Shown here piece by piece: positions 1 through 64,000 of a stretch of 64,000 nucleotides of DNA. The notes under the pieces are model-generated. The model made no database searches. It was not told the origin of the DNA and worked only from the letters and a program-made list of their open reading frames with translations. Both the position numbers and the translations under genes were made by a program. Position 1 is the first letter of the stretch; every line of letters begins with the position of its first letter. The DNA comes from an uncultured Candidatus Saccharibacteria bacterium (GTDB lineage Bacteria > Patescibacteriota > Minisyncoccia > Phycocordibacterales > JACOZG01). The stretch spans positions 20,418 to 84,417 of the forward strand of contig CAYNPK010000002.1 of NCBI GenBank assembly GCA_964399075.1. The letters are read 5' to 3'.

Positions 1-1233
1 CAGCTTGACCGCCAGACCCTTGCCCTCGGCTTGCGGTTTCCATTTCTCAAATTCCAGCTTGACCAATTCTTGCAGATTAAAATCTTTTTTATTGTAAATC
101 ATCGTGCCCTTGCGGAGGTCGGAAGCCTTCAAGATATCCTGGACCGTTGCCACCGCGCGAGTGTCAGAAGCGAAGCCCTCCTCAATGAGAGGCCTGGCGG
201 TCGCGGGCATCTCGCCGTAACTGCCATCGCGGAGCATGTCGAAGATGTTACGCGACTTGGTGAAGAAGCCCTTAACCTGGTGGGTGATGAAGTGGATTAA
301 TTCCGTCTGATTCTTATTCGCCACTTCCAACTCCTTGGCCAGTTTCTCGATTTTGATTTTGGATTCCAGTTCTCGTTTGGAGTTTTGCAGTAAGAGCAGG
401 CCGAAGACGATAGTGATTGTTAAGGTGATGACGTTGAGGGCCATATCAGCGGTGCTTTGCAGGAAGAGGAATTGCGAAGCGACCATGATAATGAGAACGT
501 ACACCAAGAGTTGAGTCCCAAGGAAGCGGATGTTGAAGACTTGGAGATTAGTAATCGCGTATACCATGGCGATTAAGAAGAGTGGCAAAACAAAGAGGCC
601 GTATAGGTTGACCTCGTAGATAAAGGTGGTTGCGGCAATGTATTCAGTAATGCTAAAGGTTGAAAGAAAGAGGATTAAAGATAGAAAAATGACTCCTGAT
701 TGTATTTTTTTAGTCCTATTAGATTTTTTCCACGCGATAATTAGAGATAGGAAAATTAAGGCGGTTGATACCCATTCAACAAAAACTTTATAGAGCACTG
801 CCTTGTCGTTGTTAAGAGCTTCACACCACGTTTGATCAAAGTTGGTAATTGCGTTGCCAGTTAATGTGAAAATGAATGCCGGTACACACAAAGCAAGCAG
901 GGTTATTTTTTCCGCCTTTGTAATTTCTCCCCTCGTTAGAGTTCCAAAGAAATAGACTGCTAAAACAAAAAATATTACATTAATATAATCAATCCATGAC
1001 CAGAAGAACACGACGTAAAAGTAATTTGGCACTGTCCAAATAATAACGTCATTTAAAAGCCATAATGAAACAGCTGAGACAAAGAACAGAAAGATGATCG
1101 CTATTGTTGCAAATTTAGTTTTTATAAGAGCATAAATTGCTAGAAAAAAGGCGATCGCTACAGGAATAAGATGAGAATAATACGCAATTGTGTGATAATA
1201 GCTAGTTGTTTCAAAACAAGTATTTATATCCAT
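1..1233 (-). CDS. membrane sensor histidine kinase-like protein, N-terminal part (gene runs off window start)
   Basis: Minus-strand ORF from ATG at 1233 (MDINTCFETTSYYHTIAYYSHLIPVAIAFF...) stays open to position 1. About 8 hydrophobic helices are followed by an H-box-like segment (ELIHFITHQVKGFF...DLRKGTMIYNKKDFNLQELV). It is absent from the ORF track because no stop falls inside the window. Confidence 0.45.
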   Translation of the reverse strand, partial: MDINTCFETTSYYHTIAYYSHLIPVAIAFFLAIYALIKTKFATIAIIFLFFVSAVSLWLLNDVIIWTVPNYFYVVFFWSWIDYINVIFFVLAVYFFGTLTRGEITKAEKITLLALCVPAFIFTLTGNAITNFDQTWCEALNNDKAVLYKVFVEWVSTALIFLSLIIAWKKSNRTKKIQSGVIFLSLILFLSTFSITEYIAATTFIYEVNLYGLFVLPLFLIAMVYAITNLQVFNIRFLGTQLLVYVLIIMVASQFLFLQSTADMALNVITLTITIVFGLLLLQNSKRELESKIKIEKLAKELEVANKNQTELIHFITHQVKGFFTKSRNIFDMLRDGSYGEMPATARPLIEEGFASDTRAVATVQDILKASDLRKGTMIYNKKDFNLQELVKLEFEKWKPQAEGKGLAVKL

Positions 1234-1275
1234 ATAAGTTATTGTACCACTATTTCATAAAAAATATACGCAAGA

Positions 1276-1848
1276 TTATTCCGCTTTTATTCCCTCAAGG
1301 CCCTCTAGAAGTAACAATTCGTATTTTGGCATTTCGTAATGGCCTGTTTCTTCGATCTTTTTTAATAATAATTTCATGTAACTTTGCATGGCGTTCGCTT
1401 TTTTATAGTAATTGAGTTGTTTTTTGGGAATACTTAAAACATCGCCCAGAACCCCTCGACAGTTCTCTGATCCGCATACGCATTTCATGTTCCATTTGGT
1501 TGGAGCAATGGTTAGAGAGTAGTCATAGGTGATTTCTTCTCCTTTGTTGATATCTCTAATTGCAAAGAGTTCACTTGCTTTTCTTAAAGATGAATTTGGA
1601 TTACAGCTGTGATTAAATGTTCGAGACAAACTATCCAAATCTAAATAGGTTCTTTTGCCAATCTGGAGAGGGTCATCAATGTATTCTTTGCCAGATTTAA
1701 TTTTTGCTACGAAATCTTTCGCGGTAAATCTCTCGCCACTAAGCAAATATATTACCTCACCCCTTTTTATAAATCTCCCAGCAAAAACTCCCTTACCATA
1801 CTTCTTGGTATTCTTAACAATTAATTTTTTGTCTGAAAATAAGGTCAT
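1276..1848 (-). CDS. SET-domain protein (putative protein-lysine methyltransferase) with post-SET Cys cluster
   Basis: NHSCNPNS motif, EITYDY, and C-x-C-x4-C post-SET (KCVCGSENC). True start is ATG at 1848 (MTLFSDKKLIVKNT), chosen by comparison with the paralog at 12205..12779. The upstream part of track ORF 1276..2133 is an over-extension. Confidence 0.7.
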   Translation of the reverse strand: MTLFSDKKLIVKNTKKYGKGVFAGRFIKRGEVIYLLSGERFTAKDFVAKIKSGKEYIDDPLQIGKRTYLDLDSLSRTFNHSCNPNSSLRKASELFAIRDINKGEEITYDYSLTIAPTKWNMKCVCGSENCRGVLGDVLSIPKKQLNYYKKANAMQSYMKLLLKKIEETGHYEMPKYELLLLEGLEGIKAE

Positions 1849-1986
1849 GGTGGGGGTTATTGAATTATATAATAATTGGGTGGTTGGGAAAAGCCAGTAT
1901 CGTGTGCTAGCTTGCCTTATTCTGTTATTTAGATTAGTATATGAATGGAGTTTGAGGTCTTTTGTTCGCGAAGGGAGGTGATATAC

Positions 1987-2130
1987 ATGAGTGAGTCGGA
2001 GATCCTTATTGTTCCCGATTCGAAGACGCACGCGAAGGTCGTCGAAAACATCGACTTGAAGGATGCCGTCGATGCACGACCATGCGATTGCGCCGCCTGC
2101 AGCTCCTGCAGGTGTACGCCGTGCAAGTAG
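1987..2130 (+). CDS. 47-aa Cys-rich peptide, candidate RiPP precursor (SCIFF/ranthipeptide-like: six Cys in C-terminal 14 residues)
   Basis: Internal ATG of track ORF 1945..2130, preceded by SD GGGAGGTG 6 nt upstream. Sequence MSESEILIVPDSKTHAKVVENIDLKDAVDARPCDCAACSSCRCTPCK. GC-rich relative to flanks. Sits immediately upstream of an HExxH gene and a radical SAM/SPASM gene. Confidence 0.5.
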   Translation: MSESEILIVPDSKTHAKVVENIDLKDAVDARPCDCAACSSCRCTPCK

Positions 2131-2216
2131 CATGGCTACACCAAAGAAAAGACCCGAGCATGTCTATAAACTGCTCTTTTTTATTTCTATTTTATTTAAA
2201 TTCAAGATTATTATCC

Positions 2217-2945
2217 ATGAACAAACTTCGTTTTTGCTTAAACAAAAAGCTTGATGAGTGCTTGGCCGGAGAATTTCTTAATGTGTCTGGAGGGGGGATA
2301 GATTTCGGCAAGGGGATTATTAAAATACATCCGCAACTGAAACCAGTTAAATCTCTACAAGATGCTATTCAGAAAGAAAAAGCTATTAGGATTTATTTTA
2401 ATCACTACTATCAAATTCATCGAGAAGAGATGGTTCGTAAGTTAAAGCTTGTGCGAAACTCTTGGAGTAAGAAAGAGCAGAAATATGTTGCGATAACTGA
2501 AGATTTTTTCGGCGGTTTTCGATTTTCAAAAGGAAAATATATTGCCTATGCCTCTATTATTGACTGCAATCCTCGGTTTTTAGACTCAAAAACATTTCAG
2601 TTTTTTTATAAAAAATCACTCGCTGACGCTATTCAGACTATTGCCCACGAACTTCTTCATTTTATTTTCTTTGATTTTGTTGAAAAGAGATTAAAAAAGG
2701 AAACGAAACATTTATCAGAGAATCAATTGTGGGACCTGTCAGAAATATTTAATGTGATCGTGCTTAAATCTCTGTCATACAAAAATATTATTAATCAACA
2801 ATTAGTAACTCCTTATCCTGATCACCAGCCTTATCTTCCTCAATTTGAAAAAGCGTATAAAAATTCTAAAAACGCCGAAGAATTTATTAGACGGGGTATA
2901 AGTATTATAAACACAAAAAATAGCGAGACGAGGCTGATAAACTAA
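2217..2945 (+). CDS. HExxH metallopeptidase-like protein, family A (ImmA/IrrE-like motif IAHELLHFIFFDF)
   Basis: Clear paralog of 5388..6038 (CNPRFLDSKTFQFFYKKS / IAHELLHF / LWDLSEIFNVI). Likely start is ATG 2217 (MNKLRF), not 2082. Confidence 0.6.
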   Translation: MNKLRFCLNKKLDECLAGEFLNVSGGGIDFGKGIIKIHPQLKPVKSLQDAIQKEKAIRIYFNHYYQIHREEMVRKLKLVRNSWSKKEQKYVAITEDFFGGFRFSKGKYIAYASIIDCNPRFLDSKTFQFFYKKSLADAIQTIAHELLHFIFFDFVEKRLKKETKHLSENQLWDLSEIFNVIVLKSLSYKNIINQQLVTPYPDHQPYLPQFEKAYKNSKNAEEFIRRGISIINTKNSETRLIN

Positions 2946-2969
2946 AAGAGGATTGTAATGGTATTTGAT

Positions 2970-2997
2970 TTGACAGGTGGGGTAAATTATTTATACT
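2970..2997 (+). promoter_or_regulatory. sigma70-like promoter TTGACA-16-TATACT upstream of rSAM gene
   Basis: TTGACA at 2970..2975 and TATACT at 2992..2997. Followed by SD GGGGTGA 5 nt before ATG 3061. Confidence 0.35.
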
Positions 2998-3060
2998 GTT
3001 TTTAGACTGCCGAAACTACGTTGTTTTGGCTTTGGTCTCTGACAACTAACGGGGTGACAT

Positions 3061-4122
3061 ATGGAAGATTCAATCAGTACGGCGATAGTGAAACCAACAG
3101 ATGGTTTTTGTAACTTGGCTTGTTCCTATTGCTACATGCAGAAGGTCTGTACTCGGGGAAAAATTCGGGTCATGAGTGCGCACGTTCTTGAAAACCTAAC
3201 TGATTTCTTCTGTTCCGAATTGGAAGAAATTGAGTTCATCTGGCATGGCGGTGAACCTCTTTTGGCCGGAGTGGATTTCTATCAAAAGGTAGTTCAGTGT
3301 CAGGAAAGCTGGATCGCCTCTGGTAAGAAAATCGCGAACTTCGTTCAAACCAATGGGGTTTTGTTAAATGGCAGGTGGGCGGATTTCTTTTCCCAGAACG
3401 GCTTTGTGGTTGGGGTGAGTCTCGATGGTCCGGCCCGCGTTCACGATGCGACCAGACGTTTCAAGAGTGGCGGTAGTTCCTTGGTGGCAACTATCAATGG
3501 AATAGAGGTGGCCCGAAAAGCGGGCATCTTTAATGGGGTGATTTGTTGCGTAAGTTCTCACAATTGCGAATTAGCGGAAGAGACCTTTGATTTTCTCTGT
3601 TCCCTGGGGATTAAGAGTATAAAATTTCTCAGGGTCAAGGGGGAATTTGAGGACAGCGTCAACCAAGGTCAATATGTTCGTTTTCTTACGGCCGTCTTAA
3701 GAAGGTGGCTGGAGGTCGATGATCCGGAGATTGAAATTAGAGACATCAAAAGTCTGATAGACATAGCCTTGGGGGGCAATTTCAGAGAATGTGTCTACAT
3801 GGGAAGGTGTGATAAATTCGTTACCGTTTACGGAGACGGATCTATTTACGCCTGTGATAATTTGCCCAAGGTTGATCGATTCTGCTTCGGCAATGTGGTC
3901 CAGACGAGAAAGGAGGTGTTGCTTGGACCAAAACTCCAAAACTTTCTTGCGATGATTGATGAACGTAAGAAGAGTTGCTCGTCTTGTTTTTGGTTTGAGA
4001 CCTGTCGCGGCGGTTGCGCCTATCGGTACCTACAAGAAGAAAAGGAGGAAAATCAATGTGAAGACTTGAAAGATTTGTTTGGCACTGTTCGTGATGTACT
4101 TAAAAGGCACCAGATGGTCTAG
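3061..4122 (+). CDS. radical SAM / SPASM-domain peptide maturase (rSAM no.1; AnSME/ranthipeptide-maturase-like)
   Basis: CNLACSYC (C-x3-C-x2-C) and GGEPLL. C-terminal auxiliary-cluster Cys motif CSSCFWFETCRGGCAYRY. Confidence 0.85.
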   Translation: MEDSISTAIVKPTDGFCNLACSYCYMQKVCTRGKIRVMSAHVLENLTDFFCSELEEIEFIWHGGEPLLAGVDFYQKVVQCQESWIASGKKIANFVQTNGVLLNGRWADFFSQNGFVVGVSLDGPARVHDATRRFKSGGSSLVATINGIEVARKAGIFNGVICCVSSHNCELAEETFDFLCSLGIKSIKFLRVKGEFEDSVNQGQYVRFLTAVLRRWLEVDDPEIEIRDIKSLIDIALGGNFRECVYMGRCDKFVTVYGDGSIYACDNLPKVDRFCFGNVVQTRKEVLLGPKLQNFLAMIDERKKSCSSCFWFETCRGGCAYRYLQEEKEENQCEDLKDLFGTVRDVLKRHQMV

Positions 4123-4157
4123 GTGCCAACTACTCTCTTTCGAGAAGGATTGGTGCT

Positions 4158-4298
4158 ATGAAAAAACGTGAATCTAAACTGAAAGTCCCCCGTGTCTTGC
4201 AGAAGGCTCGGCAAGTTGCCAAGTCTTTTGCGTCGAATTCGAGTTCGGGTTATACCAAGGGGCCTTGGGATCAGGGTCACTGGGCAAACCGAAAGTAA
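4158..4298 (+). CDS. 46-aa basic peptide (K/R-rich leader-like N-terminus, C-terminal GYTKGPWDQGHW); candidate rSAM substrate
   Basis: ATG 35 nt after the rSAM stop, with GAGAAGGA RBS 9 nt upstream. Sequence MKKRESKLKVPRVLQKARQVAKSFASNSSSGYTKGPWDQGHWANRK. An intrinsic terminator follows. Not in ORF track (<60 aa). Confidence 0.4.
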   Translation: MKKRESKLKVPRVLQKARQVAKSFASNSSSGYTKGPWDQGHWANRK

Positions 4299-4336
4299 GA
4301 GCGCGTATGATTATCGCGCAGGAAACTCAAACCAAA

Positions 4337-4370
4337 CGAGTAGTCTATCGGACTACTCGTTTTTATTTTT
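4337..4370 (+). terminator. rho-independent terminator (CGAGTAGTC-loop-GACTACTCG + T-run)
   Basis: Perfect 9-bp stem followed by TTTTTATTTTT. Closes the rSAM no.1 peptide operon and is convergent with the 4363..5247 gene. Confidence 0.5.
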
Positions 4371-5247
4371 GAATGTGTCCTTTTAGAACTTCGATTAGCG
4401 ATTCGAGGTAGGCATTATCAAGAGGAATTTTACCTTCCGTATACTTCTTAGACCAACCATACATGTGATAAGCACATATTTTTCTTGTTTGTGAAAAATC
4501 TAAAATGTTTTCAGTTTTTGCCAATCGTTCGTTTGTAATTTTTACCACCTCTATGCCAAGATATTTCTCTGCTAAATATCCTTCTGGTATAAATGAACTG
4601 ATTATTAGTTCTTCTAAAACAAGATAAGTGTTTTTTGTGCCATAGTTAACTAGATTAATTATCTCTGAATTTTTTTCTGTTACTTTTTTTATTTTTTCCC
4701 AAAGTTGATGATTTTTCTTCAATATCAAATGGAAAAATTCATGAGCCAATATCCCAATAGAAAATTTATCAGGAATAATGTTGTCAACTGGGCACTCCAA
4801 AACTATACTACTTCTATCCGGAGACCAAGAAAACCAAGCCGACAAATTATCATAAGGACTAATCACCAGATTAATTTGAATATCTTCGATCGAGAGATTA
4901 TCCATGCCCGCAAGCGAAAGAGCATCAGCAATCACCAGGTCCAATGTCTGTAAATTATCTTGATAGTATTTGGAAAGTAGTTCGAGTTTTTTTAGAGCAG
5001 TAAGCCAAAATTTATCAAACTCTTGCTCAAAAGGAGCGATGGCTTTTCTAAATTCGGATAACTTATCTTGCCCAACCATCTCTTCAAGGCTAGACCAAAA
5101 AGTCTCGTCATTTTCGGTAGCCAGAAAGAGTTCAATATTTTGAACATCCTCTGTTTTTAATAGATCTTTGATTGTTTGTTCCTTTTTAATATCAACCAAA
5201 AAGTGCAAAAAGTTGACATTTTTTGAAATACTAAAATTTAATGACAT
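4363..5247 (-). CDS. HExxH metallopeptidase-like protein, family B (ILAHEFFHLILKKNH)
   Basis: 294-aa ORF with a single HEXXH. The 5' UTR contains GGAGGA and derives from the N-terminal coding sequence of the 8545..9363-type gene. Confidence 0.55.
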   Translation of the reverse strand: MSLNFSISKNVNFLHFLVDIKKEQTIKDLLKTEDVQNIELFLATENDETFWSSLEEMVGQDKLSEFRKAIAPFEQEFDKFWLTALKKLELLSKYYQDNLQTLDLVIADALSLAGMDNLSIEDIQINLVISPYDNLSAWFSWSPDRSSIVLECPVDNIIPDKFSIGILAHEFFHLILKKNHQLWEKIKKVTEKNSEIINLVNYGTKNTYLVLEELIISSFIPEGYLAEKYLGIEVVKITNERLAKTENILDFSQTRKICAYHMYGWSKKYTEGKIPLDNAYLESLIEVLKGHIQK

Positions 5248-5266
5248 TTTTTATTCAGAATATCCT

Positions 5267-5340
5267 CCAGTCTGGGAACTGTCTTAGGATTTTACCATAG
5301 AATGGCTAAAATTAGAAGGGGTGGTTATTGAATTATATAA
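5267..5340 (-). promoter_or_regulatory. repeated promoter/5'-leader module (copy 2) with extended -10 TATGGTAAAAT
   Basis: Core ATGGCTAAAATTAGAAGGGGTGGTTATTGAATTATATAA at 5302..5340. On the minus strand it reads CCCCTTCTAATTTTAGCCATTCTATGGTAAAAT, then a 45-nt leader with GGAGGA before ATG 5247. Confidence 0.4.
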
Positions 5341-5387
5341 CACATGATAGTTTACACAACTTCTCACGCTTTTTTATTTTTGCCACA

Positions 5388-6038
5388 CTAGTTATTAATA
5401 TATCTAAGGTATTCCAAGCTTGTTTTTACAAAATTTACAACATTTGGTTCTTTTGTCCAAATCCTTTTTATTTCTTCCAACTTATTTTTCAGATCAGGGT
5501 AAAATAGAAGTTCTTCTGCTCCGATAGATTTTTTAATTGATGGAAGATTAAGAAAAATCACATTAAATATTTCGGATAATTCCCACAAATTATTGTCATT
5601 CTCAATTTTTAAATCACCACAAAAATCATAAAAGGCAAAGTGGGTCAGTTCGTGGGCGATAACTTCTTTTCTCATGTCATGCGAACGTTTGTAATAAACT
5701 TGGAAACTTTTATTCTCTAGATAGCGTGGATTGCAATTAAAGATAGACAAGTAACAAGTATAATTTTTTTTGCTGTAATCTTGGCCGAAATATTTCTGTA
5801 ATTCTAAAAATAAAGATTCTTTTATTTCTCTAAAACATAGCTCGGTATCCTCAAGAGTATTTTTCAAACTATCTTGATTCGCAGTATAAAAATTATCTAT
5901 ATATTCAATATAGTTTTCTTTAGTTATGTCCGGATGATCATCACGTATCTTCTTACCAAAATCAGCGCCACCAACAATAGCATCACAAAAAGCCAAATAT
6001 ACTTCTTTATCTAATTGTTTATTGAGCAGGGTGTTCAT
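5388..6038 (-). CDS. HExxH metallopeptidase-like protein, family A paralog (IAHELTHFAFYDF)
   Basis: Homologous to 2217..2945. Its 3' end (5388..5485) is duplicated at 12788..12950. Confidence 0.6.
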   Translation of the reverse strand: MNTLLNKQLDKEVYLAFCDAIVGGADFGKKIRDDHPDITKENYIEYIDNFYTANQDSLKNTLEDTELCFREIKESLFLELQKYFGQDYSKKNYTCYLSIFNCNPRYLENKSFQVYYKRSHDMRKEVIAHELTHFAFYDFCGDLKIENDNNLWELSEIFNVIFLNLPSIKKSIGAEELLFYPDLKNKLEEIKRIWTKEPNVVNFVKTSLEYLRYINN

Positions 6039-6792
6039 TGCTCAAGTATCTTTTCCATGCTTTTTCCGCTTCGGTCGGGCTTATGCCGTATATTTCTTGA
6101 AAAATATCACTATTCTCATTTTTTGTTTTGAATCTATTGGTATTCTGATAAAGAGTTTTAAATTTTTCTTTACCATATTGTTCAATCAAGAATTTTGTAA
6201 ACGACCCAACAAAACAGTAGTAATAAAGAGCGTGATCGTCATCCAGCTCTTTCCATTTTGCGTGATCCATCATTGAATCTACTGGGGGCAGGAGCCCTTT
6301 ATTTGAAGCCTCATAAGCGAGTTTGTCGTGGTCTTCTCCATGCCAGCCGTGGCCAACCATATATTCTGCCAATCCTTCTTGAAAAAAAGCAATTGAAAGT
6401 CCCCACGGTAAGGATAATAAATGTGTATCTTCATGTTCTCCAATTGGTTTAATGTCTTTTGTATACAAAACATGCACAATAAAATCTTTCCAAATGGCTT
6501 GAGCATACCAATCATCACCCATTAATTTTTTCTTTGTTTTCAGATCAGGATAAAAATAATAAGTGATTTTTCTTTCTGGAGATAGAATTTCTAAAAATTC
6601 AATGATTTTTTTGAAAGCTCTTCCCTGTGTTTCTGAAATTTTTGTAATTTCTTTTTCCGCGATTGTTTTAGGTAAATAGTAAAAAATATAGTGTTCAGTT
6701 TCATGTTTGAGCCAAGAGATGTCATTTTTGAAATCCTCTTTGTACGTTGGGAGATTTTGGGTAATTTCAGGTGTGCTCATAATATTAAACAT
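6019..6792 (-). CDS. HEDTH-motif metallopeptidase-like protein (family H)
   Basis: 257-aa ORF with GEHEDTHLLSL followed by EGLAEYMVGHGWHGEDHD. Overlaps 5388..6038 by 20 nt, so probably operonic. Confidence 0.5.
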   Translation of the reverse strand: MFNIMSTPEITQNLPTYKEDFKNDISWLKHETEHYIFYYLPKTIAEKEITKISETQGRAFKKIIEFLEILSPERKITYYFYPDLKTKKKLMGDDWYAQAIWKDFIVHVLYTKDIKPIGEHEDTHLLSLPWGLSIAFFQEGLAEYMVGHGWHGEDHDKLAYEASNKGLLPPVDSMMDHAKWKELDDDHALYYYCFVGSFTKFLIEQYGKEKFKTLYQNTNRFKTKNENSDIFQEIYGISPTEAEKAWKRYLSNEHPAQ

Positions 6793-6795
6793 TAT

Positions 6796-6829
6796 AACAA
6801 AAAATAGGCTGCTTTTCCAGGCAGCCTAT
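6796..6829 (-). terminator. rho-independent terminator after rSAM no.2
   Basis: ATAGGCTGC-loop-GCAGCCTAT hairpin followed by TTTTTTG on the minus strand. Confidence 0.45.
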
Positions 6830-6832
6830 TGG

Positions 6833-8143
6833 TTAGGAGTTGTACTCAAGAAACAACAAACCTTCGTTTAGAGTGGCGATTAGCTTGCGTTGACAGAACC
6901 TCTTTTCGAATCCTTTCTCTCCGTTTTCCACGATCGAGTCATGAATGCACCCACCGCCACATATTGGCAAATAGGGACATTTCTCTTCTACACACTTGTC
7001 TGTTCGAGAAAAATTCTCAAAACGAACATCTTGTGTATATGAGGTGGGAAAATCGGAAACGTGACCGAAATCGAAAGCGGGCCGTCCAACCGTACAGAAG
7101 CATTTTTGAAGTGCTCCATTCGGCTGAAGTACTGCCGAATGCTTTGCGATTGCCACGCACCATGGCCCCACAAGAAACTCGTCAGGTACAGCAAACCCAC
7201 ATTCTTTAGCGACACGCCAAGCAGCTACAGCTTTTTCGGCGGTCATTACTTCGGCCAAGGCTTTCGTGGTAGTGCCAAGAGATGGAACAACAAGACCTAG
7301 ACTTAAATGAATCTTGTTACCATAGCCAAGCTTTGCCAAGAAGCGTATAAGATCTGGCAACGATTCAGCGGTTTCTGTATCGAGAGAGAGTCTCAAGTTG
7401 ATCTTTGGCACGTATCCACCATCGAGCAACATTCTCACATTCGTGATAATCCTATCGAAAGTGGGTTGTTTGTCGTGGCCAACTCTACGGGTGTCATGCA
7501 ATTCTCTCGGACCGTCCAGGGTAATTTGCACTCGCCGTAAATCGTATCGTTTGAGTGCGATTGCCGTATTAGCGTCGAGAAGCAAGCCGTTAGTAGTGAT
7601 CTCGGTCCAATATTCTATTCCTTTCTTTTCAGTAAGCAACTTGATTCTTGTTAGGGCTTCTTTCGCCAAGTGTTTCACCAGAAGAGGTTCTCCTCCAAAT
7701 AAAACGCACTTCAGGGAAGCAACCTCTGGATTGGCTTCAAGGTATTGGTCAAGCCAGTGAACAGACTGACAAAGAACCGCCTCCGTCATCAATCCCAGTC
7801 GTCTTACTCCACGCTCGAAGCAATAGTGACAGTTAAGTTGACACTTCATGGTTGGCAGGAGATGCAATGTGAAGAGTTTTGCCTGTTCATTCCTTGTGTG
7901 GCGAAAGAAGTTACGATACTCGCGGAACTCGTCTTTGTCTTCTGGAACAACAAATCCATTATTGCCAGAAAGAGTTTCGATGGAATCATGGCTAGGCAAT
8001 GTTTGATCATGAAGCCACTTATCCAAAGATTCAATTGTTTTGCCATCAAGCATCGCGACTGCCCCAGTGAGATAATTCTTCACCAGAACATTCCCATCGG
8101 CAAAAGGGTAACGAACCGTAAATGCACTCCATTTGTACCTCAT
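6833..8143 (-). CDS. radical SAM / SPASM-domain peptide maturase (rSAM no.2)
   Basis: CQLNCHYC, FGGEPLL, and C-terminal CVEEKCPYLPICGGGCIHDS. Start is probably ATG 8143 (MRYKWSAF); the track uses GTG 8206. Confidence 0.85.
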   Translation of the reverse strand: MRYKWSAFTVRYPFADGNVLVKNYLTGAVAMLDGKTIESLDKWLHDQTLPSHDSIETLSGNNGFVVPEDKDEFREYRNFFRHTRNEQAKLFTLHLLPTMKCQLNCHYCFERGVRRLGLMTEAVLCQSVHWLDQYLEANPEVASLKCVLFGGEPLLVKHLAKEALTRIKLLTEKKGIEYWTEITTNGLLLDANTAIALKRYDLRRVQITLDGPRELHDTRRVGHDKQPTFDRIITNVRMLLDGGYVPKINLRLSLDTETAESLPDLIRFLAKLGYGNKIHLSLGLVVPSLGTTTKALAEVMTAEKAVAAWRVAKECGFAVPDEFLVGPWCVAIAKHSAVLQPNGALQKCFCTVGRPAFDFGHVSDFPTSYTQDVRFENFSRTDKCVEEKCPYLPICGGGCIHDSIVENGEKGFEKRFCQRKLIATLNEGLLFLEYNS

Positions 8144-8215
8144 GGTAGGACACATCCTTTCTAAAAAAATGTCCCGCAAGCTACACGCCTGCAGGACATC
8201 ATGCACTGCGACTCA

Positions 8216-8356
8216 CTAGTAGCCACAAGTGTCTTTGCCCAACCTGACCGGAGTGCGAAGGTCTTGGTTACCTGCTTTGAGCAGGATAACACCAGAGCTT
8301 TTCACACTAGCCGATCTTACAGGCCGAGTTGCCGGTTTGTCGTTCTTGGTAACCAT
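8216..8356 (-). CDS. 46-aa basic peptide upstream of rSAM no.2; candidate precursor
   Basis: ATG at 8356 with AGGAGG 8 nt upstream. Sequence MVTKNDKPATRPVRSASVKSSGVILLKAGNQDLRTPVRLGKDTCGY. Stop lies about 10 nt before the rSAM ORF. Same length and character as 4158..4298. Confidence 0.4.
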   Translation of the reverse strand: MVTKNDKPATRPVRSASVKSSGVILLKAGNQDLRTPVRLGKDTCGY

Positions 8357-8544
8357 ATGGCTTTCCTCCTTTCTTGCCTATTACCCTCGACTGCTCTTTG
8401 GGTTGAGAATCCAACACGGATTCTCATTTAACCTCATTGACCAAAAGAGTAATGTAAGGAAATAGGACTTGGGGTTTGATGTCGAAGATCTAAAATAGCC
8501 AACAACATCTTATCACTATTTTCCCTATTTTGTCAATAAAACAC

Positions 8545-9363
8545 TCACCCCATCTTTTCTTCCAGCAGCTTCTTTGTTTCATTGGGGTGACACATCCAGA
8601 AGTCTTCTCCCTCTATGTCGGTTGGCTCGAAGGCGATGATAAGCGGTTTGTGACCCAGTGTTTTATAGGCCTCAATAAAAGCTGGAAGAAACACTTCTCT
8701 GGTGAAGGAGATTTCTTTGTGATCAAGCATAAAGTTTTCAAACAAGACGCCGTTTCTAATGAATAATGATAGGAAGGGAGTATAGTATTCATTGGCGGTC
8801 ACGCCATGATTTTTAAACCACTTAGACGCATCGTAAAAAGAATCTCTGCGAAGTAATTTGTAAGTTTTTCTAAAAAGTCCGTGATGGAATCCTACCAGAG
8901 ATTGGTTCCATAAAGTTTTAACTTTTGAAATCTTTTTTCCTACAAATTCATTAAATTCAATGGCGTTTATTCTTTCTATTTTCATCCCCCCCTTCTTCCC
9001 TCTGCCTTGGAAAAAACTCAACTTGCCCAGGGAGTGTTTCCAGTCGTTGTTAGAAGTAAATTTATCATGCCGATATTCCCAAAACAGGAGCTTAGTATCT
9101 TCCAACGCATCAGCAATGCTGACAAATCTTCGGATTTCGTAATTGGGAGTAATCACCTGACGGAAAATTACCGCCCGCGGGTCTTTCTTGAAGGGCTCGG
9201 GGATGTCGTTCTTGAGAATTTTCAGCACTTTTTTCTCAAGTTCTTTGTCTTTTCTCCGCTCTTTTAACTCCCCAAGAGCCACCGACAGGGGAGTATAAAT
9301 AGTTTCTTCAAACAACTTCCTATTCGAGATGATTTTCGGAATATCCTCCAGTCTGGGAACCAT
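8545..9363 (-). CDS. hypothetical protein, family C (no recognisable motif)
   Basis: 272-aa ORF. Its 3'-terminal sequence recurs as truncated remnants at 15030..15112 and 16628..16660. Confidence 0.5.
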   Translation of the reverse strand: MVPRLEDIPKIISNRKLFEETIYTPLSVALGELKERRKDKELEKKVLKILKNDIPEPFKKDPRAVIFRQVITPNYEIRRFVSIADALEDTKLLFWEYRHDKFTSNNDWKHSLGKLSFFQGRGKKGGMKIERINAIEFNEFVGKKISKVKTLWNQSLVGFHHGLFRKTYKLLRRDSFYDASKWFKNHGVTANEYYTPFLSLFIRNGVLFENFMLDHKEISFTREVFLPAFIEAYKTLGHKPLIIAFEPTDIEGEDFWMCHPNETKKLLEEKMG

Positions 9364-9404
9364 CTCAAGATTCTACCACAGAATGGCTAAAATTAGAAGG
9401 GGTG
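9364..9404 (-). promoter_or_regulatory. repeated promoter module (copy 3), extended -10 TGGTAGAAT only 6 nt from ATG (leaderless arrangement)
   Basis: Minus strand reads CCCCTTCTAATTTTAGCCATTCTGTGGTAGAAT cttgag ATG(9363). Confidence 0.4.
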
Positions 9405-9441
9405 TTGCGTGCTCTGGTAGATTATTGCTATTCTTTGAATA

Positions 9442-10056
9442 ATGAATAAAAATATTGAAATAGAAGTACGTGGCCTGTTGACGAAAGAAAAATTCGATAA
9501 TTTAGTATGTTTATTTGAGGCGAAAGCAAAAAAGACGGCAGAGAAAAATAGAGTTTTGATTGATTACTCCACTTTTTTGGAAGGCGGAGTAAAAAATAGA
9601 AATAAGGATATACGATTGCGAGTAACTAATGGGACTCCAGAAATTATCGTCAAGATTGGTGAATGGGGAGGATCTGAACGACGGAAAGAGCTCTCAGCTT
9701 TTACTAGCCCTGGCGAGTTTGACACCTTAGTTGAGATTTTTGGTGAACTCGGATTTTGTAAAGGAATGTTGTGTGTAAGAAAAAGCAAAGTGTACGAATA
9801 CAGAGATATCGAGTTTGCATTAGTAGAAGTACCAGGACATAGTTATTATTATGAGGCAGAAAAAATGGTGCACGAAGAAGAAGACGCTGAAAAAATAATT
9901 GAAGAAATTAAAAATGTTTGCAAAGAGCTTAATCTTGAAGTTCTTGATAAAAAACATTTTTTTGAGTACATAGAAAAATTAAATAAAGAATCCAATGAGG
10001 TTTTTGAGTACAAAAACCATACTTCAAATTATTTTAAAAATAGATTTAATCTATAA
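9442..10056 (+). CDS. CYTH-domain protein (triphosphate tunnel metalloenzyme family)
   Basis: N-terminal IEIEVRGLL (ExExK-type motif). Paralog of 20073..20681. Confidence 0.6.
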   Translation: MNKNIEIEVRGLLTKEKFDNLVCLFEAKAKKTAEKNRVLIDYSTFLEGGVKNRNKDIRLRVTNGTPEIIVKIGEWGGSERRKELSAFTSPGEFDTLVEIFGELGFCKGMLCVRKSKVYEYRDIEFALVEVPGHSYYYEAEKMVHEEEDAEKIIEEIKNVCKELNLEVLDKKHFFEYIEKLNKESNEVFEYKNHTSNYFKNRFNL

Positions 10057-10126
10057 AGAAATACGAAAATAAAAACGAGCGACGGGTTTTGAACCTGCCG
10101 CTCGTTGGGAGTGAACCATTAGGATG

Positions 10127-10372
10127 TCATCCATGATGACCTCTCACAAAAATTTTCCCTCGGATAATTTTGTGTGCGGGTCTGTTATGGATAACGGCGT
10201 GACGGGCAAACTCTTGACCGCAAAAAGGGCACTTCAGATCGCCGTTGGTGTTATCCAGTATTATCATATCGGAATAACACTTAATGAGTGTTCCTCCACC
10301 CTCTTTTTTGTAGCGGTAAAGCAGAGTCATGCACTTAGCGCAATGTATTGCGATTGTGTATGTTTTTCTCAT
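10127..10372 (-). CDS. small zinc-ribbon protein
   Basis: 81-aa ORF with CAKC...CPFC pairs. Lies 10 nt downstream of the PreA-like gene. Confidence 0.4.
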   Translation of the reverse strand: MRKTYTIAIHCAKCMTLLYRYKKEGGGTLIKCYSDMIILDNTNGDLKCPFCGQEFARHAVIHNRPAHKIIRGKIFVRGHHG

Positions 10373-10381
10373 GTAAATCTC

Positions 10382-11530
10382 CTAGAATGACACCTTGATA
10401 GCGCCAAATTTTGGAGGGCATACTCCAACGCAGGCGTTGCACGAAATGCAATTGTCGGCGATAACCGCCAACGGATTTTCGTCTGCACGACGAACTATTG
10501 AGAGGGCATCAAAGGCGCAGGCACGGACGCAGATTCCGCAACCCGTACACTTCTCTTCGATCACAACAGGACGAGGTGACGAAAACTGGTGTTCACTCGT
10601 CTTGTTGAGTGTAAGTCCGACTAGCTCTTCGACCGAGGCATACTTTGGGTTCTCTGCGAGAAACCTCCGCAAGTCAGCCGTAACCCGCCTGAAGACCGTA
10701 GGACCCTTCAGTGCTGGTGCGGTGTAAAGTTGCACTGCATTTGCACCTGCCATGAGCATCTGAATCACATCGTCTGCGGTGAAGATTCCACCGCAACCGA
10801 CGACTGGGATCTCGAGTTTTTCTGAAAGTTGACGTACACACCATAGAGCAATGGGGAAAATTGCTTTTCCCGTTACTCCACCACCTCCGCCTTTGATTCC
10901 AAGTTTTGGTTTGGCGGTTTTGGTGTCAATCAACATTCCAGGGCCTATGCTGTTTGTGCAAACGATAGCATCAGCTCCCAGTTCTTCAGCTCGTTGCGCC
11001 ATCGGGATCAGCAGGTTCGAGTACGACAGCTTGATCCAGATCGGTGTCGTCGTAACATCACGCACTTTTTTCATCAGTTGTTCTAGATGTAGTGCGTCGA
11101 CATTCAGATTCCCGTGTAGTGCTCCGGAATGTGAACAGGAGATGTTGATCTCGTAAGCATCAACATCTATCTCGTCGAATGTCTGGATCAGATAGCAACA
11201 GCTATCCATGTCGCGCCCAGAAAGCGAGATGATGATCGGGCAACCAGTTTCCTTGACTTGGCGTACTCCATGTTCCTGCCAATCCGTCCACGGCTTTTCG
11301 TTTCCCCACTCGCAGTTAAGCATGTTGTCTTGACCGAAAACTGCGTAGCGTGGAGCTGTGATTCTTGAACGTTCCGCTGGAACATGTTGCTTGAGCGATC
11401 GGGTCACCACGCCAGCACATCCGTATGGTTGAGCCTTCAGGAAAAACTTCGATGTTTCGGTGATGTACCCTGAGGCCAGCAACAACGGAGTCCGTAATTT
11501 CACTTTGCCGACTTGTGCATTGAGAGACAT
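10382..11530 (-). CDS. PreA-like dihydroorotate/dihydropyrimidine dehydrogenase-family flavoprotein with C-terminal 2x[4Fe-4S] ferredoxin domain
   Basis: DHOD-like core (GGGGGVTGKAIFPIALWCV) plus CTGCGICVRACAF and CISCNACVGVCPP. Best start is ATG 11530, 6 nt after GGAGG. Confidence 0.7.
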   Translation of the reverse strand: MSLNAQVGKVKLRTPLLLASGYITETSKFFLKAQPYGCAGVVTRSLKQHVPAERSRITAPRYAVFGQDNMLNCEWGNEKPWTDWQEHGVRQVKETGCPIIISLSGRDMDSCCYLIQTFDEIDVDAYEINISCSHSGALHGNLNVDALHLEQLMKKVRDVTTTPIWIKLSYSNLLIPMAQRAEELGADAIVCTNSIGPGMLIDTKTAKPKLGIKGGGGGVTGKAIFPIALWCVRQLSEKLEIPVVGCGGIFTADDVIQMLMAGANAVQLYTAPALKGPTVFRRVTADLRRFLAENPKYASVEELVGLTLNKTSEHQFSSPRPVVIEEKCTGCGICVRACAFDALSIVRRADENPLAVIADNCISCNACVGVCPPKFGAIKVSF

Positions 11531-12102
11531 GGCCATCCTCCTTTCTTTGTTAAGTGTGATGCCAAAACTTCGAGCACCGCATCCAGAACTCGAGATTCTC
11601 CAGCTTCAGTAACTTCAATTACTGAAGTAAATAGCGAACTTCGCAGCAGGATTGTGTTGATTTCGCTTTCGGCTGTTGTAACTCTTTTTTCTATCTCTGC
11701 CAAACTTTCGGTCTTTCGTACGACAGAAAGTCTTTTGTGGAGCAGTGAGAGGTCAAAAGTCACAAGACCGATAGTGAAAATCTCGGGGTTAATTCTGAGC
11801 GCTTCCAACATGTTGTCTGGATGCACCTCAGTCAGTTTGATGTCTGAACTTGGGAGCAGGTCTTCTTTTCTCAGGCCATAACGATGGCCAAAGAGGTCTT
11901 GGACCAAGACAAGCTCGCTAGAGTCAGTCATGCGATTGAATTCAAGAACTGGAACATGGATTCTGTTTCCGCCCTGCTCGTTTGGACGCAGAGGACGGGT
12001 TGTAAACCATGCCAATTCCTGGATGTGCGGATGAAGTTGTAGCAGTCGTTCCTTAATGAAGCCCTTGCCAATTCCAGAGGGACCGCTAAGAGAGATAATC
12101 AT
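11500..12102 (-). CDS. guanylate kinase-like P-loop protein
   Basis: ISLSGPSGIGKG Walker A and WFTTRPLRPNE guanylate-kinase signature. 3' end overlaps the PreA-like gene start. Confidence 0.6.
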   Translation of the reverse strand: MIISLSGPSGIGKGFIKERLLQLHPHIQELAWFTTRPLRPNEQGGNRIHVPVLEFNRMTDSSELVLVQDLFGHRYGLRKEDLLPSSDIKLTEVHPDNMLEALRINPEIFTIGLVTFDLSLLHKRLSVVRKTESLAEIEKRVTTAESEINTILLRSSLFTSVIEVTEAGESRVLDAVLEVLASHLTKKGGWPCLSMHKSAK

Positions 12103-12204
12103 TACGCCTTCCTTTTCAGTTTGTGAATGTACTATGAAGAGGAAAACTTCCTCTTTCTATTAAAGAAGATAACATAAATAAGTTTTTAAGTAAATAGTAC
12201 GCGT

Positions 12205-12779
12205 CTAGAAATTACTAGCTTTTTCGCCCAGCCTCTCTAAGGCTAAGACTTCATATCTCGGAATTTTGTAACCGCCTCTCTTTTTAATTTCTGCTAGTAA
12301 CAGCTTCATGTAATGCTGAATCGCTCCGAATTTTTCGTATTTTTTATCTGTTTCTGAGGAACACTAAGAATATCTCCCAGAACCTTTCGGCAGTTCTCTG
12401 ATCCACATTCACATTTCATTTTCCATTCTGTTGGAGCCATTGTCATGGAGTAGTCGTAGGTTATTTCTTCTCCCGTATCTATATCCCTAAGCGCAAAAAG
12501 TTCACTCTTTTTTCTTATACCTCCGCTCGGGTCACAGCTGTGATTAAAAGTGCGAGACAGTTCATCAAGATCAATATAGGTTTGTCTGCCAATCTGAAAT
12601 GGGTCATCGATATTTTCTTTGCCGGAAATGACACTGTCTACAAGATTTTTTAGAGTCAATTTTTTCCCATCAAGAACGTGGATAATTTCACCCTTCTTTA
12701 TGTCCTGACCAGCAAAAACTCCCTTACCATACTTGTCGGTATTCTTAACAATTAATTTTTTGTCTGAAAATGAAGTCAT
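12205..12779 (-). pseudogene. SET-domain protein paralog carrying a -1/+1 frameshift in an A6 run (pseudogene or sequencing error)
   Basis: Residues 1-157 (MTSFSDKKLIVKNTDKYGKGVFAG...NHSCDPSG...KCECGSENC) are in one frame to 12306. The C-terminal MKLLLAEIKKRGGYKIPRYEVLALERLGEKASNF continues in another frame to stop at 12205. The switch is at the homopolymer near 12343..12349. Confidence 0.5.
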
Positions 12780-12787
12780 GGTGGGGG

Positions 12788-12950
12788 GGTTATTGAATTA
12801 TATAACACATGATAGTTTACACAACTTCTCACGCTTTTTTATTTTTGCCACACTAGTTATTAATAGATCTAAGGTACTCCAAGCTTGTTTTTACAAAATT
12901 TACAACATTTGGTTCTTTTGTCCAAATCTTTTTTATTTCTTCCACAAACT
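12788..12950. repeat. near-identical copy (~165 nt) of 5321..5485: promoter-module core plus the 3' coding end of a family-A HExxH gene (gene remnant)
   Basis: ggttattgaattatataacacatgatagtttacacaacttctcacgc...ttggttcttttgtccaaatc is shared with few mismatches. No intact ORF here. Confidence 0.6.
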
Positions 12951-12995
12951 TTTTTAAATACGGGTTCATGTTTCTATTATATGATATGTGTAGCC

Positions 12996-13622
12996 CTAGC
13001 TATTTCTTATTATCTTTTCTAAGTTAGGGTAATGATCCTCAAATGCCTTTTTGATTTTCTCTGTCTCATCTATCCCAATAGGTATCTTTTGCCACCTATG
13101 AAGTTCTGGAAAAGCTTTATCAAACAATAATTCAACTAAAGTCTCCTTCTGCCATTGTCCTACTTTGTATTTATCTATCAAAGGTTGGATGTGGAGATGG
13201 ATAGTTTCGTGCAAGAGGGTGTTGATAATGCCCCCCGTGTTTTTCTTAGAAATATTTATGATTACTCCATTCGGCGGTGAATAACTGCCACCGATGCCAT
13301 ATTTTGTTAAAACTATTTCTATTTCAGGGATCGGTTCTAATTTCAATTCTTCAATTAGTTTTAATAATCTGCTTTTTTGAGATTCTATCCCTGCTCTTGC
13401 TTCTTGCTCTATGTTTAAAAAAGTTCCCGCCGAATATTCATTATCTATCCTTTTTTCTAAAGCCTCTTCGGTATCGTTTTCTAAATTTTCCATATCCATT
13501 CCTGTCGGGAAAGTTAGATTATCCAATTTGTAGCCATTAGCTTTAAACCAGTCCAACCTCTTGATTGTCTGGAGGATTCTCGTTTTCTCTAATTTTGGTG
13601 AATATTTAAAGCTGAAGTTCAT
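12996..13622 (-). CDS. HExxH metallopeptidase-like protein, family D (LLHETIHLHIQP)
   Basis: 208-aa ORF with a single HEXXH. Confidence 0.55.
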   Translation of the reverse strand: MNFSFKYSPKLEKTRILQTIKRLDWFKANGYKLDNLTFPTGMDMENLENDTEEALEKRIDNEYSAGTFLNIEQEARAGIESQKSRLLKLIEELKLEPIPEIEIVLTKYGIGGSYSPPNGVIINISKKNTGGIINTLLHETIHLHIQPLIDKYKVGQWQKETLVELLFDKAFPELHRWQKIPIGIDETEKIKKAFEDHYPNLEKIIRNS

Positions 13623-13654
13623 GGTTATGTATTAATAATAGACAAAAAAATGGC

Positions 13655-13690
13655 TCCGGACAAATAATGTTCGGAGCCATCAGGTTATTA
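13655..13690 (-). terminator. rho-independent terminator closing rSAM no.3 - peptide operon
   Basis: ATGGCTCCG-loop-CGGAGCCAT perfect 9-bp stem with TTTTTTT on the minus strand. Confidence 0.5.
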
Positions 13691-13700
13691 CCGCTGTGCC

Positions 13701-13859
13701 TCATAGGCAATCAGGGCAATCGCAATCGGGAGGATTGGGACAATCGTCCGGGTCCGGTTGGCAGTACCCATCGCTCGACAAAGACCGAGCGCGTAGGTTT
13801 TGCACGGGTAAATCTCTTGAGATACCCGGCGTCGTCATCATTTCCGCTAGTGCTTCCAT
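13701..13859 (-). CDS. 52-aa Asp/Pro/Cys-rich peptide, candidate ranthipeptide-like RiPP precursor
   Basis: ATG 13859 preceded by GGAGAAAGGAGAG, 27 nt after the rSAM no.3 stop. Sequence MEALAEMMTTPGISRDLPVQNLRARSLSSDGYCQPDPDDCPNPPDCDCPDCL. GC-rich. Below the ORF-track size cutoff. Confidence 0.5.
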   Translation of the reverse strand: MEALAEMMTTPGISRDLPVQNLRARSLSSDGYCQPDPDDCPNPPDCDCPDCL

Positions 13860-13886
13860 GATGCCAACTCTCCTTTCTCCTGGAAC

Positions 13887-14915
13887 TTACCGTCCAGGTA
13901 CTAGGGTTTGAGCGTCGAAGACTGTCCACATCAGAGGACATCCTCCTCCGCAGTAATCCTTATGCTCACAATCGATGCACCTGTTGGATGGGTATGAGTT
14001 GATCCGGTCGTGATTGGTCGACACCTCCTCACTGTTCAATAGCCTTAGGAGTGAGTTTGCGTCATGAAAATCTTGATCGATTTCTCCTGTTGGAAATTCT
14101 GACATTCCATTACACGCAAGGAGGTTGCCAGCTGGGTCGAATATTACTCCCGTTCTGTTTTGGAATTGACATCCCGTGCAGAGTTGTCGCCTCTCCATGA
14201 GTAGACTAATAAAATCCCTTGGCCACACACAAAGTGGTGTTTTGAGAGAGAGGACCATCCTCCCATCCATCAGTTCGTGAAGCTTCTGGTATTGCGACAC
14301 GATATCTGTGACCAAATCAGCTATTGGGATCATTCCAGTTGTGCTAGGCCCCCGTTTGCCGACTGAAGGAGTGCAAGGACTAATGCTCACGCTATTTGCT
14401 CCACACTCTCGCGCAAAGGTCACAAGTTGGAGAAGTTTACCTCGAACGAAAGAGTTGTAGACCAGGCTAGCCCCGCATCCAAATTCTGAGGCTAATCGAG
14501 ATAGTCCAAGTCTCAATTGTTGCCAGTTGGATATGTGTGCCAGACTTTTACCTGACTCCTCATCGAAAGCTTTGATGGAGGGACTTACCCGATCATTTGG
14601 TGATTTTAGATATCCTGACCAGAAAAGATCGTCAGAAAATCTCTCTCCGTTTGTGACGATTGTGGTCTTGATTCCACAAGCTCTTGACTCCCTGTTGAAT
14701 CTTAAAAGAGGTTCCCAGAGCGTGGGTTCCCCCCCGATCAGGTCAATCTGCTTTATCTCCAAGTCTTTAATTATTGACAGAAGCCTTAGAGATAGTGGTA
14801 GGCTCATTGTTTTGCCACCGTCAAAACCTTGGTTTCTTGCATAACACCATTTACAACGGAAGTTGCACGACAAGTTTGTTGTAATCCAGGCAACCTTTGG
14901 TTTGGCTGTAAGCAT
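13887..14915 (-). CDS. radical SAM / SPASM-domain peptide maturase (rSAM no.3)
   Basis: CNFRCKWC, IGGEPTL, and C-terminal CIDCEHKDYCGGGCPLMW. RBS GGGAGGA 8 nt before ATG 14915. Confidence 0.85.
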   Translation of the reverse strand: MLTAKPKVAWITTNLSCNFRCKWCYARNQGFDGGKTMSLPLSLRLLSIIKDLEIKQIDLIGGEPTLWEPLLRFNRESRACGIKTTIVTNGERFSDDLFWSGYLKSPNDRVSPSIKAFDEESGKSLAHISNWQQLRLGLSRLASEFGCGASLVYNSFVRGKLLQLVTFARECGANSVSISPCTPSVGKRGPSTTGMIPIADLVTDIVSQYQKLHELMDGRMVLSLKTPLCVWPRDFISLLMERRQLCTGCQFQNRTGVIFDPAGNLLACNGMSEFPTGEIDQDFHDANSLLRLLNSEEVSTNHDRINSYPSNRCIDCEHKDYCGGGCPLMWTVFDAQTLVPGR

Positions 14916-15029
14916 TTGAGTTTCCTCCCAATATCAAAGAACAAAATGAGATCGGGACCATCCTGAATCTCGTCTAAGATTAAGACTACGTCTGCTATTT
15001 TATTTTGTCAAGATTATGTATCCGTCTAC

Positions 15030-15112
15030 CCCATCTTTTCTTCCAACAGCTTCTTAGTTTCATTGGGATGGAACATCCAGAAGCCCTCTCCCTCTATGTC
15101 GGTTGGGTAGAA
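15030..15112. repeat. truncated remnant of the 3' end of a family-C gene (cf. 8548..8640)
   Basis: ccccatcttttcttccaacagcttcttagtttcattggg...ccagaagccctctccctctatgtcggttgg is about 90% identical to the 8545..9363 C-terminal coding sequence. Confidence 0.5.
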
Positions 15113-15169
15113 TTAGTGTAATATAAAGATATAGACAACTGTATTTTTTGCAAAATCACTCGAAAAGAA

Positions 15170-15460
15170 TTGCCAAGTGAGATTGTCTTTGAGGACGATG
15201 ATTTTCTCGCTTTTTTGGATATTGAACCGAAAACTCTTGGTCATACTATTTTAATACCCAAACAACATTGTACCCAATTAGAGAGTCTTTCTCGGCCACT
15301 GCAAGAAAAATTGATCAATTTGATCAGTAGACGTTCGGCTGAATTGAAAGAGAAATACAAATACACTAGTACTGTAATTCTAATCAATAACGGCGAAGCG
15401 GTTGAAGACATTAAACATTTCCATGTTCATATCTACGGTTGGCCAGCTACAGAGCTTTAA
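15170..15460 (+). CDS. HIT-family (histidine triad) nucleotide hydrolase; N-terminus disrupted, non-ATG start
   Basis: HFHVHIYG HIT motif. The ORF is open back to 15122 (IKDIDNCIFCKITRKELPSEIVFEDDDFLAFLDIEP) with no ATG/GTG; the first start-like codon is TTG 15170. The upstream sequence is the family-C remnant. Confidence 0.55.
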   Translation: MPSEIVFEDDDFLAFLDIEPKTLGHTILIPKQHCTQLESLSRPLQEKLINLISRRSAELKEKYKYTSTVILINNGEAVEDIKHFHVHIYGWPATEL

Positions 15461-15591
15461 TTTGTCATTTTCCACCAAACAAATCAATTAGATTGACTAG
15501 TGAAAGCCAGATTGTATAAAAAACAAAGAAATGTTAGTCTGTAATTGGTCAGATTGGCTCATTGTGAAGTACCATTGAACCCAGAAAGGGG

Positions 15592-15975
15592 GTGATAAAA
15601 TGCTATAATTTATTTATGGATAACGATGTTGGTCAATTCAAAAAGGAATTGAAACTTGTCAACGATGCTTTGGGATCAGAAGTAATGGAAGAAAAAATAA
15701 TTAAATATCTTACTCCTCTTGTGAAGCGTGTCGCTCAAGAGTTCATCGATGATTACCAACGCCAGAAAAACCTTAAACTAACTGGACAAGAGAAAGCTTT
15801 GGCAACAAAAGCTGGATGGGCGCATCTCCATTTGGCTTTACGCAAATACGCCGAGACGGCAATAGACATGGCAGAGGGGAGGAAGAAGCCATACACTTTC
15901 AGTGCTTATTTTACTTGGTTTGTAAAACAAGGAGTATCTGAATATTTGCAGTTTCAATATTTATCAAAAACTTAA
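15592..15975 (+). CDS. hypothetical protein
   Basis: 127-aa ORF with no motif recognised. Confidence 0.35.
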   Translation: MIKCYNLFMDNDVGQFKKELKLVNDALGSEVMEEKIIKYLTPLVKRVAQEFIDDYQRQKNLKLTGQEKALATKAGWAHLHLALRKYAETAIDMAEGRKKPYTFSAYFTWFVKQGVSEYLQFQYLSKT

Positions 15976-15984
15976 GATCATTCT

Positions 15985-16254
15985 CTAGGCTTTTATTGTC
16001 TCAAAATGTAGAACGACTTCTTTTGGTATGGTCATTGCACCGCGAAGGTCGTCATTTTGATTAGTTACTATCTCTCTAGCCAAAACATAATTATCAGGAT
16101 TATCTTCAATCAAAAAACCGACTACGTGGAAAATATGCAATGGGAAATTCTTATTTGGCGTACTTGGTTTCTCCATCTGTTGATCCCAGAGTACGATATC
16201 TTTGTAAACCAAGAAAACTATTGGGTATTTAGCTGTGTGTTTGTTTGTGGGCAT
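15985..16254 (-). CDS. hypothetical small protein (no Cys; MPTNKHTAKYPIVFLVYKD...)
   Basis: ATG 16254 lies downstream of the intrinsic terminator at 16283..16320. The ORF is in frame with the GC-rich segment upstream but is probably a separate unit. Confidence 0.3.
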   Translation of the reverse strand: MPTNKHTAKYPIVFLVYKDIVLWDQQMEKPSTPNKNFPLHIFHVVGFLIEDNPDNYVLAREIVTNQNDDLRGAMTIPKEVVLHFETIKA

Positions 16255-16282
16255 AATATAACTTAAAATTAATAAAAAAAGG

Positions 16283-16320
16283 TGGCTCTGCATGGTGTAT
16301 GCTCGGCCACCTTTTTGTTG
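16283..16320. terminator. bidirectional intrinsic terminator (A-run, GGTGGC..GCAT-ACACC-ATGC..GCCACC, T-run)
   Basis: Two-tier hairpin flanked by AAAAAAA and TTTTTGTT. Confidence 0.55.
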
Positions 16321-16497
16321 AAAGGGGTCATTCATTTGCCCCTCGTCGAACCACGGCTTCCGCCGCCGGAACCGGCATTGCCGGTGCATGCCGCCTTTTC
16401 CACCCTTGGAATTGCGCACCACGGGGAACGGCGTAGCCTTGTCGCTACCTGGATAGCCCATGCTGTCCGGGCGCCGCGCACAATCGTAGTTGGCCAT
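16320..16497 (-). other. GC-rich (~60% vs ~38% background) segment with strong SD + ATG but no stop before an intrinsic terminator: candidate structured leader/ncRNA or horizontally acquired small ORF
   Basis: AGGAGGTGATAAGC ATG at 16497; putative translation MANYDCARRPDSMGYPGSDKATPFPVVRNSKGGKGGMHRQCRFRRRKPWFDEG... The terminator 16283..16320 lies inside the open frame. Confidence 0.3.
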
Positions 16498-16627
16498 GCT
16501 TATCACCTCCTTTCACTGACCTAAAAAAGTACTACCTTGCCTAGGCACTGTGTCTAGGCAACTGGAAGTTAGTATAGCATGAGGATTGTAATTGTAAAGA
16601 ACTTGTGTTTATAACCAAAACTAATCT

Positions 16628-16715
16628 CACCTCATCTTTTCTTCCACAAACTTCTTAGTTTCATTCTCAAGATTCTACCACAGAATAGCTAAAATTAGAA
16701 GGGGGAGTGCAAAGA
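16628..16715 (-). promoter_or_regulatory. promoter module copy 5 (TGTGGTAGAAT) fused directly to a 3'-terminal remnant of a family-C gene
   Basis: ctcaagattctaccacagaatagctaaaattagaaggggg next to catcttttcttccacaaacttcttagtttcatt. Confidence 0.4.
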
Positions 16716-16888
16716 TTTGGTGAGATGACAGCCTTGTTATTTTTTGAATCGGCGTGAGGGGCTGTTGAATAATCAAGAATAAAGTACTAAGTAAACTGCA
16801 AAGGATGTCCTTGATATTTTGCTACCCAGATGTTAATTTGTAAATAGTGTATGGTTGATTCAATTGGTCTTTAAAAAAGGAAGAAGTT

Positions 16889-18199
16889 ATGAAATTATCG
16901 CGTTTTAATGTTTGGTCGCTTTGTGACCATGGTCTCATTATCTTTAACACTCTTACTTGCGCCTTGTCAGTTTTCGAAGGGGATTACATTGAAAAGGTGT
17001 TCCGGGCTCTCAAGAATGAGGACATTGACAGTATTCCAGGAGAATTTTTGCTGGCAATGTCTGAGGATGGTTATTTAGTTGAGGACGAACTCGATGAACT
17101 TGGATTTATCAGAGATGCTTGCTGTGAAAGACGGTCTAAAACGGACGAGTACTCCCTGTGTGTGATTCTTACAATGGATTGCAACTTGGATTGCGCCTAT
17201 TGCTTCCAGAAGCATTCCAAAGAAAATCTATCACAGGTTGAAGTTGCCAAGGTTTTGAACATGTTTCGAGGGATAGCAACCAAGGCAAAGAGGATTGAAG
17301 TTGACTGGTTTGGTGGCGAGCCACTTCGCTCGTTCAGTGTTCTGAAATCCATGAATGATCAGCTTATGGCTATTGCTCAAGCTTCGGGTGTAGATTATCA
17401 GCATTCAATTACTACTAATGGTTACTACCTAAGCCATAAAGTAATCACCTATCTAGCCAAAACTCCTCTCTCGATTCTCACGATCACTCTGGATGGTCCC
17501 GCAGAAACTCACGATCGTAGTCGGCCAACAAAAAGTGGTCAGCCAACATTCCTTAAGATTCTCGAGAATGTTCAGATGGCGATTAAGGCTGGTCTGAATA
17601 TTTCTATTCGGGTTAACATTACTACTCTGAATGTTGATCGGGTTCATGAGTTGTATGATGTCTTGGAGTCGCGTGGTCTCAAGAACAAAGTTGAGGTTAA
17701 TCTCCAGGCAGTGGTTTCTTCTGACGTTAGATCGTGTGAGGAATACTGTCTTTCTGGACACGACTTCGCTTGTCGATCAATGAGGATATACAAGTGGGCA
17801 GCACAAAAAGGATGGGTGGTTTTTCCTCCCACGGAAAAATTGAGGGCTTTGGGATTTTGTGTTGGAGAGTACCCGAATCGCTTCATCACTGATCTCCATG
17901 GGAACTTGTATCGATGTAGTCAAATGACGGACGACGAGATGGTCGGCGCCCTAGATGACGATGGCTCAATCATTCTTCGGGAGACGGAGAATGAACTTTG
18001 GATTAACAAAGATCCTCTCAAGTTTCCTGAATGTCAAGGATGCTCAATCTTACCCATTTGCATGGGCGGTTGTAATCTTAAGCGGCGCGCCGGCAAAAAG
18101 TCAGTAGACTACTGTCTCGACTGGAAACATGATTTACCCGGCTTGCTTGAGGTCTTAGTGCTGAATGAGAGAAATATCGCCCTCTCCCAGCTGGATTGA
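16889..18199 (+). CDS. radical SAM / SPASM-domain peptide maturase (rSAM no.4)
   Basis: CNLDCAYC, FGGEPL, and C-terminal CQGCSILPICMGGCNLKR. RBS AAGGAAGAAG before ATG. Confidence 0.85.
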   Translation: MKLSRFNVWSLCDHGLIIFNTLTCALSVFEGDYIEKVFRALKNEDIDSIPGEFLLAMSEDGYLVEDELDELGFIRDACCERRSKTDEYSLCVILTMDCNLDCAYCFQKHSKENLSQVEVAKVLNMFRGIATKAKRIEVDWFGGEPLRSFSVLKSMNDQLMAIAQASGVDYQHSITTNGYYLSHKVITYLAKTPLSILTITLDGPAETHDRSRPTKSGQPTFLKILENVQMAIKAGLNISIRVNITTLNVDRVHELYDVLESRGLKNKVEVNLQAVVSSDVRSCEEYCLSGHDFACRSMRIYKWAAQKGWVVFPPTEKLRALGFCVGEYPNRFITDLHGNLYRCSQMTDDEMVGALDDDGSIILRETENELWINKDPLKFPECQGCSILPICMGGCNLKRRAGKKSVDYCLDWKHDLPGLLEVLVLNERNIALSQLD

Positions 18200-18250
18200 A
18201 GAATGGTTGCTTTGTTGGTACTCTTAAGTGTTGGAAAGGAGGTGATGAAC

Positions 18251-18331
18251 ATGAAGCGCGTTAAAAAAGCACGGGCGACAAAAGTAGTTACGCCACGTGC
18301 GACGTTCTCATCCTGCTGCAGAAACAAGTGA
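18251..18331 (+). CDS. 26-aa basic peptide with C-terminal SSCC; candidate precursor
   Basis: GGAAAGGAGGTG 8 nt before ATG 18251. Sequence MKRVKKARATKVVTPRATFSSCCRNK. A strong terminator follows. Confidence 0.4.
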   Translation: MKRVKKARATKVVTPRATFSSCCRNK

Positions 18332-18347
18332 TTTTGCAGCGCAGCCA

Positions 18348-18382
18348 AGAGGCACAAGCTAGAAAGCTTGTGCCTCTTTTTC
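18348..18382. terminator. rho-independent terminator (13-bp perfect stem AGAGGCACAAGCT/AGCTTGTGCCTCT, loop AGAA, TTTTTC)
   Basis: Closes rSAM no.4 and the peptide gene. Also sits at the 3' end of the convergent gene 18359..18808. Confidence 0.6.
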
Positions 18383-18808
18383 ATGTTTCTCGTCTCTTCT
18401 TCCCAAGAACGCCGCTACGACATTGTCGACAAATTCTTCAAGTTTGTTTAAGTAAAGTTCGTGATTTTGTCCGAATTTTTTATGATTTTCCAATATTAAA
18501 TCCTCACTGAATTTGTCGTAGTCATTTATTAAAACATGGACTAATTCGTGAACTAAGGTATGTTCTTCGTCACACCAAGGATTCCACGTTAATTGTATGG
18601 TGGCGATTTTCTTTTGAGAATTAGCTTCGAAGCCGCCACTTTGTCGCCATCCATTTTCACGCCAAAAATCCACAATCTTGAGATCTAATTTCCAATCGGC
18701 CATGCCCATTTTCTCCTGCCACTTCCTGAGCAATTTTTCCAGTTCGGGCACAGCTAAACCCCTTTTCTTGTTTTCAAATCCGTAAAATATTTTACGATCT
18801 CCTTCCAT
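18359..18808 (-). CDS. HExxH metallopeptidase-like protein, family E (HTLVHELVHVLIND; SprT/DUF45-like)
   Basis: 149-aa ORF. Confidence 0.55.
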   Translation of the reverse strand: MEGDRKIFYGFENKKRGLAVPELEKLLRKWQEKMGMADWKLDLKIVDFWRENGWRQSGGFEANSQKKIATIQLTWNPWCDEEHTLVHELVHVLINDYDKFSEDLILENHKKFGQNHELYLNKLEEFVDNVVAAFLGRRDEKHEKEAQAF

Positions 18809-18870
18809 AAATTTAAGTATAACAACTAAGCAAATAATTATGCAACAATTATTCTCGAACTATCTTCCAG

Positions 18871-18909
18871 ATGGCTAAAATTAGAAGAGGGGGTTATTGA
18901 ATTATATAA
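18871..18909 (-). promoter_or_regulatory. promoter module copy 6
   Basis: atggctaaaattagaagagggggttattgaattatataa lies upstream of minus-strand ATG 18808. Confidence 0.35.
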
Positions 18910-19471
18910 TATTTCCGTTTCGTTGATAAAAAAAGCGATGTAGGTGCCAATATTTTAAATTGCCAGATTTGGTTTGACCGTAACCCTCTTCAGTGGATTT
19001 AAAATACAACTTTAATTTTATTTGACTTAACAAATCCTGAATTTCTTGGTAGTCAAAATTTATTAGAGCTCGCTCATCCTTAGTCCATTCATCATTAGGA
19101 CCAAGGAGGGAGAAAGCGAAAATTCCTTTGTCGATTAGGCCATCTGTTGCTTTCTGAATAATCTCAAGAATCTGTTCTCGCGTGCTTAAAAAAAATAGGG
19201 AGTTGTTGGTGATAATTACTTGATAGGTCCTAGGGTTGATAATGAAGTTTGTCATATCGTCCTCTTGAATTCTAATTGTTGGATTTGTTTTCGTCGCTCT
19301 TAGATTTGCCAAGGTGGCTGGATTTTTATCCACGGCGTCAACTTGGTAACCCAATTGTGCCAGTTGAAGCGAGTCTTCTCCATTACCACAACCTAAGTCA
19401 AGTATCTTGCCAGGCTCTCGATGGGGAATAATTTTGTCACTTATTAATTTGTGCAAAATAAAGCTGGGCAT
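18902..19471 (-). CDS. class I SAM-dependent methyltransferase
   Basis: ILDLGCGNGEDS motif I and AVD motif II. Confidence 0.65.
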   Translation of the reverse strand: MPSFILHKLISDKIIPHREPGKILDLGCGNGEDSLQLAQLGYQVDAVDKNPATLANLRATKTNPTIRIQEDDMTNFIINPRTYQVIITNNSLFFLSTREQILEIIQKATDGLIDKGIFAFSLLGPNDEWTKDERALINFDYQEIQDLLSQIKLKLYFKSTEEGYGQTKSGNLKYWHLHRFFYQRNGNII

Positions 19472-19494
19472 TTAATAATTTATTTTAACATATT

Positions 19495-20076
19495 CTATAA
19501 ATCGCTGAACCATTTAGCAAACTGAATCTCGGCATCACCCCAAATATCCAGAAATTTTTGATAATCCTCGTTTCTGATTTCACCCATAGATTTACCCCCT
19601 GGGTTGTGTGGATGATCTGGAATGAACAATCTGTCAATAAAACTGCCCTCATCAAGAGAAAGTGTTTCTGTGATATGGCCACCGCACTCACTCTCAAAGA
19701 TTTTTGGTTCACCTCCGGGCTCACAATATGCTAAAGAATTTTTTATCTTCGCTTTACGGTTTTTCAGTTTTTTTAATACGTTAAAAAACAGATCGGCTCC
19801 TACTTGTTTATCTACATAAAATACAAAAGGTCCTGGAAAACCTCCTAGTTCTTCTATGAAAAAGCCGGAATCCATTTTTATAACTGGCTGGTTCAATAAG
19901 TTGGCGCCATATTTTGCGGAATACGCAGCAACCTCGCTATTGTCCTCAGATTGTATCTCGGGAATCCATGGTTTTTGTATTTCTACATCAATATCATAAC
20001 CAGTTATGGCTTGTTCGAAGCTCTTCTTTTTCTTCTCATTTCCCGTTAGTAGAATTATTTTTTTTGTCATAATCAA
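19495..20076 (-). CDS. Ham1/ITPase-family non-canonical purine NTP pyrophosphatase
   Basis: IILLTGNEKKKKSFE N-terminal motif and FIPDHPHNPGGKSMGEI. Confidence 0.55.
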   Translation of the reverse strand: MIMTKKIILLTGNEKKKKSFEQAITGYDIDVEIQKPWIPEIQSEDNSEVAAYSAKYGANLLNQPVIKMDSGFFIEELGGFPGPFVFYVDKQVGADLFFNVLKKLKNRKAKIKNSLAYCEPGGEPKIFESECGGHITETLSLDEGSFIDRLFIPDHPHNPGGKSMGEIRNEDYQKFLDIWGDAEIQFAKWFSDL

Positions 20077-20681
20077 TAGGCGTTTAACATCGAGCTTAAT
20101 TTTTTTAAATGACCCGCTGAGCCATTAAATATCCAATCCGAATGTTTTGTGAGTCGATTGCATAGCTGATTAAATTTCTTAGCGTCTCCTATTAGCTTTA
20201 AATTATAATTTTTAATTACATCCAACAATTCAGCTTTATTTTTTTCTAAATTTTTTGCGTTAGACATTTTTTCTACCTCTACATAAGCGATTGACCCAGC
20301 TTTGACTAGTGTCAATGTGATATTATTTCCCAAATCAAAATTAAAATTTTCACGTTCGGTAACTTTTGAAGCAAGTCCAAGTAGCGAAAACGTTTTCGCT
20401 AGATCAACGAATCGCTCCTTTGTAATTTTTCGAGAATCTTCGACCCGATCGTGAGTGTGGAAATCTCCTCTTTTTATAACAATTTCGGCTTCATTGTTTG
20501 AGTTTATGCGAACTCTAATATCAACATTTACTTTGTTTATTTCTCCCAAAAACATAACCGACAATCTTTTTGTCTTGGATATTTGTTTATTTGTTTTATT
20601 TAAACCACTAAGTAGTTTTCTAAATTGAGTAGGAGTGACTTCTGCCCTCAATTCAAGTTCTATGTTGTTATTATTTGACAT
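20073..20681 (-). CDS. CYTH-domain protein (paralog)
   Basis: MSNNNNIELELRAEV start. Homologous to 9442..10056. Confidence 0.6.
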   Translation of the reverse strand: MSNNNNIELELRAEVTPTQFRKLLSGLNKTNKQISKTKRLSVMFLGEINKVNVDIRVRINSNNEAEIVIKRGDFHTHDRVEDSRKITKERFVDLAKTFSLLGLASKVTERENFNFDLGNNITLTLVKAGSIAYVEVEKMSNAKNLEKNKAELLDVIKNYNLKLIGDAKKFNQLCNRLTKHSDWIFNGSAGHLKKLSSMLNAY

Positions 20682-20682
20682 G

Positions 20683-21618
20683 TTATAAATTTGAGAAAAA
20701 TAGATATTTGTTATACATATGCGAATAACTAATCGTTCTTTTTTGCTCCGGATTTTCTAATCGGTCGCAAAAGAAAGTGGCCGTATCCGATAGTGTAGCA
20801 AACTTGATCCATGAATATAAATTATCATCTTTGAAAATTTTATTTTTAGCAACAGAATTATAACCTTCAAGAAAGACATCAAACAGCTTAGTGTCTGGCT
20901 CTCTTGAGCCATCTGGGAATGACCACTCAACAACGCCAAGTGCCAAATCTTTAATGCTTGGACCGACGCAACTCCAATCAAAATCGATAACTCCACTTAT
21001 AATCAAGTCTGTTTGGAAAAAGACGTTACCAACTCGGTAATCATTATGAATCAGGCCACTGGGAACATTTTGACTTTTAGCAAAGGTTATACTTTCTTTA
21101 ACCTGATCGACAAACATTTTACCACCATTGAAATTCTCCACAAACAAATTCTCGTTCTTTAGCACGCGCTCCAACTCAACAAAAATATTTCTACTTCTAA
21201 CAGAAGAAGATTTAAATGCTTGTCCGATATTTGCAATATTTCCCAACGTAGCGCCCGCTGTATTTGCTTGTTCTATTGTTGGCAGATGATCTTTGTCTAT
21301 TTTGGCGTGATAACCATCTATATAATCAAACATAACCGCAACTTCGACATCTTCGCTAGATGCGTAAAAATTATCTTTTTTTGTTTTTATCCATTTTGGA
21401 ACAGGAAAACCGTTATCAGACAAATGTTGTATGGCCTCATATTCAAACCGAACATCTTGTATTTGCAACTTCTTGCTAAGACGCAAAATTTTCTTATCTT
21501 TAGCGCCGATAATATATACTTGGTTGTCTCCCGATTCGCGACCCAGTTCTCTTGGCTCGGTTTCCGCAATATCATACTGGGCTAGTATTTTTGTAAGCGT
21601 ATCCATTTTATTCAACAA
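20683..21618 (-). CDS. aminoglycoside/choline/homoserine-kinase-type phosphotransferase (APH fold)
   Basis: HNDYRVGN catalytic loop and IDFDW. Confidence 0.65.
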   Translation of the reverse strand: MLNKMDTLTKILAQYDIAETEPRELGRESGDNQVYIIGAKDKKILRLSKKLQIQDVRFEYEAIQHLSDNGFPVPKWIKTKKDNFYASSEDVEVAVMFDYIDGYHAKIDKDHLPTIEQANTAGATLGNIANIGQAFKSSSVRSRNIFVELERVLKNENLFVENFNGGKMFVDQVKESITFAKSQNVPSGLIHNDYRVGNVFFQTDLIISGVIDFDWSCVGPSIKDLALGVVEWSFPDGSREPDTKLFDVFLEGYNSVAKNKIFKDDNLYSWIKFATLSDTATFFCDRLENPEQKRTISYSHMYNKYLFFSNL

Positions 21619-21713
21619 AAGAGGCCTTGAGTTTTGATTCTTTTTTATTCATATATATTCTGTTGTTTGCCTCATTATAACCCATAAAAAGGGGATGGTG
21701 TATAATTAAAGAT

Positions 21714-22148
21714 ATGAATGATTCTGCTGAAAATAAAACTCATTTAGTCCTAGTTAACGGAATAGTTTTTAATGGAGATAAAGTTTTACTATCTCAACGT
21801 AGTTGGGATGAGCCACATGAGCCGGGAAAGTGGACTATCCCCGGAGGGAAAGTCGAGAGAACGAAAGATGAAGAGTTTGATATTATTGAAAAAACGCTGA
21901 AAAGTGAGATTTTGGAAGAAACTGGCATAGAGATAGATGGTGAGATAAAACTAATTGCTAATAATACTTTTCTTAGATCCACTGGTCAGCATGTAATCGC
22001 TCTCGTGTTCAAATGTAGATACAAAAATGGCGAAGCAACGCCTCTGGAGGATACCATTGATTGCAAGTGGGCAACTTTAGAAGAAGTTAAAGAGATGGAG
22101 TTTTCTCCCAATGTTAAAGAATATATTTTGAGAGCTTATTCGGATTAA
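21714..22148 (+). CDS. NUDIX hydrolase
   Basis: GGKVERTKDEEFDIIEKTLKSEILEETGI, Nudix-box-like. Confidence 0.6.
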   Translation: MNDSAENKTHLVLVNGIVFNGDKVLLSQRSWDEPHEPGKWTIPGGKVERTKDEEFDIIEKTLKSEILEETGIEIDGEIKLIANNTFLRSTGQHVIALVFKCRYKNGEATPLEDTIDCKWATLEEVKEMEFSPNVKEYILRAYSD

Positions 22149-22164
22149 CTTTTTAATTTTAGCA

Positions 22165-22782
22165 ATGAGACCCAAAGTAAACATCAAATATAATCGATTT
22201 TTAGATCCGATTTTTATTTTTTATTGCCAAAATTCACCAGAAACCAAGAATCGTGGTTGGCACGAATGGAGCCCACCGTCTAAAGAAGTGCTAGAAAAAA
22301 GAATTGAAAATTATAGGAGTGAGTGGCAAAAAAATGAGACAAAAATTCTAAATGCCATGTGTAAGTCTCTTGGTTTAAATTTCAAGCGAAACATTATTGA
22401 CGTTCACATCGTAAGCGGAAACCAAAGGCAATTTAGCCATCCTTTAGTAATAAAAAGTGGCTTTTCACCAAGTGACTTTGTTGATGTTTTAACCCACGAA
22501 TTGATCCACATCCTGCTAACAGATAATACTGATAATATACCAACCCTAAAAAATTTATTTCCCACTTACTTCGCCGAAAGTTATCTAACCCTCAATCATA
22601 TTCTTGTTCAGGCGGTGTTAAAATATATTTATTTAGATATCTTAAACGAACCCAAAAAACTTAAGGCAAATATTGCCTCGTCAAAAAAACATAGCACACC
22701 TGATTATTCTAGAGCTTGGGAAATTGTGGAAAAAGAGGGATACCTAAATATAATCCATCAATTCAAAATTTCCTTGAAATAA
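22165..22782 (+). CDS. HExxH metallopeptidase-like protein, family F (LTHELIHILLTD)
   Basis: 205-aa ORF. Confidence 0.5.
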   Translation: MRPKVNIKYNRFLDPIFIFYCQNSPETKNRGWHEWSPPSKEVLEKRIENYRSEWQKNETKILNAMCKSLGLNFKRNIIDVHIVSGNQRQFSHPLVIKSGFSPSDFVDVLTHELIHILLTDNTDNIPTLKNLFPTYFAESYLTLNHILVQAVLKYIYLDILNEPKKLKANIASSKKHSTPDYSRAWEIVEKEGYLNIIHQFKISLK

Positions 22783-23363
22783 TTTCTGTAGGGGAAATTG
22801 CCTTCACTATACTGTCCGAAATTATGCCCAGAATCTATCTTGCTTGTGTAGGACATTAATTCATCATCAGACATTAATTTTATATTTAAATCATTTGATA
22901 CCTCTAGGATCTTTTTTTCGGCCACGTTTTTATTTTTAATAGAATTTAACATGATTTCTAGCTCCACGTGGAATCCCCAGGATTCAGTATATTTTAGGGC
23001 AATTTCTACTTCGTGGTATAAATAATTAGTTCTAAACTGGTATACGCGATGGATATCATTTGGTTTAAGTCGCTTAAAAAAATCTATGACCTTAGTTGTT
23101 TCATTAGGTAAAATGGTAAACTCTATTTCCTCGAAATGGCTCTGTACTCCAATTCTGCCTGGTTTTAATGAAACCTTTGCTTTGTTTGTATTTTGATTAT
23201 GGACAACCTTGATTACTTTATCGCTCCAGATAAAAAGGAAGTGTCTTTGCTGTCATCTCCAAGCAATTTAGCCTCATTCGATAGATATTTCTTTAATTCC
23301 AGAAATTTGTCCTCGGATATGCATGCCCTAAATTCAAGTTCAATGTTGTTATTATTTGACATA
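22758..23363 (-). pseudogene. degraded CYTH-domain paralog (frameshifted)
   Basis: N-terminus MSNNNNIELEFRACISEDKFLELKKY... (ATG 23363) stops early. The C-terminal piece KNKNVAEKKILEVSNDLNIKL in ORF 22758..22967 matches the CYTH C-terminus of 20073..20681. Confidence 0.45.
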
Positions 23364-23368
23364 TTATT

Positions 23369-23983
23369 TTACCCCTGTTTTTCTTTAATCAAACTCAACA
23401 CATCTTTGAATTTACCACCTTTTTGATAAATATCCCAAATAATTTTTCTCCATTCTTGCTCTTTTTCGGAATCATGACCTTTGTCAAAGCTAAACATGCG
23501 AAAACTTTTATGATCGTTTAGAATCACGGGAATTGCTTCTTTGATGTCTCTGTCGAGTTCAACTGGTTGGAAATAGTGGCAAAGTTCGTGCATGATGACT
23601 CTCTGTCGTTCGACCGGATTTTTGAAAAACGGAGCTGTAAACCATTTCTCCGTTGTTCCTTCTGAAAAGTCATAAGGAAAAATATCAAGACGTGTTAGAA
23701 AGCAGGTTAAATCCGGTGTAGAGATTTCCATTTCATAAAATGATCCCAGATGTTGATAAAAGTTTTGTTCGGTCTTTTCCCAAGTCTTTTGAATGTGAGA
23801 AATGAGTTGTTTGGCCAAGCCATCTTGTTCTGGAAGAATTTGGATATTTCGAATTTCATCCGCAATCATTTTCACCACTTCAGGAGACTTCTTACCCTCG
23901 ACGTATTTATGAAAAATTGTTTCTTCAATTGTCTTGTCGTACTTGAATAGAATCATTGTGTTTGTTGTGGATATTATAGACAA
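23369..23983 (-). CDS. HExxH metallopeptidase-like protein, family G (IMHELCHYFQP)
   Basis: 204-aa ORF. Confidence 0.5.
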   Translation of the reverse strand: MSIISTTNTMILFKYDKTIEETIFHKYVEGKKSPEVVKMIADEIRNIQILPEQDGLAKQLISHIQKTWEKTEQNFYQHLGSFYEMEISTPDLTCFLTRLDIFPYDFSEGTTEKWFTAPFFKNPVERQRVIMHELCHYFQPVELDRDIKEAIPVILNDHKSFRMFSFDKGHDSEKEQEWRKIIWDIYQKGGKFKDVLSLIKEKQG

Positions 23984-24013
23984 AAATATTGATTAGATTA
24001 CGGTTTGATTCTG

Positions 24014-24529
24014 CTACCCTTCATTTTGGTGTATTTTTTTGATCGTTTCGAAACTATTCAAGCCGAGATCCCAAGCATCTCGACCCTTGCGCCAGAGTTG
24101 CCAATCTTTGTAGGGGGTTTCGTCAGTAATTTCTCCTTTTATTGGAGCGGTTGATTTGCCGGAAACATCAAAAACATACCAGCCGTCACTAAGTTTTATT
24201 TCTGCCACCGAATGGACCATTTCCCCCTTTTTGATTTTAACAAAGCGAGTTTCTAGTTCCAGCGCCTGGCAAAAGGCTAAAAACAAAACCACTTGATCAG
24301 TACAAGCTTTCCCTTCATAAACAAAGCCATCTTGGAGAATTTGGGATGCGGTTCGTCTCCAGCGAATGGCCTTTTCATGCTCGCGGGTCGATTCGTTGTA
24401 GGGGCGGAGTTCAATTTTAAGATCTAGCCGTTCTTTGATTTGTTTAAGTTTATCTGGAGTGATCGGCTTTTTTATGTCCGCGATCAACTCCCTTATTTTA
24501 GCTGATGGCTCAAGTTGACTTTTATCCAT
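24014..24529 (-). CDS. transglutaminase-like (Cys-His-Asp) domain protein
   Basis: GKACTDQVVLFLAFCQAL ... HSVAEI ... DVSGK spacing typical of the TGase-like fold. Confidence 0.4.
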   Translation of the reverse strand: MDKSQLEPSAKIRELIADIKKPITPDKLKQIKERLDLKIELRPYNESTREHEKAIRWRRTASQILQDGFVYEGKACTDQVVLFLAFCQALELETRFVKIKKGEMVHSVAEIKLSDGWYVFDVSGKSTAPIKGEITDETPYKDWQLWRKGRDAWDLGLNSFETIKKIHQNEG

Positions 24530-24583
24530 AAATTTATTACGGAGTTTATTAAAAATAAGAGAAGGGGGAAGTTTTTACCCAAA

Positions 24584-24925
24584 CTAATTCACCCCAGGAC
24601 CAACACAATCTTCTTCTGCTTCGTCGCAGATGATCTCCTCGCAAGAGATGACGCCGGTGGTGCACTCGGTTAGGCAGGAGTTATCTGAACATTGAGAGAA
24701 ATCTGATGCCGGCACTAAGAAGGTCTTGTAATGTTCCAATTCGTTGGGTGGACAGTCGCCACCGCTACAGTCTCGATAGAAGCAAGTTTCTGTTGCTGGA
24801 TTGCAAGGGGCTTCAACGAGGAAGTCGTAATCTTTGAGCCAGAGGAATTTATAAGCTGTCGCGATAATCACCAGAATGACTGATAGGGAAATAATCCACA
24901 GTAATATTTTGTCTATTTTATTCAC
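24584..24925 (-). CDS. small membrane-anchored Cys-rich protein
   Basis: N-terminal TM helix, 9 Cys in the ectodomain. Confidence 0.35.
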   Translation of the reverse strand: MNKIDKILLWIISLSVILVIIATAYKFLWLKDYDFLVEAPCNPATETCFYRDCSGGDCPPNELEHYKTFLVPASDFSQCSDNSCLTECTTGVISCEEIICDEAEEDCVGPGVN

Positions 24926-24962
24926 GTTTTAATTATACTATTTCTTGAGCTGAAGACAACCG

Positions 24963-25460
24963 TTAGCCGATAAGCCACTTGACGCCCTCAATCACTACCG
25001 CCCAGCCAGCAATCCAATACAGGTTGGAGACGACGGTGGCGGCAAAGAAGATGCGCCAATCTCGCCGGGACATGCCGTTATATTGATGAGCGCCATGCCG
25101 TAAGTATAGAGTGACGGTGATCGGGTCATCAATACAGAGGATAAAGAACGCTAAGATATCGCTCTTGCGGAGGACGTAGCCTAGGAGACGCTTCCACTTT
25201 CCCGCTTTTGGATCCTCGCGGAAACCTTTGAGAGTTTCGATTAGGAGCCAATCGGTCTTTGACCAGTCGTAGGCTCTGATAATTAAGACATTGAGGAATA
25301 CCGACAGGATAGTCATTGCCAGACCGCCCCAGATATTTCCTAGCCAAATCAGGACTGCTGGATAGAGCAAGAAGTCGAAGGGGTAGTTGATGAGATATCT
25401 CATGGCTAAACCGGTTCCGAAGATTACTCCGCCCTTAACTAATTTGTCAGCTTTATTCAC
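24963..25460 (-). CDS. integral membrane protein
   Basis: 165 aa with 4 predicted TM helices. Confidence 0.4.
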   Translation of the reverse strand: MNKADKLVKGGVIFGTGLAMRYLINYPFDFLLYPAVLIWLGNIWGGLAMTILSVFLNVLIIRAYDWSKTDWLLIETLKGFREDPKAGKWKRLLGYVLRKSDILAFFILCIDDPITVTLYLRHGAHQYNGMSRRDWRIFFAATVVSNLYWIAGWAVVIEGVKWLIG

Positions 25461-25584
25461 TTTAATATTTTACTATAGTTTCATTTATTTGACTAAATCA
25501 GTCTGATAGCGTATTGTCTTTAAGGCGTTACTGTAGTTCTTCGTCAGTTCTTAAGTTCTTACCACAGAAAGGAGGTAGGCGCTG

Positions 25585-26136
25585 ATGTCTACTAGTAGAT
25601 CACTTAAGCCTGGTCGGGCCTTCGAGGATGAGGTGCTTGGCCCTTGGTCGCGACCACCAGAGCCACCGGCTCGGAGAAAGCCAAGGGGGAGGCGTCAAAA
25701 AGGCGGACTCTTTCGTTCCGATAACACCTCGCGATTGCCAGTTGGTTACTTGTCTTATGAAAAAGCTCTGATAGACGCAATGTCTCACGGTCAACTCTTG
25801 GGCACCAAGAAAGAGTGGCCCAAGGCTCCGATTGCTAAACAGATGTTCTGGTACGTTATTCGTTGTCTTCCTAGAGAAGATCAGGAGAAACTCCAGCTTT
25901 ATCGAACCATCGGAACTCCTCTTGATTTCTTTCACCGAACTGATGCCTTGTTCAGTCTCGAGGGTGCCGTGGCTAGGATAGACTTGTCTTTATGCCCGGA
26001 ACGCAAGACTGATCCAGAAGTCATTGTCATCTCTCCAGAGACAATTGCCGATCCTCGAGAACTGGCGCGCGCCATGGAGCGTGTAGCCAAGATCTTGAAG
26101 CCTCGGTTGCGAATCGTCAGGCGTCAGCGAAAGTGA
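25585..26136 (+). CDS. hypothetical protein (Arg/Pro-rich N-terminus, GC-elevated)
   Basis: 183-aa ORF. Confidence 0.35.
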   Translation: MSTSRSLKPGRAFEDEVLGPWSRPPEPPARRKPRGRRQKGGLFRSDNTSRLPVGYLSYEKALIDAMSHGQLLGTKKEWPKAPIAKQMFWYVIRCLPREDQEKLQLYRTIGTPLDFFHRTDALFSLEGAVARIDLSLCPERKTDPEVIVISPETIADPRELARAMERVAKILKPRLRIVRRQRK

Positions 26137-26218
26137 ATAGGAGAGTGAAGAGTGGATGTGATAGAAAGCCCCATCAAGACGGATCTGATGGGGCTTTAAT
26201 TTATTTTAGTATTTGCCT

Positions 26219-26425
26219 TTATTTAGTTTTAGAAAAATCCAAATGCTTATTGGCCTTAAGACACTTGGCGCAGATCTTAATTCGTCCACCGGTTGGCAGT
26301 GTCGCCCATTGGAGATTAGGACGCTTGGTGGTTTTGCCAATCGGGTTAAATTTGGTCGCGCGGATGCGATTGGAGTAACCGCCACCGACGCTGGATTTCT
26401 TTTCGCAAATTAGACAAGCTTTCAT
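26219..26425 (-). CDS. rpmB: 50S ribosomal protein L28
   Basis: MKACLICEKK...YSNRIRATKFNPIGKTTKRPNLQWATL...ICAKCLK matches the L28 pattern. Confidence 0.8.
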   Translation of the reverse strand: MKACLICEKKSSVGGGYSNRIRATKFNPIGKTTKRPNLQWATLPTGGRIKICAKCLKANKHLDFSKTK

Positions 26426-26434
26426 GTTTGATGG

Positions 26435-27079
26435 TTGAGATGGTATCATATTCTGGTAAATATGCAACCGGATTTATTATTTTTAATCCCGATTCTAATT
26501 ATGTCCGTGGTGATCCACGAGGTCTCTCATGGTTACGCGGCTAACTTCTTGGGTGATCCAACGGCCAAGTTGGCTGGTCGTCTAACTCTTAATCCACTCA
26601 AACATCTTGATCTGGTTGGCTCATTTCTGGTGCCTGTTTTCTTGGCGATTGTTGGCGGATTTATTATTGGTTGGGCTAAGCCGGTCCCGTTCAATCCTTA
26701 CAATCTCCGATCTGGTCGCTGGGGGCCAGCCTTGGTGGCCGGCGCTGGACCCTTATCAAATATTATTCTGGCTGTCTTTTTCGGTTTATTGTTGCGATTT
26801 GGTTTGGTGGGTAGTTTATTTTCTCCAGCTACTGCTAATTTGGTTCTGACTATTGTTACTATTAATATTATTTTGGCTTTATTTAACCTCCTGCCAGTTC
26901 CGCCACTTGATGGTTCTAAAATTTTATTTGCCCTCTTACCTCTTAAATTTAGAGAGGTTGAAGAGTGGATGAATCGTTATCAGCTTTTTCTGATTATTAT
27001 TGTCTTGTTTGTTGTACTCAACACTTCTATCTTGCTTCAGCTTGTCTCCGGGTTGACTCGCTTGTTGATTGGAATCTAG
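26435..27079 (+). CDS. M50-family site-2 metalloprotease-like membrane protein
   Basis: VIHEVSHGYAA HEXXH inside a TM helix and FNLLPVPPLDGSKI LDG motif. Confidence 0.7.
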   Translation: MRWYHILVNMQPDLLFLIPILIMSVVIHEVSHGYAANFLGDPTAKLAGRLTLNPLKHLDLVGSFLVPVFLAIVGGFIIGWAKPVPFNPYNLRSGRWGPALVAGAGPLSNIILAVFFGLLLRFGLVGSLFSPATANLVLTIVTINIILALFNLLPVPPLDGSKILFALLPLKFREVEEWMNRYQLFLIIIVLFVVLNTSILLQLVSGLTRLLIGI

Positions 27080-27137
27080 GTTGATCTTGCATTATTTCTC
27101 TACTCATAGTAAAGTAACGCTACTATAAATTTATTTT

Positions 27138-27548
27138 ATGGCGACTATCAATCAATTGGTAAAACGAGGGCGAAAACGAATTTATCGCAAACCCGAGGCG
27201 GTGGCTTTGGCCATGGGCTTTAACTCTATCCAAAATCGCCCTATCCATTATTCTTCGCCATTTAAGCGCGGTGTTTGTGTTCAAGTTAAGACCACAACGC
27301 CCAAGAAACCAAACTCAGCAGTGCGAAAAATTGCTCGAGTTCGATTAACTAACGGCCAAGAGGTGACAGCGTATATCCCGGGTATTGGCCATAAGTTGCA
27401 GGAACACTCGGTGGTGATGATCCGTGGCGGTCGGGTTAAGGACTTGCCTGGTGTCCGTTATCACATTGTGCGAGGTCGGTTAGATGCTGAAGGGGTCGAG
27501 AATCGTAAGCAAGCTCGTTCTAAGTATGGCGCCAAGAGGCCTAAATAA
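27138..27548 (+). CDS. rpsL: 30S ribosomal protein S12
   Basis: Conserved S12 sequence ([19 protein letters not shown]). Confidence 0.95.
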
Positions 27549-27581
27549 AAAGTAAGTAAAAAGTAAAATATAATATAAAAA

Positions 27582-28067
27582 ATGAGACGAAAATTAAAAA
27601 ATAAACGAGCGCTCTTGCCTGATGATGTTTATCAGTCGGTTAAGGTGTCAAAGTTAATTAATTACGTGATGGAAAAAGGGCATAAAAATATTGCTCGCTC
27701 TATTGTTTATGGCGCTTTTGAAGATATTAAAAAAGAAGCAAAGAAGGAGCCCTTAGAAGTTTTTGAACAAGCGCTTCAGAATGTTGGTCCCCAGATGGAA
27801 ATTAAAACGAAACGAGTTGGTGGCGCTAACTATCAAATTCCTCACGAAGTTAGTCCCGAGCGACGCTTAACGCTATCTTTGCGTTGGTTAATTGAATTTA
27901 CTCGCGCGAAAAAGGGCAAACAAGCTAGCCAGCGTCTAGCTGATGAAATTTTGGCCGCTAGCAAGAACGAAGGCGAGGCGGTTAAGCGTCGCGAGAACGT
28001 TCATAAGATGGCGGAGGCTAACCGCGCTTTTGCTCACTTCGCTCGGACGGCCTCTCGGTCTAAATAA
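27582..28067 (+). CDS. rpsG: 30S ribosomal protein S7
   Basis: S7 pattern. Confidence 0.9.
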   Translation: MRRKLKNKRALLPDDVYQSVKVSKLINYVMEKGHKNIARSIVYGAFEDIKKEAKKEPLEVFEQALQNVGPQMEIKTKRVGGANYQIPHEVSPERRLTLSLRWLIEFTRAKKGKQASQRLADEILAASKNEGEAVKRRENVHKMAEANRAFAHFARTASRSK

Positions 28068-28073
28068 ATTTCT

Positions 28074-30212
28074 ATGGCTGATTATCCCCTGGAAAAAATC
28101 CGCAACTTTGGCGTTATCGCGCATATTGATGCTGGTAAAACAACCACTTCGGAGCGAATTCTTTTTTATACCGGTTTAAGTCACAAAATTAGCGAGGTTC
28201 ACGAGGGCGCGGCGGTAATGGACTGGATGGAGCAGGAGCGAGAGCGGGGAATTACTATCACCGCCGCTGCTACGACTGCTTTCTGGGTACCACTTGATGC
28301 TAAAGATAGAGAAGCGGAAAAAGTTAAATTAAATATTATTGATACGCCGGGGCACATCGATTTTACGATTGAAGTTAAGAGAAGTCTGCGTGTCCTTGAC
28401 GGAGCCGTTGTTGTCTTTGATGGCGTAGCTGGCGTGGAACCCCAATCAGAAACTAATTGGCGTTACGCTGATGATTATAAGGTGCCGAGAGTTTGCTTTA
28501 TCAATAAACTTGATCGCATTGGCGCCTCATTTGATAAATCCTATCAATCTATTATTGATCGACTATCGCCGAAGGCAGTTAAATTGCAAATTCCCGATGG
28601 TCACGAGGGTCAATTTAAGGGAATTGTTGATTTGTTGACGATGGAGTATGTCACTTTTGAAGGCGGCAAGGGAGAGAAAATAGTTAAGAATATTATTCCC
28701 GAAGGGCTTAAAGAAGTTGCCGAGAAGGCGCGCGCCGAGATGGTTGAGAAGATTGTTGAGCATGACGATGAGGCCATGGCTGATTATTTGGATGGCAAGG
28801 AGATTGGGATTCCTAAACTTCGTCAGATTATCCGTCAGGCAACGATTGCTAATAAAATTTTCCCGGTCTTGTGTGGCTCGGCCTTGAAGAATAAGGGCGC
28901 GCAATTGATGTTAGACGCTGTCGCTTATTATTTGCCCTCACCAGTTGATGTGCCAGCGCCTCTGGCAACTATCCAGAAAACTGGCGAACAAGTGGCGGTT
29001 GAGTCTAAAGATGAGGCTCCATTTGTGGCTCTGGCTTTTAAGACGGCCACTGATCCCTTTGTTGGCTCTCTGACCTTCTTCCGAGTGTATTCTGGCAAAT
29101 TAACTTCCGGATCTTACGTTCTTAATACTCGCAGTGGCAACCAAGAGAGAATCAGTCGGATTGTCCGTCTACACGCTAACGAGCGTCAGGAAATTAAAGA
29201 AATTTTTGCCGGCAACATTGCGGCTACCGTGGGTTTAAAGGACACTAAAACCGGTGACACTCTCTGTGACCCTGATCATCCAATGTTTCTGGAGGGGATT
29301 GATATTCCTGAACCGGTTATTTCTCTAAGAATTGAACCTAAGACTAAGGCTGATCAGGAGAAAATGGGTATGGCTCTTAAGAAGCTTTCTGACGAAGATC
29401 CAACCTTTTGTATCAAGAGTGACAATGAGACTGGAGAAACTATTATTTCCGGTATGGGAGAATTGCATCTGGAAGTCTTAGTTGATCGCATGAAGCGCGA
29501 ATTTAATGTTGAGGCTAATGTGGGTACTCCGCAAGTTGCCTATCGCGAGACCATTACTAAAGAAACTGAAATTGAAGGCAAGTATATTAAGCAATCTGGC
29601 GGTCGTGGTCAGTACGGTCATGTTCGTTTGCGCCTCAAGCCTTTAGAAGCTGTTGATCCGGAGGCCAAAGTACCAAAGAATGTGGTTCGAGAGTCTCATT
29701 TTGAATTTATCAATTCAATTAAGGGTGGAGTCGTTCCGCAAGAATATATTACGCCAATAGAGAAGGGGGTTAGAGAGGGAATGGAGCGCGGTGTCGTTGC
29801 CGGTTATCCGCTCGTTGATGTCTCTTGTGAACTCTATGATGGTTCTTATCACGAGGTTGACTCATCTGAGATGGCCTTTAAGATCGCTGGCTCTATGGCC
29901 TTGCAAGATGGCGCTAAGCGCGCTGGCCCGGTCATATTGGAGCCGATCATGAATGTGGAAGTGGTCGTGCCGGAGCAGTTTATGGGCGACGTTACTGGAT
30001 CTCTGTCTGGTAAGCGTGGTCAGATTGAGGCAATGGAAGATAGAGGTTTAGCTAAGGCGGTTCGCGCGCGAGTTCCCTTGTCTGAAATGTTTGGTTACAT
30101 GACCGCTTTGCGATCGATGACCGAGGGTCGAGGTACTTTCACCATGGAGTTTGATAAATACGAAATTGTGCCTCAAAATATCGCCCAAAAGATTGTTGAA
30201 GCTCGCAAGTAG
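28074..30212 (+). CDS. fusA: elongation factor G
   Basis: AHIDAGKTTTSERIL, DTPGHIDF. Confidence 0.95.
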   Translation: MADYPLEKIRNFGVIAHIDAGKTTTSERILFYTGLSHKISEVHEGAAVMDWMEQERERGITITAAATTAFWVPLDAKDREAEKVKLNIIDTPGHIDFTIEVKRSLRVLDGAVVVFDGVAGVEPQSETNWRYADDYKVPRVCFINKLDRIGASFDKSYQSIIDRLSPKAVKLQIPDGHEGQFKGIVDLLTMEYVTFEGGKGEKIVKNIIPEGLKEVAEKARAEMVEKIVEHDDEAMADYLDGKEIGIPKLRQIIRQATIANKIFPVLCGSALKNKGAQLMLDAVAYYLPSPVDVPAPLATIQKTGEQVAVESKDEAPFVALAFKTATDPFVGSLTFFRVYSGKLTSGSYVLNTRSGNQERISRIVRLHANERQEIKEIFAGNIAATVGLKDTKTGDTLCDPDHPMFLEGIDIPEPVISLRIEPKTKADQEKMGMALKKLSDEDPTFCIKSDNETGETIISGMGELHLEVLVDRMKREFNVEANVGTPQVAYRETITKETEIEGKYIKQSGGRGQYGHVRLRLKPLEAVDPEAKVPKNVVRESHFEFINSIKGGVVPQEYITPIEKGVREGMERGVVAGYPLVDVSCELYDGSYHEVDSSEMAFKIAGSMALQDGAKRAGPVILEPIMNVEVVVPEQFMGDVTGSLSGKRGQIEAMEDRGLAKAVRARVPLSEMFGYMTALRSMTEGRGTFTMEFDKYEIVPQNIAQKIVEARK

Positions 30213-30338
30213 TCTGACTGTCCGGCCAACTTGACTTCTTGTTAGCCTCTGCTAGGATAAGGTGACGCCAGAAAGCGCTGTTTTATTATTGCGAATGGTT
30301 TATTATAAAAAGTAGTTATTAATAATTAAATAATTATC

Positions 30339-31541
30339 ATGGCAGATAAATTTGATCGTACCAAGCCACACGTTAACGTTGGAACTATTGGCCACGTTGA
30401 CCACGGCAAAACCACTTTGACCGCCGCTATTCTTCATGTTCTTGATTTGAACAAGGACAAGGGTTATGGCGCCCGGGTGGAAAGTTTAGATAACATTGAC
30501 AATGCTCCAGAAGAGAGAGCTCGTGGTGTTACTATTGCCTTACACCACTCTGAATATTGGACTCCTAGTCGTCACTATGCCCACATCGACGCTCCGGGTC
30601 ACGCTGACTACATTAAGAACATGATTACTGGTGCGGCTCAAATGGACGGAGCGGTAATCGTAGTAGCCGCCACCGATGGGGTGATGCCCCAGACTCGTGA
30701 GCACATCCTCTTGGCTCGTCAAGTTGGTGTACCTAAGATTGTGGTGTTTATCAACAAGGTTGACATGGTTGACGAACCGGAGTTGGTGGAATTGGTTGAA
30801 GCCGAGGTTCGTGAGCTCTTAACTGCTCAGAAGTACGATGGTGAGAACGCTCCGGTTATTCGTGGCTCCGGCCTGAAGGCCTTGGAGGCTAAGAGTGCTG
30901 ATGATGAATGGGCGATGAAGGTGCTGGAATTAATTACCGCCCTGGATAATTATATTACCGAACCATCTCGTGAAGTTGATAAGCCATTTCTCATGCCAGT
31001 AGAAGATATTTTCACTATTGAAGGTCGTGGCACAGTGGTAACTGGTAGAATTGAACGTGGAAAGGTTAAGGTTGGTGAAGAAGTGGAGATCGTGGGGATT
31101 AATCCAACTACTAAGACAACAGTCACCGGAATTGAGATGTTCAACAAATCTCTTGATGAGGGTTTGGCTGGTGATAACGCCGGTATTCTCTTGCGAGGAA
31201 CCAAAAAGGAAGACATTACTCGTGGTCAAGTGATTGCTAAAACAACTTCGGTTACTCCTCACACAGACTTTGAGTCAGAGGTTTATATCTTGAAGAAGGA
31301 GGAGGGCGGTCGACATACTCCTTTCCTCTCCGGTTACAAACCACAGTTCTATATTCGCACTACTGATGTTACCGGTGAAGTTACTTTGCCAGATGCTTCG
31401 AAAATGGTAATGCCTGGCGATACGGTTACCTTCAAGGTTAAGTTAGTGGCACCGGTAGCCTTGGAAGAAAAACAGCGTTTCGCCATTCGTGAAGGTGGCA
31501 AAACTGTTGGCGCCGGTGTGGTCACTAAGATTATTGCTTAA
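30339..31541 (+). CDS. tuf: elongation factor Tu
   Basis: [22 protein letters not shown]. Confidence 0.95.
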
Positions 31542-31559
31542 AAATTTCCCTGTTGTTTT

Positions 31560-31940
31560 ATGGCCACTACTGAAGCTAAAACCAAAAAGACTAGCGCCAA
31601 ATCGATGAAAGATTCTACGGTTGTTAGTGGCGATATTCAGAAGGTGCGTATCCATGTCTCGGCTTACGAGAACAAAATTTTAGACGCTAGCGTCAAACAA
31701 ATTGTGGATACGGCGCTTCGATACGAAGCCAAGGTTCAGGGGCCGGTGCCACTGCCAACGGAGATAAAAAAATATACTGTCAATCGTGGCGCCTTCGTGC
31801 ATAAGAATGCCCGGGAGCAGTTCGAGATGCGAGTACACAAGCGCTTGGTCGATATTCTAAATCCTAGCCCTAAGCTAATTGAAAATTTAACTAACTTAAC
31901 TTTGCCTTCTGGCGTCAACGTTGACGTCAAAATGCTCTAA
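31560..31940 (+). CDS. rpsJ: 30S ribosomal protein S10 (N-terminal extension, or start at 31605)
   Basis: QKVRIHVSAYENKILDAS S10 core. Confidence 0.85.
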   Translation: MATTEAKTKKTSAKSMKDSTVVSGDIQKVRIHVSAYENKILDASVKQIVDTALRYEAKVQGPVPLPTEIKKYTVNRGAFVHKNAREQFEMRVHKRLVDILNPSPKLIENLTNLTLPSGVNVDVKML

Positions 31941-31973
31941 GTTTTAAGTTTAGTTTGTTGTCAGTCTTATATT

Positions 31974-32522
31974 ATGAAATTCTTACTTGGCACTAAAGAA
32001 GCCATGACTCAAGTTTTTGATGATCGCGGAACCGTTCAAGCGGTGACGGTTATTAAGGCTGGCCCGATTAATGTAACTCAACAAAAAACTATTGAGCGTG
32101 ATGGCTATCAAGCGACCCAAGTTGGCTACGGCCGAATTCATAAGGAATTCCCGATGGCTGAACATCAAATTAGTGATGAGATAAAAGTTGGAGTCTTCAG
32201 TGAGGGCGAAGTGGTAACAGTTAGCGGGATATCCAAGGGTAAGGGTTTTCAGGGTGTGGTTAAGCGTCACCGTTTTGCTGGTGGTCCTAGGACTCACGGA
32301 CAAAAGCATTCTGAACGTGAGCCCGGTTCGATCGGTGGCGGTTTACGCAATCGCGTTCCTAAAGGTATGCGCATGGCCGGGCGGATGGGCAATGATAGAG
32401 TTACTGTCAAAAATTTACGCGTGGTTAAAATTGATGAGGAGAATAATCGCTTGTATATCCAAGGCGCCGTGCCGGGGAGACGAGGAACTCTTCTGGAGAT
32501 AAAAAGTCAAGATGAAAGCTAA
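31974..32522 (+). CDS. rplC: 50S ribosomal protein L3
   Basis: L3 pattern. Confidence 0.9.
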   Translation: MKFLLGTKEAMTQVFDDRGTVQAVTVIKAGPINVTQQKTIERDGYQATQVGYGRIHKEFPMAEHQISDEIKVGVFSEGEVVTVSGISKGKGFQGVVKRHRFAGGPRTHGQKHSEREPGSIGGGLRNRVPKGMRMAGRMGNDRVTVKNLRVVKIDEENNRLYIQGAVPGRRGTLLEIKSQDES

Positions 32523-33174
32523 AACTTACAATCAAGAAGGGAAAGAGGTTGGGACTATTAATTTGCCTAAAGAAATTTTTGGCCTGCCTTGGAATGCCGA
32601 TTTGGTTCATCAGGTTATTGTCTCCATGCGCTCCAACCAACGTCACAACACCGCTCACGCTAAGGGTCGTGGCGTCGTTAGTGGTGGTGGCCGGAAGCCG
32701 TGGAAGCAGAAAGGTACCGGACGATCTCGTCATGGTTCCTCCCGGTCGCCAATCTGGTCGGGTGGTGGTGTAACTCATGGTCCGACTGTTGAACGCGTGT
32801 ATGATAAGAAGATTAATAAGAAAATGAAGACTAAAGCCCTCTTGACTATTTTGTCGCAGAAATATCGTGATAATGAATTAGTTTTACTTGATGGTCTTAA
32901 GTTTCCGGCGATTAAGACTAAAGAAGCTCAAGCAATGATTAAGCATCTGTCTAAGGTTGAAGGTTTGAGTAAAATTAATTATAAAAAGGGCCGACGAGCA
33001 CTCATTGCTTTCCCGACTCGCGACGACAATGCTCTAAAGAGTTTCCGCAATTTATCAAGTGTGTCTTTGATTGATACCCAAGATTTAGATCCGGTAAGCG
33101 CTCTAACTTATCAGTATTTGTTAATTACTAATCCGGAAAAAAGTCTCGCGCTTTTGACGAGTCGGTTAAAATAA
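32512..33174 (+). CDS. rplD: 50S ribosomal protein L4
   Basis: L4 pattern. Confidence 0.9.
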   Translation: MKAKTYNQEGKEVGTINLPKEIFGLPWNADLVHQVIVSMRSNQRHNTAHAKGRGVVSGGGRKPWKQKGTGRSRHGSSRSPIWSGGGVTHGPTVERVYDKKINKKMKTKALLTILSQKYRDNELVLLDGLKFPAIKTKEAQAMIKHLSKVEGLSKINYKKGRRALIAFPTRDDNALKSFRNLSSVSLIDTQDLDPVSALTYQYLLITNPEKSLALLTSRLK

Positions 33175-33189
33175 TATAACAATACAACA

Positions 33190-33489
33190 ATGGCTACAAC
33201 TACTGCCCAAACTACTAATAGCGTTATCAAACAACCTCACGTTACTGAGCGAACCACGGCGTTTTCTATGGACAATGATCATCCAGTTTACACTTTCGTG
33301 ATTGATAAACGAGTCAACCGACTAGCAGTTAAATCTGCAGTCAAAGAGCTTTATGGGGTTACACCGATTCGCGTTAACATCGTTAATAGCCCAATTAAAC
33401 CAATGTTTCGCAAGGGTATTCTCGGTCATAAGGCCGGTTTTAAAAAAGCGATGGTTTATTTAAAGAAGGGCGACAAAATTAATTTATGA
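33190..33489 (+). CDS. rplW: 50S ribosomal protein L23
   Basis: L23 pattern. Confidence 0.85.
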   Translation: MATTTAQTTNSVIKQPHVTERTTAFSMDNDHPVYTFVIDKRVNRLAVKSAVKELYGVTPIRVNIVNSPIKPMFRKGILGHKAGFKKAMVYLKKGDKINL

Positions 33490-34331
33490 AAAGTCATCGA
33501 CCAACTAGTCCGGGCCGTCGTCAAACCGTTACGATTAATTATCGGAAAGTGTTAACAGCGACTAAGCCGGCCAAAGCTTTAACTCAAGGTTTCCGACGCG
33601 CTGTCGGCCACAATAATGTTGGTCGGATAACTGTTCGCCATAAGGGTGGTGGTCATAAGCGTCTCTATCGTGAGATTGATTTTCTTTATGATAAAAAAGA
33701 TATTTCCGCGCGCGTGGAAACGATTGAATACGATCCTAATCGAAGCGGTTTTATCGGTTTGGTTTGTTATCAGGATGGAGATCGTCGCTACACTCTTTTG
33801 CCGGCCGGCTTGAAGGTTGGCGACTCTCTTATTGTTTCCGCTCAAGCTGAATTAAAAACCGGTAATCGCTTGCCTCTTAATAAGATTCCCGTTGGTACTT
33901 TTGTTTATAATATTGAAAATCAGCCAAATGGTGGCGCCAAGCTTGTCCGTTCGGCTGGCAGTTTCGCTCAAGTTTTGTCCCACGATGCCGGTTACGCTAA
34001 TTTGAAATTGCCCTCAACGGAAGTTCGTCGAATTAGTGATCAAGCTTGGGCCTCTATTGGCGCCGTTTCTAACGATGAACGTAAGTTGGTAAGTTTAGGC
34101 AAGGCCGGCCGATCGCGTTGGTTGGGCACTCGGCCGACTGTTCGTGGTACTGCTAAAAATCCAGTTGACCACCCTCATGGCGGTGGCGAGGGTTGTCAGG
34201 GCATAGGTTTGCGCCGTGGTCCTAAGACCTCTTGGGGTAAATTAGCTTACGGAGTTAAAACCAGGCGCAAAAAGAAATATTCGCGTAATTTAATTGTTAG
34301 TCGTCGACAGAAACGCTTAAGAAAGAAATAA
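33486..34331 (+). CDS. rplB: 50S ribosomal protein L2
   Basis: GGGHKRLYR and HPHGGGEG. Confidence 0.95.
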   Translation: MKSHRPTSPGRRQTVTINYRKVLTATKPAKALTQGFRRAVGHNNVGRITVRHKGGGHKRLYREIDFLYDKKDISARVETIEYDPNRSGFIGLVCYQDGDRRYTLLPAGLKVGDSLIVSAQAELKTGNRLPLNKIPVGTFVYNIENQPNGGAKLVRSAGSFAQVLSHDAGYANLKLPSTEVRRISDQAWASIGAVSNDERKLVSLGKAGRSRWLGTRPTVRGTAKNPVDHPHGGGEGCQGIGLRRGPKTSWGKLAYGVKTRRKKKYSRNLIVSRRQKRLRKK

Positions 34332-34336
34332 ATTTT

Positions 34337-35014
34337 ATGAAATCAGGTCTACTTTTGAGTTTAATTTGTGGATTGTTGTTTGCTCAAATGGCAATAGCGA
34401 CAGTTGTTCCATTGCCTATTGAAATCGAAATCAATGAGACTAATGAAGAGATCGTCAGTAGTGATAATTACCAATTACCTAGAAGTTGGTTCTTGCTTAA
34501 AAAACATCAGGGGGTTGGTGATTTGGCAATTATTTCAGACGGTTCTGATTCTATTGTTGAACCACGTGCTGGTGGTTTAGCTAGAATCATTACTACCCCT
34601 TTTGATGAATCTTGGGTTGCTGAAGGAGCGTCTATTGTGGCGGTTTCTTCCCTAGATGCCGGAGTTACCACAGCCGTTGTTACTCCCGATCCCAAAGACA
34701 ATAGTTTGGAACTCAATTTTGAACCACCGCTCGCTAGTGGGGCTTGTTACAGTCTTAATTTAGTGATTAATAATCCCGATAATACTATTGACTCAGTTTC
34801 TACTCCCTTGGCGCCAATTAAAGTCTTGTCTGGTGATGTGGATAGTAACGGAGTTGTTGATAATCAAGACATTCGATTGATCAGAGAACACCTCGATCAA
34901 TTTGTTGATTCGGCTACCGCCAAATATGATCTCACTGGTAATGGCAAAATTAATTTTGCTGACCGCTGGTTTGCCCTTTTCCGAGTAGGGGATAAAGTTA
35001 GTGCTTGCAATTGA
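34337..35014 (+). CDS. secreted protein with C-terminal dockerin-type Ca-binding repeats, inserted between rplB and rpsS
   Basis: Signal peptide MKSGLLLSLICGLLFAQMAIA. Dockerin-like repeats GDVDSNGVVDNQDIRLIREHL and YDLTGNGKINFAD. Starts 5 nt after the rplB stop. Confidence 0.55.
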   Translation: MKSGLLLSLICGLLFAQMAIATVVPLPIEIEINETNEEIVSSDNYQLPRSWFLLKKHQGVGDLAIISDGSDSIVEPRAGGLARIITTPFDESWVAEGASIVAVSSLDAGVTTAVVTPDPKDNSLELNFEPPLASGACYSLNLVINNPDNTIDSVSTPLAPIKVLSGDVDSNGVVDNQDIRLIREHLDQFVDSATAKYDLTGNGKINFADRWFALFRVGDKVSACN

Positions 35015-35079
35015 CATCTTTGTTGGTTTTGTTAATATGAGTAACAATCTGCTTAGGTTGGGTAGATTGGGTTTTATTT

Positions 35080-35442
35080 ATGTCTCGCTCACTTACTAAG
35101 GGGCTTTACGTTGACCCCAAATTATTGAAGAAGATCGCTGGGAAGAAACCCGGCGGTGTTGAGGTGATTAAAACTTGGTCTAGGGCTTCAACTATCAGTC
35201 CAGAAATGGTTGGTTTTCGTTTCGGTGTTCACAATGGTCGTAGTCATGTCGAAGTTTTAGCCACAGAAGACATGGTCGGTCATAAGTTGGGAGAATTCTC
35301 TCCAACTCGTAAATTTATCAGACACGGAGGCAAGGTTCAGAAAGAACTTGAACAAAAGCGCAAAGAGGCCGAAATTACCGCCGCCAAGGCCGCTTCTTCT
35401 CAGGGAACTACCGCCGGAGCCAAGACTGTTGGTAAAAAATAA
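35080..35442 (+). CDS. rpsS: 30S ribosomal protein S19 with Lys/Ala-rich C-terminal extension
   Basis: S19 core plus a ~30-aa tail [22 protein letters not shown]... Confidence 0.9.
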
Positions 35443-35450
35443 ATAAAACC

Positions 35451-35810
35451 ATGCAAGCCTCTCTTTCTAATCTTCGAATTTCACCTCGCAAAGTGCGTCT
35501 GGTTGCCAATTTAGTCAAAGGCCGAACAGTTAAAGAAGCCTTGTCTAATCTTAATTGTTTAGTCAAACGATCTAGTCAGCCAATTGCTAAGTTGATTAAT
35601 TCAGCTGTGGCTAATGCTCTTACTAATGCTAATAGCAATAATAGTCGAACTAAAATCGATAAAGACAGTTTGGTTATTAAGGAATTGCGCGTTGATAAGG
35701 GCCAGGTTCTTAAGCGTCAAATGCCTCGAGCCTTCGGTCGAGCTTCGCGAATTAATAAGCGTGGTAGTCGGGTAGAAGTTGTGTTAGAAAACAAAACCCA
35801 TGAGTCATAA
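35451..35810 (+). CDS. rplV: 50S ribosomal protein L22
   Basis: L22 pattern. Confidence 0.85.
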   Translation: MQASLSNLRISPRKVRLVANLVKGRTVKEALSNLNCLVKRSSQPIAKLINSAVANALTNANSNNSRTKIDKDSLVIKELRVDKGQVLKRQMPRAFGRASRINKRGSRVEVVLENKTHES

Positions 35811-36450
35811 AGTCCACCCCTATTCTCATCGTCTCGGCATTATTCGCGATTGGCAATCGCGCTGGTTTGGTCGTCGAGGGCATTATCAGAAATTTTTGAA
35901 GGCGGATGTTCTGGTTCGTGAATATTTAGAGAAACGCTTGCGAGGCTTTTATGTTGACGCTATTGACATCGAGCGTGGAGAGAATAGTTTGAGAGTAATT
36001 ATTAAATCTTCTCGTCCCGGGATGGTCATTGGTCGAAGTGGCGAGGGTTCTAATCGTCTAAAGCAAGATATCCTTAAGCTTTTGTCTAAAATTGATGCCG
36101 ATGTCCCCAAGGAATTCCGGCTTGATATTGAGGAGGTTAAGAATCCGGAGTCTCATGCCAAAATTGTTGCCCAGATGATTGCGGAGAGTTTAGAGCGACG
36201 TCTAGCTTTTAAGCGAGTGGTGAAGCAGGCCATGGATAAAGTTATGGCAGTGCGCGGTGTCTTGGGAGTTAAGGTGGCTTTGGGTGGACGCTTAGGTGGC
36301 GCTGATATGGGTCGAGCGGAGAGTTACAAACGTGGTCGTTTGCCACTTCAGACACTACGCGCTGACGTTGACTTTGCTAGAGAGAAAGCCTATCTTTCTT
36401 ACGGAGTCATTGGTATTAAGGTCTGGATTTATCGAGGCGATATTTTTTAA
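35800..36450 (+). CDS. rpsC: 30S ribosomal protein S3
   Basis: KVHPYSHRLGIIRDW. Confidence 0.9.
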   Translation: MSHKVHPYSHRLGIIRDWQSRWFGRRGHYQKFLKADVLVREYLEKRLRGFYVDAIDIERGENSLRVIIKSSRPGMVIGRSGEGSNRLKQDILKLLSKIDADVPKEFRLDIEEVKNPESHAKIVAQMIAESLERRLAFKRVVKQAMDKVMAVRGVLGVKVALGGRLGGADMGRAESYKRGRLPLQTLRADVDFAREKAYLSYGVIGIKVWIYRGDIF

Positions 36451-36462
36451 ATTTATTTCACC

Positions 36463-36882
36463 ATGCTTTTCCCTAAAAAAGTTAAATATCGCAAATGGCA
36501 CACTTTTCGCCATAATCCTAATCGGCCCAAGGTGGCGACTCGGGGAATAACCGTGGCCTTTGGTTCTCATGGTTTAAAGGCGGTAACCGCTGGTCGAATT
36601 CGTTCAAATCAAATTGAGGCGGCGCGTAAGACGATCATGCATGAGATTAAGAAGACTGGTAAAATGTGGATTAGAGTTTTTCCCGATAAGCCTTACACGG
36701 CTAAGCCGGCGGAAGTCGGAATGGGTAAGGGCAAGGGAGATCCCCAGGGTTATGAGGTTATTATCTGGCCCGGACGAGTTTTGTTTGAGCTTGATGGCGT
36801 TGATGAATTAATTGCCAGAAACGCTTTGCGTAAAGCCGGCGCCAAGTTACCGCTTAAAACTAAGGTGATTGCTCGAGTATAA
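36463..36882 (+). CDS. rplP: 50S ribosomal protein L16
   Basis: L16 pattern. Confidence 0.9.
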   Translation: MLFPKKVKYRKWHTFRHNPNRPKVATRGITVAFGSHGLKAVTAGRIRSNQIEAARKTIMHEIKKTGKMWIRVFPDKPYTAKPAEVGMGKGKGDPQGYEVIIWPGRVLFELDGVDELIARNALRKAGAKLPLKTKVIARV

Positions 36883-36887
36883 TAATT

Positions 36888-37133
36888 ATGATTACTTCTT
36901 CTAATAAAACTAAAAAGCGAATCCTAAGTGGCCTGGTGGTTTCTAATAAAACACCCAAAACTATTGTCGTGGAAGTTCAGCGTTTTGTTAAACACCCTAA
37001 GTATGGTAAATATATTAAGCGCTCCAAGCGTTACCAGGCGCATGACGAGTCTAACCGACATCAAGTTGGTGATCAGGTTCAAATTCAGGAATCTCGGCCA
37101 ATGTCTCGTTGTAAACATTTTATAGTCTTATGA
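36888..37133 (+). CDS. rpsQ: 30S ribosomal protein S17 (no L29 gene between L16 and S17)
   Basis: GLVVSNKTPKTIVVEVQRFVKHPKYGK. Confidence 0.85.
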   Translation: MITSSNKTKKRILSGLVVSNKTPKTIVVEVQRFVKHPKYGKYIKRSKRYQAHDESNRHQVGDQVQIQESRPMSRCKHFIVL

Positions 37134-37501
37134 TTCAACCACAATCCATTGTTAAAATAGCTGATAATACCGGAGCCAAAATAGGCCGAGTGTTCAAAGT
37201 TATCGGCGGATCCAAACGACGTTATGCCGAAATCGGCGATGTGGTCATTTTGTCTGTGCAAGTTGCCGAACCTAAGAAGGCTCTTAAAAAGAAAGATGTC
37301 TCTCGCGCCGTGGTTGTCCGACAGAAGAAGCCTTATCGTCGCTTGGATGGTTCGTATATTCGTTTTGACGAGAATGCTGTAGTGATTTTAGAATCAGACA
37401 AGAGTGAACCGCGCGGTGGTCGTATTTTCGGTCCCATTCCTCGAGAATTGGCCGAACGAGGTTATCAGAAAATTGCTTCTTTAGCTCCAGAAATAGTATG
37501 A
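37130..37501 (+). CDS. rplN: 50S ribosomal protein L14
   Basis: L14 pattern. Confidence 0.9.
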   Translation: MIQPQSIVKIADNTGAKIGRVFKVIGGSKRRYAEIGDVVILSVQVAEPKKALKKKDVSRAVVVRQKKPYRRLDGSYIRFDENAVVILESDKSEPRGGRIFGPIPRELAERGYQKIASLAPEIV

Positions 37502-37803
37502 AAATCAAGAAGAATGATAATGTCATAGTGATTGCCGGCAAAGATCGGGGTAAAAAGGGAAAGGTCTCTCGATCTTTGCCGTCTTTGGAACGAGTGGTGG
37601 TGGAGGGGGTAAATATTGTTAAGCGACGCCAACGATCCAAACAGGCGAACAAAAAAGGCCAAGTTCTTGAGTCGGCATCTCCTGTTCATGTTTCTAATGT
37701 TCAGATCTGGTGTGCGAAATGCCAAAAGGGTGTTCGTTCGGGTAATCAGAAGTCTGGAACTAAAAAAGTGAGAATTTGTAAGAGTTGTGGTGAGGTCTTG
37801 TAA
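37498..37803 (+). CDS. rplX: 50S ribosomal protein L24 with C-terminal C4 zinc-ribbon extension
   Basis: KOW core plus CAKCQKG...CKSCGEV. Confidence 0.85.
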   Translation: MKIKKNDNVIVIAGKDRGKKGKVSRSLPSLERVVVEGVNIVKRRQRSKQANKKGQVLESASPVHVSNVQIWCAKCQKGVRSGNQKSGTKKVRICKSCGEVL

Positions 37804-37810
37804 TTTTTTT

Positions 37811-38335
37811 ATGACTAAAGTAATTAAACAAATTAAACAATCGACCAAGAGCAAGAGCGCTGTCAATCCGATGTCTTTGCCCCGATTGCAAAAGATTATT
37901 ATTTCTACCGGTGTTGGCAAGATTAATAAAGATAAAAAGCGCTTAGAGCTAATTGCCGATCGTTTGGCAAAAATCACTGGTCAGAAGCCAGCTCCCCGTG
38001 GCGCTAAGAAGTCGATTGCTGCTTTCAAATCTCGCCAGGGTGATGTTGTTGGCATGGTCGTAACTCTTCGCGGTAAGCAAATGCGAGGATTCTTGGCTAA
38101 ATTATTAAACGTGGCAATTCCCCGAACCCGAGACTTTAGAGGTTTTGATCCCAAACAAATTGACGAAATGGGCAATCTAACTTTTGCTATTAAAGAGCAC
38201 ACTATCTTTCCCGAGACTTCTGATGAAGATATCAAAGATGTTTTCAGTTTGGCGATTACCATGACAACCACGGCGAAGAATTATGAACAGGCTCTAAAGT
38301 TCTTTAATTCTATTAATTTTCCGTTTAAGAAATGA
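37811..38335 (+). CDS. rplE: 50S ribosomal protein L5
   Basis: L5 pattern. Start MTKVIKQ. Confidence 0.9.
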   Translation: MTKVIKQIKQSTKSKSAVNPMSLPRLQKIIISTGVGKINKDKKRLELIADRLAKITGQKPAPRGAKKSIAAFKSRQGDVVGMVVTLRGKQMRGFLAKLLNVAIPRTRDFRGFDPKQIDEMGNLTFAIKEHTIFPETSDEDIKDVFSLAITMTTTAKNYEQALKFFNSINFPFKK

Positions 38336-38390
38336 AGTTGACTTTAGAGAGTTAGCTTGTTAGGATAAGCATTGCCCTAAGGGGCGTTTT

Positions 38391-38576
38391 ATGGCTAAAA
38401 CATCAGTTATTGCCCGAGCTCAAAAAAAGCCGAAATGGAGCACCAGAGTAGTGCGACGGTGTTTTCGTTGTGGTCGTCGGCGGGGTTACATGCGAGACTT
38501 CGATCTTTGTCGAATTTGTTTTCGCGAGCTTGCTAATGAGGGGAAAATTCCCGGAATCAAAAAATCTTCATGGTAA
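38391..38576 (+). CDS. rpsZ: 30S ribosomal protein S14, type Z (zinc-binding)
   Basis: 61 aa with [10 protein letters not shown]...CRIC. Confidence 0.9.
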
Positions 38577-38962
38577 CTGATCCTGTCGCTGATATGATTA
38601 CTCGTTTGAAGAATGCCCAAATGGCAGGTTTGCCGAAGGTGCAAATGCCTTTGTCGTCTCTAAAATATCAAATTGCTGAAGTCTTGAAGCAAGATGGTTA
38701 TGTTAAATCGGTTACCAAACGAGGAAAAAAGATTAAGAAAACTTTGGAGATCGAGTTAATTTACACTGACGGTCGTCCTCGAATCAACGAAGTTTATCGA
38801 ATTTCCAAGCCGTCCCGTCGAGTTTATTCTCGAGCTAAGGAGGTTAGATCAGTTAGGCAAGGAAGTGGTCGCGCTATTTATTCCACAACCAAGGGTATCT
38901 TAACTGACAAGGCGACTCGCGAGGCTAAGCTTGGCGGTGAGTTATTATTTAAAATTTGGTAA
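38570..38962 (+). CDS. rpsH: 30S ribosomal protein S8
   Basis: S8 pattern. Confidence 0.9.
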
Positions 38963-38964
38963 TT

Positions 38965-39504
38965 ATGTCAAGAATTGGTAAACAAATAATCAAACTGCCC
39001 GAAAAAGTTTCCGCCGAAATCACCGACGGCTTGATTGTGATCAATGGACCATTGGGAATTCTTAAGCGACCATTTAATCCAATCATTGAGATTATTTGTT
39101 CTGATAATCAGGAAATCACCTTCAAACCTCGTCGTGAGACGGTTGAATCTCGTGCCCTGTGGGGAACTTACGCCGCTCATGTTAAGAATATGGTTTCTGG
39201 CGTTGTTACTGGTTATCAGAAGAAACTGATCATCGAAGGTGTTGGCTATCGCGCCAATCTCTCTGGTGATAAATTAACCCTTAGTCTTGGCTTGTCACAC
39301 CCCATTGAGCTGATTGTCCCATCTGGTCTCAAAGTCTTAGTGGAGAAAAATATAATCACTATTTCTGGAGTTGATAAAGAATTGGTCGGTCAATTTTCCG
39401 CAGACATTAGAGCTTTGAAGAAGCCGGAGCCTTACAAAGGCAAGGGAATTCGTTATGAGACAGAGATTGTTCGTCGCAAGGAGGGTAAGCGAGCCACAAC
39501 TTAA
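38965..39504 (+). CDS. rplF: 50S ribosomal protein L6
   Basis: L6 pattern. Start MSRIGKQ. Confidence 0.9.
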   Translation: MSRIGKQIIKLPEKVSAEITDGLIVINGPLGILKRPFNPIIEIICSDNQEITFKPRRETVESRALWGTYAAHVKNMVSGVVTGYQKKLIIEGVGYRANLSGDKLTLSLGLSHPIELIVPSGLKVLVEKNIITISGVDKELVGQFSADIRALKKPEPYKGKGIRYETEIVRRKEGKRATT

Positions 39505-39525
39505 AATTAGTAATTTATTCTGTTT

Positions 39526-39912
39526 ATGATTAATACCAAAATAGACAAACAAAAACGTCGTCACGCTCGAGTCAGGGCCAAAGTTAGTGGCACCGCTTCT
39601 CGACCGCGTTTAACCGTCTTTCGTTCCAACAAATTTATTTACGCTCAATTGATTGACGATGTTTCTGGACGAACTCTAGTTTCTATTACTGACAAGGCTT
39701 TGCTTAACGACAAGGGTATTGCGACGGGGAAACGACCAGTTGATGCCGGTTTTACCAAGGTGCCAAAGGCTTATCGCGCTGGTCAAGAATTAGCCAAGCT
39801 GGCTCTAGCTACTAAAATTGATCAAGTCGTTTTTGATCGAGGTGGTTATCGTTATGCTGGTAGAGTTAAGGCGATTGCCGAAGGCGCTCGCACTGGTGGT
39901 TTAAAATTTTAA
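39526..39912 (+). CDS. rplR: 50S ribosomal protein L18
   Basis: L18 pattern. Confidence 0.85.
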
Positions 39913-39917
39913 TAATC

Positions 39918-40421
39918 ATGGAATCAACTCAACAAAAATCAAGACCAAGCAATCGCCGTTCCGGCCAGAGACCCGAGCGAGCCAAGCCGGAATTTGAACA
40001 AAAGATTTTGGATATTCGGCGAGTCACTCGAGTCGTTAGAGGCGGTCGTCGCTTTAGCTTCTCTTTAGTCGTCGCTATCGGCGATCGTCGCGGTCAGATT
40101 GGCTTGGGGGTTGGCAAGGGTAGTGACATCGCTGCGGCGATGGGCAAAGCCTACCGCGAGGCTAAGAAGGAAATGTTCCGTCTTCCTCTGACCAAGAATT
40201 CGTCTTTACCCCACGAGGTTGAGGCCAAGTCTTGCGGTTCGCGAGTAATAATTCGCCCCGCTAAAGGTCGAGGCTTAGTTGCTGGTAGTTCGGTGAGAAC
40301 CATTTTGGCTCTTGGCGGAGTCCGTGATGTGAGTGCCAAGATTAATTCAAAGAGTAAAAATAAACTCAATAACGCTAGAGTTACTATTAAAGCCCTTCGT
40401 CAACTGCAGTCAGTAATATAA
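39918..40421 (+). CDS. rpsE: 30S ribosomal protein S5
   Basis: S5 pattern. Followed after 10 nt by L15 with no L30 gene. Confidence 0.9.
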   Translation: MESTQQKSRPSNRRSGQRPERAKPEFEQKILDIRRVTRVVRGGRRFSFSLVVAIGDRRGQIGLGVGKGSDIAAAMGKAYREAKKEMFRLPLTKNSSLPHEVEAKSCGSRVIIRPAKGRGLVAGSSVRTILALGGVRDVSAKINSKSKNKLNNARVTIKALRQLQSVI

Positions 40422-40430
40422 AATCTAAAC

Positions 40431-40871
40431 ATGCAAATACATCAACTTATTCCTAATACTCCTAATAAAAAGTCCAAATCCATCGGTCGTGGTGGTAAAC
40501 GTGGCAAGACTTCTGGTCGAGGGACTAAGGGGCAACGCGCTCGCGCTGGACACCGTATTCGTCCAGAATTACGAGATTTAATTAAAAAGATCCCCAAACA
40601 ACGCGGTTATCGTTTCCATTCCATTGAACAAAAAATGGTTGTAATCAACTTAAGCTCATTAGAGAAAAACTTTGAGGCCAATGCCAAAATTACCCCAACT
40701 CTCTTGGTTGAGAAGAAATTAATTTCCGCTAGACTGTCTCCCTCACTCTCTTTGTTGATTAAAGTCTTGGGTACCGGTAATCTTAGCAAGCCTTTGATCA
40801 TTTCCGGTTGCGCCGTTTCCGCCCCGGCGCGTGTTAAAATAGAGGCTGTCGGTGGCCAGGTGTTGAAATAA
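40431..40871 (+). CDS. rplO: 50S ribosomal protein L15
   Basis: L15 pattern. Confidence 0.9.
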   Translation: MQIHQLIPNTPNKKSKSIGRGGKRGKTSGRGTKGQRARAGHRIRPELRDLIKKIPKQRGYRFHSIEQKMVVINLSSLEKNFEANAKITPTLLVEKKLISARLSPSLSLLIKVLGTGNLSKPLIISGCAVSAPARVKIEAVGGQVLK

Positions 40872-40874
40872 AAC

Positions 40875-42149
40875 ATGTTGTCTAACCTTATTCATAAATT
40901 TCGCTTGATTCTTCAAGATGTATCCTTGCGCAATCGCATTTTATTTGTCTTGTTGGTGCTAGTTTTGTTCCGCTTAGGAGCGGCAATACCTATTCCGGGT
41001 GTTGATCTTCTAGCCTTACAGAACTTCTTTTCTGATAATCAATTTTTTGGCTTACTAAACGTTTTTTCTGGTGGCGGTTTAGCTAACTTGTCCATCTTCA
41101 TGTTAGGTGTTGGTCCTTACATTACTGCTTCAATCATTATGCAATTATTAACGATCATGGTTCCAGCTATCAAGGAGATGTATCACGAGGCCGGTGAGGC
41201 TGGTAAACGTAAATTTATCCAGTATTCTCGTTTATTGACTGTTCCTCTCGCCGCGCTCCAAGGTTGGGGTCTCTTGGCTCTATTAGAGCGACAAGGAGTA
41301 ATTGCTCACGCTGGTGTGCTTGAATTAGCCCTCAATATTATTACTATCGTGGCCGGTTCACTGCTTCTCATGTGGTTGGGCGAGCTTGTCGGTGAGTATG
41401 GCATTGGCAATGGCATCTCTCTCTTAATCTTTGCCGGTATTGTGGCGAGTATCCCTCAATCCTTGGGGCAAATTTTCGTCAATTACGAAGTAGCGCAAGT
41501 TCCTCTTTACTTAGTCTTTATTGTCGCTTCTGTAGCAATTATCGCTGGTGTGGTGATGGTTACCGAGGCGGAGAGACCTATTCCAATTACTTATGCCAAG
41601 CGGATTAGGGGAACGCGAGTGTATGGTGGTGTTTCAACTTATTTGCCAATTAGACTTAATCAAGCCGGAGTGATGCCAATTATCTTTGCTCTCTCTATTT
41701 TGCTATTTCCTCAAATGGTTGTTAATTTTTTGAGTCGAGTGAGTAATCCTTTGATTCAGAATGTTTCCGAAACTTTATTAACTCTCATTAATAATCCTTG
41801 GCTTTATTCTATTGCTTACTTTGTTTTAGTCTTCGTTTTCACTTATTTTTACTCGGCTATCACTTTTGATCCAGATTCTGTTGCTACTAATTTACAAAAG
41901 AGTGGCGCCTTCGTTCCTGGTATTCGCCCTGGTGCGCCCACAGCGGAATACGTTGGCTCGGTCTTGTATCGCTTAACGCTCATTGGCGCCCTTTTCTTGG
42001 GTATCGTCGCCATGTTGCCACTATTGATGAGGGCTATTACCGGTATTTCCGCTCTGGCTATTGGTGGCACGGCACTCTTGATTGTGGTGTCTGTGGCCCT
42101 AGAATTTATGAAGCAGATCAACGCTCAACTCTCTATGCGGGAGTACTAA
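40875..42149 (+). CDS. secY: preprotein translocase SecY
   Basis: 10-TM SecY pattern. Confidence 0.95.
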   Translation: MLSNLIHKFRLILQDVSLRNRILFVLLVLVLFRLGAAIPIPGVDLLALQNFFSDNQFFGLLNVFSGGGLANLSIFMLGVGPYITASIIMQLLTIMVPAIKEMYHEAGEAGKRKFIQYSRLLTVPLAALQGWGLLALLERQGVIAHAGVLELALNIITIVAGSLLLMWLGELVGEYGIGNGISLLIFAGIVASIPQSLGQIFVNYEVAQVPLYLVFIVASVAIIAGVVMVTEAERPIPITYAKRIRGTRVYGGVSTYLPIRLNQAGVMPIIFALSILLFPQMVVNFLSRVSNPLIQNVSETLLTLINNPWLYSIAYFVLVFVFTYFYSAITFDPDSVATNLQKSGAFVPGIRPGAPTAEYVGSVLYRLTLIGALFLGIVAMLPLLMRAITGISALAIGGTALLIVVSVALEFMKQINAQLSMREY

Positions 42150-42210
42150 GATCTAGTCTGAGTTTGGTGACGAGGTTCTCTTTTATTGTGATCATTGGTA
42201 TAATTAACTT

Positions 42211-42405
42211 ATGTCTGAAATTATTTTTAACCCCGACGAGGCCGATTTGTCGCGTGATAATTATCGTTCCACTCGGGGTGGATTGCTAGGTTTGTTTATG
42301 CGCTTAACCGGCATTGAAGATGAGCTGGCGGCTAATAAAATCATGTTGGCTATCGCCATTATTTTCTTCGTTGCCTCGGTGATAATCCTGTGGACCTACC
42401 TGTAG
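42211..42405 (+). CDS. small hypothetical membrane protein (C-terminal TM)
   Basis: 64-aa ORF with no RBS; overlaps the adk start. Confidence 0.25.
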   Translation: MSEIIFNPDEADLSRDNYRSTRGGLLGLFMRLTGIEDELAANKIMLAIAIIFFVASVIILWTYL

Positions 42406-42971
42406 TCATTTTTATTGGATATTCGGGTTGTGGCAAGGGGACACAGTCGGCTTTGTTGATGGATCATTCAACCCTCTATCTCCAGACTGGTAAACTCTTT
42501 AGAGATTTATCAGAGCAAAACAGTTTAACTGGCAACTTGGTTAAACAGTATTTATCTACTGGTCGTCGATTGCCGGACTTTCTGGCGGTTTGGAATTGGG
42601 GGCGAGTGTTGGTAGAACAAATCGCCAATTATCAGCGGATTTTGCTTGATGGTGCTCCTAGATCTTTAACTGAAGCGCAAGCGCTTGATTCAGCTTTTGA
42701 TTTTTATCAACTTCAGCCTCGGACCATCTTTTTCCTCAAGGTTAGTCGTGAGTGGGCCACTGACCGTTTACGGGAGCGCGGACGTGATGACGATCTTAAT
42801 CTCGCTGACATCGCTAGACGCCTTGATTGGTTTGAAGAATCAGTGGCTCCGGCGCTCGATTTCTTCCGTGACCATCCTGCTTATCGGTTTGTGGAATTAG
42901 ACGGGGAGCGGCCTATTGAAGTTATTCATGAGGAGATCCTCCAATTTTTAAATGATCACCATCAAAACTGA
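42390..42971 (+). CDS. adk: adenylate kinase (short form, no Zn lid)
   Basis: GYSGCGKGTQ P-loop. GTG start. Confidence 0.8.
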   Translation: MDLPVVIFIGYSGCGKGTQSALLMDHSTLYLQTGKLFRDLSEQNSLTGNLVKQYLSTGRRLPDFLAVWNWGRVLVEQIANYQRILLDGAPRSLTEAQALDSAFDFYQLQPRTIFFLKVSREWATDRLRERGRDDDLNLADIARRLDWFEESVAPALDFFRDHPAYRFVELDGERPIEVIHEEILQFLNDHHQN

Positions 42972-43716
42972 AGCAGATATCGCAATCTTACGCCAAGGGG
43001 GGAAACGCTTAGCTAGACTCCTTCAAGCTTTGAGTAAAAAAGTGGCGCCTGGGGTTACCCCTAAAGATTTAGATCTCTTGGCGAGGCAAATAATTAAAGA
43101 GGGTGGTGATTTGCCCGCCTTCCTAAACTATCAACCGGCGGGAGCCTCACAACCCTTTCCAGCCGCTTTGTGTGTGTCCGTAAATGACGAGGTTGTTCAC
43201 GGAATTCCTTCTGATAAGCCTCTGCAAGATGGTGATATTGTTAGTTTAGACTGTGGTTTGAACCATCGTGATCGTTTTACTGATATGGCTATCACCGTGC
43301 CGGTTAACCAGGTCTCTCCTCAATTGCAGACTCTAATTAAAATAACCGAAGAAGCTTTACTGGCGGGAATTAAAGTTGCTCGCGCTGGACATACCACTGG
43401 CGATATTGGTGTGGCTATTGCCACTATCGCTCGTCGGCATAATTATGGTTTGGTAAGAGAATTAGGTGGTCATGGGGTTGGCTTTGAGGTTCACGAAGAT
43501 CCAGAAATTCCTAATTATGGTCGACGCGGTCGAGGCGTGGTTCTCAAGTCGGGTATGGTCATTGCGATTGAGCCGATGTTTAACTTGGGTCAAGGGGCGG
43601 TCAAATTTCTGGACGATGGTTATACTGTTAAGACTATTGATGGCTTACCGTCGGCTCATTTTGAACACACAGTCTTGATTACTGACGCCGAGCCGGAGAT
43701 CCTGACTTCTCTATGA
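42952..43716 (+). CDS. map: methionine aminopeptidase type I
   Basis: MetAP pita-bread pattern (HGIPSDKPLQDGDIVSLD, FEVHEDPEIPNYG). Confidence 0.9.
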   Translation: MITIKTEADIAILRQGGKRLARLLQALSKKVAPGVTPKDLDLLARQIIKEGGDLPAFLNYQPAGASQPFPAALCVSVNDEVVHGIPSDKPLQDGDIVSLDCGLNHRDRFTDMAITVPVNQVSPQLQTLIKITEEALLAGIKVARAGHTTGDIGVAIATIARRHNYGLVRELGGHGVGFEVHEDPEIPNYGRRGRGVVLKSGMVIAIEPMFNLGQGAVKFLDDGYTVKTIDGLPSAHFEHTVLITDAEPEILTSL

Positions 43717-43744
43717 TGCATCATTTAGGTTATAATCTGTAGTA

Positions 43745-46513
43745 ATGGAATTATCTAAACTTTCGCCTGAAACTAAAGTTTTTACCAATCCGGAAGAGGA
43801 ATTGAAATATTTACGTGCAGAAATTAGCAAACGAGAGCGCGAATTAGAAGAGCGTGGTCAACTAACACCTAAAGCTGAAGTAGCGAAGTCAGTTCTTGAT
43901 GATTATCAAGAACAGCCAAGTTCGGAAGTGTTGCATCCCCATTTTACTTTGCCAGCGCAAGAAGTTGAAGAAATCGTTCTTAATTTAAAACCAGAACTTC
44001 ACGATGACAAAATGTCAGAATTGTTGGGCTTGATTCAAACTAAAGGGGTTAAAAATACTCTAGTCATGGTGGATAAATTAGCTAATCCTCATCTGACTGA
44101 TGATTTCCATCGATTTCTAGTTGCTTATTTGGTTAGCGGTTATCCAGTCTTGGGACTTAAGCAAAAGTCAGCCCTCTGGAAGACTTTCCAGATGACTCTT
44201 TATGAGATTACTTTACCTTTGGCCGATAAACAAGAACCGGCTAAGCCCTTGAGAGAATTACTTTCTAGCATGGAGCAATTTTACGCCGGCATGCTGTCGA
44301 TTAAAGATCTTGATGATCTTGGACCTAATCATTTTACTCTGGAAATTGCCGTTGCTAATCAGAGTGATGAGTTTATTTTTTATGCCGCTGTGCCAACAGC
44401 ACGAAAGAATTTATTCGAGAAGCAGTTGTTGGCGATTTTTCCCTTAGCTCAGCTTGTTCCGGCGCCAGACGATTATAATATTTTTAATGCCGATGGTGTT
44501 TCTGTTGGTGCTTATGCCAAGCTTGATCGTTCGGCTATTTATCCGCTCAAGACTTATGATAATTTCGACTACGATCCGCTTAATATTCTGTTAAATAGTT
44601 TTTCTAAAACCAATAGACAGGGCGAGGGGGCGGCAATTCAATTAGTGTTTAAGCCTACTGGTGATCATTATGCCAAGCAGTATCGCCACACTCTTGATCA
44701 ATTGAATCGCGGTGTTGGTCTTAAAGAAGCTTTACCGGCCGAGACTTTGTGGTCAGAGTTTTCCCGATCGGGACTGGTTAAAGATGTTCAGGAGTTCTTT
44801 TTTCCTGAAAAATCGAGTAAGACATCAGAGCCAAAAGAGTCGAAATCTAAACCAGTTGATCAATCGGTAGTTAAGCTGTTTGAGGAGAAAGTTGCCTCGC
44901 CGATAGCGACAGTCAATTTGCGTTTAATCGCTTCTGGTCCAAGTCGCGGTAGTACTGAAGCGATCTTAGCTGATATGGAAGCATCTTTTAATCAATTTAG
45001 TAATTCTGGTGGTAACAAGTTAGCTTTTGTTCGTCCGACTGGTTCAAAATTAGATGCTTTGCTAAAAAGTTATTCTTTTCGAGATTTTGATTTTCACCAC
45101 TCTCTGCCTTTAAATCTTAAAGAGGTCGTTAGTGTGGCTCATTTGCCGACTACTGGTCGTGTGCCGACTTCTCAACTTAAGCAAAGTAAAGCTGGTCAAT
45201 CGGCTCCACCAACTGGCTTGCTTGATAGCGGTTTGTTGTTGGGAGTTAATCGTTATCAGCAGAAAGAGACAAAGATTTTCATGTCAGCTGAAGATCGCCT
45301 TCGTCACTTCTATGTCATTGGTCAGACTGGTACTGGTAAAACAACCTTGTTAAAAAATATGATCGCCCAAGATATTGCGACTGGTGAAGGGGTTTGCTTC
45401 ATTGATCCTCACGGTAACGATGTGGAAGAAATTCTTAGTTATATTCCCCAGAATCGTTATGAAGATTTAACTTATTTTGACCCAAGTCACACGGCTCGCC
45501 CCATTGGTCTTAACATGCTGGAATTTGATCCGGATTATCCTGAACAAAAAACCTTTGTGGTTAACGAGATGATTTCTATTTTTAATAAACTTTTTGACAT
45601 GAAGACGGTTGGTGGACCGATGTTCGAACAGTATTTCCGAAACGCGGTTTTGTTGATCATGGAAGATCCAGCTTCCGGCAACACTTTATTGGATGTCTCG
45701 CGAGTCTTAGCTGACAAGCGTTTTCGTGAACTTAAATTAAGTCGTTGTCGTAACCCAATTGTTTTGCAATTTTGGCGCGAGGTGGCCGAGAAGGCTGGCG
45801 GCGAAGCCGCCTTGTCCAATATCGTTCCTTACATCACCAGTAAGTTTGATATTTTCTTAAGTAATGACATTATGCGACCGATTGTCGTGCAGGAGAAATC
45901 AAGTCTCAATTTCCGTCAGATTATGGATGAAAAAAAGATTCTTCTCGTTAATTTATCTAAGGGTCGCTTGGGAGATATTAATGCCCATCTCATCGGCTTG
46001 ATTATTGTTGGTAAAATATTGATGGCGGCCCTCTCGCGAATTGGCAGTCAGTCCAGCGCTGTTCCGGCCTTCTACCTCTATATTGATGAATTCCAGAATG
46101 TAACCACTGACTCGATTGCTACCATTTTGTCCGAGGCGCGAAAATATAAATTAGGCTTAACGGTTGCCCATCAATTTATCGCCCAATTGGAGGAAAATAT
46201 TCGTGACGCTGTTTTTGGCAACGTCGGGTCTATGGCGGCCTTTAGAGTTGGGGCTACTGACGCGGAACATTTGGTTAAACAATTTGAGCCGATATTCTCC
46301 ACGACAGATTTAATGAACTTAGACAATAGGCATGCTTATCTTAGGTTACTGGTGAATGGCCGTCCGGTAAAGCCTTTCGACATTGAGACTTTAGCGCCAC
46401 CGCCTGGTATCTCTGTCGAAGCTCTAGCTAGCCTAAAGCAATTATCTTATGCTAAACATGGTAGTGATAGAGCTGTTGTGGAAGAGGCGATTATGCTAAA
46501 ATACAAAAATTAA
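43745..46513 (+). CDS. 922-aa P-loop ATPase of the VirD4/TraG/TraD (HerA-FtsK-like) family with ~480-aa N-terminal domain of unknown function
   Basis: Walker A GQTGTGKTT, ...FIDPHG..., and Walker B LYIDEFQNV. Confidence 0.6.
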   Translation: MELSKLSPETKVFTNPEEELKYLRAEISKRERELEERGQLTPKAEVAKSVLDDYQEQPSSEVLHPHFTLPAQEVEEIVLNLKPELHDDKMSELLGLIQTKGVKNTLVMVDKLANPHLTDDFHRFLVAYLVSGYPVLGLKQKSALWKTFQMTLYEITLPLADKQEPAKPLRELLSSMEQFYAGMLSIKDLDDLGPNHFTLEIAVANQSDEFIFYAAVPTARKNLFEKQLLAIFPLAQLVPAPDDYNIFNADGVSVGAYAKLDRSAIYPLKTYDNFDYDPLNILLNSFSKTNRQGEGAAIQLVFKPTGDHYAKQYRHTLDQLNRGVGLKEALPAETLWSEFSRSGLVKDVQEFFFPEKSSKTSEPKESKSKPVDQSVVKLFEEKVASPIATVNLRLIASGPSRGSTEAILADMEASFNQFSNSGGNKLAFVRPTGSKLDALLKSYSFRDFDFHHSLPLNLKEVVSVAHLPTTGRVPTSQLKQSKAGQSAPPTGLLDSGLLLGVNRYQQKETKIFMSAEDRLRHFYVIGQTGTGKTTLLKNMIAQDIATGEGVCFIDPHGNDVEEILSYIPQNRYEDLTYFDPSHTARPIGLNMLEFDPDYPEQKTFVVNEMISIFNKLFDMKTVGGPMFEQYFRNAVLLIMEDPASGNTLLDVSRVLADKRFRELKLSRCRNPIVLQFWREVAEKAGGEAALSNIVPYITSKFDIFLSNDIMRPIVVQEKSSLNFRQIMDEKKILLVNLSKGRLGDINAHLIGLIIVGKILMAALSRIGSQSSAVPAFYLYIDEFQNVTTDSIATILSEARKYKLGLTVAHQFIAQLEENIRDAVFGNVGSMAAFRVGATDAEHLVKQFEPIFSTTDLMNLDNRHAYLRLLVNGRPVKPFDIETLAPPPGISVEALASLKQLSYAKHGSDRAVVEEAIMLKYKN

Positions 46514-46514
46514 G

Positions 46515-47132
46515 ATGACTAATAAATTACCCCATCCACGGTTAGAGCGTACTTTGGTTTTACTCAAGCCGGACGCTATCCAAAGAGCTTTAATGGGGGA
46601 AATTATCAGTCGTTATGAGCGGATTGGCCTTAAATTGGCTGGCTTAAAGATGCTTGTCCCGACTGCGAAGCAGATTGAGAAACATTACGTTCTTGACCCA
46701 AATTGGCGACGGATAACTGGCGAAAAAGTCATTCAGGCTTATATCGATAAAGGTCTTAAGCCACCAGTTGAGGATCCTTATCAAGCTACAGAGATAATTC
46801 TTAGAAATTTAAAGAAATATATGACTAGTGGACCTCTAGTGGCAATGGTTTGGCAGGGGGCTAATGCGGTGGCGATTGTTAGAAAGATCACTGGAGGCAC
46901 AGAACCCTTAACTTCTAGTGTGGGAACTATCCGCGGTGATTTTGTTTTAGATTCTTACGCCATGTCTGACACGGATGGTCGATCTATTCGTAATTTGGTT
47001 CATGCTTCCGGCTCGGTTAAAGAAGCGATTAATGAAATTCGCCTCTGGTTTACTCCCAAAGAATTGATTGATTATCGCTTAGTTCAGGAGCAAATTCTCT
47101 ATGATGTTAATCTAGATGGAATTCTAGAGTAG
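46515..47132 (+). CDS. ndk: nucleoside diphosphate kinase (with insertions)
   Basis: ERTLVLLKPDAIQR, SGPLVAMVWQGANAV, GTIRGDF. Confidence 0.8.
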   Translation: MTNKLPHPRLERTLVLLKPDAIQRALMGEIISRYERIGLKLAGLKMLVPTAKQIEKHYVLDPNWRRITGEKVIQAYIDKGLKPPVEDPYQATEIILRNLKKYMTSGPLVAMVWQGANAVAIVRKITGGTEPLTSSVGTIRGDFVLDSYAMSDTDGRSIRNLVHASGSVKEAINEIRLWFTPKELIDYRLVQEQILYDVNLDGILE

Positions 47133-47353
47133 CAGTGGATAATTTAGGCGATCCGAGGCTAATTAAGGTGCTTGCTGTTTAGGTTTGCGTTTCTTTAGTT
47201 TAGCTTTATACTAAGTGAGAGGTTGCTTGGGGTATTATCTAGATCAAAATATTTTAAGGGATTCCCAAACAGTCGGTGCCTTGGTACCAACTTGCGGAAA
47301 CCCACCTAGAACCTAGATTCTAGGGTAATAGTTTCCAAGTGACCTCGCTAAAG

Positions 47354-47395
47354 CCCACCAATTTTACAAAAATGTGGTGGGTTTCAGCGTTTTTA
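47354..47395 (+). terminator. candidate intrinsic terminator downstream of ndk
   Basis: CCCACCA-14 nt loop-TGGTGGG followed by TTTCAGCGTTTTT. Confidence 0.3.
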
Positions 47396-47412
47396 GGTTA
47401 TACTTAAGCAAG

Positions 47413-48801
47413 ATGACTAATAACAGTAATTTGAGAGTTACTTTCTGTGGCGGTGCCGGTATGGTAACGGGCGCTAATTTCTTATTGACTGACGGTGGCT
47501 TGTCTGGCAATAAGGTCTTAGTTGATTGCGGATTAATTCAAGGGTCAAGAATTGCTGAAGAACAGAATTATGCTCCTTTTTCTTACCGTCCAGAAGAAAT
47601 TTCAGTTCTGCTTGTTACTCACGCTCATCTTGATCACATTGGTCGAATTCCTAAATTAATTAAAGACGGTTTTCGGGGGAAAATTTATTCGACAGCGCCA
47701 ACCAAAGAAATTTCGGAGTTAAGTTTGATTGATAGTCTTGGAGTTTTGAGTAAAGAAATTAGGGGTAGTGGTAAGCCTTTACTCTATGAACAAAAAGACG
47801 TCGCTCTAGCGATGGATTTATGGCAGACTCTAGATTATGGAGAATCAATAGAGCTGGGGGAATTTCTGGTTACTCCCAGAAACGCCGGGCACATTCTCGG
47901 CTCGGCGATGTTTGAGTTCAAGCACCAACCTAGTAATACAAACATTGTCTTTACTGGTGACTTGGGAAATTCTCCGGCTCCTTTACTGCCAGACACGGAA
48001 TTAATTAAACAGGCTCATTATTTAATCATGGAAAGCGTCTATGGTGATCGCAATCATGAAGACAGGTCTAATCGTCGAGATTTATTGGAAGACGCGATAG
48101 AAAACACCATGCACCGTGGTGGCACTCTGGTTATTCCGGCCTTTTCTATCGAGCGAACGCAGGAGATGCTCTATGAGATTGAGCACATGATGGAGTCCTC
48201 ACGGATACCTCTAGTGCCGGTTTTCATTGACTCACCCCTAGCGATTAATGTCACAAAAATTTACAAAAAGTATGATCATTATCTCAGTCATCGCGTTGAG
48301 CCAATCATCCAGGGTCATGATGGCATTTTCAGTTTTCCCCAGTTGCGTCCAACTCTAAGTACAGAAGCTTCTCGAGATATCGCCTCTTTACCCCAACGCA
48401 AAATAATTATTGCCGGCTCGGGAATGTCCAATGGTGGACGAGTTATTCACCATGAGAAGCAATATTTACCTGATCCAAAGAACGCCTTATTGCTGGTGGG
48501 CTATCAAGTTGCTGGTAGTTTAGGTCGCCAAATTCTCGACGGAGCTAAGTTTGTTAAAATTTTGGGCGAACAGGTTCCGGTTAGAGCCGAGATTATTAAT
48601 ATTAGTGGTTATTCGGCCCACAAAGATTATCAGGGTCTGATGGAATTTGTCCGTCAAACCGGTGATTCTCTCGAGAAAGTTTTCGTCGTGATTGGTGAGC
48701 CAAAATCTTCTTTATATTTAGCCCAAAGTTTGCGAGATTATCTTGGTGTTGATGCTGTTGTGCCTAAGGCTGGTGATGTGGTGGAAATTCCATTAAACTA
48801 A
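47413..48801 (+). CDS. metallo-beta-lactamase fold beta-CASP ribonuclease (RNase J/CPSF-like)
   Basis: HAHLDHIG motif. ATG 47413 preferred over GTG 47374. Confidence 0.7.
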   Translation: MTNNSNLRVTFCGGAGMVTGANFLLTDGGLSGNKVLVDCGLIQGSRIAEEQNYAPFSYRPEEISVLLVTHAHLDHIGRIPKLIKDGFRGKIYSTAPTKEISELSLIDSLGVLSKEIRGSGKPLLYEQKDVALAMDLWQTLDYGESIELGEFLVTPRNAGHILGSAMFEFKHQPSNTNIVFTGDLGNSPAPLLPDTELIKQAHYLIMESVYGDRNHEDRSNRRDLLEDAIENTMHRGGTLVIPAFSIERTQEMLYEIEHMMESSRIPLVPVFIDSPLAINVTKIYKKYDHYLSHRVEPIIQGHDGIFSFPQLRPTLSTEASRDIASLPQRKIIIAGSGMSNGGRVIHHEKQYLPDPKNALLLVGYQVAGSLGRQILDGAKFVKILGEQVPVRAEIINISGYSAHKDYQGLMEFVRQTGDSLEKVFVVIGEPKSSLYLAQSLRDYLGVDAVVPKAGDVVEIPLN

Positions 48802-48832
48802 TAAATGTTAATATTGATATCAAATTAAAATC

Positions 48833-49498
48833 ATGACTTCGCTAATTTTTAAAAACAAAAACAAGCACAAACATCAGCACATGCAGTTTAAGTTCTGTGT
48901 TTCTGGAGCGGCGCAAACTGGTCATTGTGGTCCTGGTGCTCTAGAACAAGCCAAGCAACTTGGCCGATCAATTGTGGAAATTGGCGGGGTTCTAGTTACT
49001 GGCGCCACGACTGGTTTTCCACTTTGGTCGGCTGTTGGCGCCAAGGAGGCTGGTGGAGTTTCTATCGGCCTCTCACCAGCTTCTACTGAACGCGAACATG
49101 TTGAGGTTTACGGCTTGCCACTTGATTATATGGATTTGATTATTTATACCGGTTTTGGCTATTCGGGTCGTAATTTGCTCCTGACACGCTCTTCTGACGC
49201 GGTTATTGTCGGTTGTGGTCGGGTGGGGACAATTAATGAATTTACCGTCGCCTTTGAGGACGGGCGTTTGCTGGGTGTCTTGGAAGGACCTTGGCTGACG
49301 GATGAAGTAATTAAAGATATTATGATTAAGGGTCACAGACATAGCGATAGGGTCATCTTTGATGACGACCCGGCGCGCTTGGTTAAGCGTCTCGCTGAGA
49401 TTTTAGAAAAAGAAAAGGCGATGGAGAAAAAGTTTTATCGAAATCCGGATCACTCTGTCATTAATCCAGGCAGTGATCACAAGGGCGCTATTTTATAA
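48833..49498 (+). CDS. LOG/TIGR00725-family Rossmann-fold protein
   Basis: GGVLVTGATTG...GFGYSGRN...VIVGCGRVGTINEF pattern. Confidence 0.45.
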   Translation: MTSLIFKNKNKHKHQHMQFKFCVSGAAQTGHCGPGALEQAKQLGRSIVEIGGVLVTGATTGFPLWSAVGAKEAGGVSIGLSPASTEREHVEVYGLPLDYMDLIIYTGFGYSGRNLLLTRSSDAVIVGCGRVGTINEFTVAFEDGRLLGVLEGPWLTDEVIKDIMIKGHRHSDRVIFDDDPARLVKRLAEILEKEKAMEKKFYRNPDHSVINPGSDHKGAIL

Positions 49499-49832
49499 AC
49501 TCAATTAAGCGTTCGAAAGTTTTTGGTTCGTTTTCCGCCAAGTCAGCTAGGATTTTGCGATCAACAATAACTTCTTTTTTCTTAAGTAGATTGATAAAAC
49601 GACTATAAGACAACTCAAAAGGTTTAAGCGCCGCGCCAATTTTAATATTCCACAAGCGACGAAAGTCGTTCTTCTTTGCGCGTCGATGAGCCCAGGCGTG
49701 TTTGCCAGCATGCAGGATGGCAACTTTCGCTTCGCGCTCCTTAGTCGAGCGGCCAAAGCGGTAGCCCTTAACTTGCTTTAAGACTTTACGGCGATGCTTT
49801 AATGAAATGGTTCCTCGTTTGACTCTTGGCAT
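49488..49832 (-). CDS. rplT: 50S ribosomal protein L20
   Basis: MPRVKRGTISLKHRRKVLK. Confidence 0.9.
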   Translation of the reverse strand: MPRVKRGTISLKHRRKVLKQVKGYRFGRSTKEREAKVAILHAGKHAWAHRRAKKNDFRRLWNIKIGAALKPFELSYSRFINLLKKKEVIVDRKILADLAENEPKTFERLIEFIK

Positions 49833-49843
49833 GGTTGTGATTA

Positions 49844-50032
49844 TTAATTTGTACCTGGTAAGTATCTGGCCAAATCCTTATTTTTAAACTTCAGAGATAC
49901 TGGTTTCTTCCCATTCAATTGAGAAGATCGACTGGCTTTGGCATTAAAGTGGTTTTGCCCACTCTTACGCGCCAAAACTTTGCCCTTGCGGGTAATTCTA
50001 ACTCTCTTTGCTAATGATTTATTTGTTTTCAT
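49844..50032 (-). CDS. rpmI: 50S ribosomal protein L35
   Basis: MKTNKSLAKRVRITRKGKV. Confidence 0.85.
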   Translation of the reverse strand: MKTNKSLAKRVRITRKGKVLARKSGQNHFNAKASRSSQLNGKKPVSLKFKNKDLARYLPGTN

Positions 50033-50047
50033 GTAATGTTTTATAAA

Positions 50048-50560
50048 CTATTTGGCGCGTTCGATGATTACGCTGATACCCTTATGGCTTTTCTTAACAC
50101 TCTCGGCGATGCGATATTCCTCGGCGATAAATTTAAGTAGACGTTCTAATCTTTCAGTTAAGAATTTCTGATCGAAATATTTCGCTCTACCTCGGAGGAA
50201 TAGCTCAATTTTTACTCGATGCCCGTCGTGTAAAAAGTCAGAAGCTTTACCGGCTTTGATTTGCAAATCATGATCACCGGTACCGATCTTTACCTGAATA
50301 TTTTTTGTTTCGGTTACTTGGGCTTTGGTTCTTGTTGCCTTCAGTTTCTTGTTTTCCAGGTACTGATATTTGCCAAAATCCATTATTTTTGCCACTGGCG
50401 GTTGAGCTGTCGGTGAGATCTCGATTAGATCTAAACCCTCCATTTGAGCCCTCTTTAGGGCTTCGCTCAAGCTAATTACCCCCAGATTTTCTCCCGTTGA
50501 GCCAATAACCCGAAGTTCGGGCGCTTTTATTTGATGATTAAATCTGGTTGCTCGTGACAA
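50048..50560 (-). CDS. infC: translation initiation factor IF-3
   Basis: NHQIKAPELRVIGSTGENLGV... IF3 pattern. Start codon uncertain. Confidence 0.85.
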   Translation of the reverse strand: MSRATRFNHQIKAPELRVIGSTGENLGVISLSEALKRAQMEGLDLIEISPTAQPPVAKIMDFGKYQYLENKKLKATRTKAQVTETKNIQVKIGTGDHDLQIKAGKASDFLHDGHRVKIELFLRGRAKYFDQKFLTERLERLLKFIAEEYRIAESVKKSHKGISVIIERAK

Positions 50561-50721
50561 TGATGTTTTGGTTAAACATTAATGAACTCTAAAATCCTAA
50601 TCTATTTCAATCTCTAAGTCAACACAAACCCCCGAGGCGATAATTTGCCACCGGGGGATTGAACTTACTTAACTTACTTAAATAGTAATAAGTAGTATAA
50701 GTAATAGAAGTATCAATTAAT

Positions 50722-50970
50722 TTAGCTAGCGGTTTCAGGAACAGGAAGTTCGTCGCTGATTGATTCATCTTCCATTTCTGGTACCTCTGGCAGTTCAGGA
50801 AGTTCAGTCGTCTCTTCTGGTGGTAACACCTCTTCTGGCAATGGCGGATAGACATCCTCTGGATTCTCGTTGTCTCGATTGCCGTAGTACATATAGCCAC
50901 CAATAATTAGGATCAGGGCAATAATGACAATAATTACTCCGGTGCCGAAACCTTGTTTTGTGTTTGTCAT
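50722..50970 (-). CDS. small membrane protein with acidic Pro/Glu-rich tail
   Basis: One TM followed by PPLPEEVLPPEETTELPELPEVPEMEDE. Confidence 0.4.
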   Translation of the reverse strand: MTNTKQGFGTGVIIVIIALILIIGGYMYYGNRDNENPEDVYPPLPEEVLPPEETTELPELPEVPEMEDESISDELPVPETAS

Positions 50971-51093
50971 AATGACGAAAATAAATAAACTAAAACTGTT
51001 AATAATTCGACCCTAACTACTCCAGTGCCATTATAACTTATTAGTTTCAAAATACCAAGAAAATTATCCACCATGCTATAATAGGCCAAAATC

Positions 51094-51537
51094 ATGATAG
51101 AAAATAAGCGGGCGTACTTTGATTATGAGATTATAGAAAAACTCGAAGCGGGGCTAGAACTCCGCGGTTTTGAGGTTAAGGCTATCAGGGCCGGCAAGGC
51201 TTCTATTGTCGGCTCGCGGGTGATTATTCGTGGTGGCGAGGCTTTCTTGGTTGGAACGATAATTCAGCCTTATCAAGCTAATAATCTGCCCAATAACGCT
51301 GATTCTTCTGATAAACCTCATCGTTTATTATTAAATACTAGAGAGATTAATCACTTAGATGAAAAGAGTCGGCAGGGTCGCTTGACAATCGTACCTCTTA
51401 AGGTTTATAATAGTCATGGTCGTCTAAAAATAGAAATTGCCCTAGTGCGAGGCAAGAAGCGCTTCGACAAGCGCGAGAGCATCAAGAAGCGTGACACCAA
51501 GCGACAAATAGACCGGACCTTGAAAAATAGGGACTAG
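51094..51537 (+). CDS. smpB: SsrA-binding protein SmpB
   Basis: KRAYFDYEIIEKLEAGLELRGFEVKAIRAGKASI. Confidence 0.9.
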   Translation: MIENKRAYFDYEIIEKLEAGLELRGFEVKAIRAGKASIVGSRVIIRGGEAFLVGTIIQPYQANNLPNNADSSDKPHRLLLNTREINHLDEKSRQGRLTIVPLKVYNSHGRLKIEIALVRGKKRFDKRESIKKRDTKRQIDRTLKNRD

Positions 51538-51618
51538 TAATCAGGGATTAGGTGATAAGGGTCAGGTGTTAGTGGGATACTAATCCCTAAAACCTAATTT
51601 CTAATCCCTAATCCAATT

Positions 51619-52008
51619 GGGGATGATCGGCTTCGACGTGTGAAGGGATCTCTCGAAGCAAGCCGAGGTAACTCCAACCTCGTTAAACTCGGAGTATTCA
51701 GGTAAGTGCAAACTCATCTGACGACAGCGTTGTATCACCATACTTCGCTCCTTCTTACGCTTTAGCCTAAGGAGGCATTTATTCATCAGGAGGCTGGCTA
51801 GTGATGAATAGGTGAAATATTTTGCCAGCTAGAGTTGCCAATTGTCTCATTGGCAACTTGAATTCCGTCAATGGCGGAACATCGAGGCTCGACCACGCGA
51901 TCTTTTGTTGGCTTATTGTTGCGCTGGTTTAACATCTTAAACCGACTAAGCTTGTAGAGTTCTTTAGATTTTTTTACTCGGACGCGGGTTCGATTCCCGC
52001 CATCTCCA
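51619..52008 (+). ncRNA. ssrA: tmRNA (ssrA); tag reading frame 51708..51770 encodes ANSSDDSVVSPYFAPSYALA
   Basis: 5' GGGGATGATCGGCTTCGACG and 3' GGACGCGGGTTCGATTCCCGCCATCTCCA with a G3:U70 acceptor pair. Resume codon GCA, tag ends YALA-stop. Immediately downstream of smpB. Confidence 0.8.
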
Positions 52009-52021
52009 CTAGACCAAAAAT

Positions 52022-52047
52022 GGCCACCTTTACGGTGGCTGTTTTTG
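52022..52047 (+). terminator. intrinsic terminator after ssrA
   Basis: GGCCACC-TTTAC-GGTGGC + GTTTTTG. Confidence 0.5.
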
Positions 52048-52146
52048 TGTCTTGCTGGAGCGGGTTGGGGGAATCGAAAGCCGGAACCGCCGAAGAGGCG
52101 GTGAGGCGGGGTCGCGCAAATTTTCAGCAGAAAATTATGTGTGACC

Positions 52147-52164
52147 GATTCCCGCCATCTCCAC
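52147..52164 (+). repeat. 18-bp direct repeat of the tmRNA 3' end (GATTCCCGCCATCTCCAC; first copy 51992..52009) - att-site-like scar
   Basis: Exact 18-nt duplication 155 nt downstream of the intact copy, followed by ACCA. Confidence 0.55.
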
Positions 52165-52287
52165 CACTTCGCTCCTCGGATACTCGGAGCTACGCGGTGC
52201 AAGCACCACAAGAATACCTGCCACAAGCGGGTGTTTTTGACTTTCTGTTTTTGGATGTTTACGTTGGTAAATTAATAAGTTAAAATA

Positions 52288-52917
52288 ATGACCATGGACG
52301 ACCTATTTTTAATTTTATTTTTTGTTTCGTTTGTTTCCTTGGTTGTCGGTTTGATAAGGCCAACCGCTTTTTCTCGTTTTATTAAAGGTGAAATAACGCG
52401 AAAAAAAATAATTACAATTTTTGGAATTGCAATAGTCGCTTCTTTTGTTTTGTTTGGTATTGCTAATGATAACTCAAAAAATAACAACGAAGTCTCCACG
52501 CAACCTGTTATAGAAAAGACCAGCATCCCACCTGCATCAGTAAAAACAGAAACAACCCCCACAACAACACAAGCACCAACCCCAATTACCGTTAAAATCG
52601 AGGATAAACCTGAACCAATATCAAGCGAGACAACTAGTCAAAAAAACGCTGTTAAAAAAGCAAAATCTTACTTGGGTTACTCAGCTTTTTCTCACAATGG
52701 GCTGGTCGCTCAATTGGAGTACGAACAATTTTCACACGCTGACGCGATTTATGGTGCAGATAATTCTGGTGCTAATTGGAATGAACAAGCAGTCAAAAAG
52801 GCCAAATCGTACATGGAATATTCAGCTTTTTCACGCGGTAGTTTAATTGAACAGCTAAAATATGAGGGATTCACGCAAGCACAAGCAGAGCATGGGGCTA
52901 ACGCGGTTGGTTTATAG
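52288..52917 (+). CDS. Ltp-family lipoprotein-like protein (two Ltp repeats; prophage superinfection-exclusion type) with N-terminal TM
   Basis: Tandem KAKSYLGYSAFSHNGLVAQLEYEQFSHADAIYGA and KAKSYMEYSAFSRGSLIEQLKYEGFTQAQAEHGA. Confidence 0.55.
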   Translation: MTMDDLFLILFFVSFVSLVVGLIRPTAFSRFIKGEITRKKIITIFGIAIVASFVLFGIANDNSKNNNEVSTQPVIEKTSIPPASVKTETTPTTTQAPTPITVKIEDKPEPISSETTSQKNAVKKAKSYLGYSAFSHNGLVAQLEYEQFSHADAIYGADNSGANWNEQAVKKAKSYMEYSAFSRGSLIEQLKYEGFTQAQAEHGANAVGL

Positions 52918-53179
52918 TGATACAAATAAGGACAAGGTAAAAAGTGTAAATCCTAGATCTTTTTCGCTCATAATCCAAAATTACAAATCGACAACACGAG
53001 CAAAAAGACGAACGAAAGGCCGAGATAGCTAATTTTATGCACACAATCCATAACGTCAAATATGTAACCGAGGAATCATTTGAAGTAGTGAAAAACATAC
53101 TAGGATTCAAGAAAATTAATGATTATTACAAACTTGGTTGGAAAGCTTTTCTCAATAGTCAGAAAATAAAATCGCAAGA

Positions 53180-53824
53180 ATGAAAACATTTTTTATTGAT
53201 GAATCAGGAAATTTGGGAAGCAAGGGTAGGTATTTTGTTATTACTTTGCTTGCTCCACAAAAAAGTAAACGCATAAATAATTTTATGCGTAAATTTTGTG
53301 CCAAGAATTTTCTCAAAGAAGTAAAAGCAAGTCAGCTTTCTTTTTCGCAAAAGCAGTTTATTTTTAATAAGCTATGCAGTGCTAATGACTATAATATTTT
53401 CTATATTGTTGCCGATAAATTAAACATTGATAACAAAAAAATACTTGAGGATAAAAACTTGTGCTATAACTACCTTTTTTCTTTTTTAGTGAAGAAAACC
53501 ATCAAAAGCACTCAAGAGGACATCACTCTGTTACTTGATAATCACTCCACAAAAGTAAAATCCATAAACTCATTGGCTGATTACATCAAAATCAAAGCTT
53601 TTACACAATGGGGTTTTACACACGATCTGAATATTTTCTATGTCGATTCAAAAAATTCAAAAATTGTACAAGCCGCTGACATTGTTTCAAATGCAATTTA
53701 TGCGAAATACACTTACGGAAAGGATCATTTTTATAGAAAACTTACCATTAGCGAATCTATTAAGTTTCCATATAGTAAATTTGCCCCAAAACCACCTGTG
53801 GATAACAGCTTATTGACTCCGTAA
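53180..53824 (+). CDS. DUF3800-family protein
   Basis: N-terminal FFIDESGNLG. Very AT-rich. Confidence 0.5.
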   Translation: MKTFFIDESGNLGSKGRYFVITLLAPQKSKRINNFMRKFCAKNFLKEVKASQLSFSQKQFIFNKLCSANDYNIFYIVADKLNIDNKKILEDKNLCYNYLFSFLVKKTIKSTQEDITLLLDNHSTKVKSINSLADYIKIKAFTQWGFTHDLNIFYVDSKNSKIVQAADIVSNAIYAKYTYGKDHFYRKLTISESIKFPYSKFAPKPPVDNSLLTP

Positions 53825-53918
53825 TACACTTCGCATATACTTAAATTGATGTAAATCTTGTGCGGAGCTTAATGTAAGTAAGTGACGTATTCCGTCACCG
53901 AAGCACAAGTTGTCTTGA

Positions 53919-53948
53919 GAAGCCCTGCGGGGCTTTTCTTTTTTTTAT
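53919..53948 (+). terminator. intrinsic terminator closing the AT-rich islet
   Basis: AAGCCC-TGCG-GGGCTT + TTCTTTTTTTT. Confidence 0.5.
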
Positions 53949-54018
53949 TAAATTTAATTTGCTAATATGCTTATGCTATACTTATCTATTATTGGTTTAG
54001 TATAAAATTATAATTATT

Positions 54019-54375
54019 ATGAATCCAGACGAAGTTAATCAAAATGTTCCTAGTACTCCCGTGGTTGAGCCGAGTGTTGATAATCACACCCTGCTTGGTA
54101 TCTTGTCGTACATTGGTCCTTTGGTGATTGTTTCTTTCATGATGGGGAAAGAGATTCCGTTTGTGAAGTTCCACGTCAAGCAGGGCGCGGTGTTGTTTGC
54201 CATTGAGGTTGTGTTGTGGTTGATTGGCTCTTTCTTGTGGCAATTCTGGATGTTGATGAACATTCTTAATTTAGCAGTCATCATTCTCGCTATTATTGGT
54301 ATCGTTAATGTTGTCCAGCGTCAAGAGAAACCGCTTCCGATCATCGGTCACTTGTCTAAGTATTTCAAGTTCTAG
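54019..54375 (+). CDS. small integral membrane protein (DUF4870-like)
   Basis: 118 aa, 3 TM. Confidence 0.45.
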   Translation: MNPDEVNQNVPSTPVVEPSVDNHTLLGILSYIGPLVIVSFMMGKEIPFVKFHVKQGAVLFAIEVVLWLIGSFLWQFWMLMNILNLAVIILAIIGIVNVVQRQEKPLPIIGHLSKYFKF

Positions 54376-54393
54376 TTTTTTAATTCTAAAATC

Positions 54394-55377
54394 CTAAGTT
54401 GTTTTGTTTTGCCTGACGCGGATGACTAGCGCGGTGATGTCGTCTTCTAATTTGCCTTTGCTGGCTTGTTGTTCGGCAATAGCGAATAGTTCTGTTTGGA
54501 AATCCTCGGAAGATAGATTGCGATGTTGTTCGCAAAATTCTGGAAATAAGTCTTGGAAAAATTCTCCGTCAACCAGCGATTCGAATAAGCCATCAGACAT
54601 TAAATAAATATCAGCATTAGGTGGCAAGTTAACAATTGGCACTGCGAAGGGTTGATTCTCTAATAATCCATAACCAAGAACAGGTCGGCGTTCTATGGCG
54701 AGCGGTGAGAGAATTTCATTTTTATCTTGATATCTTTCCGCTGTTTCTGGCACGACGCCATATTCTACGCGTCCCGAACCATCTTGGTGGCGGATGAAGA
54801 ATTCCAAATTGCCAGACATCTCAATTTTTAATTTGGGTTCTTCTCCCTTTTCGGTTAAGACTTCGGCTCTCATTAAATCAAGTTGCGAGGCCAGAGGCAG
54901 GCCGTTTAAGAAATTATCCAACTCGACAAACAAATTATCTGTTGAGAGGGGGGTCTCGCGACGCAATTCCAACCAGCGAGTAATTAGTTCTTTGTGATAG
55001 AGCGCGGTGGCACCGTGTCCCATGGCATCAACTATTTCTACCTCACCGACCTCGCCACTAATTTCTGACTTGGTCCAGAAGTCACCCCCGCCGACTTGAT
55101 CAAGAGGTAAGTACAAGCCTTCTGTTGCTGATAGGTTGCGTAATTCGTCTTCTTTCTTTTCGGTATATTCGTCGCCCACAATTTCTCGGATTAATCGTGG
55201 CGAGAGGTCACGTTTGTATTTCTCCGCCAGAGCTAACAAGGCCGGTTTAAGCTCTAGAAATTTAGTAAAAGTTTCGGCTCCGAAACACCTTTGAGCTTGG
55301 TTTATTAATTCTTGATTTGCTTCAATAAATTGACGAGTGGGATCTGGCTCGTTCTCATTAATTGGCGGCTTTTCCAT
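54394..55377 (-). CDS. PP2C-type (SpoIIE/RsbU-like) serine phosphatase
   Basis: DAMGHGATALYH and YLMSDGLFE. Confidence 0.65.
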   Translation of the reverse strand: MEKPPINENEPDPTRQFIEANQELINQAQRCFGAETFTKFLELKPALLALAEKYKRDLSPRLIREIVGDEYTEKKEDELRNLSATEGLYLPLDQVGGGDFWTKSEISGEVGEVEIVDAMGHGATALYHKELITRWLELRRETPLSTDNLFVELDNFLNGLPLASQLDLMRAEVLTEKGEEPKLKIEMSGNLEFFIRHQDGSGRVEYGVVPETAERYQDKNEILSPLAIERRPVLGYGLLENQPFAVPIVNLPPNADIYLMSDGLFESLVDGEFFQDLFPEFCEQHRNLSSEDFQTELFAIAEQQASKGKLEDDITALVIRVRQNKTT

Positions 55378-55427
55378 TAGTTTATCTTAGCATTGAAGCG
55401 GAAAAATTTAAATGATAAAATATCGAC

Positions 55428-56615
55428 ATGAAAAAAAATAAAGCACTTCTTGGTGTTGCCATTTTTATACTTAGTTGTTTTATTATTGTCTTGATTTTCA
55501 TACTTGGATTTAATTTTAAAAAAGTTGAAGAAAATCAGGTTAATTCCGTTGACAGTAGAGATGGGCAAATTGAGTCAAGTGTTTTTTCTCATGAAGCAAT
55601 GGTTATTGAGGCGATAGATGAGGCCAATCAGGCGGTAGTTTCTATTGTGGTGACTAAGGATGTACCGACTATTGAGCGATATCTTGATCCTTTTGGTGGT
55701 GGCGGTTTTAACTTTCTGATTCCGCGGGTGCGTGAAGGGGAGACCGAACGAAGAGAGATTGGTGGCGGTTCTGGCTTCTTTGTTTCTGACGATGGTCTGG
55801 TAGTAACCAATAAGCATGTTGTCGCTGATTCGGAGGCGGAATATACAGTTTTCACTAACGACGGTAAGAAGTACGAGGCGGAAGTCTTGGCTGTTGATCC
55901 GCTTCTTGACATTGCTGTTCTTAAGACTAAAGCTCGTAACACTTCCTTTTTACAATTTAGCGACTCGGATAAAATTAAATTAGGCCAAACGGTAATTGCC
56001 ATCGGTAACGCTCTTGGGGAATTTAGAAACTCGGTTTCGGTCGGTGTAATTTCCGGCCTTTCTCGTTCTATTGTAGCTGGTGATCAGCTAGGCCGGTCGG
56101 AAGTTCTGGAAGAGGTGATTCAGACTGACGCGGCTATTAACCCCGGTAATTCTGGAGGTCCGCTTCTTGATCTGCGTGGACAGGTGGTTGGCGTTAATGT
56201 TGCCACCTCGCGCGGTGCGGAAAATATCGGCTTCGCCCTACCGGCAAATATTGTTAGCGGCGTTGTTTCTTCTGTTGTTGAATATGGAGAAATTGTTCGT
56301 CCTTATCTTGGTATTCGTTATGTTCAAATTACCGAATCTCTTAAAGAAAAAAATAATTTAACAGTTGATTATGGGGTCTTAGTCGCTCGTGGAGAAACTC
56401 GCGAAGATTTAGCCGTCATTCCCGGCTCGCCGGCAGACAAGGCGGGGATTGTGGAGAATGATATTATTTTAGAGGTAGACGGTGTTAAGTTGGAAGAGGG
56501 CAAATCACTTGGTTTATTGATTCGCCAGAAGAGAATTGGCGATATTGTTAATCTTAAGATCTTGAGTAAGGGTCGGGAAAAAAATATTGTTATCAAATTA
56601 GAGCGCGCTTCTTAA
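55428..56615 (+). CDS. htrA: HtrA/DegP-family serine protease with PDZ domain
   Basis: Trypsin-like catalytic triad (TNKHV, D-I-A-V-L, GNSGGPLLD) plus PDZ. Confidence 0.85.
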   Translation: MKKNKALLGVAIFILSCFIIVLIFILGFNFKKVEENQVNSVDSRDGQIESSVFSHEAMVIEAIDEANQAVVSIVVTKDVPTIERYLDPFGGGGFNFLIPRVREGETERREIGGGSGFFVSDDGLVVTNKHVVADSEAEYTVFTNDGKKYEAEVLAVDPLLDIAVLKTKARNTSFLQFSDSDKIKLGQTVIAIGNALGEFRNSVSVGVISGLSRSIVAGDQLGRSEVLEEVIQTDAAINPGNSGGPLLDLRGQVVGVNVATSRGAENIGFALPANIVSGVVSSVVEYGEIVRPYLGIRYVQITESLKEKNNLTVDYGVLVARGETREDLAVIPGSPADKAGIVENDIILEVDGVKLEEGKSLGLLIRQKRIGDIVNLKILSKGREKNIVIKLERAS

Positions 56616-56649
56616 GATGTCAGTAGTTGATTTCTTGGCCTCTTAATGC

Positions 56650-57108
56650 TTGAATACCTATTGGCGTCGTTCATTTTTTCTTGACCTTTGTTACGGAGGA
56701 AGACTAGTGAGAGCAAGCAAGACTGAAAGGTTGCTCTGCGGTTGTCAGGATCCCGATTGTTTTGATCCAGTATTTGTCCCTAAAGGATTGAGACTCCGAC
56801 TCTCGCGGGTTACCGAGGCCTGTGTCTGTGTTCGTGGCCACAAGCCACCACCCGACATGGTGCGGGTGACTGACGAAGATGAGGAATTTCCTGTGGGTCC
56901 CTACGACATCTATTGTCTCCCGGGCCAGCACTTACCACCCTCACGCAGACTACAGCCAAAGTCTCAGTCTTATTTACCACCTAAGTCTCCACCCAAGCCT
57001 AACCACGCTCGCGGTTTTTGTCATCCGGTCGAGGTTGTTGATCCCAGGCCTGACGAGCCACCGAATAATGATAGGCGAGTACCTCGACATCCAGAGAAAA
57101 GAGATTAG
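56650..57108 (+). CDS. Cys/Pro/Asp-rich GC-rich protein of unknown function (start TTG 56650 or GTG 56707 after GGAGGA)
   Basis: LLCGCQDPDCFDP...CVCVRGH...PPKSPPKPNHARGFCHP. Composition atypical for this genome. Confidence 0.35.
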   Translation: MNTYWRRSFFLDLCYGGRLVRASKTERLLCGCQDPDCFDPVFVPKGLRLRLSRVTEACVCVRGHKPPPDMVRVTDEDEEFPVGPYDIYCLPGQHLPPSRRLQPKSQSYLPPKSPPKPNHARGFCHPVEVVDPRPDEPPNNDRRVPRHPEKRD

Positions 57109-57137
57109 TCCTGGGTGGACTAGAGGAGGATTCACCA

Positions 57138-57173
57138 AACACCGTCGGCTTTACTGTTGGCGGTGTTTTCTTT
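57138..57173 (+). terminator. intrinsic terminator before ftsH
   Basis: AACACCGTC-loop-GGCGGTGTT + TTTTCTTT. Confidence 0.5.
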
Positions 57174-57185
57174 ATAATAGCGAGA

Positions 57186-59141
57186 ATGCCTATTACTAAA
57201 TCAAACAAGAATAAACACAATAATAACCGCAAGCGTCAGCAAATTATTAATCAATTTGGCGGTCGGATATTATCTACTATTTTGATTTTATTGATCATTG
57301 TTAGTTTGTATTCGCTCTTCACTTCTGACGACAAGTCTAAGACAGAAGAGATTCCATTGTCAGAAGTTTCTAGTTTAATTACTTCGGGGGAAATCGAGCG
57401 CATTGAGGTCCGTGGTGATAATCTGGAGTTGACTTTAATTGACGGTGAAAAACGTTTTTCTAAAAAAGAAGTTGAATCTTCACTTTCTCAATCTCTCGCT
57501 AACTACGGTGTCAGTCCGGAAGTTCTGGCGCTGATTGTGATTGATATCAAAAGTCCGACTGGTGTTAGTTTCTGGTTATTAAATTTGTTGCCTTTCCTAT
57601 TGCCGGTGGCTTTTATTTTATTTTTGTTTTGGCTAATTTCCAAACAAGTCAAAGGGGCGACCATGCAGGCTTTCACCTTCGGTCAATCAAAGGCTAAAAT
57701 TATTGACCCCAATGACACTAATCAGAAAATTACTTTCAAAGATGTTGCTGGAGTGAAAGAGGCTAAAGAAGAATTATTAGAAATTGTGGATTTTCTTAAA
57801 AGTCCCAAGAAGTTTCTTGATATCGGCGCGCGTATTCCTAAGGGAGTGATTCTGATGGGCGCTCCTGGTACAGGGAAAACTTTATTGGCTAGAGCCGTGG
57901 CAGGTGAGGCGCATGTGCCCTTTATGTATCTCTCTGGTTCGGATTTCGTGGAGATGTTCGTCGGAGTTGGCGCTAGTCGAGTGCGTGATCTCTTCCGCCT
58001 GGCTAAGAAGTTAGCGCCGTCGATTATTTTTATTGACGAGATTGACGCTATTGGTCGTCATCGTGGTTCCGGTCTTGGTGGCGGTAATGACGAACGCGAG
58101 CAGACTCTCAATCAGATTTTAGTCGAAATGGATGGTTTTGAGCCGAACGAAAAATTGATTGTGATGGCGGCGACTAATAGACCTGATGTTCTTGATCCGG
58201 CGCTTTTGCGTCCAGGCCGTTTCGATAGGCGAGTGATCTTGGAGAATCCTGATGTTAAAGATCGAGAAGAAATTTTGCAAATCTACGCCAGACAGAAGCC
58301 TCTTGGTGAGGATATTGATCTGAAGGTTATTGCCCAACGCACTCCTGGTTTCTCCGGCGCGGATTTGGCCAACTTGATGAACGAGGGGGCAATTCTAGCG
58401 GCGCGAGAAAATCGTAAAACTATCACTCAATATGATTTGATTCGTTCAGTCGAGAAGGTGATGCTTGGTCCAGAGCGCAAGAGTCATATTTTGTCAGAAA
58501 AAGAAAAGCGCATTACTGCCTATCACGAGATCGGGCATGCTCTCTTGGCTAGTGTGCTGGAGTACGCTGATCCGGTGCACAAAGTTTCTATTATTTCTCG
58601 CGGTCACGCTGTCGGTTATACTCTTAAATTGCCGGACGAGGAGCGCAAATTACAAGCCAAGCGCGAATTTCTTGATGATATTGTGGTGTCGCTTGGTGGC
58701 TATGCGGCCGAGAAAATGATTTTCAATGATATTACCACCGGCGCTTCTAATGACATTGCTGTCTCGACTGCTCTGGCGCGAGATATGGTTACAAAATATG
58801 GCATGAGTGAGAAGCTCGGCCCCATCGCTTTTGAAGGCGGTTCGGCGAAATTATATTTTGGCCAAAGTCTTGGCCAAGAGCGCTACTCTTCTGAGGCAAT
58901 CGCGGCAATGATCGATGAGGAAGTCTCGCAAATAATGGGTGGGGCTCTGAAGCGGGCTGAAGCGCTACTTTCCGAACATCGTCCAGCGCTTGATGATCTA
59001 TCTCTAGAATTAATTAAACGAGAAACCATTGATCGCGATGAATTTGAGCAACTTCTAATTGTTAACGGCATTAAACCCAAAACTCCAGAGCGAATTAGTG
59101 TTGAAGCAATTACTTCGACGTTACCTAAAATAGAGAATTAA
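57186..59141 (+). CDS. ftsH: ATP-dependent zinc metalloprotease FtsH
   Basis: [15 protein letters not shown], and HEIGHAL. Confidence 0.95.
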
Positions 59142-59159
59142 AAAATATAAATTTCTCAA

Positions 59160-59233
59160 TGCGCGTGCTTGGATTCGAACCAAGGGCCGCCGAGGTATAA
59201 GCTCGGTGCTCTAACCAGCTGAGCTACACGCGC
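59160..59233 (-). tRNA. tRNA-Ile, anticodon UAU (74 nt, no encoded CCA)
   Basis: GCGCGTG acceptor, GTAGCTCAGCTGGTTAGAGC D-arm, anticodon loop CTTATAC, TTCGAAT T-loop. All stems pair. Confidence 0.7.
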
Positions 59234-59259
59234 GCTGTATCTCAACTATAGCTCAATCG

Positions 59260-59784
59260 GTGGGGGAATTCCACTGGTCAGTTGTTTACTGGTTTGTTAC
59301 ACTTAGACTTATGGATAGAACAAAAAAAGTTTGGTTTTGGTTGCGAGTCTTGATGGGCTGGTTATTCCTCTGGGGCTTTCTTGATAAATTATTTGGTTTA
59401 GGCTTCGCCACTTGTCGTGATCGGGCGACGGGCGTAGTTAATTACCTGTGTGATAATGCTTGGCTTAATGGTGGTTCGCCAACCTCTGGCTTTTTGACCA
59501 ATTCTACTAAAGGCCCTTTTGTTGATTTTTTCCAAAACTTAGCTGGTAATCCTATTACTGATTGGTTGTTTATGATTGGTTTAGCAGCCGTTGGTCTCTC
59601 ACTAATCTTTGGCGTGTTGGTTAAACTTGGCGGTTATGCCGGAGCGCTGATGATGATCCTGATGTACTTGGCAGGTTCTATCTGGCCGGCCAACAATCCT
59701 TTTCTTGATCAACATTTGATCTACGCCCTGCTTCTAGTTGGCTTTGCCCAAAAGTATCCCGGCTGGCTAAGGTGGCGGAATTGA
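59260..59784 (+). CDS. DoxX-like membrane protein
   Basis: 4 TM, DoxX-like topology. Confidence 0.4.
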   Translation: MGEFHWSVVYWFVTLRLMDRTKKVWFWLRVLMGWLFLWGFLDKLFGLGFATCRDRATGVVNYLCDNAWLNGGSPTSGFLTNSTKGPFVDFFQNLAGNPITDWLFMIGLAAVGLSLIFGVLVKLGGYAGALMMILMYLAGSIWPANNPFLDQHLIYALLLVGFAQKYPGWLRWRN

Positions 59785-59788
59785 TTAT

Positions 59789-61939
59789 TTACTCAAAGTG
59801 AATATCTTTTTTTGAGCGACTTAGTTTGTCGTGGAGGAGGGGATGAGATTGTAATTCCGGATCAGCTTTAATAATTGCTTGGGCCTCCAGTCTAGCTGCT
59901 TCCACCATTTTAATATTTTTTATTGCCTCCATGCCAATGTCAGAGATTCCCCACTGCGCTTGACCGGAGAGAGTTCCGGCGCCTCGCAGATTAAGATCTA
60001 GCTCGGCTAGTTCGAAGCCATTCTTTGCAGTTTTCAGAGCCTTGAGTCTGTCGCGAGTCTTGGCTCCTCGACTGCCACTGAAGAGGTAGCAGTACGCTTG
60101 ATGATTAGAACGCAAAACTCTTCCACGGAGTTGATGTAGTTGAGCCAAGCCAAACCGTTCGGCGCCTTCGATAATAATAATAGTAGCGTTAGGTACGTTG
60201 ACGCCGACTTCCACTACCGAGGTGGCAACCAAAATATTTATTTCCCCACTGCTGAAGTCGGCCATCACTTGTTCTTTGGTTGCCGGTTTTAATTTGCTGT
60301 GGACTAGGCCAACGTTAAATTCAGGAAAGACTTTTTCTTGCAATCTCTTCTGTTCAGTCTTGGCCGACTTGGCCTGGAGAGCTAGCTCTTTCGTCGGGTC
60401 GGGCTCCTCGATCCGCGGACAAATCACATAGGCTTGCCGGCCGGCGAGTAGCTCTTGGCGGATTTTCTCGTAAGCCGCTTCGCGGTTGGCCTCGTCAATT
60501 ATTTGCGTAATTATTTGTCGCCGGCCGGCCGGCATCTCATCAAGCAAGGTGAGATCGAGATCGCCGTACAGAGTCAGAGCCAGAGTTCTGGGGATAGGCG
60601 TGGCCGTCATGCTCAAGAGGTGGGGGGCGCGCTCGGTTTTTCGTGCCAAAGTAGCTCGTTGTTGGACGCCGAAGCGGTGTTGTTCGTCGATAATGATGTA
60701 AGCTAAATTTTTGAAGATCACGGTTTTTTGAATGAGGGCGTGAGTACCGATCAGAATGGGAATTTCGCCATTGGCTACCCACTTGAGAAGTTGCGAACGA
60801 GAAATTTTGGTGTGATTGTCTCGATCTAATTTAGAAGGAAACTTACGACATTCTTTGCCAGTGATTAGTCCGATTTGAATTGTTGGCAGATATTTGAAGT
60901 AGTTAATAAAAGATTCAAAGTGTTGGCGGGCTAGAATCTCGGTTGGCGCCATGTAGGCCACTTCCAGTCCAGCTTGGACCGTGGCCAGAGCCGTAACGGC
61001 GGCGACAGCAGTTTTGCCGGAGCCGACGTCGCCTTCCAATAATCTGGTCATTGGTTTGCCGGTGCCAAAATCCTTCAGAATTTGCTTAATTGCCGTATCT
61101 TGAGCGTTTGTTAATTTGAAAGGGAAGCGATTGATGAAGGTCTCTACTTCTTGAGTTGAGTTGGCGATCTTGAATGAATTAAGTTGTTCGTACTTAGCTT
61201 TAGTTTGTAATCGCGCCAATTGAATGAGGAAAATTTCTTGGAAGGCGAAGCGCTTACGAGCGGCGAGAGCGTCTTCTGGACTCTTGGGCGCGTGGATCCA
61301 AATCAAGGCCGTGGCCAGAGACGGTAGGTGATATTTCTTGAGAATTTCTGGAGGGATCGGATCAAGGAGATTTTTTTCTAAATCTGGTTTGAGAAGCTTT
61401 TGGATATTGTGTTGGAACCAGCTCGAAGATAGCCCCCTAGTCTCTGGATAAATTGGCAGAAGAGTGTCGAGTTCTCCACTGCTGTTATCAGGGTCGCTAG
61501 TATTAAATAGAGGACCACTAGCGCTAATAGTATTTTCCGCTCGGTCTATTTCCGGATTGGCCAGATACAGAGTGCCTTGTCGCACGGCCACCTTGCCGGA
61601 CAGACAAGCTGACATACCTTTAGGCACTTTCTTGGCCAAGAAGGCTTGGTGGAACCAAATCGCCTTCAAGCGTCCAGTGTGATCTTCGATGGTTATTTCA
61701 CCTAAGGGAATTTTCTTTTTCCAAGCTTTGCTGATTTTACTGGCGATCACTTGGCCGTAGATTTTTACTTGATCACCGGCTTGTAACTCGGCGATAGTTT
61801 TGGTCGCTAATTGTTGTCCGTGACGGGTGGGGAAATAAAAAATTAAATCAGCGACTGTTTCTAGCCCCAATCTTTCCAGCGCTCGTTTCTGGATTAAGTT
61901 GGGACGGAGATACTTGGTGATAGGGTCGGCAGGGTTCAT
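59789..61939 (-). CDS. recG: ATP-dependent DNA helicase RecG
   Basis: DVGSGKTAVAA, DEQHRFGV, and N-terminal wedge domain. Confidence 0.85.
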   Translation of the reverse strand: MNPADPITKYLRPNLIQKRALERLGLETVADLIFYFPTRHGQQLATKTIAELQAGDQVKIYGQVIASKISKAWKKKIPLGEITIEDHTGRLKAIWFHQAFLAKKVPKGMSACLSGKVAVRQGTLYLANPEIDRAENTISASGPLFNTSDPDNSSGELDTLLPIYPETRGLSSSWFQHNIQKLLKPDLEKNLLDPIPPEILKKYHLPSLATALIWIHAPKSPEDALAARKRFAFQEIFLIQLARLQTKAKYEQLNSFKIANSTQEVETFINRFPFKLTNAQDTAIKQILKDFGTGKPMTRLLEGDVGSGKTAVAAVTALATVQAGLEVAYMAPTEILARQHFESFINYFKYLPTIQIGLITGKECRKFPSKLDRDNHTKISRSQLLKWVANGEIPILIGTHALIQKTVIFKNLAYIIIDEQHRFGVQQRATLARKTERAPHLLSMTATPIPRTLALTLYGDLDLTLLDEMPAGRRQIITQIIDEANREAAYEKIRQELLAGRQAYVICPRIEEPDPTKELALQAKSAKTEQKRLQEKVFPEFNVGLVHSKLKPATKEQVMADFSSGEINILVATSVVEVGVNVPNATIIIIEGAERFGLAQLHQLRGRVLRSNHQAYCYLFSGSRGAKTRDRLKALKTAKNGFELAELDLNLRGAGTLSGQAQWGISDIGMEAIKNIKMVEAARLEAQAIIKADPELQSHPLLHDKLSRSKKDIHFE

Positions 61940-61944
61940 GCCGT

Positions 61945-62655
61945 TTATTGATGTTGCGAGAGTTCGTGTTCGGCGGCCAGAATTTTGGTTTCCGTTGTCA
62001 CGGCATCTTTAACAATCTGTCGTTTGGCGGCGATGTCCATCAGGGAGAACACCAGCATGCTGGCCAACACTACGCCAACGGCGTTGATGATGAAGAGCAT
62101 TAGAGCGCCGGAGGCGATAGTCCAACTGAAGCTAGCTAAACCAATCCCCACCACAGCAAGTGGTGGCACTAAAGCAACAGAGATAGCAATGCCGGAGAAA
62201 CTAGCGCTCAAGTTTGGTTTAAGGGCGGCGAAGGAGGCGGCGAGTCCGGAGATGATGGCGATCACTGCATAAGTTAGAGAGGGTTCGATCCGGCCGAGAA
62301 TTTCTGGATTAAGATGTAAATTTTCTGGCAGATAAAATAAAGTTAATACTGTTGAGCCGATAATTCCAATGATGATCGTTTTCAGAATCGTGTTCCCGGC
62401 TTGCTTCATTAAGGAGTAATTATCGCTGGTAATCCCTAGGGCTAAACTCAAGAAGGGATACAAGACTGGCGCGATTAACATACTGCCGATAATCACCGCG
62501 CTACTGGAAATAAGGAGGCCGAGGGTGGCCATTAGTAAGGCTAATACTGTCATCAGGAAGAAGTCTAAACGCGGACTGCCTTGGCTGATCAATTTCTCAA
62601 TCGCTTGATTCTTATCCGTTTCTGATAAATTATGAAAAATGGCGTATAGCATCAT
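61945..62655 (-). CDS. integral membrane protein (DUF389/TIGR00341-like)
   Basis: 236 aa, about 6 TM. Confidence 0.4.
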   Translation of the reverse strand: MMLYAIFHNLSETDKNQAIEKLISQGSPRLDFFLMTVLALLMATLGLLISSSAVIIGSMLIAPVLYPFLSLALGITSDNYSLMKQAGNTILKTIIIGIIGSTVLTLFYLPENLHLNPEILGRIEPSLTYAVIAIISGLAASFAALKPNLSASFSGIAISVALVPPLAVVGIGLASFSWTIASGALMLFIINAVGVVLASMLVFSLMDIAAKRQIVKDAVTTETKILAAEHELSQHQ

Positions 62656-62680
62656 TATATTATAGCGGTATACTTAAAAG

Positions 62681-63811
62681 ATGGAACCCCTAGCGGCGCG
62701 AATTAGGCCCAAAAATCTGCAGGAGTTTATTGGCCAGAGCCATTTAGTTGGCCCTGGCAAGCCTCTGCGGGTGGCGATAGAGACTAAACATCTCTTCTCT
62801 TTCGTCTTGTGGGGACCGCCCGGGGTGGGGAAGACGACCTTGGCTAGAATCTACGCGCGATCTCTGGATGTTGATCTATTTGAGCTTTCTGCTGTCTCGG
62901 CCGGCAAGGACGATATTAGGCGGATTGTGGAATCCGGAGCTTTGCTTAAACCCAAGATGCTCTTCTTGGACGAGATTCATCGCTTCAATAAAAGTCAGCA
63001 AGACTTCCTCTTGCCTTATGTGGAGTCCGGCGTTCTCACTCTAATCGGCGCCACGACGGAGAATCCCAGTTTCGAAGTGATTGCACCTCTGCTTTCTCGC
63101 TGTCGCGTTTTTGTTCTCAACGAACTATCTGAAGAAGAAATGGTCAAAATAATTTCTAGGACGAAAATTAAACTAGACAAGAAATCTCGCGACTGGCTGA
63201 TTGCCATGGCTCAAGGTGACGCGCGCCAGGCGCTCTCGATGCTCCAGGCGACTCAAGAACTTTACGGAAAAGTTAATCTGGAAAATTTGCGAGAGACTCT
63301 CCAGTCTAAGACTTTGCGTTACGACAAGAAGGGCGATGAGCATTACAATACTATCTCGGCTTTTATTAAAAGTTTGCGCGCTGGTCAGCCGGATGCCGCC
63401 ATCTATTATCTCGCGCGAATGATTAAGGCTGGTGAGGATCCCAAATTTATCGCTCGACGGATGGTCATTTTCGCCAGTGAAGATATTGGCCTGGCGCAAC
63501 CGACGGCTCTAGTGGTGGCCAACGCCGTCTTCCGCGCCGTGGAGACTATTGGTTTGCCGGAGGCGGGGATTAATTTGGCTCATGGCGTTGCCTACTTGGC
63601 GGGGTGCAAGAAAGATCGGCGAGCTTATGAGGCTTTGCAGTTAGCTCTTGCTGATGTGGAGAAGTTTGGTAATCTGCCAGTACCGCTTAAGATTAGGAAT
63701 CCGGTGACTAAATTGATGAAAGAATTAAATTATGGTAAAGGTTATGAGCAGTATACTAGAGAGGATCTCCTGCCTGATAAATTGAAGAAAAAGAAGTATC
63801 TCAAGAATTGA
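62681..63811 (+). CDS. rarA: replication-associated recombination protein A (RarA/MgsA) AAA+ ATPase
   Basis: [13 protein letters not shown] and [12 protein letters not shown]. Confidence 0.8.
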
Positions 63812-63857
63812 GAGAATTGATGGCAAGATAAGAGGAAATGTGTTAATTTGTAGCAAT

Positions 63858-63947
63858 GGAGAGTTGGCTGAGTGGTCGAAAGCGCCTCACTGCTAACGAG
63901 GTAGGGTGTTAAAACCCTCGTGGGTTCGAATCCCACACTCTCCGCCA
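63858..63947 (+). tRNA. tRNA-Ser, anticodon GCU (long variable arm, CCA encoded)
   Basis: GGAGAGT acceptor, anticodon loop CTGCTAA, 19-nt variable arm, GTGGG/TTCGAAT/CCCAC T-arm, ends GCCA. Confidence 0.75.
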
Positions 63948-64000
63948 ATTTACAATTTCAGAGTTTTCGGAAGATTTACGCACCTGCGGTGCGGTCGCCT

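Follow-up and report, generated by a model that had tools for sequence, protein, structure and literature searches.

Within the 64-kb stretch of DNA analysed here (the window), which comes from a CPR/Patescibacteria bacterium with a tiny genome, a 17-kb region carries four complete modules, each made up of genes for a short peptide, a radical SAM enzyme and an HExxH protein. The four radical SAM/SPASM genes, R1 (3061..4122, forward strand), R2 (6833..8143, reverse), R3 (13887..14915, reverse) and R4 (16889..18199, forward), were found with the positions and Cys motifs given in the original prediction, and all their products passed the Pfam model Radical_SAM above its gathering score. The HExxH proteins of the region number six, and they are interleaved with two proteins that have a SET domain and one class-I methyltransferase. 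The SET and methyltransferase genes had been proposed to encode tailoring enzymes; comparison of the neighbourhoods of orthologous modules showed that they do not occur there and are not conserved module parts. The modules themselves are found again across CPR bacteria and DPANN-like archaea. Close homologues are named Paceibacterota, Parcubacteria, Vogelbacteria or Wolfebacteria, and the L30 gene is absent between those for S5 and L15, both in agreement with the CPR-like host suggested earlier.

R1 is a 353-residue enzyme related to AnSME and DynA that has no N-terminal extension, and directly upstream of its gene lies the best sigma-70-like promoter match of the region (TTGACA-16-TATACT, 2970..2997, forward strand; a consensus match only). 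It is followed by P1b (4158..4298, forward), a putative 46-residue R1 precursor (MKKRESKLKVPRVLQKARQVAKSFASNSSSGYTKGPWDQGHWANRK) with the Shine-Dalgarno site GAAGGA, and by the convergent partner gene H_4363 (4363..5247, reverse; 294 residues). The terminator after P1b (4334..4362, forward; −27.2 kcal/mol, z −5.5) is bidirectional and also stands just beyond the 3′ end of H_4363. R1 homologues at 41% identity or more form at least 120 clusters. The P1b family has the leader motif P.VL..A and a Trp/His-rich conserved core without Cys, PWD.GHW.NR., and peptides with this core occur in L008–L010 and in 18 of the 20 closest metagenome loci (L024–L043). Convergent H_4363 orthologues likewise lie downstream of the R1 orthologues in L008–L010 and 18 of these 20 loci, the remaining two ending before the position of H_4363. 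The core residues are invariant while all four Pro, four Gly and six Arg codons occur, and in some cores W[DEN]K units are repeated, for example in WDKAWEKGPWDKGHWANRK. In addition, R1 scored 103–208 bits on the models of DynA, DarW, GrrM/OscB, AmcB, YhhB, FxsB and XyeB, which are of cyclophane type, all below their cutoffs. The most likely chemistry of R1 is a Trp/His cyclophane-type crosslink on P1b, in which aromatic-to-C-beta bonds would be formed on the core PWD(Q/K)GHWANR.

The R2 module is an operon on the reverse strand. It begins with P2 (8216..8356), a putative 46-residue R2 precursor ending …LLKAGNQDLRTPVRLGKDTCGY and preceded by the Shine-Dalgarno site AAAGGAGG, and continues with R2 (436 residues with an N-terminal domain of about 95), its partner H_6019 (6019..6792; 257 residues, GEHEDTHLL ... 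EGLAE) and H_5388 (5388..6038; 216 residues), an HExxH gene that closes the operon here and whose orthologue closes the R3 module in L011. A hairpin with a U-run lies between P2 and R2 (8168..8200, reverse; −24.8 kcal/mol) and another, judged by fold energy against shuffles, between R2 and H_6019 (6803..6830, reverse); the former is probably a partial terminator setting the ratio of precursor to enzyme transcripts. A peptide is encoded upstream of the R2 orthologue in all 11 CPR genomes, and an H_6019 orthologue downstream of it in each of the 10 loci for which there was sequence to inspect. The end [GK]D[GT]CGY is present in the 10 of the 12 P2-family peptides (that of the window included) whose endings were read, the other two, from L013 and L017, being tblastn matches only. 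P2 has one Cys only, and R2, whose N-terminal domain is of RRE type, most likely makes a thioether, which would start from this single Cys (KD[GT]CGY).

R3 (342 residues) belongs to a distant family, again without an N-terminal extension, and its predicted structure (pLDDT 93.7) matches the SuiB and anSME folds. Its putative precursor P3 (13701..13859, reverse; 52 residues, MEALAEMMTTPGISRDLPVQNLRARSLSSDGYCQPDPDDCPNPPDCDCPDCL; Shine-Dalgarno site AAGGAG) is followed by a terminator (13642..13681, reverse; −22.7 kcal/mol, z −3.8) and by the partner gene H_12996 (12996..13622, reverse; 208 residues). P3-like peptides were found in L011 and L021, where H_12996 orthologues (44% identical) come after those of R3 and P3, and L012 has a peptide whose leader is related. 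Beyond H_12996, positions 12783..12965 hold a copy, 93% identical, of 5318–5500, that is, of the 3′ end of H_5388 and its downstream spacer; this remnant marks a former H_5388-type gene closing the R3 module. P3 is rich in Cys, Asp and Pro, and thioethers are the most likely product of R3, which would form several of the Cys-to-Asp type in this peptide.

R4 resembles R2 in size (436 residues) and has an N-terminal domain of about 90 residues. Its putative precursor P4 (18251..18331, forward; 26 residues, MKRVKKARATKVVTPRATFSSCCRNK; Shine-Dalgarno site AAAGGAGGTG) is nested in a 42-residue ORF (18203–18331) and followed by a terminator (18347..18378, forward; −25.0 kcal/mol, z −4.5) and the convergent gene H_18359 (18359..18808, reverse; 149 residues). 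The MKR.K...CCRxx peptide and a convergent H_18359 orthologue accompany each other in all five loci, with H_18359 orthologues in L007, L018, L104 and L105. A thioether is most likely for R4 as well; the enzyme, also with an RRE-type N-terminal domain, would draw it from the Cys pair of P4 (CCRxx).

A fifth module appears to be incomplete. P1a (1987..2130, forward) encodes a Cys-rich peptide of 47 residues (MSESEILIVPDSKTHAKVVENIDLKDAVDARPCDCAACSSCRCTPCK) behind a strong Shine-Dalgarno site (GGGAGGTGAT), and between it and R1 lies the HExxH gene H_2217 (2217..2945, forward; 242 residues; H189, E190 and H193 invariant), a paralogue of H_5388 at 32% identity. Nine small homologues of P1a (E 7e-10 to 5e-4) share the core PCDCxxCxSCRCTPCK, and in L106–L108 the homologue is followed by a 450-residue radical SAM enzyme and a convergent H_2217 orthologue (in L106 and L107 55% identical to H_2217). 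Since the partner of the family elsewhere is this enzyme, which is absent from the window, P1a is not assigned as a substrate of R1, as had been proposed; H_2217 intervenes, and it is P1b that adjoins R1. P1a and H_2217 would thus represent what is left of a module whose cognate maturase is gone, at least from the window.

The four enzymes carry CX3CX2C where the core begins or shortly after (residues 17, 101, 17 and 98 in R1 to R4), a C-terminal CX2-4CX5CX3C block and further Cys, with 8–10 Cys in the C-terminal part. Their pairwise identity is only 21–29%, and they constitute four separate families, each with orthologues elsewhere at 42–77% identity, so they are old families and not the recently amplified paralogues first supposed. 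In the profile searches proposed for them, many NCBIfam peptide-maturase models were matched over the full length, but the curated cutoff of no characterised family, SCIFF and PapB included, was reached by any of the four. A single ranthipeptide/SCIFF label is therefore not supported, the less so as the P1b core contains no Cys, whereas the broader proposal of RiPP-type peptide and radical SAM/SPASM cassettes is supported.

The short ORFs P1a, P1b, P2, P3 and P4 each have a Shine-Dalgarno site and share the strand of the nearby enzyme gene. The expectation that one adjoins every enzyme thus held, except that P1a is separated from R1, and the ORFs are not all unannotated, P1b, P2 and P3 being annotated already in the contig's NCBI record. 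As predicted, P1a and P3 combine net-acidic N-terminal parts with six and five Cys, respectively, within the last 20 residues, and they are the only ORFs of 20–90 residues in the 64-kb window that follow a Shine-Dalgarno site and have at least four Cys among their last 25 residues. P1b, P2 and P4 have strongly basic leaders, an unusual trait in a RiPP, and no peptide matched an NCBIfam precursor model. Hairpins with U-runs stand 3′ of P1b, P2, P3, P4 and R2 (−15 to −27 kcal/mol, z −3.2 to −5.5 against shuffles), five terminators where two had been noticed. The homologue comparison showed the short ORFs in syntenic positions beside enzyme orthologues, with synonymous codon changes over invariant residues. 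The short ORFs are likely ribosomal precursors, in which a leader particular to each family precedes a C-terminal core that is strongly conserved.

The motif residues H, E and H do not vary within any of the HExxH families, and there are conserved candidates for the third ligand (EGLAE; E222-G-Y of H_4363, which with H169, E170 and H173 is invariant in 20 sequences; SEIFN). Zincin families were matched weakly but recurrently, namely Peptidase_MA_2 (by H_6019), DUF5700 (by H_4363), DUF3267 and M78. No HExxH protein passed a Pfam or NCBIfam threshold, and no relatedness among the five families is detectable outside the motif helix, so the peptidase role rests on motif and synteny. As conserved module members they fit the suggested role of leader peptidases.

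Taken together, we suggest, with a probability of about 0.8, that each module combines a precursor with a crosslinking radical SAM/SPASM enzyme and an HExxH leader peptidase that are both dedicated to it. The [4Fe-4S]/SAM site would abstract a hydrogen atom from the precursor core, leading to an intramolecular crosslink with the assistance of auxiliary clusters, and removal of the leader would fall to the HExxH protein, which is small, cytoplasmic and putatively a zinc-dependent peptidase. The island would then consist of four complete modules plus an incomplete one, all independent and anciently diverged, and their products are probably several undescribed cross-linked peptides. Against this reading speak the scores of the enzymes and HExxH proteins below the model thresholds, the basic leaders of P1b, P2 and P4, the single Cys of P2 and the lack of exporter and immunity genes in the modules.

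The HExxH proteins might instead be immunity proteins, leader-binding scaffolds or peptide-modifying hydrolases, the leader being removed by another enzyme. Their five unrelated families without a threshold match would agree with this, as would the GC content of their genes (30–39%), much below that of the radical SAM and peptide genes (45–56%); moreover, a leader-binding partner is plausible because R1 and R3 have no RRE-type N-terminal domain. The invariant motif, the conserved third ligands and the recurrent zincin matches argue against it, and we consider it unlikely. Somewhat less probable still is that the modules serve to make cofactors from peptides, or other small molecules that stay inside the cell, and not secreted bioactive peptides; the HExxH protease would cut a small fragment out of the crosslinked core for intracellular use, in the way that PQQ and mycofactocin arise. 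The cores are nearly invariant though the enzymes share only 43–77% identity, exporter and immunity genes are absent from the modules, the enzyme is always paired with a peptidase, as cofactor-pathway enzymes are with PqqF and MftE, and the last residues of P2 ahead of the stop codon are always ...CGY, resembling the ...GVY of MftA. However, the modules have no conserved neighbour that would use a cofactor, neither a partner oxidoreductase nor any other enzyme, neither MftC nor PqqE ranks among the better matches for R1, R2 or R4 (PqqE and R3 give just 33.6 bits), the redox metabolism of CPR bacteria is very reduced, and genuine RiPP families, SCIFF and darobactin for example, have conserved cores too.

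Two further readings are far less probable. R1 could be an anaerobic sulfatase maturase, acting on a sulfatase to produce formylglycine, with P1b incidental, a possibility already raised in the original prediction: its best NCBIfam match is TIGR03942 (AnSME), its best PDB match is anSMEcpe (4K36/4K37, E 6e-44), and the pair C265-D266 is invariant in the homologue alignment. The 243 bits on TIGR03942 nevertheless fall short of the curated cutoff of 349, no sulfatase gene is annotated in the loci of R1 relatives, the orthologues are tied to the P1b peptide and H_4363 instead, and the P1b core has no C/S-x-P-x-R motif, which makes this reading very improbable. Slightly more remote is that the enzymes are viperin-like antiviral or other defence proteins beside chance ORFs. 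The weak pVip matches in PADLOC (26–58 bits) and the 52.6 bits on the NCBIfam prokaryotic viperin model (cutoff 180) span the generic radical SAM core only, while the enzymes carry SPASM C-terminal domains, the short ORFs are conserved as protein with synonymous variation, and PADLOC matched none of the HExxH proteins.

Under the preferred reading of crosslinked precursors and leader peptidases, the crosslinks of R1 would be dynobactin- or triceptide-like, and the RRE-type N-terminal domains of R2 and R4 are CteB-like. The claim that such loci had not been described in CPR bacteria is only partly true, since SPASM radical SAM enzymes and zincin peptidases are known from CPR graspetide loci (Makarova et al. 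2022, PMC8939145), which are the nearest earlier description found.

All four radical SAM (rSAM) genes of the original prediction are present, namely R1 at 3061-4122 (+), R2 at 6833-8143 (-), R3 at 13887-14915 (-) and R4 at 16889-18199 (+), and their products score 46.6–58.0 bits with the Pfam model Radical_SAM (PF04055), above its gathering threshold of 29.5. The CX3CX2C motif starts at residues 17, 101, 17 and 98 in R1, R2, R3 and R4, respectively, and in all four enzymes a C-terminal CX2-4CX5CX3C block is accompanied by three to five further C-terminal Cys residues, which is the SPASM pattern (the criterion being a C-terminal seven- or eight-Cys motif, that is, a CX2CX5CX3C block plus upstream and downstream Cys). 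The SPASM-type Cys residues are invariant in the family alignments of R1 and of R3, and R3 also passes the SPASM model TIGR04085 (36.1 versus a cutoff of 27). Judged by these motifs, R1-R4 belong to the SPASM subgroup of the radical SAM superfamily, and auxiliary [4Fe-4S] clusters are predicted from the Cys residues. None of the four reaches the cutoff of a curated NCBIfam family, R3 passing the generic SPASM domain model only. The reading of the region as RiPP cassettes is largely right, but the array is made up of four unrelated conserved modules (each a peptide, an rSAM enzyme and an HExxH protein) and one incomplete module, which take up about 11 kb of the 17-kb stretch, and not of recently amplified paralogues as had been proposed: the pairwise identity among R1-R4 is only 21–29%, R3 is scarcely alignable with the other three, and each enzyme has its own set of orthologues in other genomes at 42–77% identity. 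Duplication in the region is confined to the SET-domain proteins SET1 and SET2 (67.5% identity), the HExxH proteins H_2217 and H_5388 (named, as all of them here, by start coordinate; 32% identity), promoter-like fragments and two gene remnants. One remnant, at 12783-12965, is a 93% copy of 5318-5500 (the 3' end of H_5388 and the spacer), and the other, at 15028-15112, is an 89% copy of 8547-8631 (the 3' end of X_8545, a 272-aa gene at 8545-9363); both point to rearrangement between modules.

The predicted same-strand short ORFs with Shine-Dalgarno (SD) sites were confirmed from the DNA in five cases: P1a at 1987-2130 (+, 47 aa), upstream of H_2217, and the precursors of R1, R2, R3 and R4, namely P1b at 4158-4298 (+, 46 aa), P2 at 8216-8356 (-, 46 aa), P3 at 13701-13859 (-, 52 aa) and P4 at 18251-18331 (+, 26 aa). 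The annotation of the 86-kb NCBI contig already includes P1b, P2 and P3, but neither P1a nor P4. Hairpins with a U-run lie 3' of P1b, P2, P3, P4 and R2 (-15 to -27 kcal/mol, z from -3.2 to -5.5), that of P2 sitting between the precursor and the enzyme gene. Among the SD-preceded ORFs of 20–90 aa in the 64-kb window, at least four Cys in the last 25 residues are found in P1a and P3 only (Cys counts of six and five, respectively), and their likeness to SCIFF/ranthipeptide precursors is a resemblance only. The ranthipeptide label given to the array does not hold for the R1 module, which is based on Trp and His, and no SCIFF or PapB cutoff is reached. The peptides match no NCBIfam model, and P1a, P2, P3 and P4 have no match at all at E ≤ 1; Rfam and tRNA scans returned nothing in the module region. 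The cassettes are interspersed with genes for six HExxH proteins, two SET proteins and a class-I methyltransferase. Tailoring had been suggested as a possible role of the last two kinds, but no orthologous module has a SET or methyltransferase gene conserved beside it, and X_8545, which was considered as a module member, is absent near R2 orthologues. Genes for CYTH-domain proteins (9442-10056, +; 20073-20681, -) and a HIT protein (15170-15460) also lie among the modules, and CYTH and HIT genes occur near the R3 module in L011 as well (L-numbers denote loci of other genomes or metagenomes with orthologues). The gene at 10382-11536 (-) encodes a dihydroorotate-dehydrogenase-like protein with a 2x[4Fe-4S] ferredoxin domain fused at its C-terminus, and it overlaps a guanylate-kinase-like gene (11500-12102) at the start of the latter. 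Repeated promoter-like modules stand upstream of minus-strand genes at 5254-5340, 9335-9421, 16637-16723, 18871-18909, 12767-12805 and about 1841-1870. The sequence CCCCTTCTAATTTTAGCCATTCTGTGGTAGAATC precedes H_4363, X_8545 and orf15985-16506, with only its first part, CTCTTCTAATTTTAGCCAT, before H_18359; TTATATAATTCAATAACC precedes H_4363, H_18359, SET1 and SET2; and the repeat upstream of X_8545 runs into the first 10 codons of that gene.

Conservation of the short ORFs beside rSAM homologues had been proposed as a test, and syntenic peptides are indeed found at the orthologues of R1, R2, R3 and R4 elsewhere. R1 has orthologues in L008, L009 and L010 (77, 71 and 44% identity), where the next gene is a 46–50-aa ORF ending in GPWD(Q/K)GHWANR(K/R/Q), followed by a convergent H_4363 orthologue. 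Metagenomes scanned with a profile of the R1 family yielded 80 loci, and in the 20 closest (at least 43% identity), which were inspected for the peptide, a P1b-type peptide is present in 18, one contig ending too early and one locus having no peptide; an H_4363 orthologue is likewise present in 18, and the remaining two end short of that position. Conservation in the P1b family is at least 90% for both the leader motif P.VL..A and the core PWD.GHW.NR., while the core residues draw on every one of the four Pro, four Gly and six Arg codons, and this synonymous spread over an invariant core points to selection at the protein level. Aromatic-X-X units lie near the C-terminus and take the form of W-D-(K/Q), W-(A/S)-N or, in repeats, W[DEN]K (18 family members). 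The P1b-type peptide is missing beside R1 relatives at 37% identity or less, one of which, L045, has another Trp-rich candidate precursor (about 1290-1500, ending LDAWQQWSDWDNGHADS); a Cys-rich candidate lies next to a distant rSAM relative in L033 (1237-1389, -; MKRDWSKFQPKAVVASPEKQNRTNMGRPCCGGSCIGGNCKAVPKIAAAFK). For R2, the genome scan found 11 orthologues at 45–59% identity, all from CPR MAGs and all with an upstream peptide. The motif [GK]D[GT]CGY stands directly before the stop codon in 10 of the 12 P2-type peptides, window included, the other two (L013 and L017) being tblastn matches whose endings were not read, and an H_6019 orthologue is present in all ten R2 loci with downstream sequence. 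At the R3 orthologues of L011 (Vogelbacteria, 57% identity) and L021 (44%), the enzyme gene is followed by a peptide with the leader ME.L....TG[IV] and the core C..P.DDC..P.DCDC and then by an H_12996 orthologue. In a Prolixibacteraceae MAG, a mobile element carries a 43%-identical R3 orthologue, after which come a peptide whose leader is related but whose core differs and then a B12-rSAM gene; in this MAG (L012, 1-12205) the R3 orthologue, the 67-aa peptide and the B12-binding rSAM lie beside relaxase, primase, integrase and IS21 genes. MKR[IV]K...CCRG[SR] peptides occur directly 3' of the R4 orthologue in L007, L104, L105 and L018, the L018 copy being frameshifted, and all four loci have a convergent H_18359 orthologue. 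Apparent frameshifts in precursor genes, at a C-run in the L011 homologue of P3 (7052-7260) and at a stop or indel in the L018 homologue of P4 (about 880-990), could be assembly errors or signs of decaying genes. The modules also cluster with each other elsewhere, R4 with R2 in L018, R2 with R3 in L021, and the R1 module with another rSAM in L009 and L033. Each module thus recurs in other CPR genomes, and those of R1 and R4 also in DPANN-labelled ones.

By default P1a would be read as a substrate of R1, but no P1a-like ORF was found near any R1 orthologue, and its family adjoins a different enzyme. Among 1.8 billion representative proteins, nine small homologues of P1a were found (E from 7e-10 to 5e-4), which end in PCDC[TS][AS]C[GN]SCRCTPCK, and in L106-L108 a P1a-type peptide is followed by a 450-aa rSAM (22–24% identical to R2 and R4) and a convergent H_2217 orthologue (55%). 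Since this cognate 450-aa rSAM is absent from the window, P1a and H_2217 form an incomplete module. P1a shares V-[EQ]-N-[IL]-x10-C with P3 and the L011 peptide, so that it might be a second substrate of R3; this is a minor possibility, set back by the identity of only 19% between P1a and P3 and by the module of its own found elsewhere.

The HExxH proteins fall into five families, the sole relatedness being that between H_2217 and H_5388, and across the families hhalign finds only the motif helix in common. Within each family the motif's H, E and H do not vary, and candidate third zinc ligands are E139/E143 (EGLAE) in H_6019, E212/E222 in H_4363, E156 (SEIFN) in H_5388/H_2217 and D96/D98 in H_18359, which together agree with what the zincin motif calls for at the level of sequence. 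Zincin models gave sub-threshold matches (Peptidase_MA_2 20.2/32.4, DUF5700 16.2/25, DUF3267 14.3/27.1, M78 10.3/22), a PDB profile search with H_6019 found no match, and its single-sequence AlphaFold model has a pLDDT of 38. On the basis of the motif and the strict synteny, we regard these proteins as putative leader peptidases. The GC content of window positions 1-20000 is mosaic: the rSAM and precursor genes have 45–56% GC, near EF-Tu and EF-G, against 30–38% for the SET and CYTH genes and for all HExxH genes but one, H_18359 (39%). H_5388 is 76–79% identical to its orthologues in L011, L017 and L018, where the neighbouring rSAM genes are only 45–57% identical, and this suggests recent lateral transfer of H_5388.

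The predicted CPR-type host is well supported. In the ribosomal-protein operon, S5 is followed 10 bases on by L15 (39918-40871, +), and the lack of L30 in its usual place between them fits a CPR genome. The named close homologues of R1-R4 are mostly Paceibacterota, Parcubacteria, Portnoybacteria, Vogelbacteria, Wolfebacteria, 'Saccharibacteria', Minisyncoccia and Patescibacteria, which together with the S5/L15 arrangement indicates a CPR origin; Nanoarchaeota accounts for a few, and R3 homologues at greater distance carry Proteobacteria or Bacteroidota names. The window also carries a tmRNA and a tRNA-Ile with the anticodon TAT (59160-59233, -); in most bacteria AUA is read by a lysidine-modified CAT tRNA. 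L007, like L006, is named Candidatus Paceibacterota in NCBI, yet it encodes a TFIIB-type transcription factor (4963-5997), so the contig is probably archaeal (DPANN). It has the full module of R4, P4 and HExxH protein, and R1- and R4-family members are also found under Nanoarchaeota names; the modules thus appear to be shared across domains.

A sulfatase maturase was considered as an alternative for R1, whose best NCBIfam model is AnSME TIGR03942 (243.4 versus a cutoff of 349.45, with R2-R4 at 90 or less) and whose best PDB matches are anSMEcpe and the rSAM domain of ChlB; it is also equal in length to AnSME (PDB 4K36-4K39) and has both fully Cys-ligated auxiliary-cluster motifs and the conserved Cys-Asp pair. 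However, this score is below the cutoff, no sulfatase Pfam match was found in the R1-family loci L008-L010, and the conserved neighbour is a 35–55-aa peptide, P1b in the window, without C/S-x-P-x-R. Thus a sulfatase maturase was rejected for R1, and the sulfatase partners that the original prediction named as part of a possible refutation were not found in these loci. A reading of the rSAM genes as defence or viperin-like genes was also dismissed (52.6 bits versus a cutoff of 180; PADLOC matches of 26–58 bits over the rSAM core only), and PADLOC gave no match for the HExxH proteins. R1 also resembles the enzymes of the daropeptide (DarE, DynA) and triceptide (XyeB, GrrM/OscB, YhhB, FxsB, AmcB) systems, being a SPASM protein of about 350 aa with no RRE domain that aligns full-length to these models at 103–208 bits, and its substrate has a Trp/His-rich core with aromatic-X-X units (W-D-K/Q, W-A-N, W[DEN]K) toward the C-terminus. 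Triceptide enzymes make a C-C bond from an aromatic ring to the C-beta of the residue two positions downstream. R1 differs from them in falling below every curated cutoff (DynA NF041298 208/450, DarE NF038005 125/650, DarW NF041300 153/650, GrrM TIGR04261 153/310, XyeB TIGR04496 103/450, NF041707 137/445, TIGR04269 128/370, NF041718 149/425), in a precursor whose core and leader motifs fit no NCBIfam precursor model, and in always being paired with a 290-aa HExxH protein. The hosts differ too, the R1 module occurring in CPR bacteria and DPANN-labelled archaea, and daropeptides and triceptides in Proteobacteria or Firmicutes.

In the mechanism that we propose, the leader of each precursor would be bound by its own enzyme, in R2 and R4 probably via the N-terminal domain, and the 5'-deoxyadenosyl radical would take an H atom from the core to give a crosslink. 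The Cys-free Trp/His core with its aromatic-X-X units and the likeness of R1 to DynA and the cyclophane formers point to aromatic-to-C-beta crosslinks in P1b, and the Cys-bearing cores and CteB-type relatives of R2, R3 and R4 point to thioethers; the HExxH partner would then cut off the leader. There is no exporter or immunity gene within the modules, and since the cores are also nearly invariant, an intracellular or cofactor-like role of the products is conceivable. More speculatively, and with perhaps one chance in five, the modules could be a shared 'episymbiont toolkit' of conserved crosslinked peptides, foremost a Trp/His-crosslinked PWDKGHWANRK, which CPR bacteria and DPANN archaea would exchange, which strong purifying selection would preserve in minimal genomes, and which would be kept for action on the host or as a new peptide-derived cofactor rather than as ordinary strain-specific bacteriocins. 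Host action would be, for example, that of a dynobactin-like beta-strand mimic, an attachment factor or a signalling factor, and products acting on hosts would count as some of the first molecular effectors in CPR episymbiosis. The five precursor families (PWD.GHW.NR., GKDGCGY, CCRG, the Cys/Asp/Pro-rich type and PCDCxxCxSCRCTPCK) are missing from curated libraries, each comes with a minimal three-gene cassette that is directly testable by heterologous expression, and the five new HExxH families provide candidate leader peptidases.

Compared with known systems, R2 and R4 are most like the RRE-containing rSAM/SPASM thioether maturases (CteB, PapB, TIGR04463, Clo7bot, CefB, geopeptide). The SCIFF maturase CteB (PDB 5WGG) is the best PDB match of both, and they have an N-terminal domain of about 90 aa before the rSAM core and SPASM, with P2 and P4 as substrates with C-terminal Cys. 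Despite sub-cutoff scores, they align end to end with the models TIGR04463 (R4 227, R2 175; cutoff 525), Clo7bot TIGR04334 (228, 132; 600), CefB NF038107 (188, 153; 600) and geopeptide TIGR04280 (175, 151; 400), and their predicted architecture is common to these families, which are themselves uncharacterised. They differ from them in scores, 132–228 bits being far under cutoffs of 400–600, and in having a dedicated HExxH partner; P2 (one Cys) and P4 (a Cys pair) are short and basic, in contrast to the six Cys of SCIFF, and fit no precursor model. ScfB TIGR03974 (cutoff 425) gives 93.2 for R4, 76.5 for R2, 73.7 for R1 and 29.5 for R3, and PapB NF047865 (cutoff 340) at most 123 for R1-R4. The AlphaFold model of R3 (pLDDT 93.7) finds SuiB and anSME at TM 0.65–0.68, and as these are generic SPASM neighbours only, the chemistry of R3 is not narrowed. 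The PQQ (PqqA/PqqE/PqqF) and mycofactocin (MftA/MftC/MftE) systems likewise combine a short precursor having an invariant C-terminal core with an rSAM/SPASM enzyme and a peptidase, and P2 has a Tyr directly before the stop codon. However, P2 ends in CGY and MftA in GVY, the modules have no PqqB/C/D or MftB/D/F homologues (nor do R2-type loci contain other Mft genes), and PqqE and MftC are not close, MftC not being among the best 25 of 60 families matching R2 and hence below 43 bits.

[quoted passage not shown] In a full-text literature search the papers listed for GHWANR and DGCGY were all unrelated, and for ranthipeptides, SPASM enzymes, triceptides or cyclophanes in CPR or Patescibacteria the one account of such modules found was that of Makarova et al. 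2022 (PMC8939145). In the papers listed, neither these motifs nor a connection of cyclophanes or triceptides with CPR appears. The claim that such loci had not been described in CPR bacteria is only partly right: the 'branch 2' CPR graspetide loci of that study contain a SPASM rSAM, a UbiE-like methyltransferase and zincin peptidases, with precursors not found in most of them. The likeness lies in the same host group and in a SPASM maturase together with zincin-like peptidases. In L011 (Vogelbacteria), moreover, the closest R3 orthologue has an MvdD-type ATP-grasp ligase gene (4698-5675) as its immediate upstream neighbour, which ties the R3 module to these loci. The window differs in having no ATP-grasp gene, as searched by tblastn with the L011 gene, and in that its precursors are identified and adjoin the rSAM gene instead of an ATP-grasp gene, so that precursors are now supplied for CPR SPASM loci where earlier work found none.

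Follow-up and report, generated by a model that had tools for sequence, protein, structure and literature searches.

In this analysis we asked why short, near-identical sequences and fragments of genes recur within the first 24 kb of the window, by which we mean the whole 64,000-nucleotide stretch of DNA that was analysed. A sequence-only reading had described a promoter and 5'-leader module at six sites, accompanied by gene-fragment remnants, as the mark of recent duplication and decay in a cassette-shuffling hotspot. Our results support a hotspot of recombination, duplication and decay with genuine remnants of the famB, HExxH_A, SET and CYTH genes. We give a probability of about 70% to the reading that the locus was produced by recombinational accretion anchored in backbone genes together with deletional decay. 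The repeats resemble the ordinary scars that repeated rounds of recombination, duplication and deletion leave behind, and not a new kind of genetic element.

The reported repeats are all present, and both their copy counts against chance and their alignments show them to be non-random. What had appeared as one core is a composite of two minus-strand promoter pieces, X and Y-Z. X (TTATATAATTCAATAACC), which is identical at 18 of 18 positions across its four copies, forms the -10 region of a SET-domain gene. In a scan of the window, the X half of the core (GGTTATTGAATTATATAA) is found without mismatch at 1855, 5323, 12788 and 18892, and the Y half (ATGGCTAAAATTAGAAGGGG) with at most one mismatch at 5302, 9383, 16685 and 18871, against a chance expectation of 0.01 for each. 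Neither occurs again in the remaining 40 kb of the window, and repeats of this type are restricted to 1-24 kb. The complete 39-nt core exists only at 5302-5340 and 18871-18909; the remaining four sites carry one half apiece, X or Y. X and Y are in contact at just these two of the six sites, with a C-run as the junction. In a mosaic alignment the combination of X, Y and Z differs from site to site, and the boundaries of the repeat differ at every copy. The coding remnants and promoter positions of the proposed module are genuine, but the module itself resolves into two unrelated promoter pieces that are fused at only two sites.

All six sites, c1 to c6, lie on the minus strand. At c1 (1852-1877) X, a -10 region that contains TATAAT, lies 17 nt ahead of the SET1 ATG (1848), and at c4 (12785-12810) it lies upstream of the SET2 ATG (12779). 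The native promoter of famB is c3 (9364-9402), where Y (9402 to 9383, CCCCTTCTAATTTTAGCCAT) is followed by Z, an extended -10 box (TGGTAGAAT, 9378 to 9370), then by 6 nt (CTTGAG) and the ATG at 9363. Another mosaic is c2 (5254-5345), which runs from X (5345 to 5320) over a C-run into Y (5321 to 5302) and Z (extended -10 TGGTAAAAT, 5297 to 5289), and ends in a remnant of famB codons 1-10 (5282 to 5254) with the ATG changed to ACA. It is 90% identical to 9335-9404 over 70 nt and lies upstream of a DUF5700-like HExxH gene (4363-5247). At c5 (16626-16704) we find a famB copy without its body, in which the Y-Z promoter (16704 to 16665) is fused to the famB tail (16665 to 16626, the last ~13 codons and the stop); blastn identity is 97.5% to 9363-9402 and 87.5% to 8544-8583. 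Finally, c6 (18871-18914) is the X-Y junction copy alone, without Z, and is 95% identical to 5302-5340. Its X overlaps the stop codon of a methyltransferase gene (18902-19471), and the HExxH gene downstream (18359-18808) has its own TGTTATACT-N8-ATG promoter. The claim that the element always abuts a minus-strand gene start holds for five of the six copies but fails for the one at 16685, which stands ahead of a famB remnant only.

The source of most of the repeated fragments is famB (8545-9363, minus strand), an intact gene of 272 aa and a conserved hypothetical backbone gene of Paceibacterota. It has 184 homologs, none of them from a close relative, the nearest being 61% identical, and the named ones belong to Candidatus Paceibacterota or Patescibacteria. 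No sequence match was found in Pfam, NCBIfam or PDB, and the AF2 model (pLDDT 92.7) had no Foldseek match in PDB. We considered and rejected the possibility that famB is a mobile or nuclease gene, as it occurs in one copy with fixed synteny in each of the five relatives' loci inspected. An alignment of 31 homologs shows a nearly invariant N-terminal Met. Since this alignment backs the ATG at 9363, which lies 6 nt past the -10 box, the segment 5254-5282 represents former coding sequence whose start codon is dead, and the element is not the 5' leader that had been proposed. The 3' end of famB does recur, as had been noticed. One minus-strand stub (15028-15112) holds the last 28 codons and the stop directly upstream of a radical-SAM gene (13887-14915) and matches famB at 89% in nucleotides (blastn) and at 89% over 28 aa (tblastn, E=8e-11); the other (16626-16665, 87.5%) is the tail joined directly to the promoter copy in c5. 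The 3' stubs are found upstream of the intact famB, and 5' stubs on both sides of it.

The elements are placed where promoters should be. The famB start reads TAGAAT-CTTGAG-ATG, with the extended -10 box 6 nt before the ATG and without a Shine-Dalgarno sequence. A TGn lies right upstream of a TAnnnT hexamer in TGGTAGAAT, at 9378 to 9370 and 16680 to 16672, and in TGGTAAAAT. A -10 box ends 6-7 nt before the ATG at over 10 further gene starts of the window, many of them first in an operon, and a Shine-Dalgarno sequence is absent at almost all of them. A generic sigma-70 scan showed no enrichment over shuffles and was by itself uninformative. By consensus and geometry, X and Y-Z are putative promoters, and many gene starts in the window are probably leaderless. 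Our literature search on leaderless and Shine-Dalgarno usage in CPR bacteria found nothing directly relevant. In mycobacteria, leaderless mRNAs from extended -10 (TGnTAnAAT) promoters are well documented (for example PMC3898074, PMC4633059). The arrangement recurring across the window resembles the mycobacterial one in the -10 box with upstream TG 6-7 nt before the start codon and in the missing Shine-Dalgarno sequence, while the assignment in this organism is one of geometry.

X is perfect in four copies and Y nearly so, compared with 87-93% identity for the adjoining remnants, which hints at some selection on the cores and not at pure neutral decay. This raises the question whether the cores bind a regulator in common, or reflect an exceptionally strong promoter consensus, as parts of a small selected regulon to which the fragments are incidental. 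The position of five of the six copies ahead of a gene start would agree with this. However, homologous coding remnants from the same two genes adjoin every core, c5 drives only a remnant of ~10-13 codons, and the gene downstream of c6 has a -10 box of its own. The remaining 40 kb of the window contain no further copies either, and an exact and IUPAC scan for Y found no true copy in 185,579 GTDB species-representative genomes or in JGI metagenomes, the matches (2 and 6, respectively) all being chance occurrences inside unrelated sequence. Neither palindromes nor inverted termini were found at the modules. We consider a regulon unlikely.

Besides famB, three further gene families have left partial copies. 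Repeat D2 occurs on the minus strand at 5318-5500, as the 3' end of the intact HExxH_A2 gene (5388-6038) with a 47-nt spacer and X, and at 12783-12972, as an HExxH_A 3' stub of 38 codons (12972 to 12856) with spacer and X. The near-identity reported for 5321-5485 and 12788-12950 extends to 93% over 183 nt (5318-5500 against 12783-12965, E=6e-66), with exact runs at 5323-5400 and 5413-5463, and the second copy is indeed a stub, covering just residues 181-216 of the HExxH gene at 83% amino acid identity over 36 residues. The stub opens with an ATG that has TATAAT-N6 in front of it, and its codon differences from the intact gene are mostly non-synonymous at the 5' edge. The intact 190-aa SET-domain gene SET1 (1276-1848, minus strand; Pfam SET, 8e-16) adjoins the backbone histidine kinase gene. 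Its paralog SET2 (12229-12779, minus strand) has a frameshift near codon 150: the frame spans 12306-12779 and homology to SET1 runs on to 12229 in another frame. X and the first ~100 nt of the two genes are 93-95% identical and the rest 53-82%, mostly 60-80%, so that the 5' patch (1778-1877 and 12709-12810) looks like a gene-conversion tract. A similarly sharp 5' patch of high identity is seen among the CYTH paralogs. The third CYTH gene (22780-23367, minus strand) is frameshifted and split over two frames; over its first 44 nt it matches the start of CYTH2 (20643-20686) at 93%, and beyond them it is very divergent. The description of SET and CYTH as intact plus frameshifted copies is correct for SET, but CYTH1 and CYTH2 are both intact and the frameshifted CYTH gene lies beyond the range that had been described. 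Throughout the locus, high-identity fragments are thus truncated or frameshifted relative to intact copies.

Such a pattern might also come from assembly, if strain variants or chimeric joins had been stitched serially at repeat boundaries. The contig is metagenome-derived, and in the Logan assemblies of three further sequencing runs (one study) contigs are interrupted at the D2 and SET-5' repeats, which leaves the order of the three large segments without confirmation from them. Against an artefact, these assemblies are 100% identical to the window over 1811-5352, 5434-12767 and 12899-24915, the last running on into the backbone, and match every unique segment. Sites c1, c2 (contig L013), c3, c5 (L010-L012) and c6 and the 15028 stub are inside single Logan contigs, as are the junction of the HExxH stub with HExxH_C and the CYTH frameshift, whose region is 100% identical in L010. 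The Logan contigs break only at exact repeat runs of at least 31 nt and end exactly 30 nt into the runs; SET1, inside which contigs break, is absent from the records. The contig ends coincide exactly with k=31 branch points, and for this each repeat must be present in two or more contexts. Even if the D2 phases were exchanged, an intact gene and a stub would remain. The artefact explanation, raised as a possible refutation, is largely answered by these assemblies, and we regard it as very unlikely.

Comparison with relatives shows where the repeats come from. In five relatives u113, famB, in some cases a SET gene, and a histidine kinase gene are contiguous, and the insert is absent; here, in the genome of an uncultured Candidatus Paceibacterota (Patescibacteria/CPR) bacterium, the same string is split by a lineage-specific island (1849-24583) of ~22-23 kb of accessory genes, in two parts of 15.2 kb (9405-24583) and 6.7 kb (1849-8544) that flank the intact famB. 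On one side lies the sensor histidine kinase gene (1-1233, minus strand, extending past the window edge), the ortholog of the gene directly after famB or famB-SET in relatives, with 47-51% identity over ~410 aa to L003-L009 in tblastn. On the other are u113 (24584-24925, minus strand; tblastn 46-60%), the ortholog of the small gene directly before famB in relatives, and u165 (24963-25460, minus strand; tblastn 30%), also backbone. The backbone status of SET is tentative, because in relatives the gene runs antisense to famB and has only 32% identity. Scans with Pfam, NCBIfam and PADLOC annotate the cargo, which includes nucleotide-hydrolase-type genes, as four radical-SAM/SPASM genes (3061, 6833, 13887, 16889), about seven HExxH or peptidase-like genes, three CYTH genes, SET2, and HIT, NUDIX, Ham1, APH, methyltransferase, DHOD-like, guanylate-kinase-like and transglutaminase-like genes. 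The third-position GC content is mosaic, at 0.48-0.61 in the backbone and 0.27-0.52 in the cargo. A colinear frame of famB 3' end, radical-SAM gene, peptidase gene, HExxH_A 3' end, spacer and X is present twice; its flanks are 89-93% identical in nucleotides, whereas the cargo has no detectable similarity. Cargo paralogs share 23-33% amino acid identity, against 87-97% nucleotide identity for the frames. The cargo genes did not arise by recent duplication, and only the backbone-derived frames are recent or similar.

The scans of the island proteins (main predicted genes, first 26 kb) revealed no integrase, transposase or resolvase domain, and the only PADLOC matches were weak, viperin-like and attributable to the radical-SAM fold; a mobile-element or defence reading was rejected on these grounds. 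As DNA, the six module copies folded no better than shuffled sequences (z -1.25 to +1.6), with no shared hairpin, and Rfam gave no match at the modules, either in a gathering scan of the window or in an E<=1 scan of 1-26 kb, so a structured RNA leader or riboswitch was also rejected. An IS element or MITE was rejected given the missing inverted termini and transposase, the boundaries that vary per copy and the lack of copies elsewhere. Integron arrays similarly show short recurring sequences between small gene cassettes in a hotspot. Here, in contrast, there is no IntI-type recombinase in the scanned proteins and no attC-type folded imperfect inverted repeat, the cassettes carry promoters and face both ways, and the recurring sequences are fragments of neighbouring genes, and an integron cassette array was rejected. 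More generally, a site-specific system, integron-like or with integrase-mediated tandem accretion at famB, would make the stubs and cores att-type sites. Direct repeats of target-gene ends at cassette borders do resemble the attL/attR scars of islands built up at a single gene, and the X|Y junctions recur at a C-run, but such a system has to contend with the lack of recombinase domains and of significant secondary structure, with repeat boundaries that differ at every copy, with famB 3' stubs upstream and not downstream of the intact gene, and with cassettes in mixed orientation with their own promoters. We think it very unlikely. A dedicated machinery for shuffling cassettes has left no sign as recombinase in the scanned proteins, as att-like structure or as copies in other genomes.

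Under recombinational accretion with deletional decay, the string of u113, famB, SET (where present) and histidine kinase would have been pried apart by accessory genes. The promoter pieces would be backbone parts, copied as passengers with the end codons of famB and the 3' end of the HExxH gene, as general recombination in backbone sequences, either homologous or microhomology-anchored, duplicated or imported segments of the locus. Redundant gene bodies might have been deleted next, leaving the 5' and 3' stubs of famB, one promoter-to-tail famB derivative and the HExxH stub. The X|Y junction may have formed by deletion between two C-runs and been copied once more later, and short gene-conversion patches might continue to keep the 5' ends alike among SET and among CYTH paralogs. 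At c2 the famB promoter now stands ahead of the DUF5700-like HExxH gene, which could represent promoter capture. We infer this order of events, and the frames may have been duplicated in situ or may have arrived in cassettes from related strains. A bolder possibility, to which we give little weight, is a recombinase-independent cassette-accretion site. RiPP-like cassettes from related strains would use famB and SET/HExxH_A as anchors and stack in tandem, and compact units of promoter and start codon, in an organism with leaderless translation, would be portable expression modules re-deployed ahead of new genes by recombination and gene conversion. The RiPP-like cassettes meant here comprise a radical-SAM/SPASM maturase, HExxH peptidases and a ~46-aa peptide.

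Among known systems, additive flexible genomic islands grow as accessory cassettes are added in tandem between conserved backbone genes. The locus shares with them a lineage-specific, compositionally mosaic insert between genes contiguous in relatives, direct repeats of flanking genes at internal junctions, and divergent cargo in near-identical frames. It differs in having no integrase or tRNA target, and its repeats are pieces of a protein-coding gene and two promoters. Duplication and pseudogene decay with promoter capture would likewise be consistent with the 5' and 3' stubs (87-97% nucleotide identity), the frameshifted paralogs, the C-run microhomology deletion junction and the duplicated promoter before a different gene. 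However, the genes that lie between the stubs did not arise by recent duplication (23-33% amino acid identity), so simple duplication and decay fails to explain the cargo.

The small genomes of CPR/Patescibacteria are commonly portrayed as streamlined and poor in repeats, and to our knowledge repeat-rich islands have rarely been described in them. The locus is a well-resolved example of a CPR genome building and eroding an accessory island, with recombination probably anchored in two backbone genes. Its scars are the promoters and gene ends of backbone genes, and one promoter has apparently been captured by a foreign gene. The four divergent radical-SAM/SPASM and HExxH cassettes may encode modified peptides, and the gene starts lend sequence-level support to a putative leaderless, extended -10 promoter architecture in this lineage. 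The locus establishes no new principle; its value is that of a documented case and of an aid to recognising stubs and pseudogenes when CPR MAGs are annotated.

Every repeat listed by the sequence-only reading was found again. The element which it had described as one core falls, in the sense of the genes concerned (minus strand), into three pieces that are combined differently from site to site: X (TTATATAATTCAATAACC), the -10 region of a SET gene, Y (TTCTAATTTTAGCCAT), a piece of the putative famB promoter, and a C-run between them. famB (8545..9363, minus strand) is an intact gene for a conserved hypothetical protein of 272 residues, and most repeated fragments derive from it. On the plus strand, the Y half ATGGCTAAAATTAGAAGGGG has four copies with at most one mismatch (at 5302, 9383, 16685 and 18871) and the X half GGTTATTGAATTATATAA four copies with none (at 1855, 5323, 12788 and 18892), with a chance expectation of 0.01 in each case. 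Self-blastn of the window and a repeat finder gave the longer repeats: 5318-5500 with 12783-12965 (93% over 183 nt; here D2), 5254-5323 with 9335-9404 (90%), 9363-9402 with 16665-16704 (97.5%), 5302-5340 with 18871-18909 (95%), 8547-8631 with 15028-15112 (89%), 8544-8583 with 16626-16665 (87.5%), 1298-1872 with 12230-12805 (73%) and 20643-20686 with 23324-23367 (93%). The same searches found no comparable repeats in the other 40 kb of the window, which hold the str/S10/spc ribosomal-protein operons, a tmRNA and two tRNAs. The tmRNA (51619-52011, plus strand; Rfam 137.9 bits) has the predicted tag peptide ANSSDDSVVSPYFAPSYALA, and a tRNA-Ile (59160-59233, minus strand) carries the anticodon TAT (UAU), unusual for bacteria, where AUA is normally decoded by a CAU tRNA modified with lysidine. 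The module sequence appears to be private to this organism.

That the repeats are an assembly artefact, the check proposed by the earlier reading, is largely excluded by Logan contigs from three sequencing runs (SRR11845627, SRR11845628 and SRR11845629), retrieved through exact-protein look-ups. With repeats internal to them, these contigs are 100% identical to the window over 1811-5352, 5434-12767 and 12899-24915, the last reaching beyond this into the backbone by about 4.5 kb. Each of the five contig ends is placed exactly 30 nt within an exact repeat run of at least 31 nt (5323-5400 and 5413-5463, with partners 12788-12865 and 12878-12928, and 1807-1840, equal to 12738-12771), as expected of a k=31 graph if the sequence truly sits in two contexts. 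Module copies c1, c2, c3, c5 and c6 (numbered along the window), the stub at 15028, the junction of a stub with the HExxH_C gene and the CYTH frameshift are each inside single contigs. These contigs confirm everything except the order in which the three large segments are joined at D2 and at the SET 5' tract; whichever way D2 is phased, one HExxH_A gene is intact and the other a stub.

By their geometry, X and Y-Z are putative promoters. At c1 (1877->1852) and c4 (12810->12785), X and the C-run are followed by ACC and the ATG of SET1 (1276..1848) and SET2 (12229..12779), with the TATAAT of X 17-19 nt 5' of the start codons. Z, the second piece of the famB promoter, holds an extended -10 element, TGGTAGAAT at c3 and c5 and TGGTAAAAT at c2. 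In famB the -10 hexamer ends 6 nt before the ATG at 9363. This is the true start: the ORF and the database protein have equal length, and Met1 varies hardly at all among 31 homologs. Shine-Dalgarno motifs are nearly absent upstream of genes in the window (n=54), and many first-in-operon genes have a TAnnnT box starting at -12 or -13; a -10 box, often with TGn, ends 6-8 nt 5' of the ATG at 42196, 51074, 55413, 57186 and 62681 (plus strand) and 19490, 6799 and 1249 (minus strand). Box position and near-absence of Shine-Dalgarno motifs together give the geometry expected of leaderless mRNAs, which suggests that these may be widespread in this Paceibacterota genome. Predicted transcription starts are the A of the famB ATG (9363), a site about 7 nt past the c2 -10 element (5289), which would give gene 4363..5247 a leader of 45 nt, and a site about 7 nt past the TATAAT of X. 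A similar promoter arrangement, with an extended -10 and leaderless mRNAs, is documented in mycobacteria (PMC3898074, PMC4633059). A generic -35/-10 scan gave no enrichment over shuffles, and neither a known RNA family nor a significant fold was found at the modules by Rfam scans and folding of the copies. At c2, the stretch taken for a 5' leader by the earlier reading is a defunct start of famB, where 26 of 29 nt match famB codons 1-10 and the ATG has become ACA. Copy c6 (18914->18871) is X-Y only; its X overlaps the stop codon of a methyltransferase gene, and it is followed by an HExxH gene (18359..18808) with its own promoter. The X/Y junction of c2 and c6 could be derived by deletion inside the common C-run, from an X-side source AATAACCCCCCCACC ATG and a Y-side source GCAACACCCC TTCTAA. 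For the interval from c4 to c3, the deleted stretch would correspond to SET2, the guanylate-kinase-like, DHOD-like and zinc-ribbon genes and CYTH1.

Gene remnants were confirmed by tblastn searches of the window with the island proteins: a C-terminal stub of HExxH_A2 (gene 5388..6038) at 12963-12856 (36 residues, 83% amino acid identity), a famB stub at 15112-15029 (28 residues, 89%) and, in SET2, homology that runs on out of frame to 12229. The HExxH_A stub reaches an ATG at 12972 with TATAAT-N6 directly upstream, the local leaderless geometry, giving a 38-codon mini-ORF (12856-12972, minus strand; MNPYLKKFVEEIKKIWTKEPNVVNFVKTSLEYLRSINN, then a stop), and expression of this remnant may persist; at its 5' edge the differences are mostly non-synonymous. 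The third CYTH gene (about 22780-23367) is split over two frames. In the HIT gene (15113-15460, plus strand), which adjoins the famB 3' stub, the conserved N-terminal CIFCKI lies upstream of any ATG, GTG or TTG and an ATA occupies the expected leaderless ATG position (TAATAT-N6-ATA), suggesting a start-codon mutation. X and the first ~100 nt of the SET pair are 93-95% identical, synonymous sites included, against 53-82% (mostly 60-80%) in the remainder of the gene, and CYTH2 and CYTH3 share a 5' patch of 44 nt at 93% and are barely alignable elsewhere. We infer that these 5' patches are short gene-conversion tracts.

famB has 184 homologs, from Candidatus Paceibacterota or Patescibacteria where named, the nearest 61% identical. 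Sequence searches found no relatives in Pfam, NCBIfam or PDB. Its AF2 model is confident (pLDDT 92.7, pTM 0.89) and Foldseek gave no match to it in PDB; famB may represent an undescribed fold or family. The gene is widespread in Paceibacterota, always adjacent to a sensor histidine kinase gene (homologs P0001-P0120). Five relatives share the order EamA, small gene, famB, [SET], HisKA/HATPase_c kinase, with gaps of tens to a few hundred nt; the SET gene is antisense and present in two of the five. Here u113 (24584..24925) is 46-60% identical to the small gene, and the gene that runs from 1233 and is cut by the window start matches the kinase at 47-51% identity over ~410 residues. Given the contiguous order in the relatives, the backbone is thus interrupted twice, by 15.2 kb between u113 and famB and by 6.7 kb between famB and SET1-kinase. 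The intergenic sequence after u113 (24530-24583, minus strand) begins CCCCCTTCT, has 38 nt to the next ATG versus 39 nt in Y-Z, and is also similar to the u113-famB spacer of one relative (L008). Tentatively, it may be an old diverged famB promoter copy, perhaps the original site, now before a transglutaminase-like gene. In one relative (L003/L004, 4785-7817), genes for a YcaO-nitroreductase fusion and for a DUF2268 (HExxH-type) protein are found upstream of famB, a few genes away, and RiPP-like and metallopeptidase genes may be drawn to the surroundings of famB in at least two lineages.

Profile scans (Pfam, NCBIfam) of the island proteins describe the cargo as four radical-SAM/SPASM proteins (rSAM1-4), RiPP-maturase-like and below every family cut-off, about seven small HExxH or peptidase-like proteins, three CYTH genes, the second SET gene, and HIT, NUDIX, Ham1, APH, methyltransferase, DHOD-like, guanylate-kinase-like and transglutaminase-like genes. 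Amino acid identity among the cargo paralogs is only 23-33%. GC3 is a mosaic: 0.48-0.61 in the backbone, 0.27-0.37 in the HExxH, CYTH, SET and nucleotide-enzyme genes and 0.44-0.52 in the radical-SAM, DHOD and guanylate-kinase genes. The repeated pieces are of backbone origin and colinear. One minus-strand frame reads famB 3' stub, rSAM3, HExxH_C, HExxH_A stub, 47-nt spacer, X, SET2; parallel to it, another minus-strand frame reads famB, 46-aa ORF, rSAM2, peptidase-MA-like, HExxH_A2, spacer, X. Their flanks are 89-93% identical in nucleotide sequence, and their interior genes are without detectable similarity. A third unit reads Y-Z, famB codons 1-10, DUF5700-like HExxH, 46-aa ORF/rSAM1/HExxH_A1 (on the opposite strand), X, SET1, and c5 and c6 are further famB-promoter remnants framing the rSAM4/HExxH_D and HIT/u119/u170 segments.

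Two 46-aa ORFs lie beside radical-SAM/SPASM genes, one within 8168-8356 (minus strand) and one at 4158-4298 (plus strand), directly after rSAM1. The former (8356->8216) has a promoter-like TTGACA-18-TAAGAT site upstream and is followed by a 14-bp hairpin with a T-run (8200-8168) just before rSAM2, the same layout as the precursor-attenuator-maturase order classic for RiPP operons. Both ORFs may encode precursor peptides. The segment 16275-16600 (minus strand) has ~55-60% GC within a ~40% GC region, a strong promoter-like site (TTTACA-16-TG-TATACT, 16598-16571), a hairpin with T-run, an unusually strong Shine-Dalgarno motif (AAAGGAGGTGA) before an ATG at 16497, a terminator-like hairpin (~16310-16275) within the ORF and no Rfam match; candidates for its product are a small protein rich in Arg and Gly, a precursor peptide for the divergent rSAM4 and a non-coding RNA. 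A 119-aa ORF (15616-15975, plus strand) matches sigma-70 region 2 weakly (E 0.08-0.8; FSAYFTWFVKQGVSEYL) and could be a sigma-factor fragment or small sigma-like protein.

Recombination or duplication with deletional decay is the best-supported reading of the locus. Segments would have been repeatedly duplicated, or imported with divergent cassettes, using famB, HExxH_A and SET sequences as recombination anchors, and redundant backbone copies would then have been trimmed by deletion, from promoter to tail at c5 and from C-run to C-run at c2 and c6. The 5' ends would still be subject to short gene-conversion tracts. The promoters would be passengers; at c2 the famB promoter now precedes another gene. 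As to origin, in-situ duplication with later cargo turnover is one alternative; the other, in which related strains supplied alternative cassette alleles that came in by way of homologous anchors, would account for the divergent cargo in one step. Against a dedicated site-specific system stand the boundaries, which differ in every copy, the scan of the island proteins, which found no recombinase, and the folding of the module copies, which showed no structure. A rival in which X and Y are a regulon or operator motif has a single argument in its favour, their perfect conservation. The sequence-only interpretation is partly supported, in its duplication and decay, and refined in its promoter/leader module.

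The locus is not an integron, an IS/MITE or a riboswitch, whose defining features domain scans, RNA scans and folding did not find. A cassette-accretion locus that works without a recombinase and carries portable leaderless promoter-start modules is a further reading, which we consider quite unlikely. The locus behaves as an additive flexible genomic island or a tandem accretion site would, together with duplication and pseudogene decay of an ordinary kind and with promoter capture. What is seen here is real but belongs to a known type of genome plasticity, and its modest added value is the CPR host genome and the resolution to the nucleotide.

Follow-up and report, generated by a model that had tools for sequence, protein, structure and literature searches.

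The stretch singled out by the first-pass annotation of the 64-kb DNA analysed here (the window) probably holds two independent, neighbouring RiPP modules, of which the first is incomplete and the second is a complete unit of triceptide type. Module A (1973-2945, forward strand) consists of a Shine-Dalgarno sequence, a Cys-rich 47-aa precursor and a HExxH protein, designated family A; module B (2970-5247) comprises a promoter, a radical-SAM/SPASM gene (rSAM1), a 46-aa Trp-rich precursor, a terminator and a convergent HEFFH gene whose product is designated F. The observations concern the gene content, conservation, co-occurrence, motifs and fold of the two modules. All of the features first listed are present in the sequence where they had been placed, with three small corrections, and it is their grouping into one cassette that has to be abandoned. 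Homologues of both small ORFs exist elsewhere, and both are under purifying selection, as seen from the synonymous and non-synonymous pairwise codon changes (172 versus 66 in the 17-codon Cys core, 7 loci; 171 versus 33 in the last 11 codons of the Trp-rich peptide, 9 loci), a synonymous excess which indicates that both are protein-coding genes.

The Cys-rich precursor of module A (1987..2130, forward strand; ATG at 1987, TAG ending at 2130) has the 47-aa sequence MSESEILIVPDSKTHAKVVENIDLKDAVDARPCDCAACSSCRCTPCK and is preceded, 6 nt upstream of its ATG, by the Shine-Dalgarno sequence GGGAGGTG (1973..1980, forward strand); AGGAGGTG with identical spacing precedes the truncated homologue in locus L096. 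The core, RPCDCAACSSCRCTPCK, does contain the six C-terminal Cys initially described, which span the last 15 residues and not the last 14. With phmmer, 1.8 billion representative proteins yielded eight full homologues with the core consensus PCDC(T/S/A)AC(G/N/S)SCRCTPCK and, besides these, one truncated; the ORF itself is absent from the gene calls of the public collection. The proposed likeness to SCIFF is one of composition only: the 47-mer has no match in Pfam and none in NCBIfam at E <= 0.01, the SCIFF model included. Downstream lies the family-A HExxH protein (2217..2945, forward strand; 242 aa, starting at ATG 2217, with the motif HELLH), which has no Pfam, NCBIfam or PDB sequence match; orthologues at 55-58% identity adjoin Cys-rich homologues at L087/88, L090/91/92 and L094, and a family-A protein stands beside rSAM1 orthologues in only two of eight loci.

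Elsewhere, the Cys-rich peptide adjoins a FibroRumin-like rSAM/SPASM protein of about 450 aa in six of six loci, accompanied in three of them by an orthologue of the family-A protein. The rSAM gene follows the Cys-rich homologue directly at L086, L089, L090 and L093, and is convergent, beyond the HExxH gene, at L087 and L094. These enzymes are 52-71% identical to one another, carry an N-terminal domain of peptide-binding type and presumably form thioether links; the best NCBIfam model for the L090 enzyme is FibroRumin TIGR04136 (282 bits, under its cut-off of 400), and the ScfB model gives 127 bits for the rSAM accompanying the Cys-rich homologues. No orthologue of this enzyme was found within the 64-kb window, where the best match, rSAM2 (6833-8206), is only 25% identical. 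As a cognate-rSAM orthologue rSAM2 was rejected, belonging to another, TIGR04463-like subfamily; it has a candidate precursor of its own, preceded by an RBS, at 8216-8356, and may possibly stand in as maturase for the Cys-rich peptide. A cognate rSAM for module A could be encoded in the remaining ~22 kb of the 86-kb contig or elsewhere in the genome, and we infer for the Cys-rich peptide of the window that it is either served in trans or orphaned.

That all four genes on the forward strand form a single cassette, in which rSAM1 (3061-4122) would mature the Cys-rich peptide by forming thioethers of SCIFF or ranthipeptide type, whether on this peptide only or with the downstream one as a further substrate, is very improbable, and to the same degree so is the action of the upstream HExxH protein as its leader peptidase. 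The genes do share a strand and tight spacing, rSAM1 aligns with the models of the PapB ranthipeptide maturase (123 bits) and the SCIFF maturase (74 bits), and since the window lacks a FibroRumin-like cognate rSAM another enzyme would be needed if the Cys-rich peptide is matured. However, none of the eight orthologous rSAM1 loci carries the Cys-rich ORF, and at all six other loci this peptide is paired with a different rSAM family, whose N-terminal domain is absent from rSAM1; a promoter conserved in position stands between the two gene pairs, and the thioether-maturase models score far lower for rSAM1 than the cyclophane and anSME models do. The conserved partner of rSAM1 is moreover not the upstream HExxH protein, as had been assumed, but the product of the convergent gene at 4363-5247, beyond the coordinates first considered. 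Comparative context thus splits one apparent cassette, a lesson for annotation in that proximity alone is a poor basis for grouping small ORFs with rSAM genes.

Module B opens with a sigma-70-like promoter, TTGACA-16-TATACT (2970..2997, forward strand; 11 of 12 positions match), in agreement with the earlier proposal that the rSAM gene has a promoter of its own. The TTGACA box lies 89-95 nt upstream of the rSAM start in six of nine loci (the window, L003, L004 and L006-L008) and at -69 in a seventh, L005. At the other end the unit does finish at a terminator, as first annotated, which is a bidirectional intrinsic one (4334..4362, detected on both strands) between the convergent precursor and HEFFH genes; it lies beyond 4298 and its stem, instead of a perfect 9 bp, has 13 pairs (12 Watson-Crick and one G-T), followed by TTATTTTT.

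The identity of rSAM1 (3061..4122, forward strand; 353 aa) as a radical-SAM/SPASM peptide maturase is borne out by a Pfam Radical_SAM match, by the cluster motif C17-x3-C21-x2-C24 and by a full SPASM signature (C250-x9-G-x4-C265; C306-x2-C309-x5-C315-x3-C319; C333), both found in the sequence and in invariant alignment columns. Because CxxxCxxC begins at residue 17, the protein has no N-terminal domain, and it is without an N-terminal RRE. Full-length NCBIfam alignments were obtained, all under the curated cut-offs, with anSME, DynA, DarW, GrrM/OscB, AmcB, YhhB and FxsB. The top model is anSME TIGR03942 (243 bits, cut-off 349) and the best-scoring peptide-maturase model is DynA (208 bits, end-to-end, cut-off 450); further scores are those of GrrM/OscB (153, cut-off 310), AmcB (149, cut-off 425), YhhB (137, cut-off 445), FxsB (128, cut-off 370), DarE (125, cut-off 650) and XyeB (103, cut-off 450); E-values range from 1e-30 to 1e-61 for DynA, DarW, GrrM/OscB, AmcB, YhhB, FxsB and XyeB. 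A PDB search (E <= 1e-5) returned anSME 4k36 (6e-44), then the triceptide synthase ChlB 9gm3 (1.7e-21), and otherwise only 5wgg. The nearest peptide-modifying relatives of rSAM1 are cyclophane formers (DynA, GrrM/OscB, ChlB). About 120 relatives share at least 41% identity with it, and those that are named come from Patescibacteria/Parcubacteria, with the exception of one Nanoarchaeota MAG. That rSAM1 has the housekeeping role of an anaerobic sulfatase-maturing enzyme, with the small ORF encoding a small basic protein that has nothing to do with it, is hardly credible: anSME provides its top NCBIfam and PDB matches, but 243 bits fall short of the cut-off of 349, the peptide is strictly co-inherited and lacks the Cys or Ser that anSME oxidises, and no sulfatase gene adjoins rSAM1 in the loci read.

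The 46-aa precursor (4158..4298, forward strand) starts 35 nt 3' of the rSAM1 gene, contains no Cys and has exactly the sequence first quoted, with the leader VPRVLQKAR, the core GYTKGPWDQGHWANRK and the aromatic-X-X motifs YTK, WDQ and WAN. Such a Trp-rich precursor stands directly 3' of the rSAM in nine of nine loci, the window included, over rSAM identities of 40-100%, and the trio of rSAM, precursor and F is found in all eight related Patescibacteria loci. In a set of 80 genome loci encoding anSME-like rSAMs, W-x-x-G-H-W-x-x-R is present in six of six at >= 40% identity and in none of 74 at <= 34%, and the distribution of F over the same loci (tblastn) is that of the motif. At least 171 precursor variants share a leader, PKVLLQAKKEA, and a near-invariant C-terminus, GPWD(K/Q)GHWANRK; these homologues are unnamed or 'hypothetical', and those carrying an organism name are nearly all from Patescibacteria. 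The core residues P, W, D, G, H, W, A, N and R are conserved at 96-100%. Each precursor holds 2-6 Trp, with (P/A)W(D/E)K repeats upstream of the conserved C-terminus, and the residue at +2 from Trp, read for all 365 Trp of 120 peptides, is K (201), N (129), Q (14), D (11), E (6) or R (4). Of 120 peptides, one has a Cys and six have a Ser among their final 12 residues, and a near-invariant core without Cys or Ser excludes thioether and formylglycine chemistry. As had been supposed, the peptide is in all likelihood the precursor of a cross-linked RiPP. No occurrence of the conserved core sequences was found among the papers listed (supplementary files and subscription-only papers lying outside this scope), nor did the literature searched hold anything relevant on cyclophane or radical-SAM RiPPs in Parcubacteria/Patescibacteria; an earlier mention of the peptide in a triceptide sequence-similarity network is possible.

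From motif and homology alone, a triceptide-type maturation can be predicted for module B. The promoter would drive a bicistronic mRNA of rSAM1 and the 46-aa precursor, with the bidirectional terminator closing the unit. rSAM1 would bind the conserved leader VPRVLQKAR and reductively cleave SAM, and the 5'-deoxyadenosyl radical would take the C-beta hydrogen from K34, Q39 and N44, the third residue of each aromatic-X-X motif; the substrate radical would then attack the ring of the aromatic residue that opens the motif (Y32, W37 and W42, each two residues before the radical), giving two or three three-residue cyclophanes of triceptide type, at -2 Da per ring, after which F would most likely remove the leader as a Zn peptidase. 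Against this proposal, rSAM1 lies under the cut-off of every named family and fits the anSME model better than that of any cyclophane synthase; in addition, the scheme does not account for the invariant Gly-His that separates the two Trp motifs, and this pair could reflect a different or additional link, such as a dynobactin-like His N-C bond. Characterised triceptide clusters mostly have the precursor upstream of the maturase, and that of module B is downstream.

The invariant G-H-W raises the question of a dynobactin- or darobactin-like product, in which a His N-C or ether link would replace or add to the Trp-to-C-beta cyclophanes; this appears rather unlikely. DynA, the top peptide-maturase model (208 bits, end-to-end), describes an enzyme of about 355 aa without RRE, like rSAM1, the invariance of His41 and Gly40 goes beyond what a simple triceptide model explains, and daropeptide maturases and three-residue cyclophane formers have a common origin (PMC12912966), but the core lacks the aromatic-X-aromatic motif that defines daropeptides and the DynA score is less than half of the cut-off of 450. 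Very unlikely is a streptide-type bond on K34-G-P-W37, with the Lys upstream of the Trp, which the first-pass annotation had suggested from a resemblance to the KGDGW of streptide. That rSAM/SPASM enzymes can join Lys to Trp through a C-C bond is established for streptide, and 86 of 118 family members, like the window peptide, have K-G-P-W; only 88 of 118, however, carry K at the Lys position, where N, G, Q, S or P stands in 25%, whereas W-D-x-G-H-W-A-N-R is essentially invariant, and the two closest orthologues have S-G-P-W (L003) and A-G-P-W (L004). A Lys at this position also forms the third residue of the W/Y-x-K motif just before; furthermore, rSAM1 is without the N-terminal RRE, SuiB is unmatched in the PDB search (E <= 1e-5) and the WgkB model falls outside the 25 best NCBIfam matches.

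The constant partner in module B, F (4363..5247, reverse strand, convergent; 294 aa), is a putative leader peptidase with a zincin-like fold, whose family invariably retains HEFFH at 169-173, E212/E213, E222 and Y224; no peptidase family model matches it above threshold. It is a candidate for the gluzincin-type metallopeptidases, in which a Glu ligand follows HExxH on a zincin fold. Searches with 33 members found no match to the aKG-HExxH family (IPR026337/TIGR04267) nor to any NCBIfam model at E <= 1, family-A proteins have no aKG-HExxH match (IPR026337/TIGR04267) at E <= 5, and PDB sequence searches with the F and family-A profiles gave nothing meaningful. A profile-profile comparison of F with family A reached 15% probability, around the HExxH helix, and the two are treated here as distinct families, probably with a common fold; the AlphaFold model of family A, built from an alignment of two window paralogues (pLDDT 61.6, below 50 in the sheet region), was left out of the fold comparison. 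It is unlikely that F is instead an aKG/Fe-dependent HExxH oxygenase like ChlH, PflC and BpmH, hydroxylating or oxidatively cleaving the cross-linked peptide, given that model and PDB searches failed to place it there and that true zincins are equal or better in fold score. Patescibacteria also mostly lack a TCA cycle and lead an anaerobic lifestyle, which counts against an oxygenase. As a new HExxH partner family, F allows a role as hydrolase to be tested directly against one as oxygenase.

Patescibacteria (candidate phyla radiation) are thought to be minimal in biosynthetic capacity, and this three-gene RiPP module, which has a nearly invariant core and is represented by at least 171 precursor variants, would be among their few conserved specialised products. 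The near-invariance of PWD(K/Q)GHWANR(K/R) across very divergent tiny-genome members allows the tentative and rather speculative idea of a molecule with a conserved function in the way of life of the candidate phyla, as opposed to a variable antibiotic. If true, a cross-linked Trp/His peptide might serve, for example, as a cofactor-like factor that is metal- or redox-active, or as a host-interaction signal, made by an RRE-less rSAM and a previously unclassified family of zincin-fold enzymes. Module B would be a concrete target for heterologous expression and would extend the cyclophane RiPPs by a Trp-Asp-Lys/Trp-Ala-Asn family and a new clade of enzymes.

Among known systems, module A is closest to the Cys-rich SCIFF/FibroRumin RiPPs, with a precursor of the same type (~45-65 aa, six Cys packed at the C-terminus) whose homologues adjoin an rSAM/SPASM of ~450 aa with an N-terminal domain and TIGR04136 as best model; it differs in that the 47-mer has no curated precursor model, the rSAM found elsewhere reaches 282 bits where 400 are required, an unclassified HExxH protein is the product of the constant third gene and the rSAM is missing from this window. 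The aKG HExxH beta-hydroxylases (ChlH, BpmH, PflC; IPR026337) are likewise HExxH proteins with a zincin-like fold and are encoded beside rSAM cyclophane synthases, but F and family A do not match the model of that family, and the fold score of F is no better than for real peptidases. With streptide (StrA/StrB/SuiB, KGDGW) module B shares an rSAM/SPASM enzyme and a core containing Lys and Trp; unlike streptide, its Lys position is variable, and rSAM1 lacks the RRE and left SuiB unmatched in the PDB search. The anSME of PDB 4K36 is the closest relative of rSAM1 in sequence and structure, with a common domain layout and the SPASM cysteines, although rSAM1 scores below the cut-off, has a dedicated peptide partner without Cys or Ser and has no sulfatase context.

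Trp-to-Lys/Asn C-beta C-C links are present in both dynobactin and darobactin. The dynobactin/darobactin enzymes (DynA, DarE) include, in DynA, a protein of the same length as rSAM1 and likewise without RRE, and the core decapeptide of module B contains Trp, His and Arg as in dynobactin. Unlike the daropeptides, whose ether link requires an aromatic-X-aromatic motif (PMC12912966), the conserved core P-W-D-K-G-H-W-A-N-R-K contains no pair of aromatic residues at that spacing, and no DarBCD-type transporter was seen adjoining module B in the loci read. What defines the triceptides is an aromatic-to-C-beta link formed on an aromatic-X-X motif (PMC11499958; PMC12912966). Like the triceptide makers (3-CyFE: XyeB, GrrM/OscB, FxsB, YhhB, ChlB, HtkB, MicB), module B has a short anSME-like rSAM/SPASM, and ChlB is the closest peptide-modifying enzyme of solved structure; its core repeats aromatic-X-X with a C-beta methylene on the third residue (W-D-K, W-E-K, W-D-Q, W-A-N, Y-T-K), and Pro often precedes the first motif. 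It departs from them in that rSAM1 is under all curated cut-offs, the precursor lies 3' of the enzyme, the 10-residue core is almost invariant in more than 118 variants, nearly all from Patescibacteria where named, and the constant partner is a new zincin-fold family. Module B is an uncharacterised newcomer to an already known kind of RiPP.

The radical-SAM/SPASM protein rSAM1 (353 aa; ORF 3061-4122, forward strand) appears to be inherited together with a Trp-rich peptide and a convergent HEFFH protein, and the Cys-rich peptide encoded upstream to belong to another system. The forward strand carries in turn a Cys-rich 47-aa ORF (1987-2130, with GGGAGGTG 6 nt 5' of its ATG), a 242-aa family-A HExxH protein (2217-2945, motif HELLH, start at the ATG at 2217), a match to the promoter motif TTGACA-16-TATACT (2970-2997), rSAM1 and a Trp-rich 46-aa ORF (4158-4298). 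The first-pass annotation, which read these as one cassette, located the features correctly apart from three details: the six Cys of the 47-mer are spread over its last 15 residues and not 14; the terminator, at 4334-4362, is past the end given for the cassette; and its computed stem comprises 13 pairs, 12 Watson-Crick and one G-T, where the annotation gave 9 bp. The observation itself was thus confirmed, and its interpretation was supported in part.

The closest relatives of rSAM1 (77% and 71% identity) are found at L003 and L004, homologous loci from other assemblies, where a small ORF immediately 3' of the rSAM has, as in the window, the leader VP[R/H]VLQKAR and the C-terminus GPWDQGHWANR[K/R]; no Cys-rich ORF was found next to the rSAM at either locus. 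A genome scan, taking one genome per species, gave 80 loci with related rSAMs, six of which encode an rSAM 40-47% identical to rSAM1, all in MAGs of Patescibacteria, of which some carry a Saccharibacteria or Parcubacteria label. In all six a peptide ending in GPWDKGHWANR(K/Q) lies 3' of the rSAM, so that the expected conservation of the downstream 46-aa ORF is borne out at these loci as at L003 and L004; the motif W-x-x-G-H-W-x-x-R was present in 6/6 of them and in 0/74 at 34% rSAM identity or less. A convergent protein of the type named F here (294 aa in the window; 4363-5247, reverse strand), of ~290 aa and with HEFFH, follows the peptide in 8/8 related loci, and by tblastn over the 80 loci its distribution (6 vs 0) matches that of the Trp-peptide motif. 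The family-A HExxH protein, in contrast, is near the rSAM in only 2/8 loci, on the opposite strand in one. The own promoter proposed for the rSAM gene was upheld: the TTGACA box is kept in 7/9 loci (in six of them 89-95 nt 5' of the rSAM start, in one more at -69), and this indicates that the rSAM-peptide pair forms its own transcription unit. Between promoter and start codon, a terminator-like hairpin with a T-run (3009-3030, forward strand) could be an attenuator or due to chance. At a more distant locus, L041 (region 3956-6198), where the rSAM is 29% identical to rSAM1, the convergent F homologue is kept (hhalign 97.9%) and the Trp peptide is absent, a hydrophobic 48-aa ORF standing in that place. 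A membrane histidine kinase gene (1-1250, reverse strand) continues past the window start; a histidine kinase directly adjoins F at L003 and L004.

A profile built on nine peptides retrieved 171 distinct Trp-peptide sequences, all unnamed or "hypothetical", none with a Pfam domain and, where an organism is named, nearly all from Patescibacteria, Parcubacteria or Pacebacteria MAGs. Among the best 120, the leader motif P-x-V-L-x-x-A is present in 119 and G-[H/R]-W-x-x-R in 118; in the block around the latter, conservation is 96-100% at each of P, W, D, G, H, W, A, N and R. In 113/118 the C-terminus lies one residue past the conserved Arg, and 0-4 additional (P/A)-W-(D/E)-K repeats stand on the N-terminal side of the conserved block. 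The residue at +2 of Trp was, in 365/365 cases in the best 120, one of K (201), N (129), Q (14), D (11), E (6) or R (4); the window 46-mer has the aromatic motifs Y-T-K, W-D-Q and W-A-N. Pairwise comparison of the last 11 codons over nine loci gave 171 synonymous vs 33 non-synonymous changes, and therefore the 46-aa ORF is taken to be translated and under strong selection. The likeness of its K-G-P-W to the streptide cross-link site did not hold: Lys occupies that position in just 88/118 peptides, the two nearest orthologues have S or A there, and any Lys that is present closes, as third residue, the W/Y-x-K motif before it. The core is unusually invariant, and the family is widely conserved in a poorly understood bacterial radiation.

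For protein F, 68 homologues were detectable, all unnamed and free of Pfam domains; among its invariant residues are H169, E170 and H173 (HEFFH), E212, E213, E222, Y224 and R255. With its confident AlphaFold model (33 sequences in the alignment; pLDDT 92, pTM 0.90), Foldseek yielded no more than a weak hit, to a putative Zn peptidase. Patescibacteria are mostly anaerobic and TCA-poor, and this physiology, with the HExxH-plus-Glu/Tyr pattern, favours a leader peptidase as the putative function of F, with a slightly better than even chance of being right. Recent work on HExxH proteins encoded in RiPP clusters has shown them to act as aKG/Fe oxygenases and not proteases (PMC12636437); that F is such an oxygenase seems unlikely, and it matched neither the aKG-HExxH family model, nor any other NCBIfam model, nor any PDB sequence.

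The Cys-rich 47-mer has no gene call in the public protein collection. Eight full homologues, sharing the core PCDC(T/S/A)AC(G/N/S)SCRCTPCK and a related leader, came out of an exhaustive phmmer search, with one truncated copy besides; codon changes in the core were 172 synonymous vs 66 non-synonymous, as expected of a real protein-coding gene. A 285-aa ORF (1276-2133, reverse strand) overlaps it on the opposite strand and, as comparison with a paralogue and a homologue at another locus (L009) shows, is an over-extended SET-domain gene of ~150-190 aa; this may account for the failure of gene callers to pick up the 47-mer. In 6/6 independent loci with visible neighbours, the Cys peptide is accompanied by a ~450-aa rSAM/SPASM protein, a family-A HExxH protein, or both. 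These rSAMs, mutually 52-71% identical, have an N-terminal domain of ~95 aa, and their top model is the FibroRumin maturase TIGR04136 (282 bits vs a cut-off of 400); the HExxH orthologue, in 3/6 loci, is 55-58% identical to the 2217-2945 protein. The gene order is peptide, HExxH and convergent rSAM at two loci (L087, L094), and peptide, rSAM and convergent HExxH at a third (L090). This pairing with another rSAM family, and the rSAM loci L003 and L004 without the Cys ORF, speak against a single cassette; judged from such comparisons, the Cys-rich peptide is a real gene of a system other than that of rSAM1. This system, module A, is incomplete in the window, since the protein nearest to its cognate rSAM is rSAM2 (6833-8206), with 25% identity and of a different subfamily; rSAM2, which also has its own RBS-preceded candidate precursor, was rejected as an orthologue of that rSAM. 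The missing enzyme may lie in the remainder of the contig or genome, or may have been lost. Module A decays in this lineage, as a related organism keeps only a precursor remnant (L096 679-774, L097 97-192), with a 31-codon leader, the same RBS and leader DNA ~80% identical, in which the core is deleted and which abuts a thymidylate kinase gene.

Further rSAM/SPASM genes lie nearby. Ahead of the 457-aa, TIGR04463-like rSAM2 (6833-8356 region, reverse strand), a protein with an N-terminal domain, lies a 46-aa ORF (8216-8356, reverse strand; MVTKNDKPATRPVRSASVKSSGVILLKAGNQDLRTPVRLGKDTCGY) with an AGGAGG RBS; behind rSAM2 come an MA-peptidase-like protein (6019-6792) and another family-A HExxH protein (5388-6038). 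Together these genes are probably another RiPP cassette. Behind a third gene (13887-14915, reverse strand; region 12996-14915) come a 52-aa Cys/Pro/Asp-rich ORF (13701-13859, ending in CQPDPDDCPNPPDCDCPDCL) and an unclassified 208-aa protein, and a fourth (region 16889-18331, forward strand; 436 aa, Clo7bot/TIGR04463-like) has just 3' of it a small ORF (18203-18331, forward strand) with the C-terminus FSSCCRNK. Internal duplications at 1396-1848, 12306-12963 and 15029-15112, comprising SET-domain paralogues with 67% protein identity, a fragment sharing 83% identity with the C-terminus of the 5388-6038 HExxH protein and another sharing 89% with that of the 8545-9363 protein, suggest rearrangement within this RiPP-rich region. 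Three independent Logan assemblies (SRR11845627-29; L001, L002, L095) all break at 1811, with the longest reaching as far as 5352, which suggests repeats or strain variation either side of the two modules. GC content over 1800-6700 is mosaic, 43-50% in the precursor and rSAM genes vs ~30-36% in the HExxH genes.

In rSAM1 the cluster motif C17-x3-C21-x2-C24 starts at the extreme N-terminus, so the enzyme is without an RRE-type leader-binding domain. The SPASM cysteine pattern is complete (C250-x9-G-x4-C265; C306-x2-C309-x5-C315-x3-C319; C333), and both sets of cysteines are invariant or almost so among 28 aligned homologues. Every NCBIfam match was below its curated cut-off: anSME was first (243 bits vs 349), followed by DynA (208), two other anSME models (169 and 159), DarW (153), GrrM/OscB (153), AmcB (149), YhhB (137), FxsB (128) and DarE (125); the peptide-maturase models from DynA to DarE are all of aromatic cross-link makers, and the thioether maturases PapB (123) and SCIFF (74 bits) were lower. 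Among solved structures in the PDB, anSME was first (6e-44) and the triceptide synthase ChlB next (1.7e-21), with no streptide-type enzyme among the sequence matches.

Triceptides are three-residue cyclophanes with an aromatic-to-C-beta link at aromatic-X-X motifs (PMC11499958). For daropeptides the required motif is aromatic-X-aromatic; their enzymes and those of triceptides have a common origin (PMC12912966). The conserved Trp-peptide core has neither Cys nor Ser, so that chemistry of the thioether or formylglycine type is excluded. The enzyme relatives, the triceptide-type motifs and this core best support a mechanism in which a radical would take the C-beta hydrogen from K/Q/N and the resulting radical would add to the aromatic ring two residues upstream; in the 46-mer of the window this would close two or three rings. 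A simple triceptide model does not account for the Gly-His that separates the Trp motifs and is invariant, and a dynobactin-like link through this His is conceivable.

The literature search, over the main texts of freely readable papers, found no paper with the core sequence or on cyclophane/radical-SAM RiPPs in Patescibacteria; the rSAM1 clade may already figure, without a name, in published similarity networks such as that of 5,369 sequences in PMC11499958. The defining features of streptide, SCIFF, daropeptide and anSME members were tested and were not found in module B (promoter, rSAM1, Trp-rich precursor, terminator and F), which is therefore assigned to none of them. Since its precursor has the triceptide motif, its maturase passes no curated model and its chemistry is predicted, module B is placed in a known, triceptide-like system type as a new family, as yet uncharacterised. 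It offers a clean, testable RiPP family with a new partner enzyme family, resembling foremost the triceptides and secondarily dynobactin.
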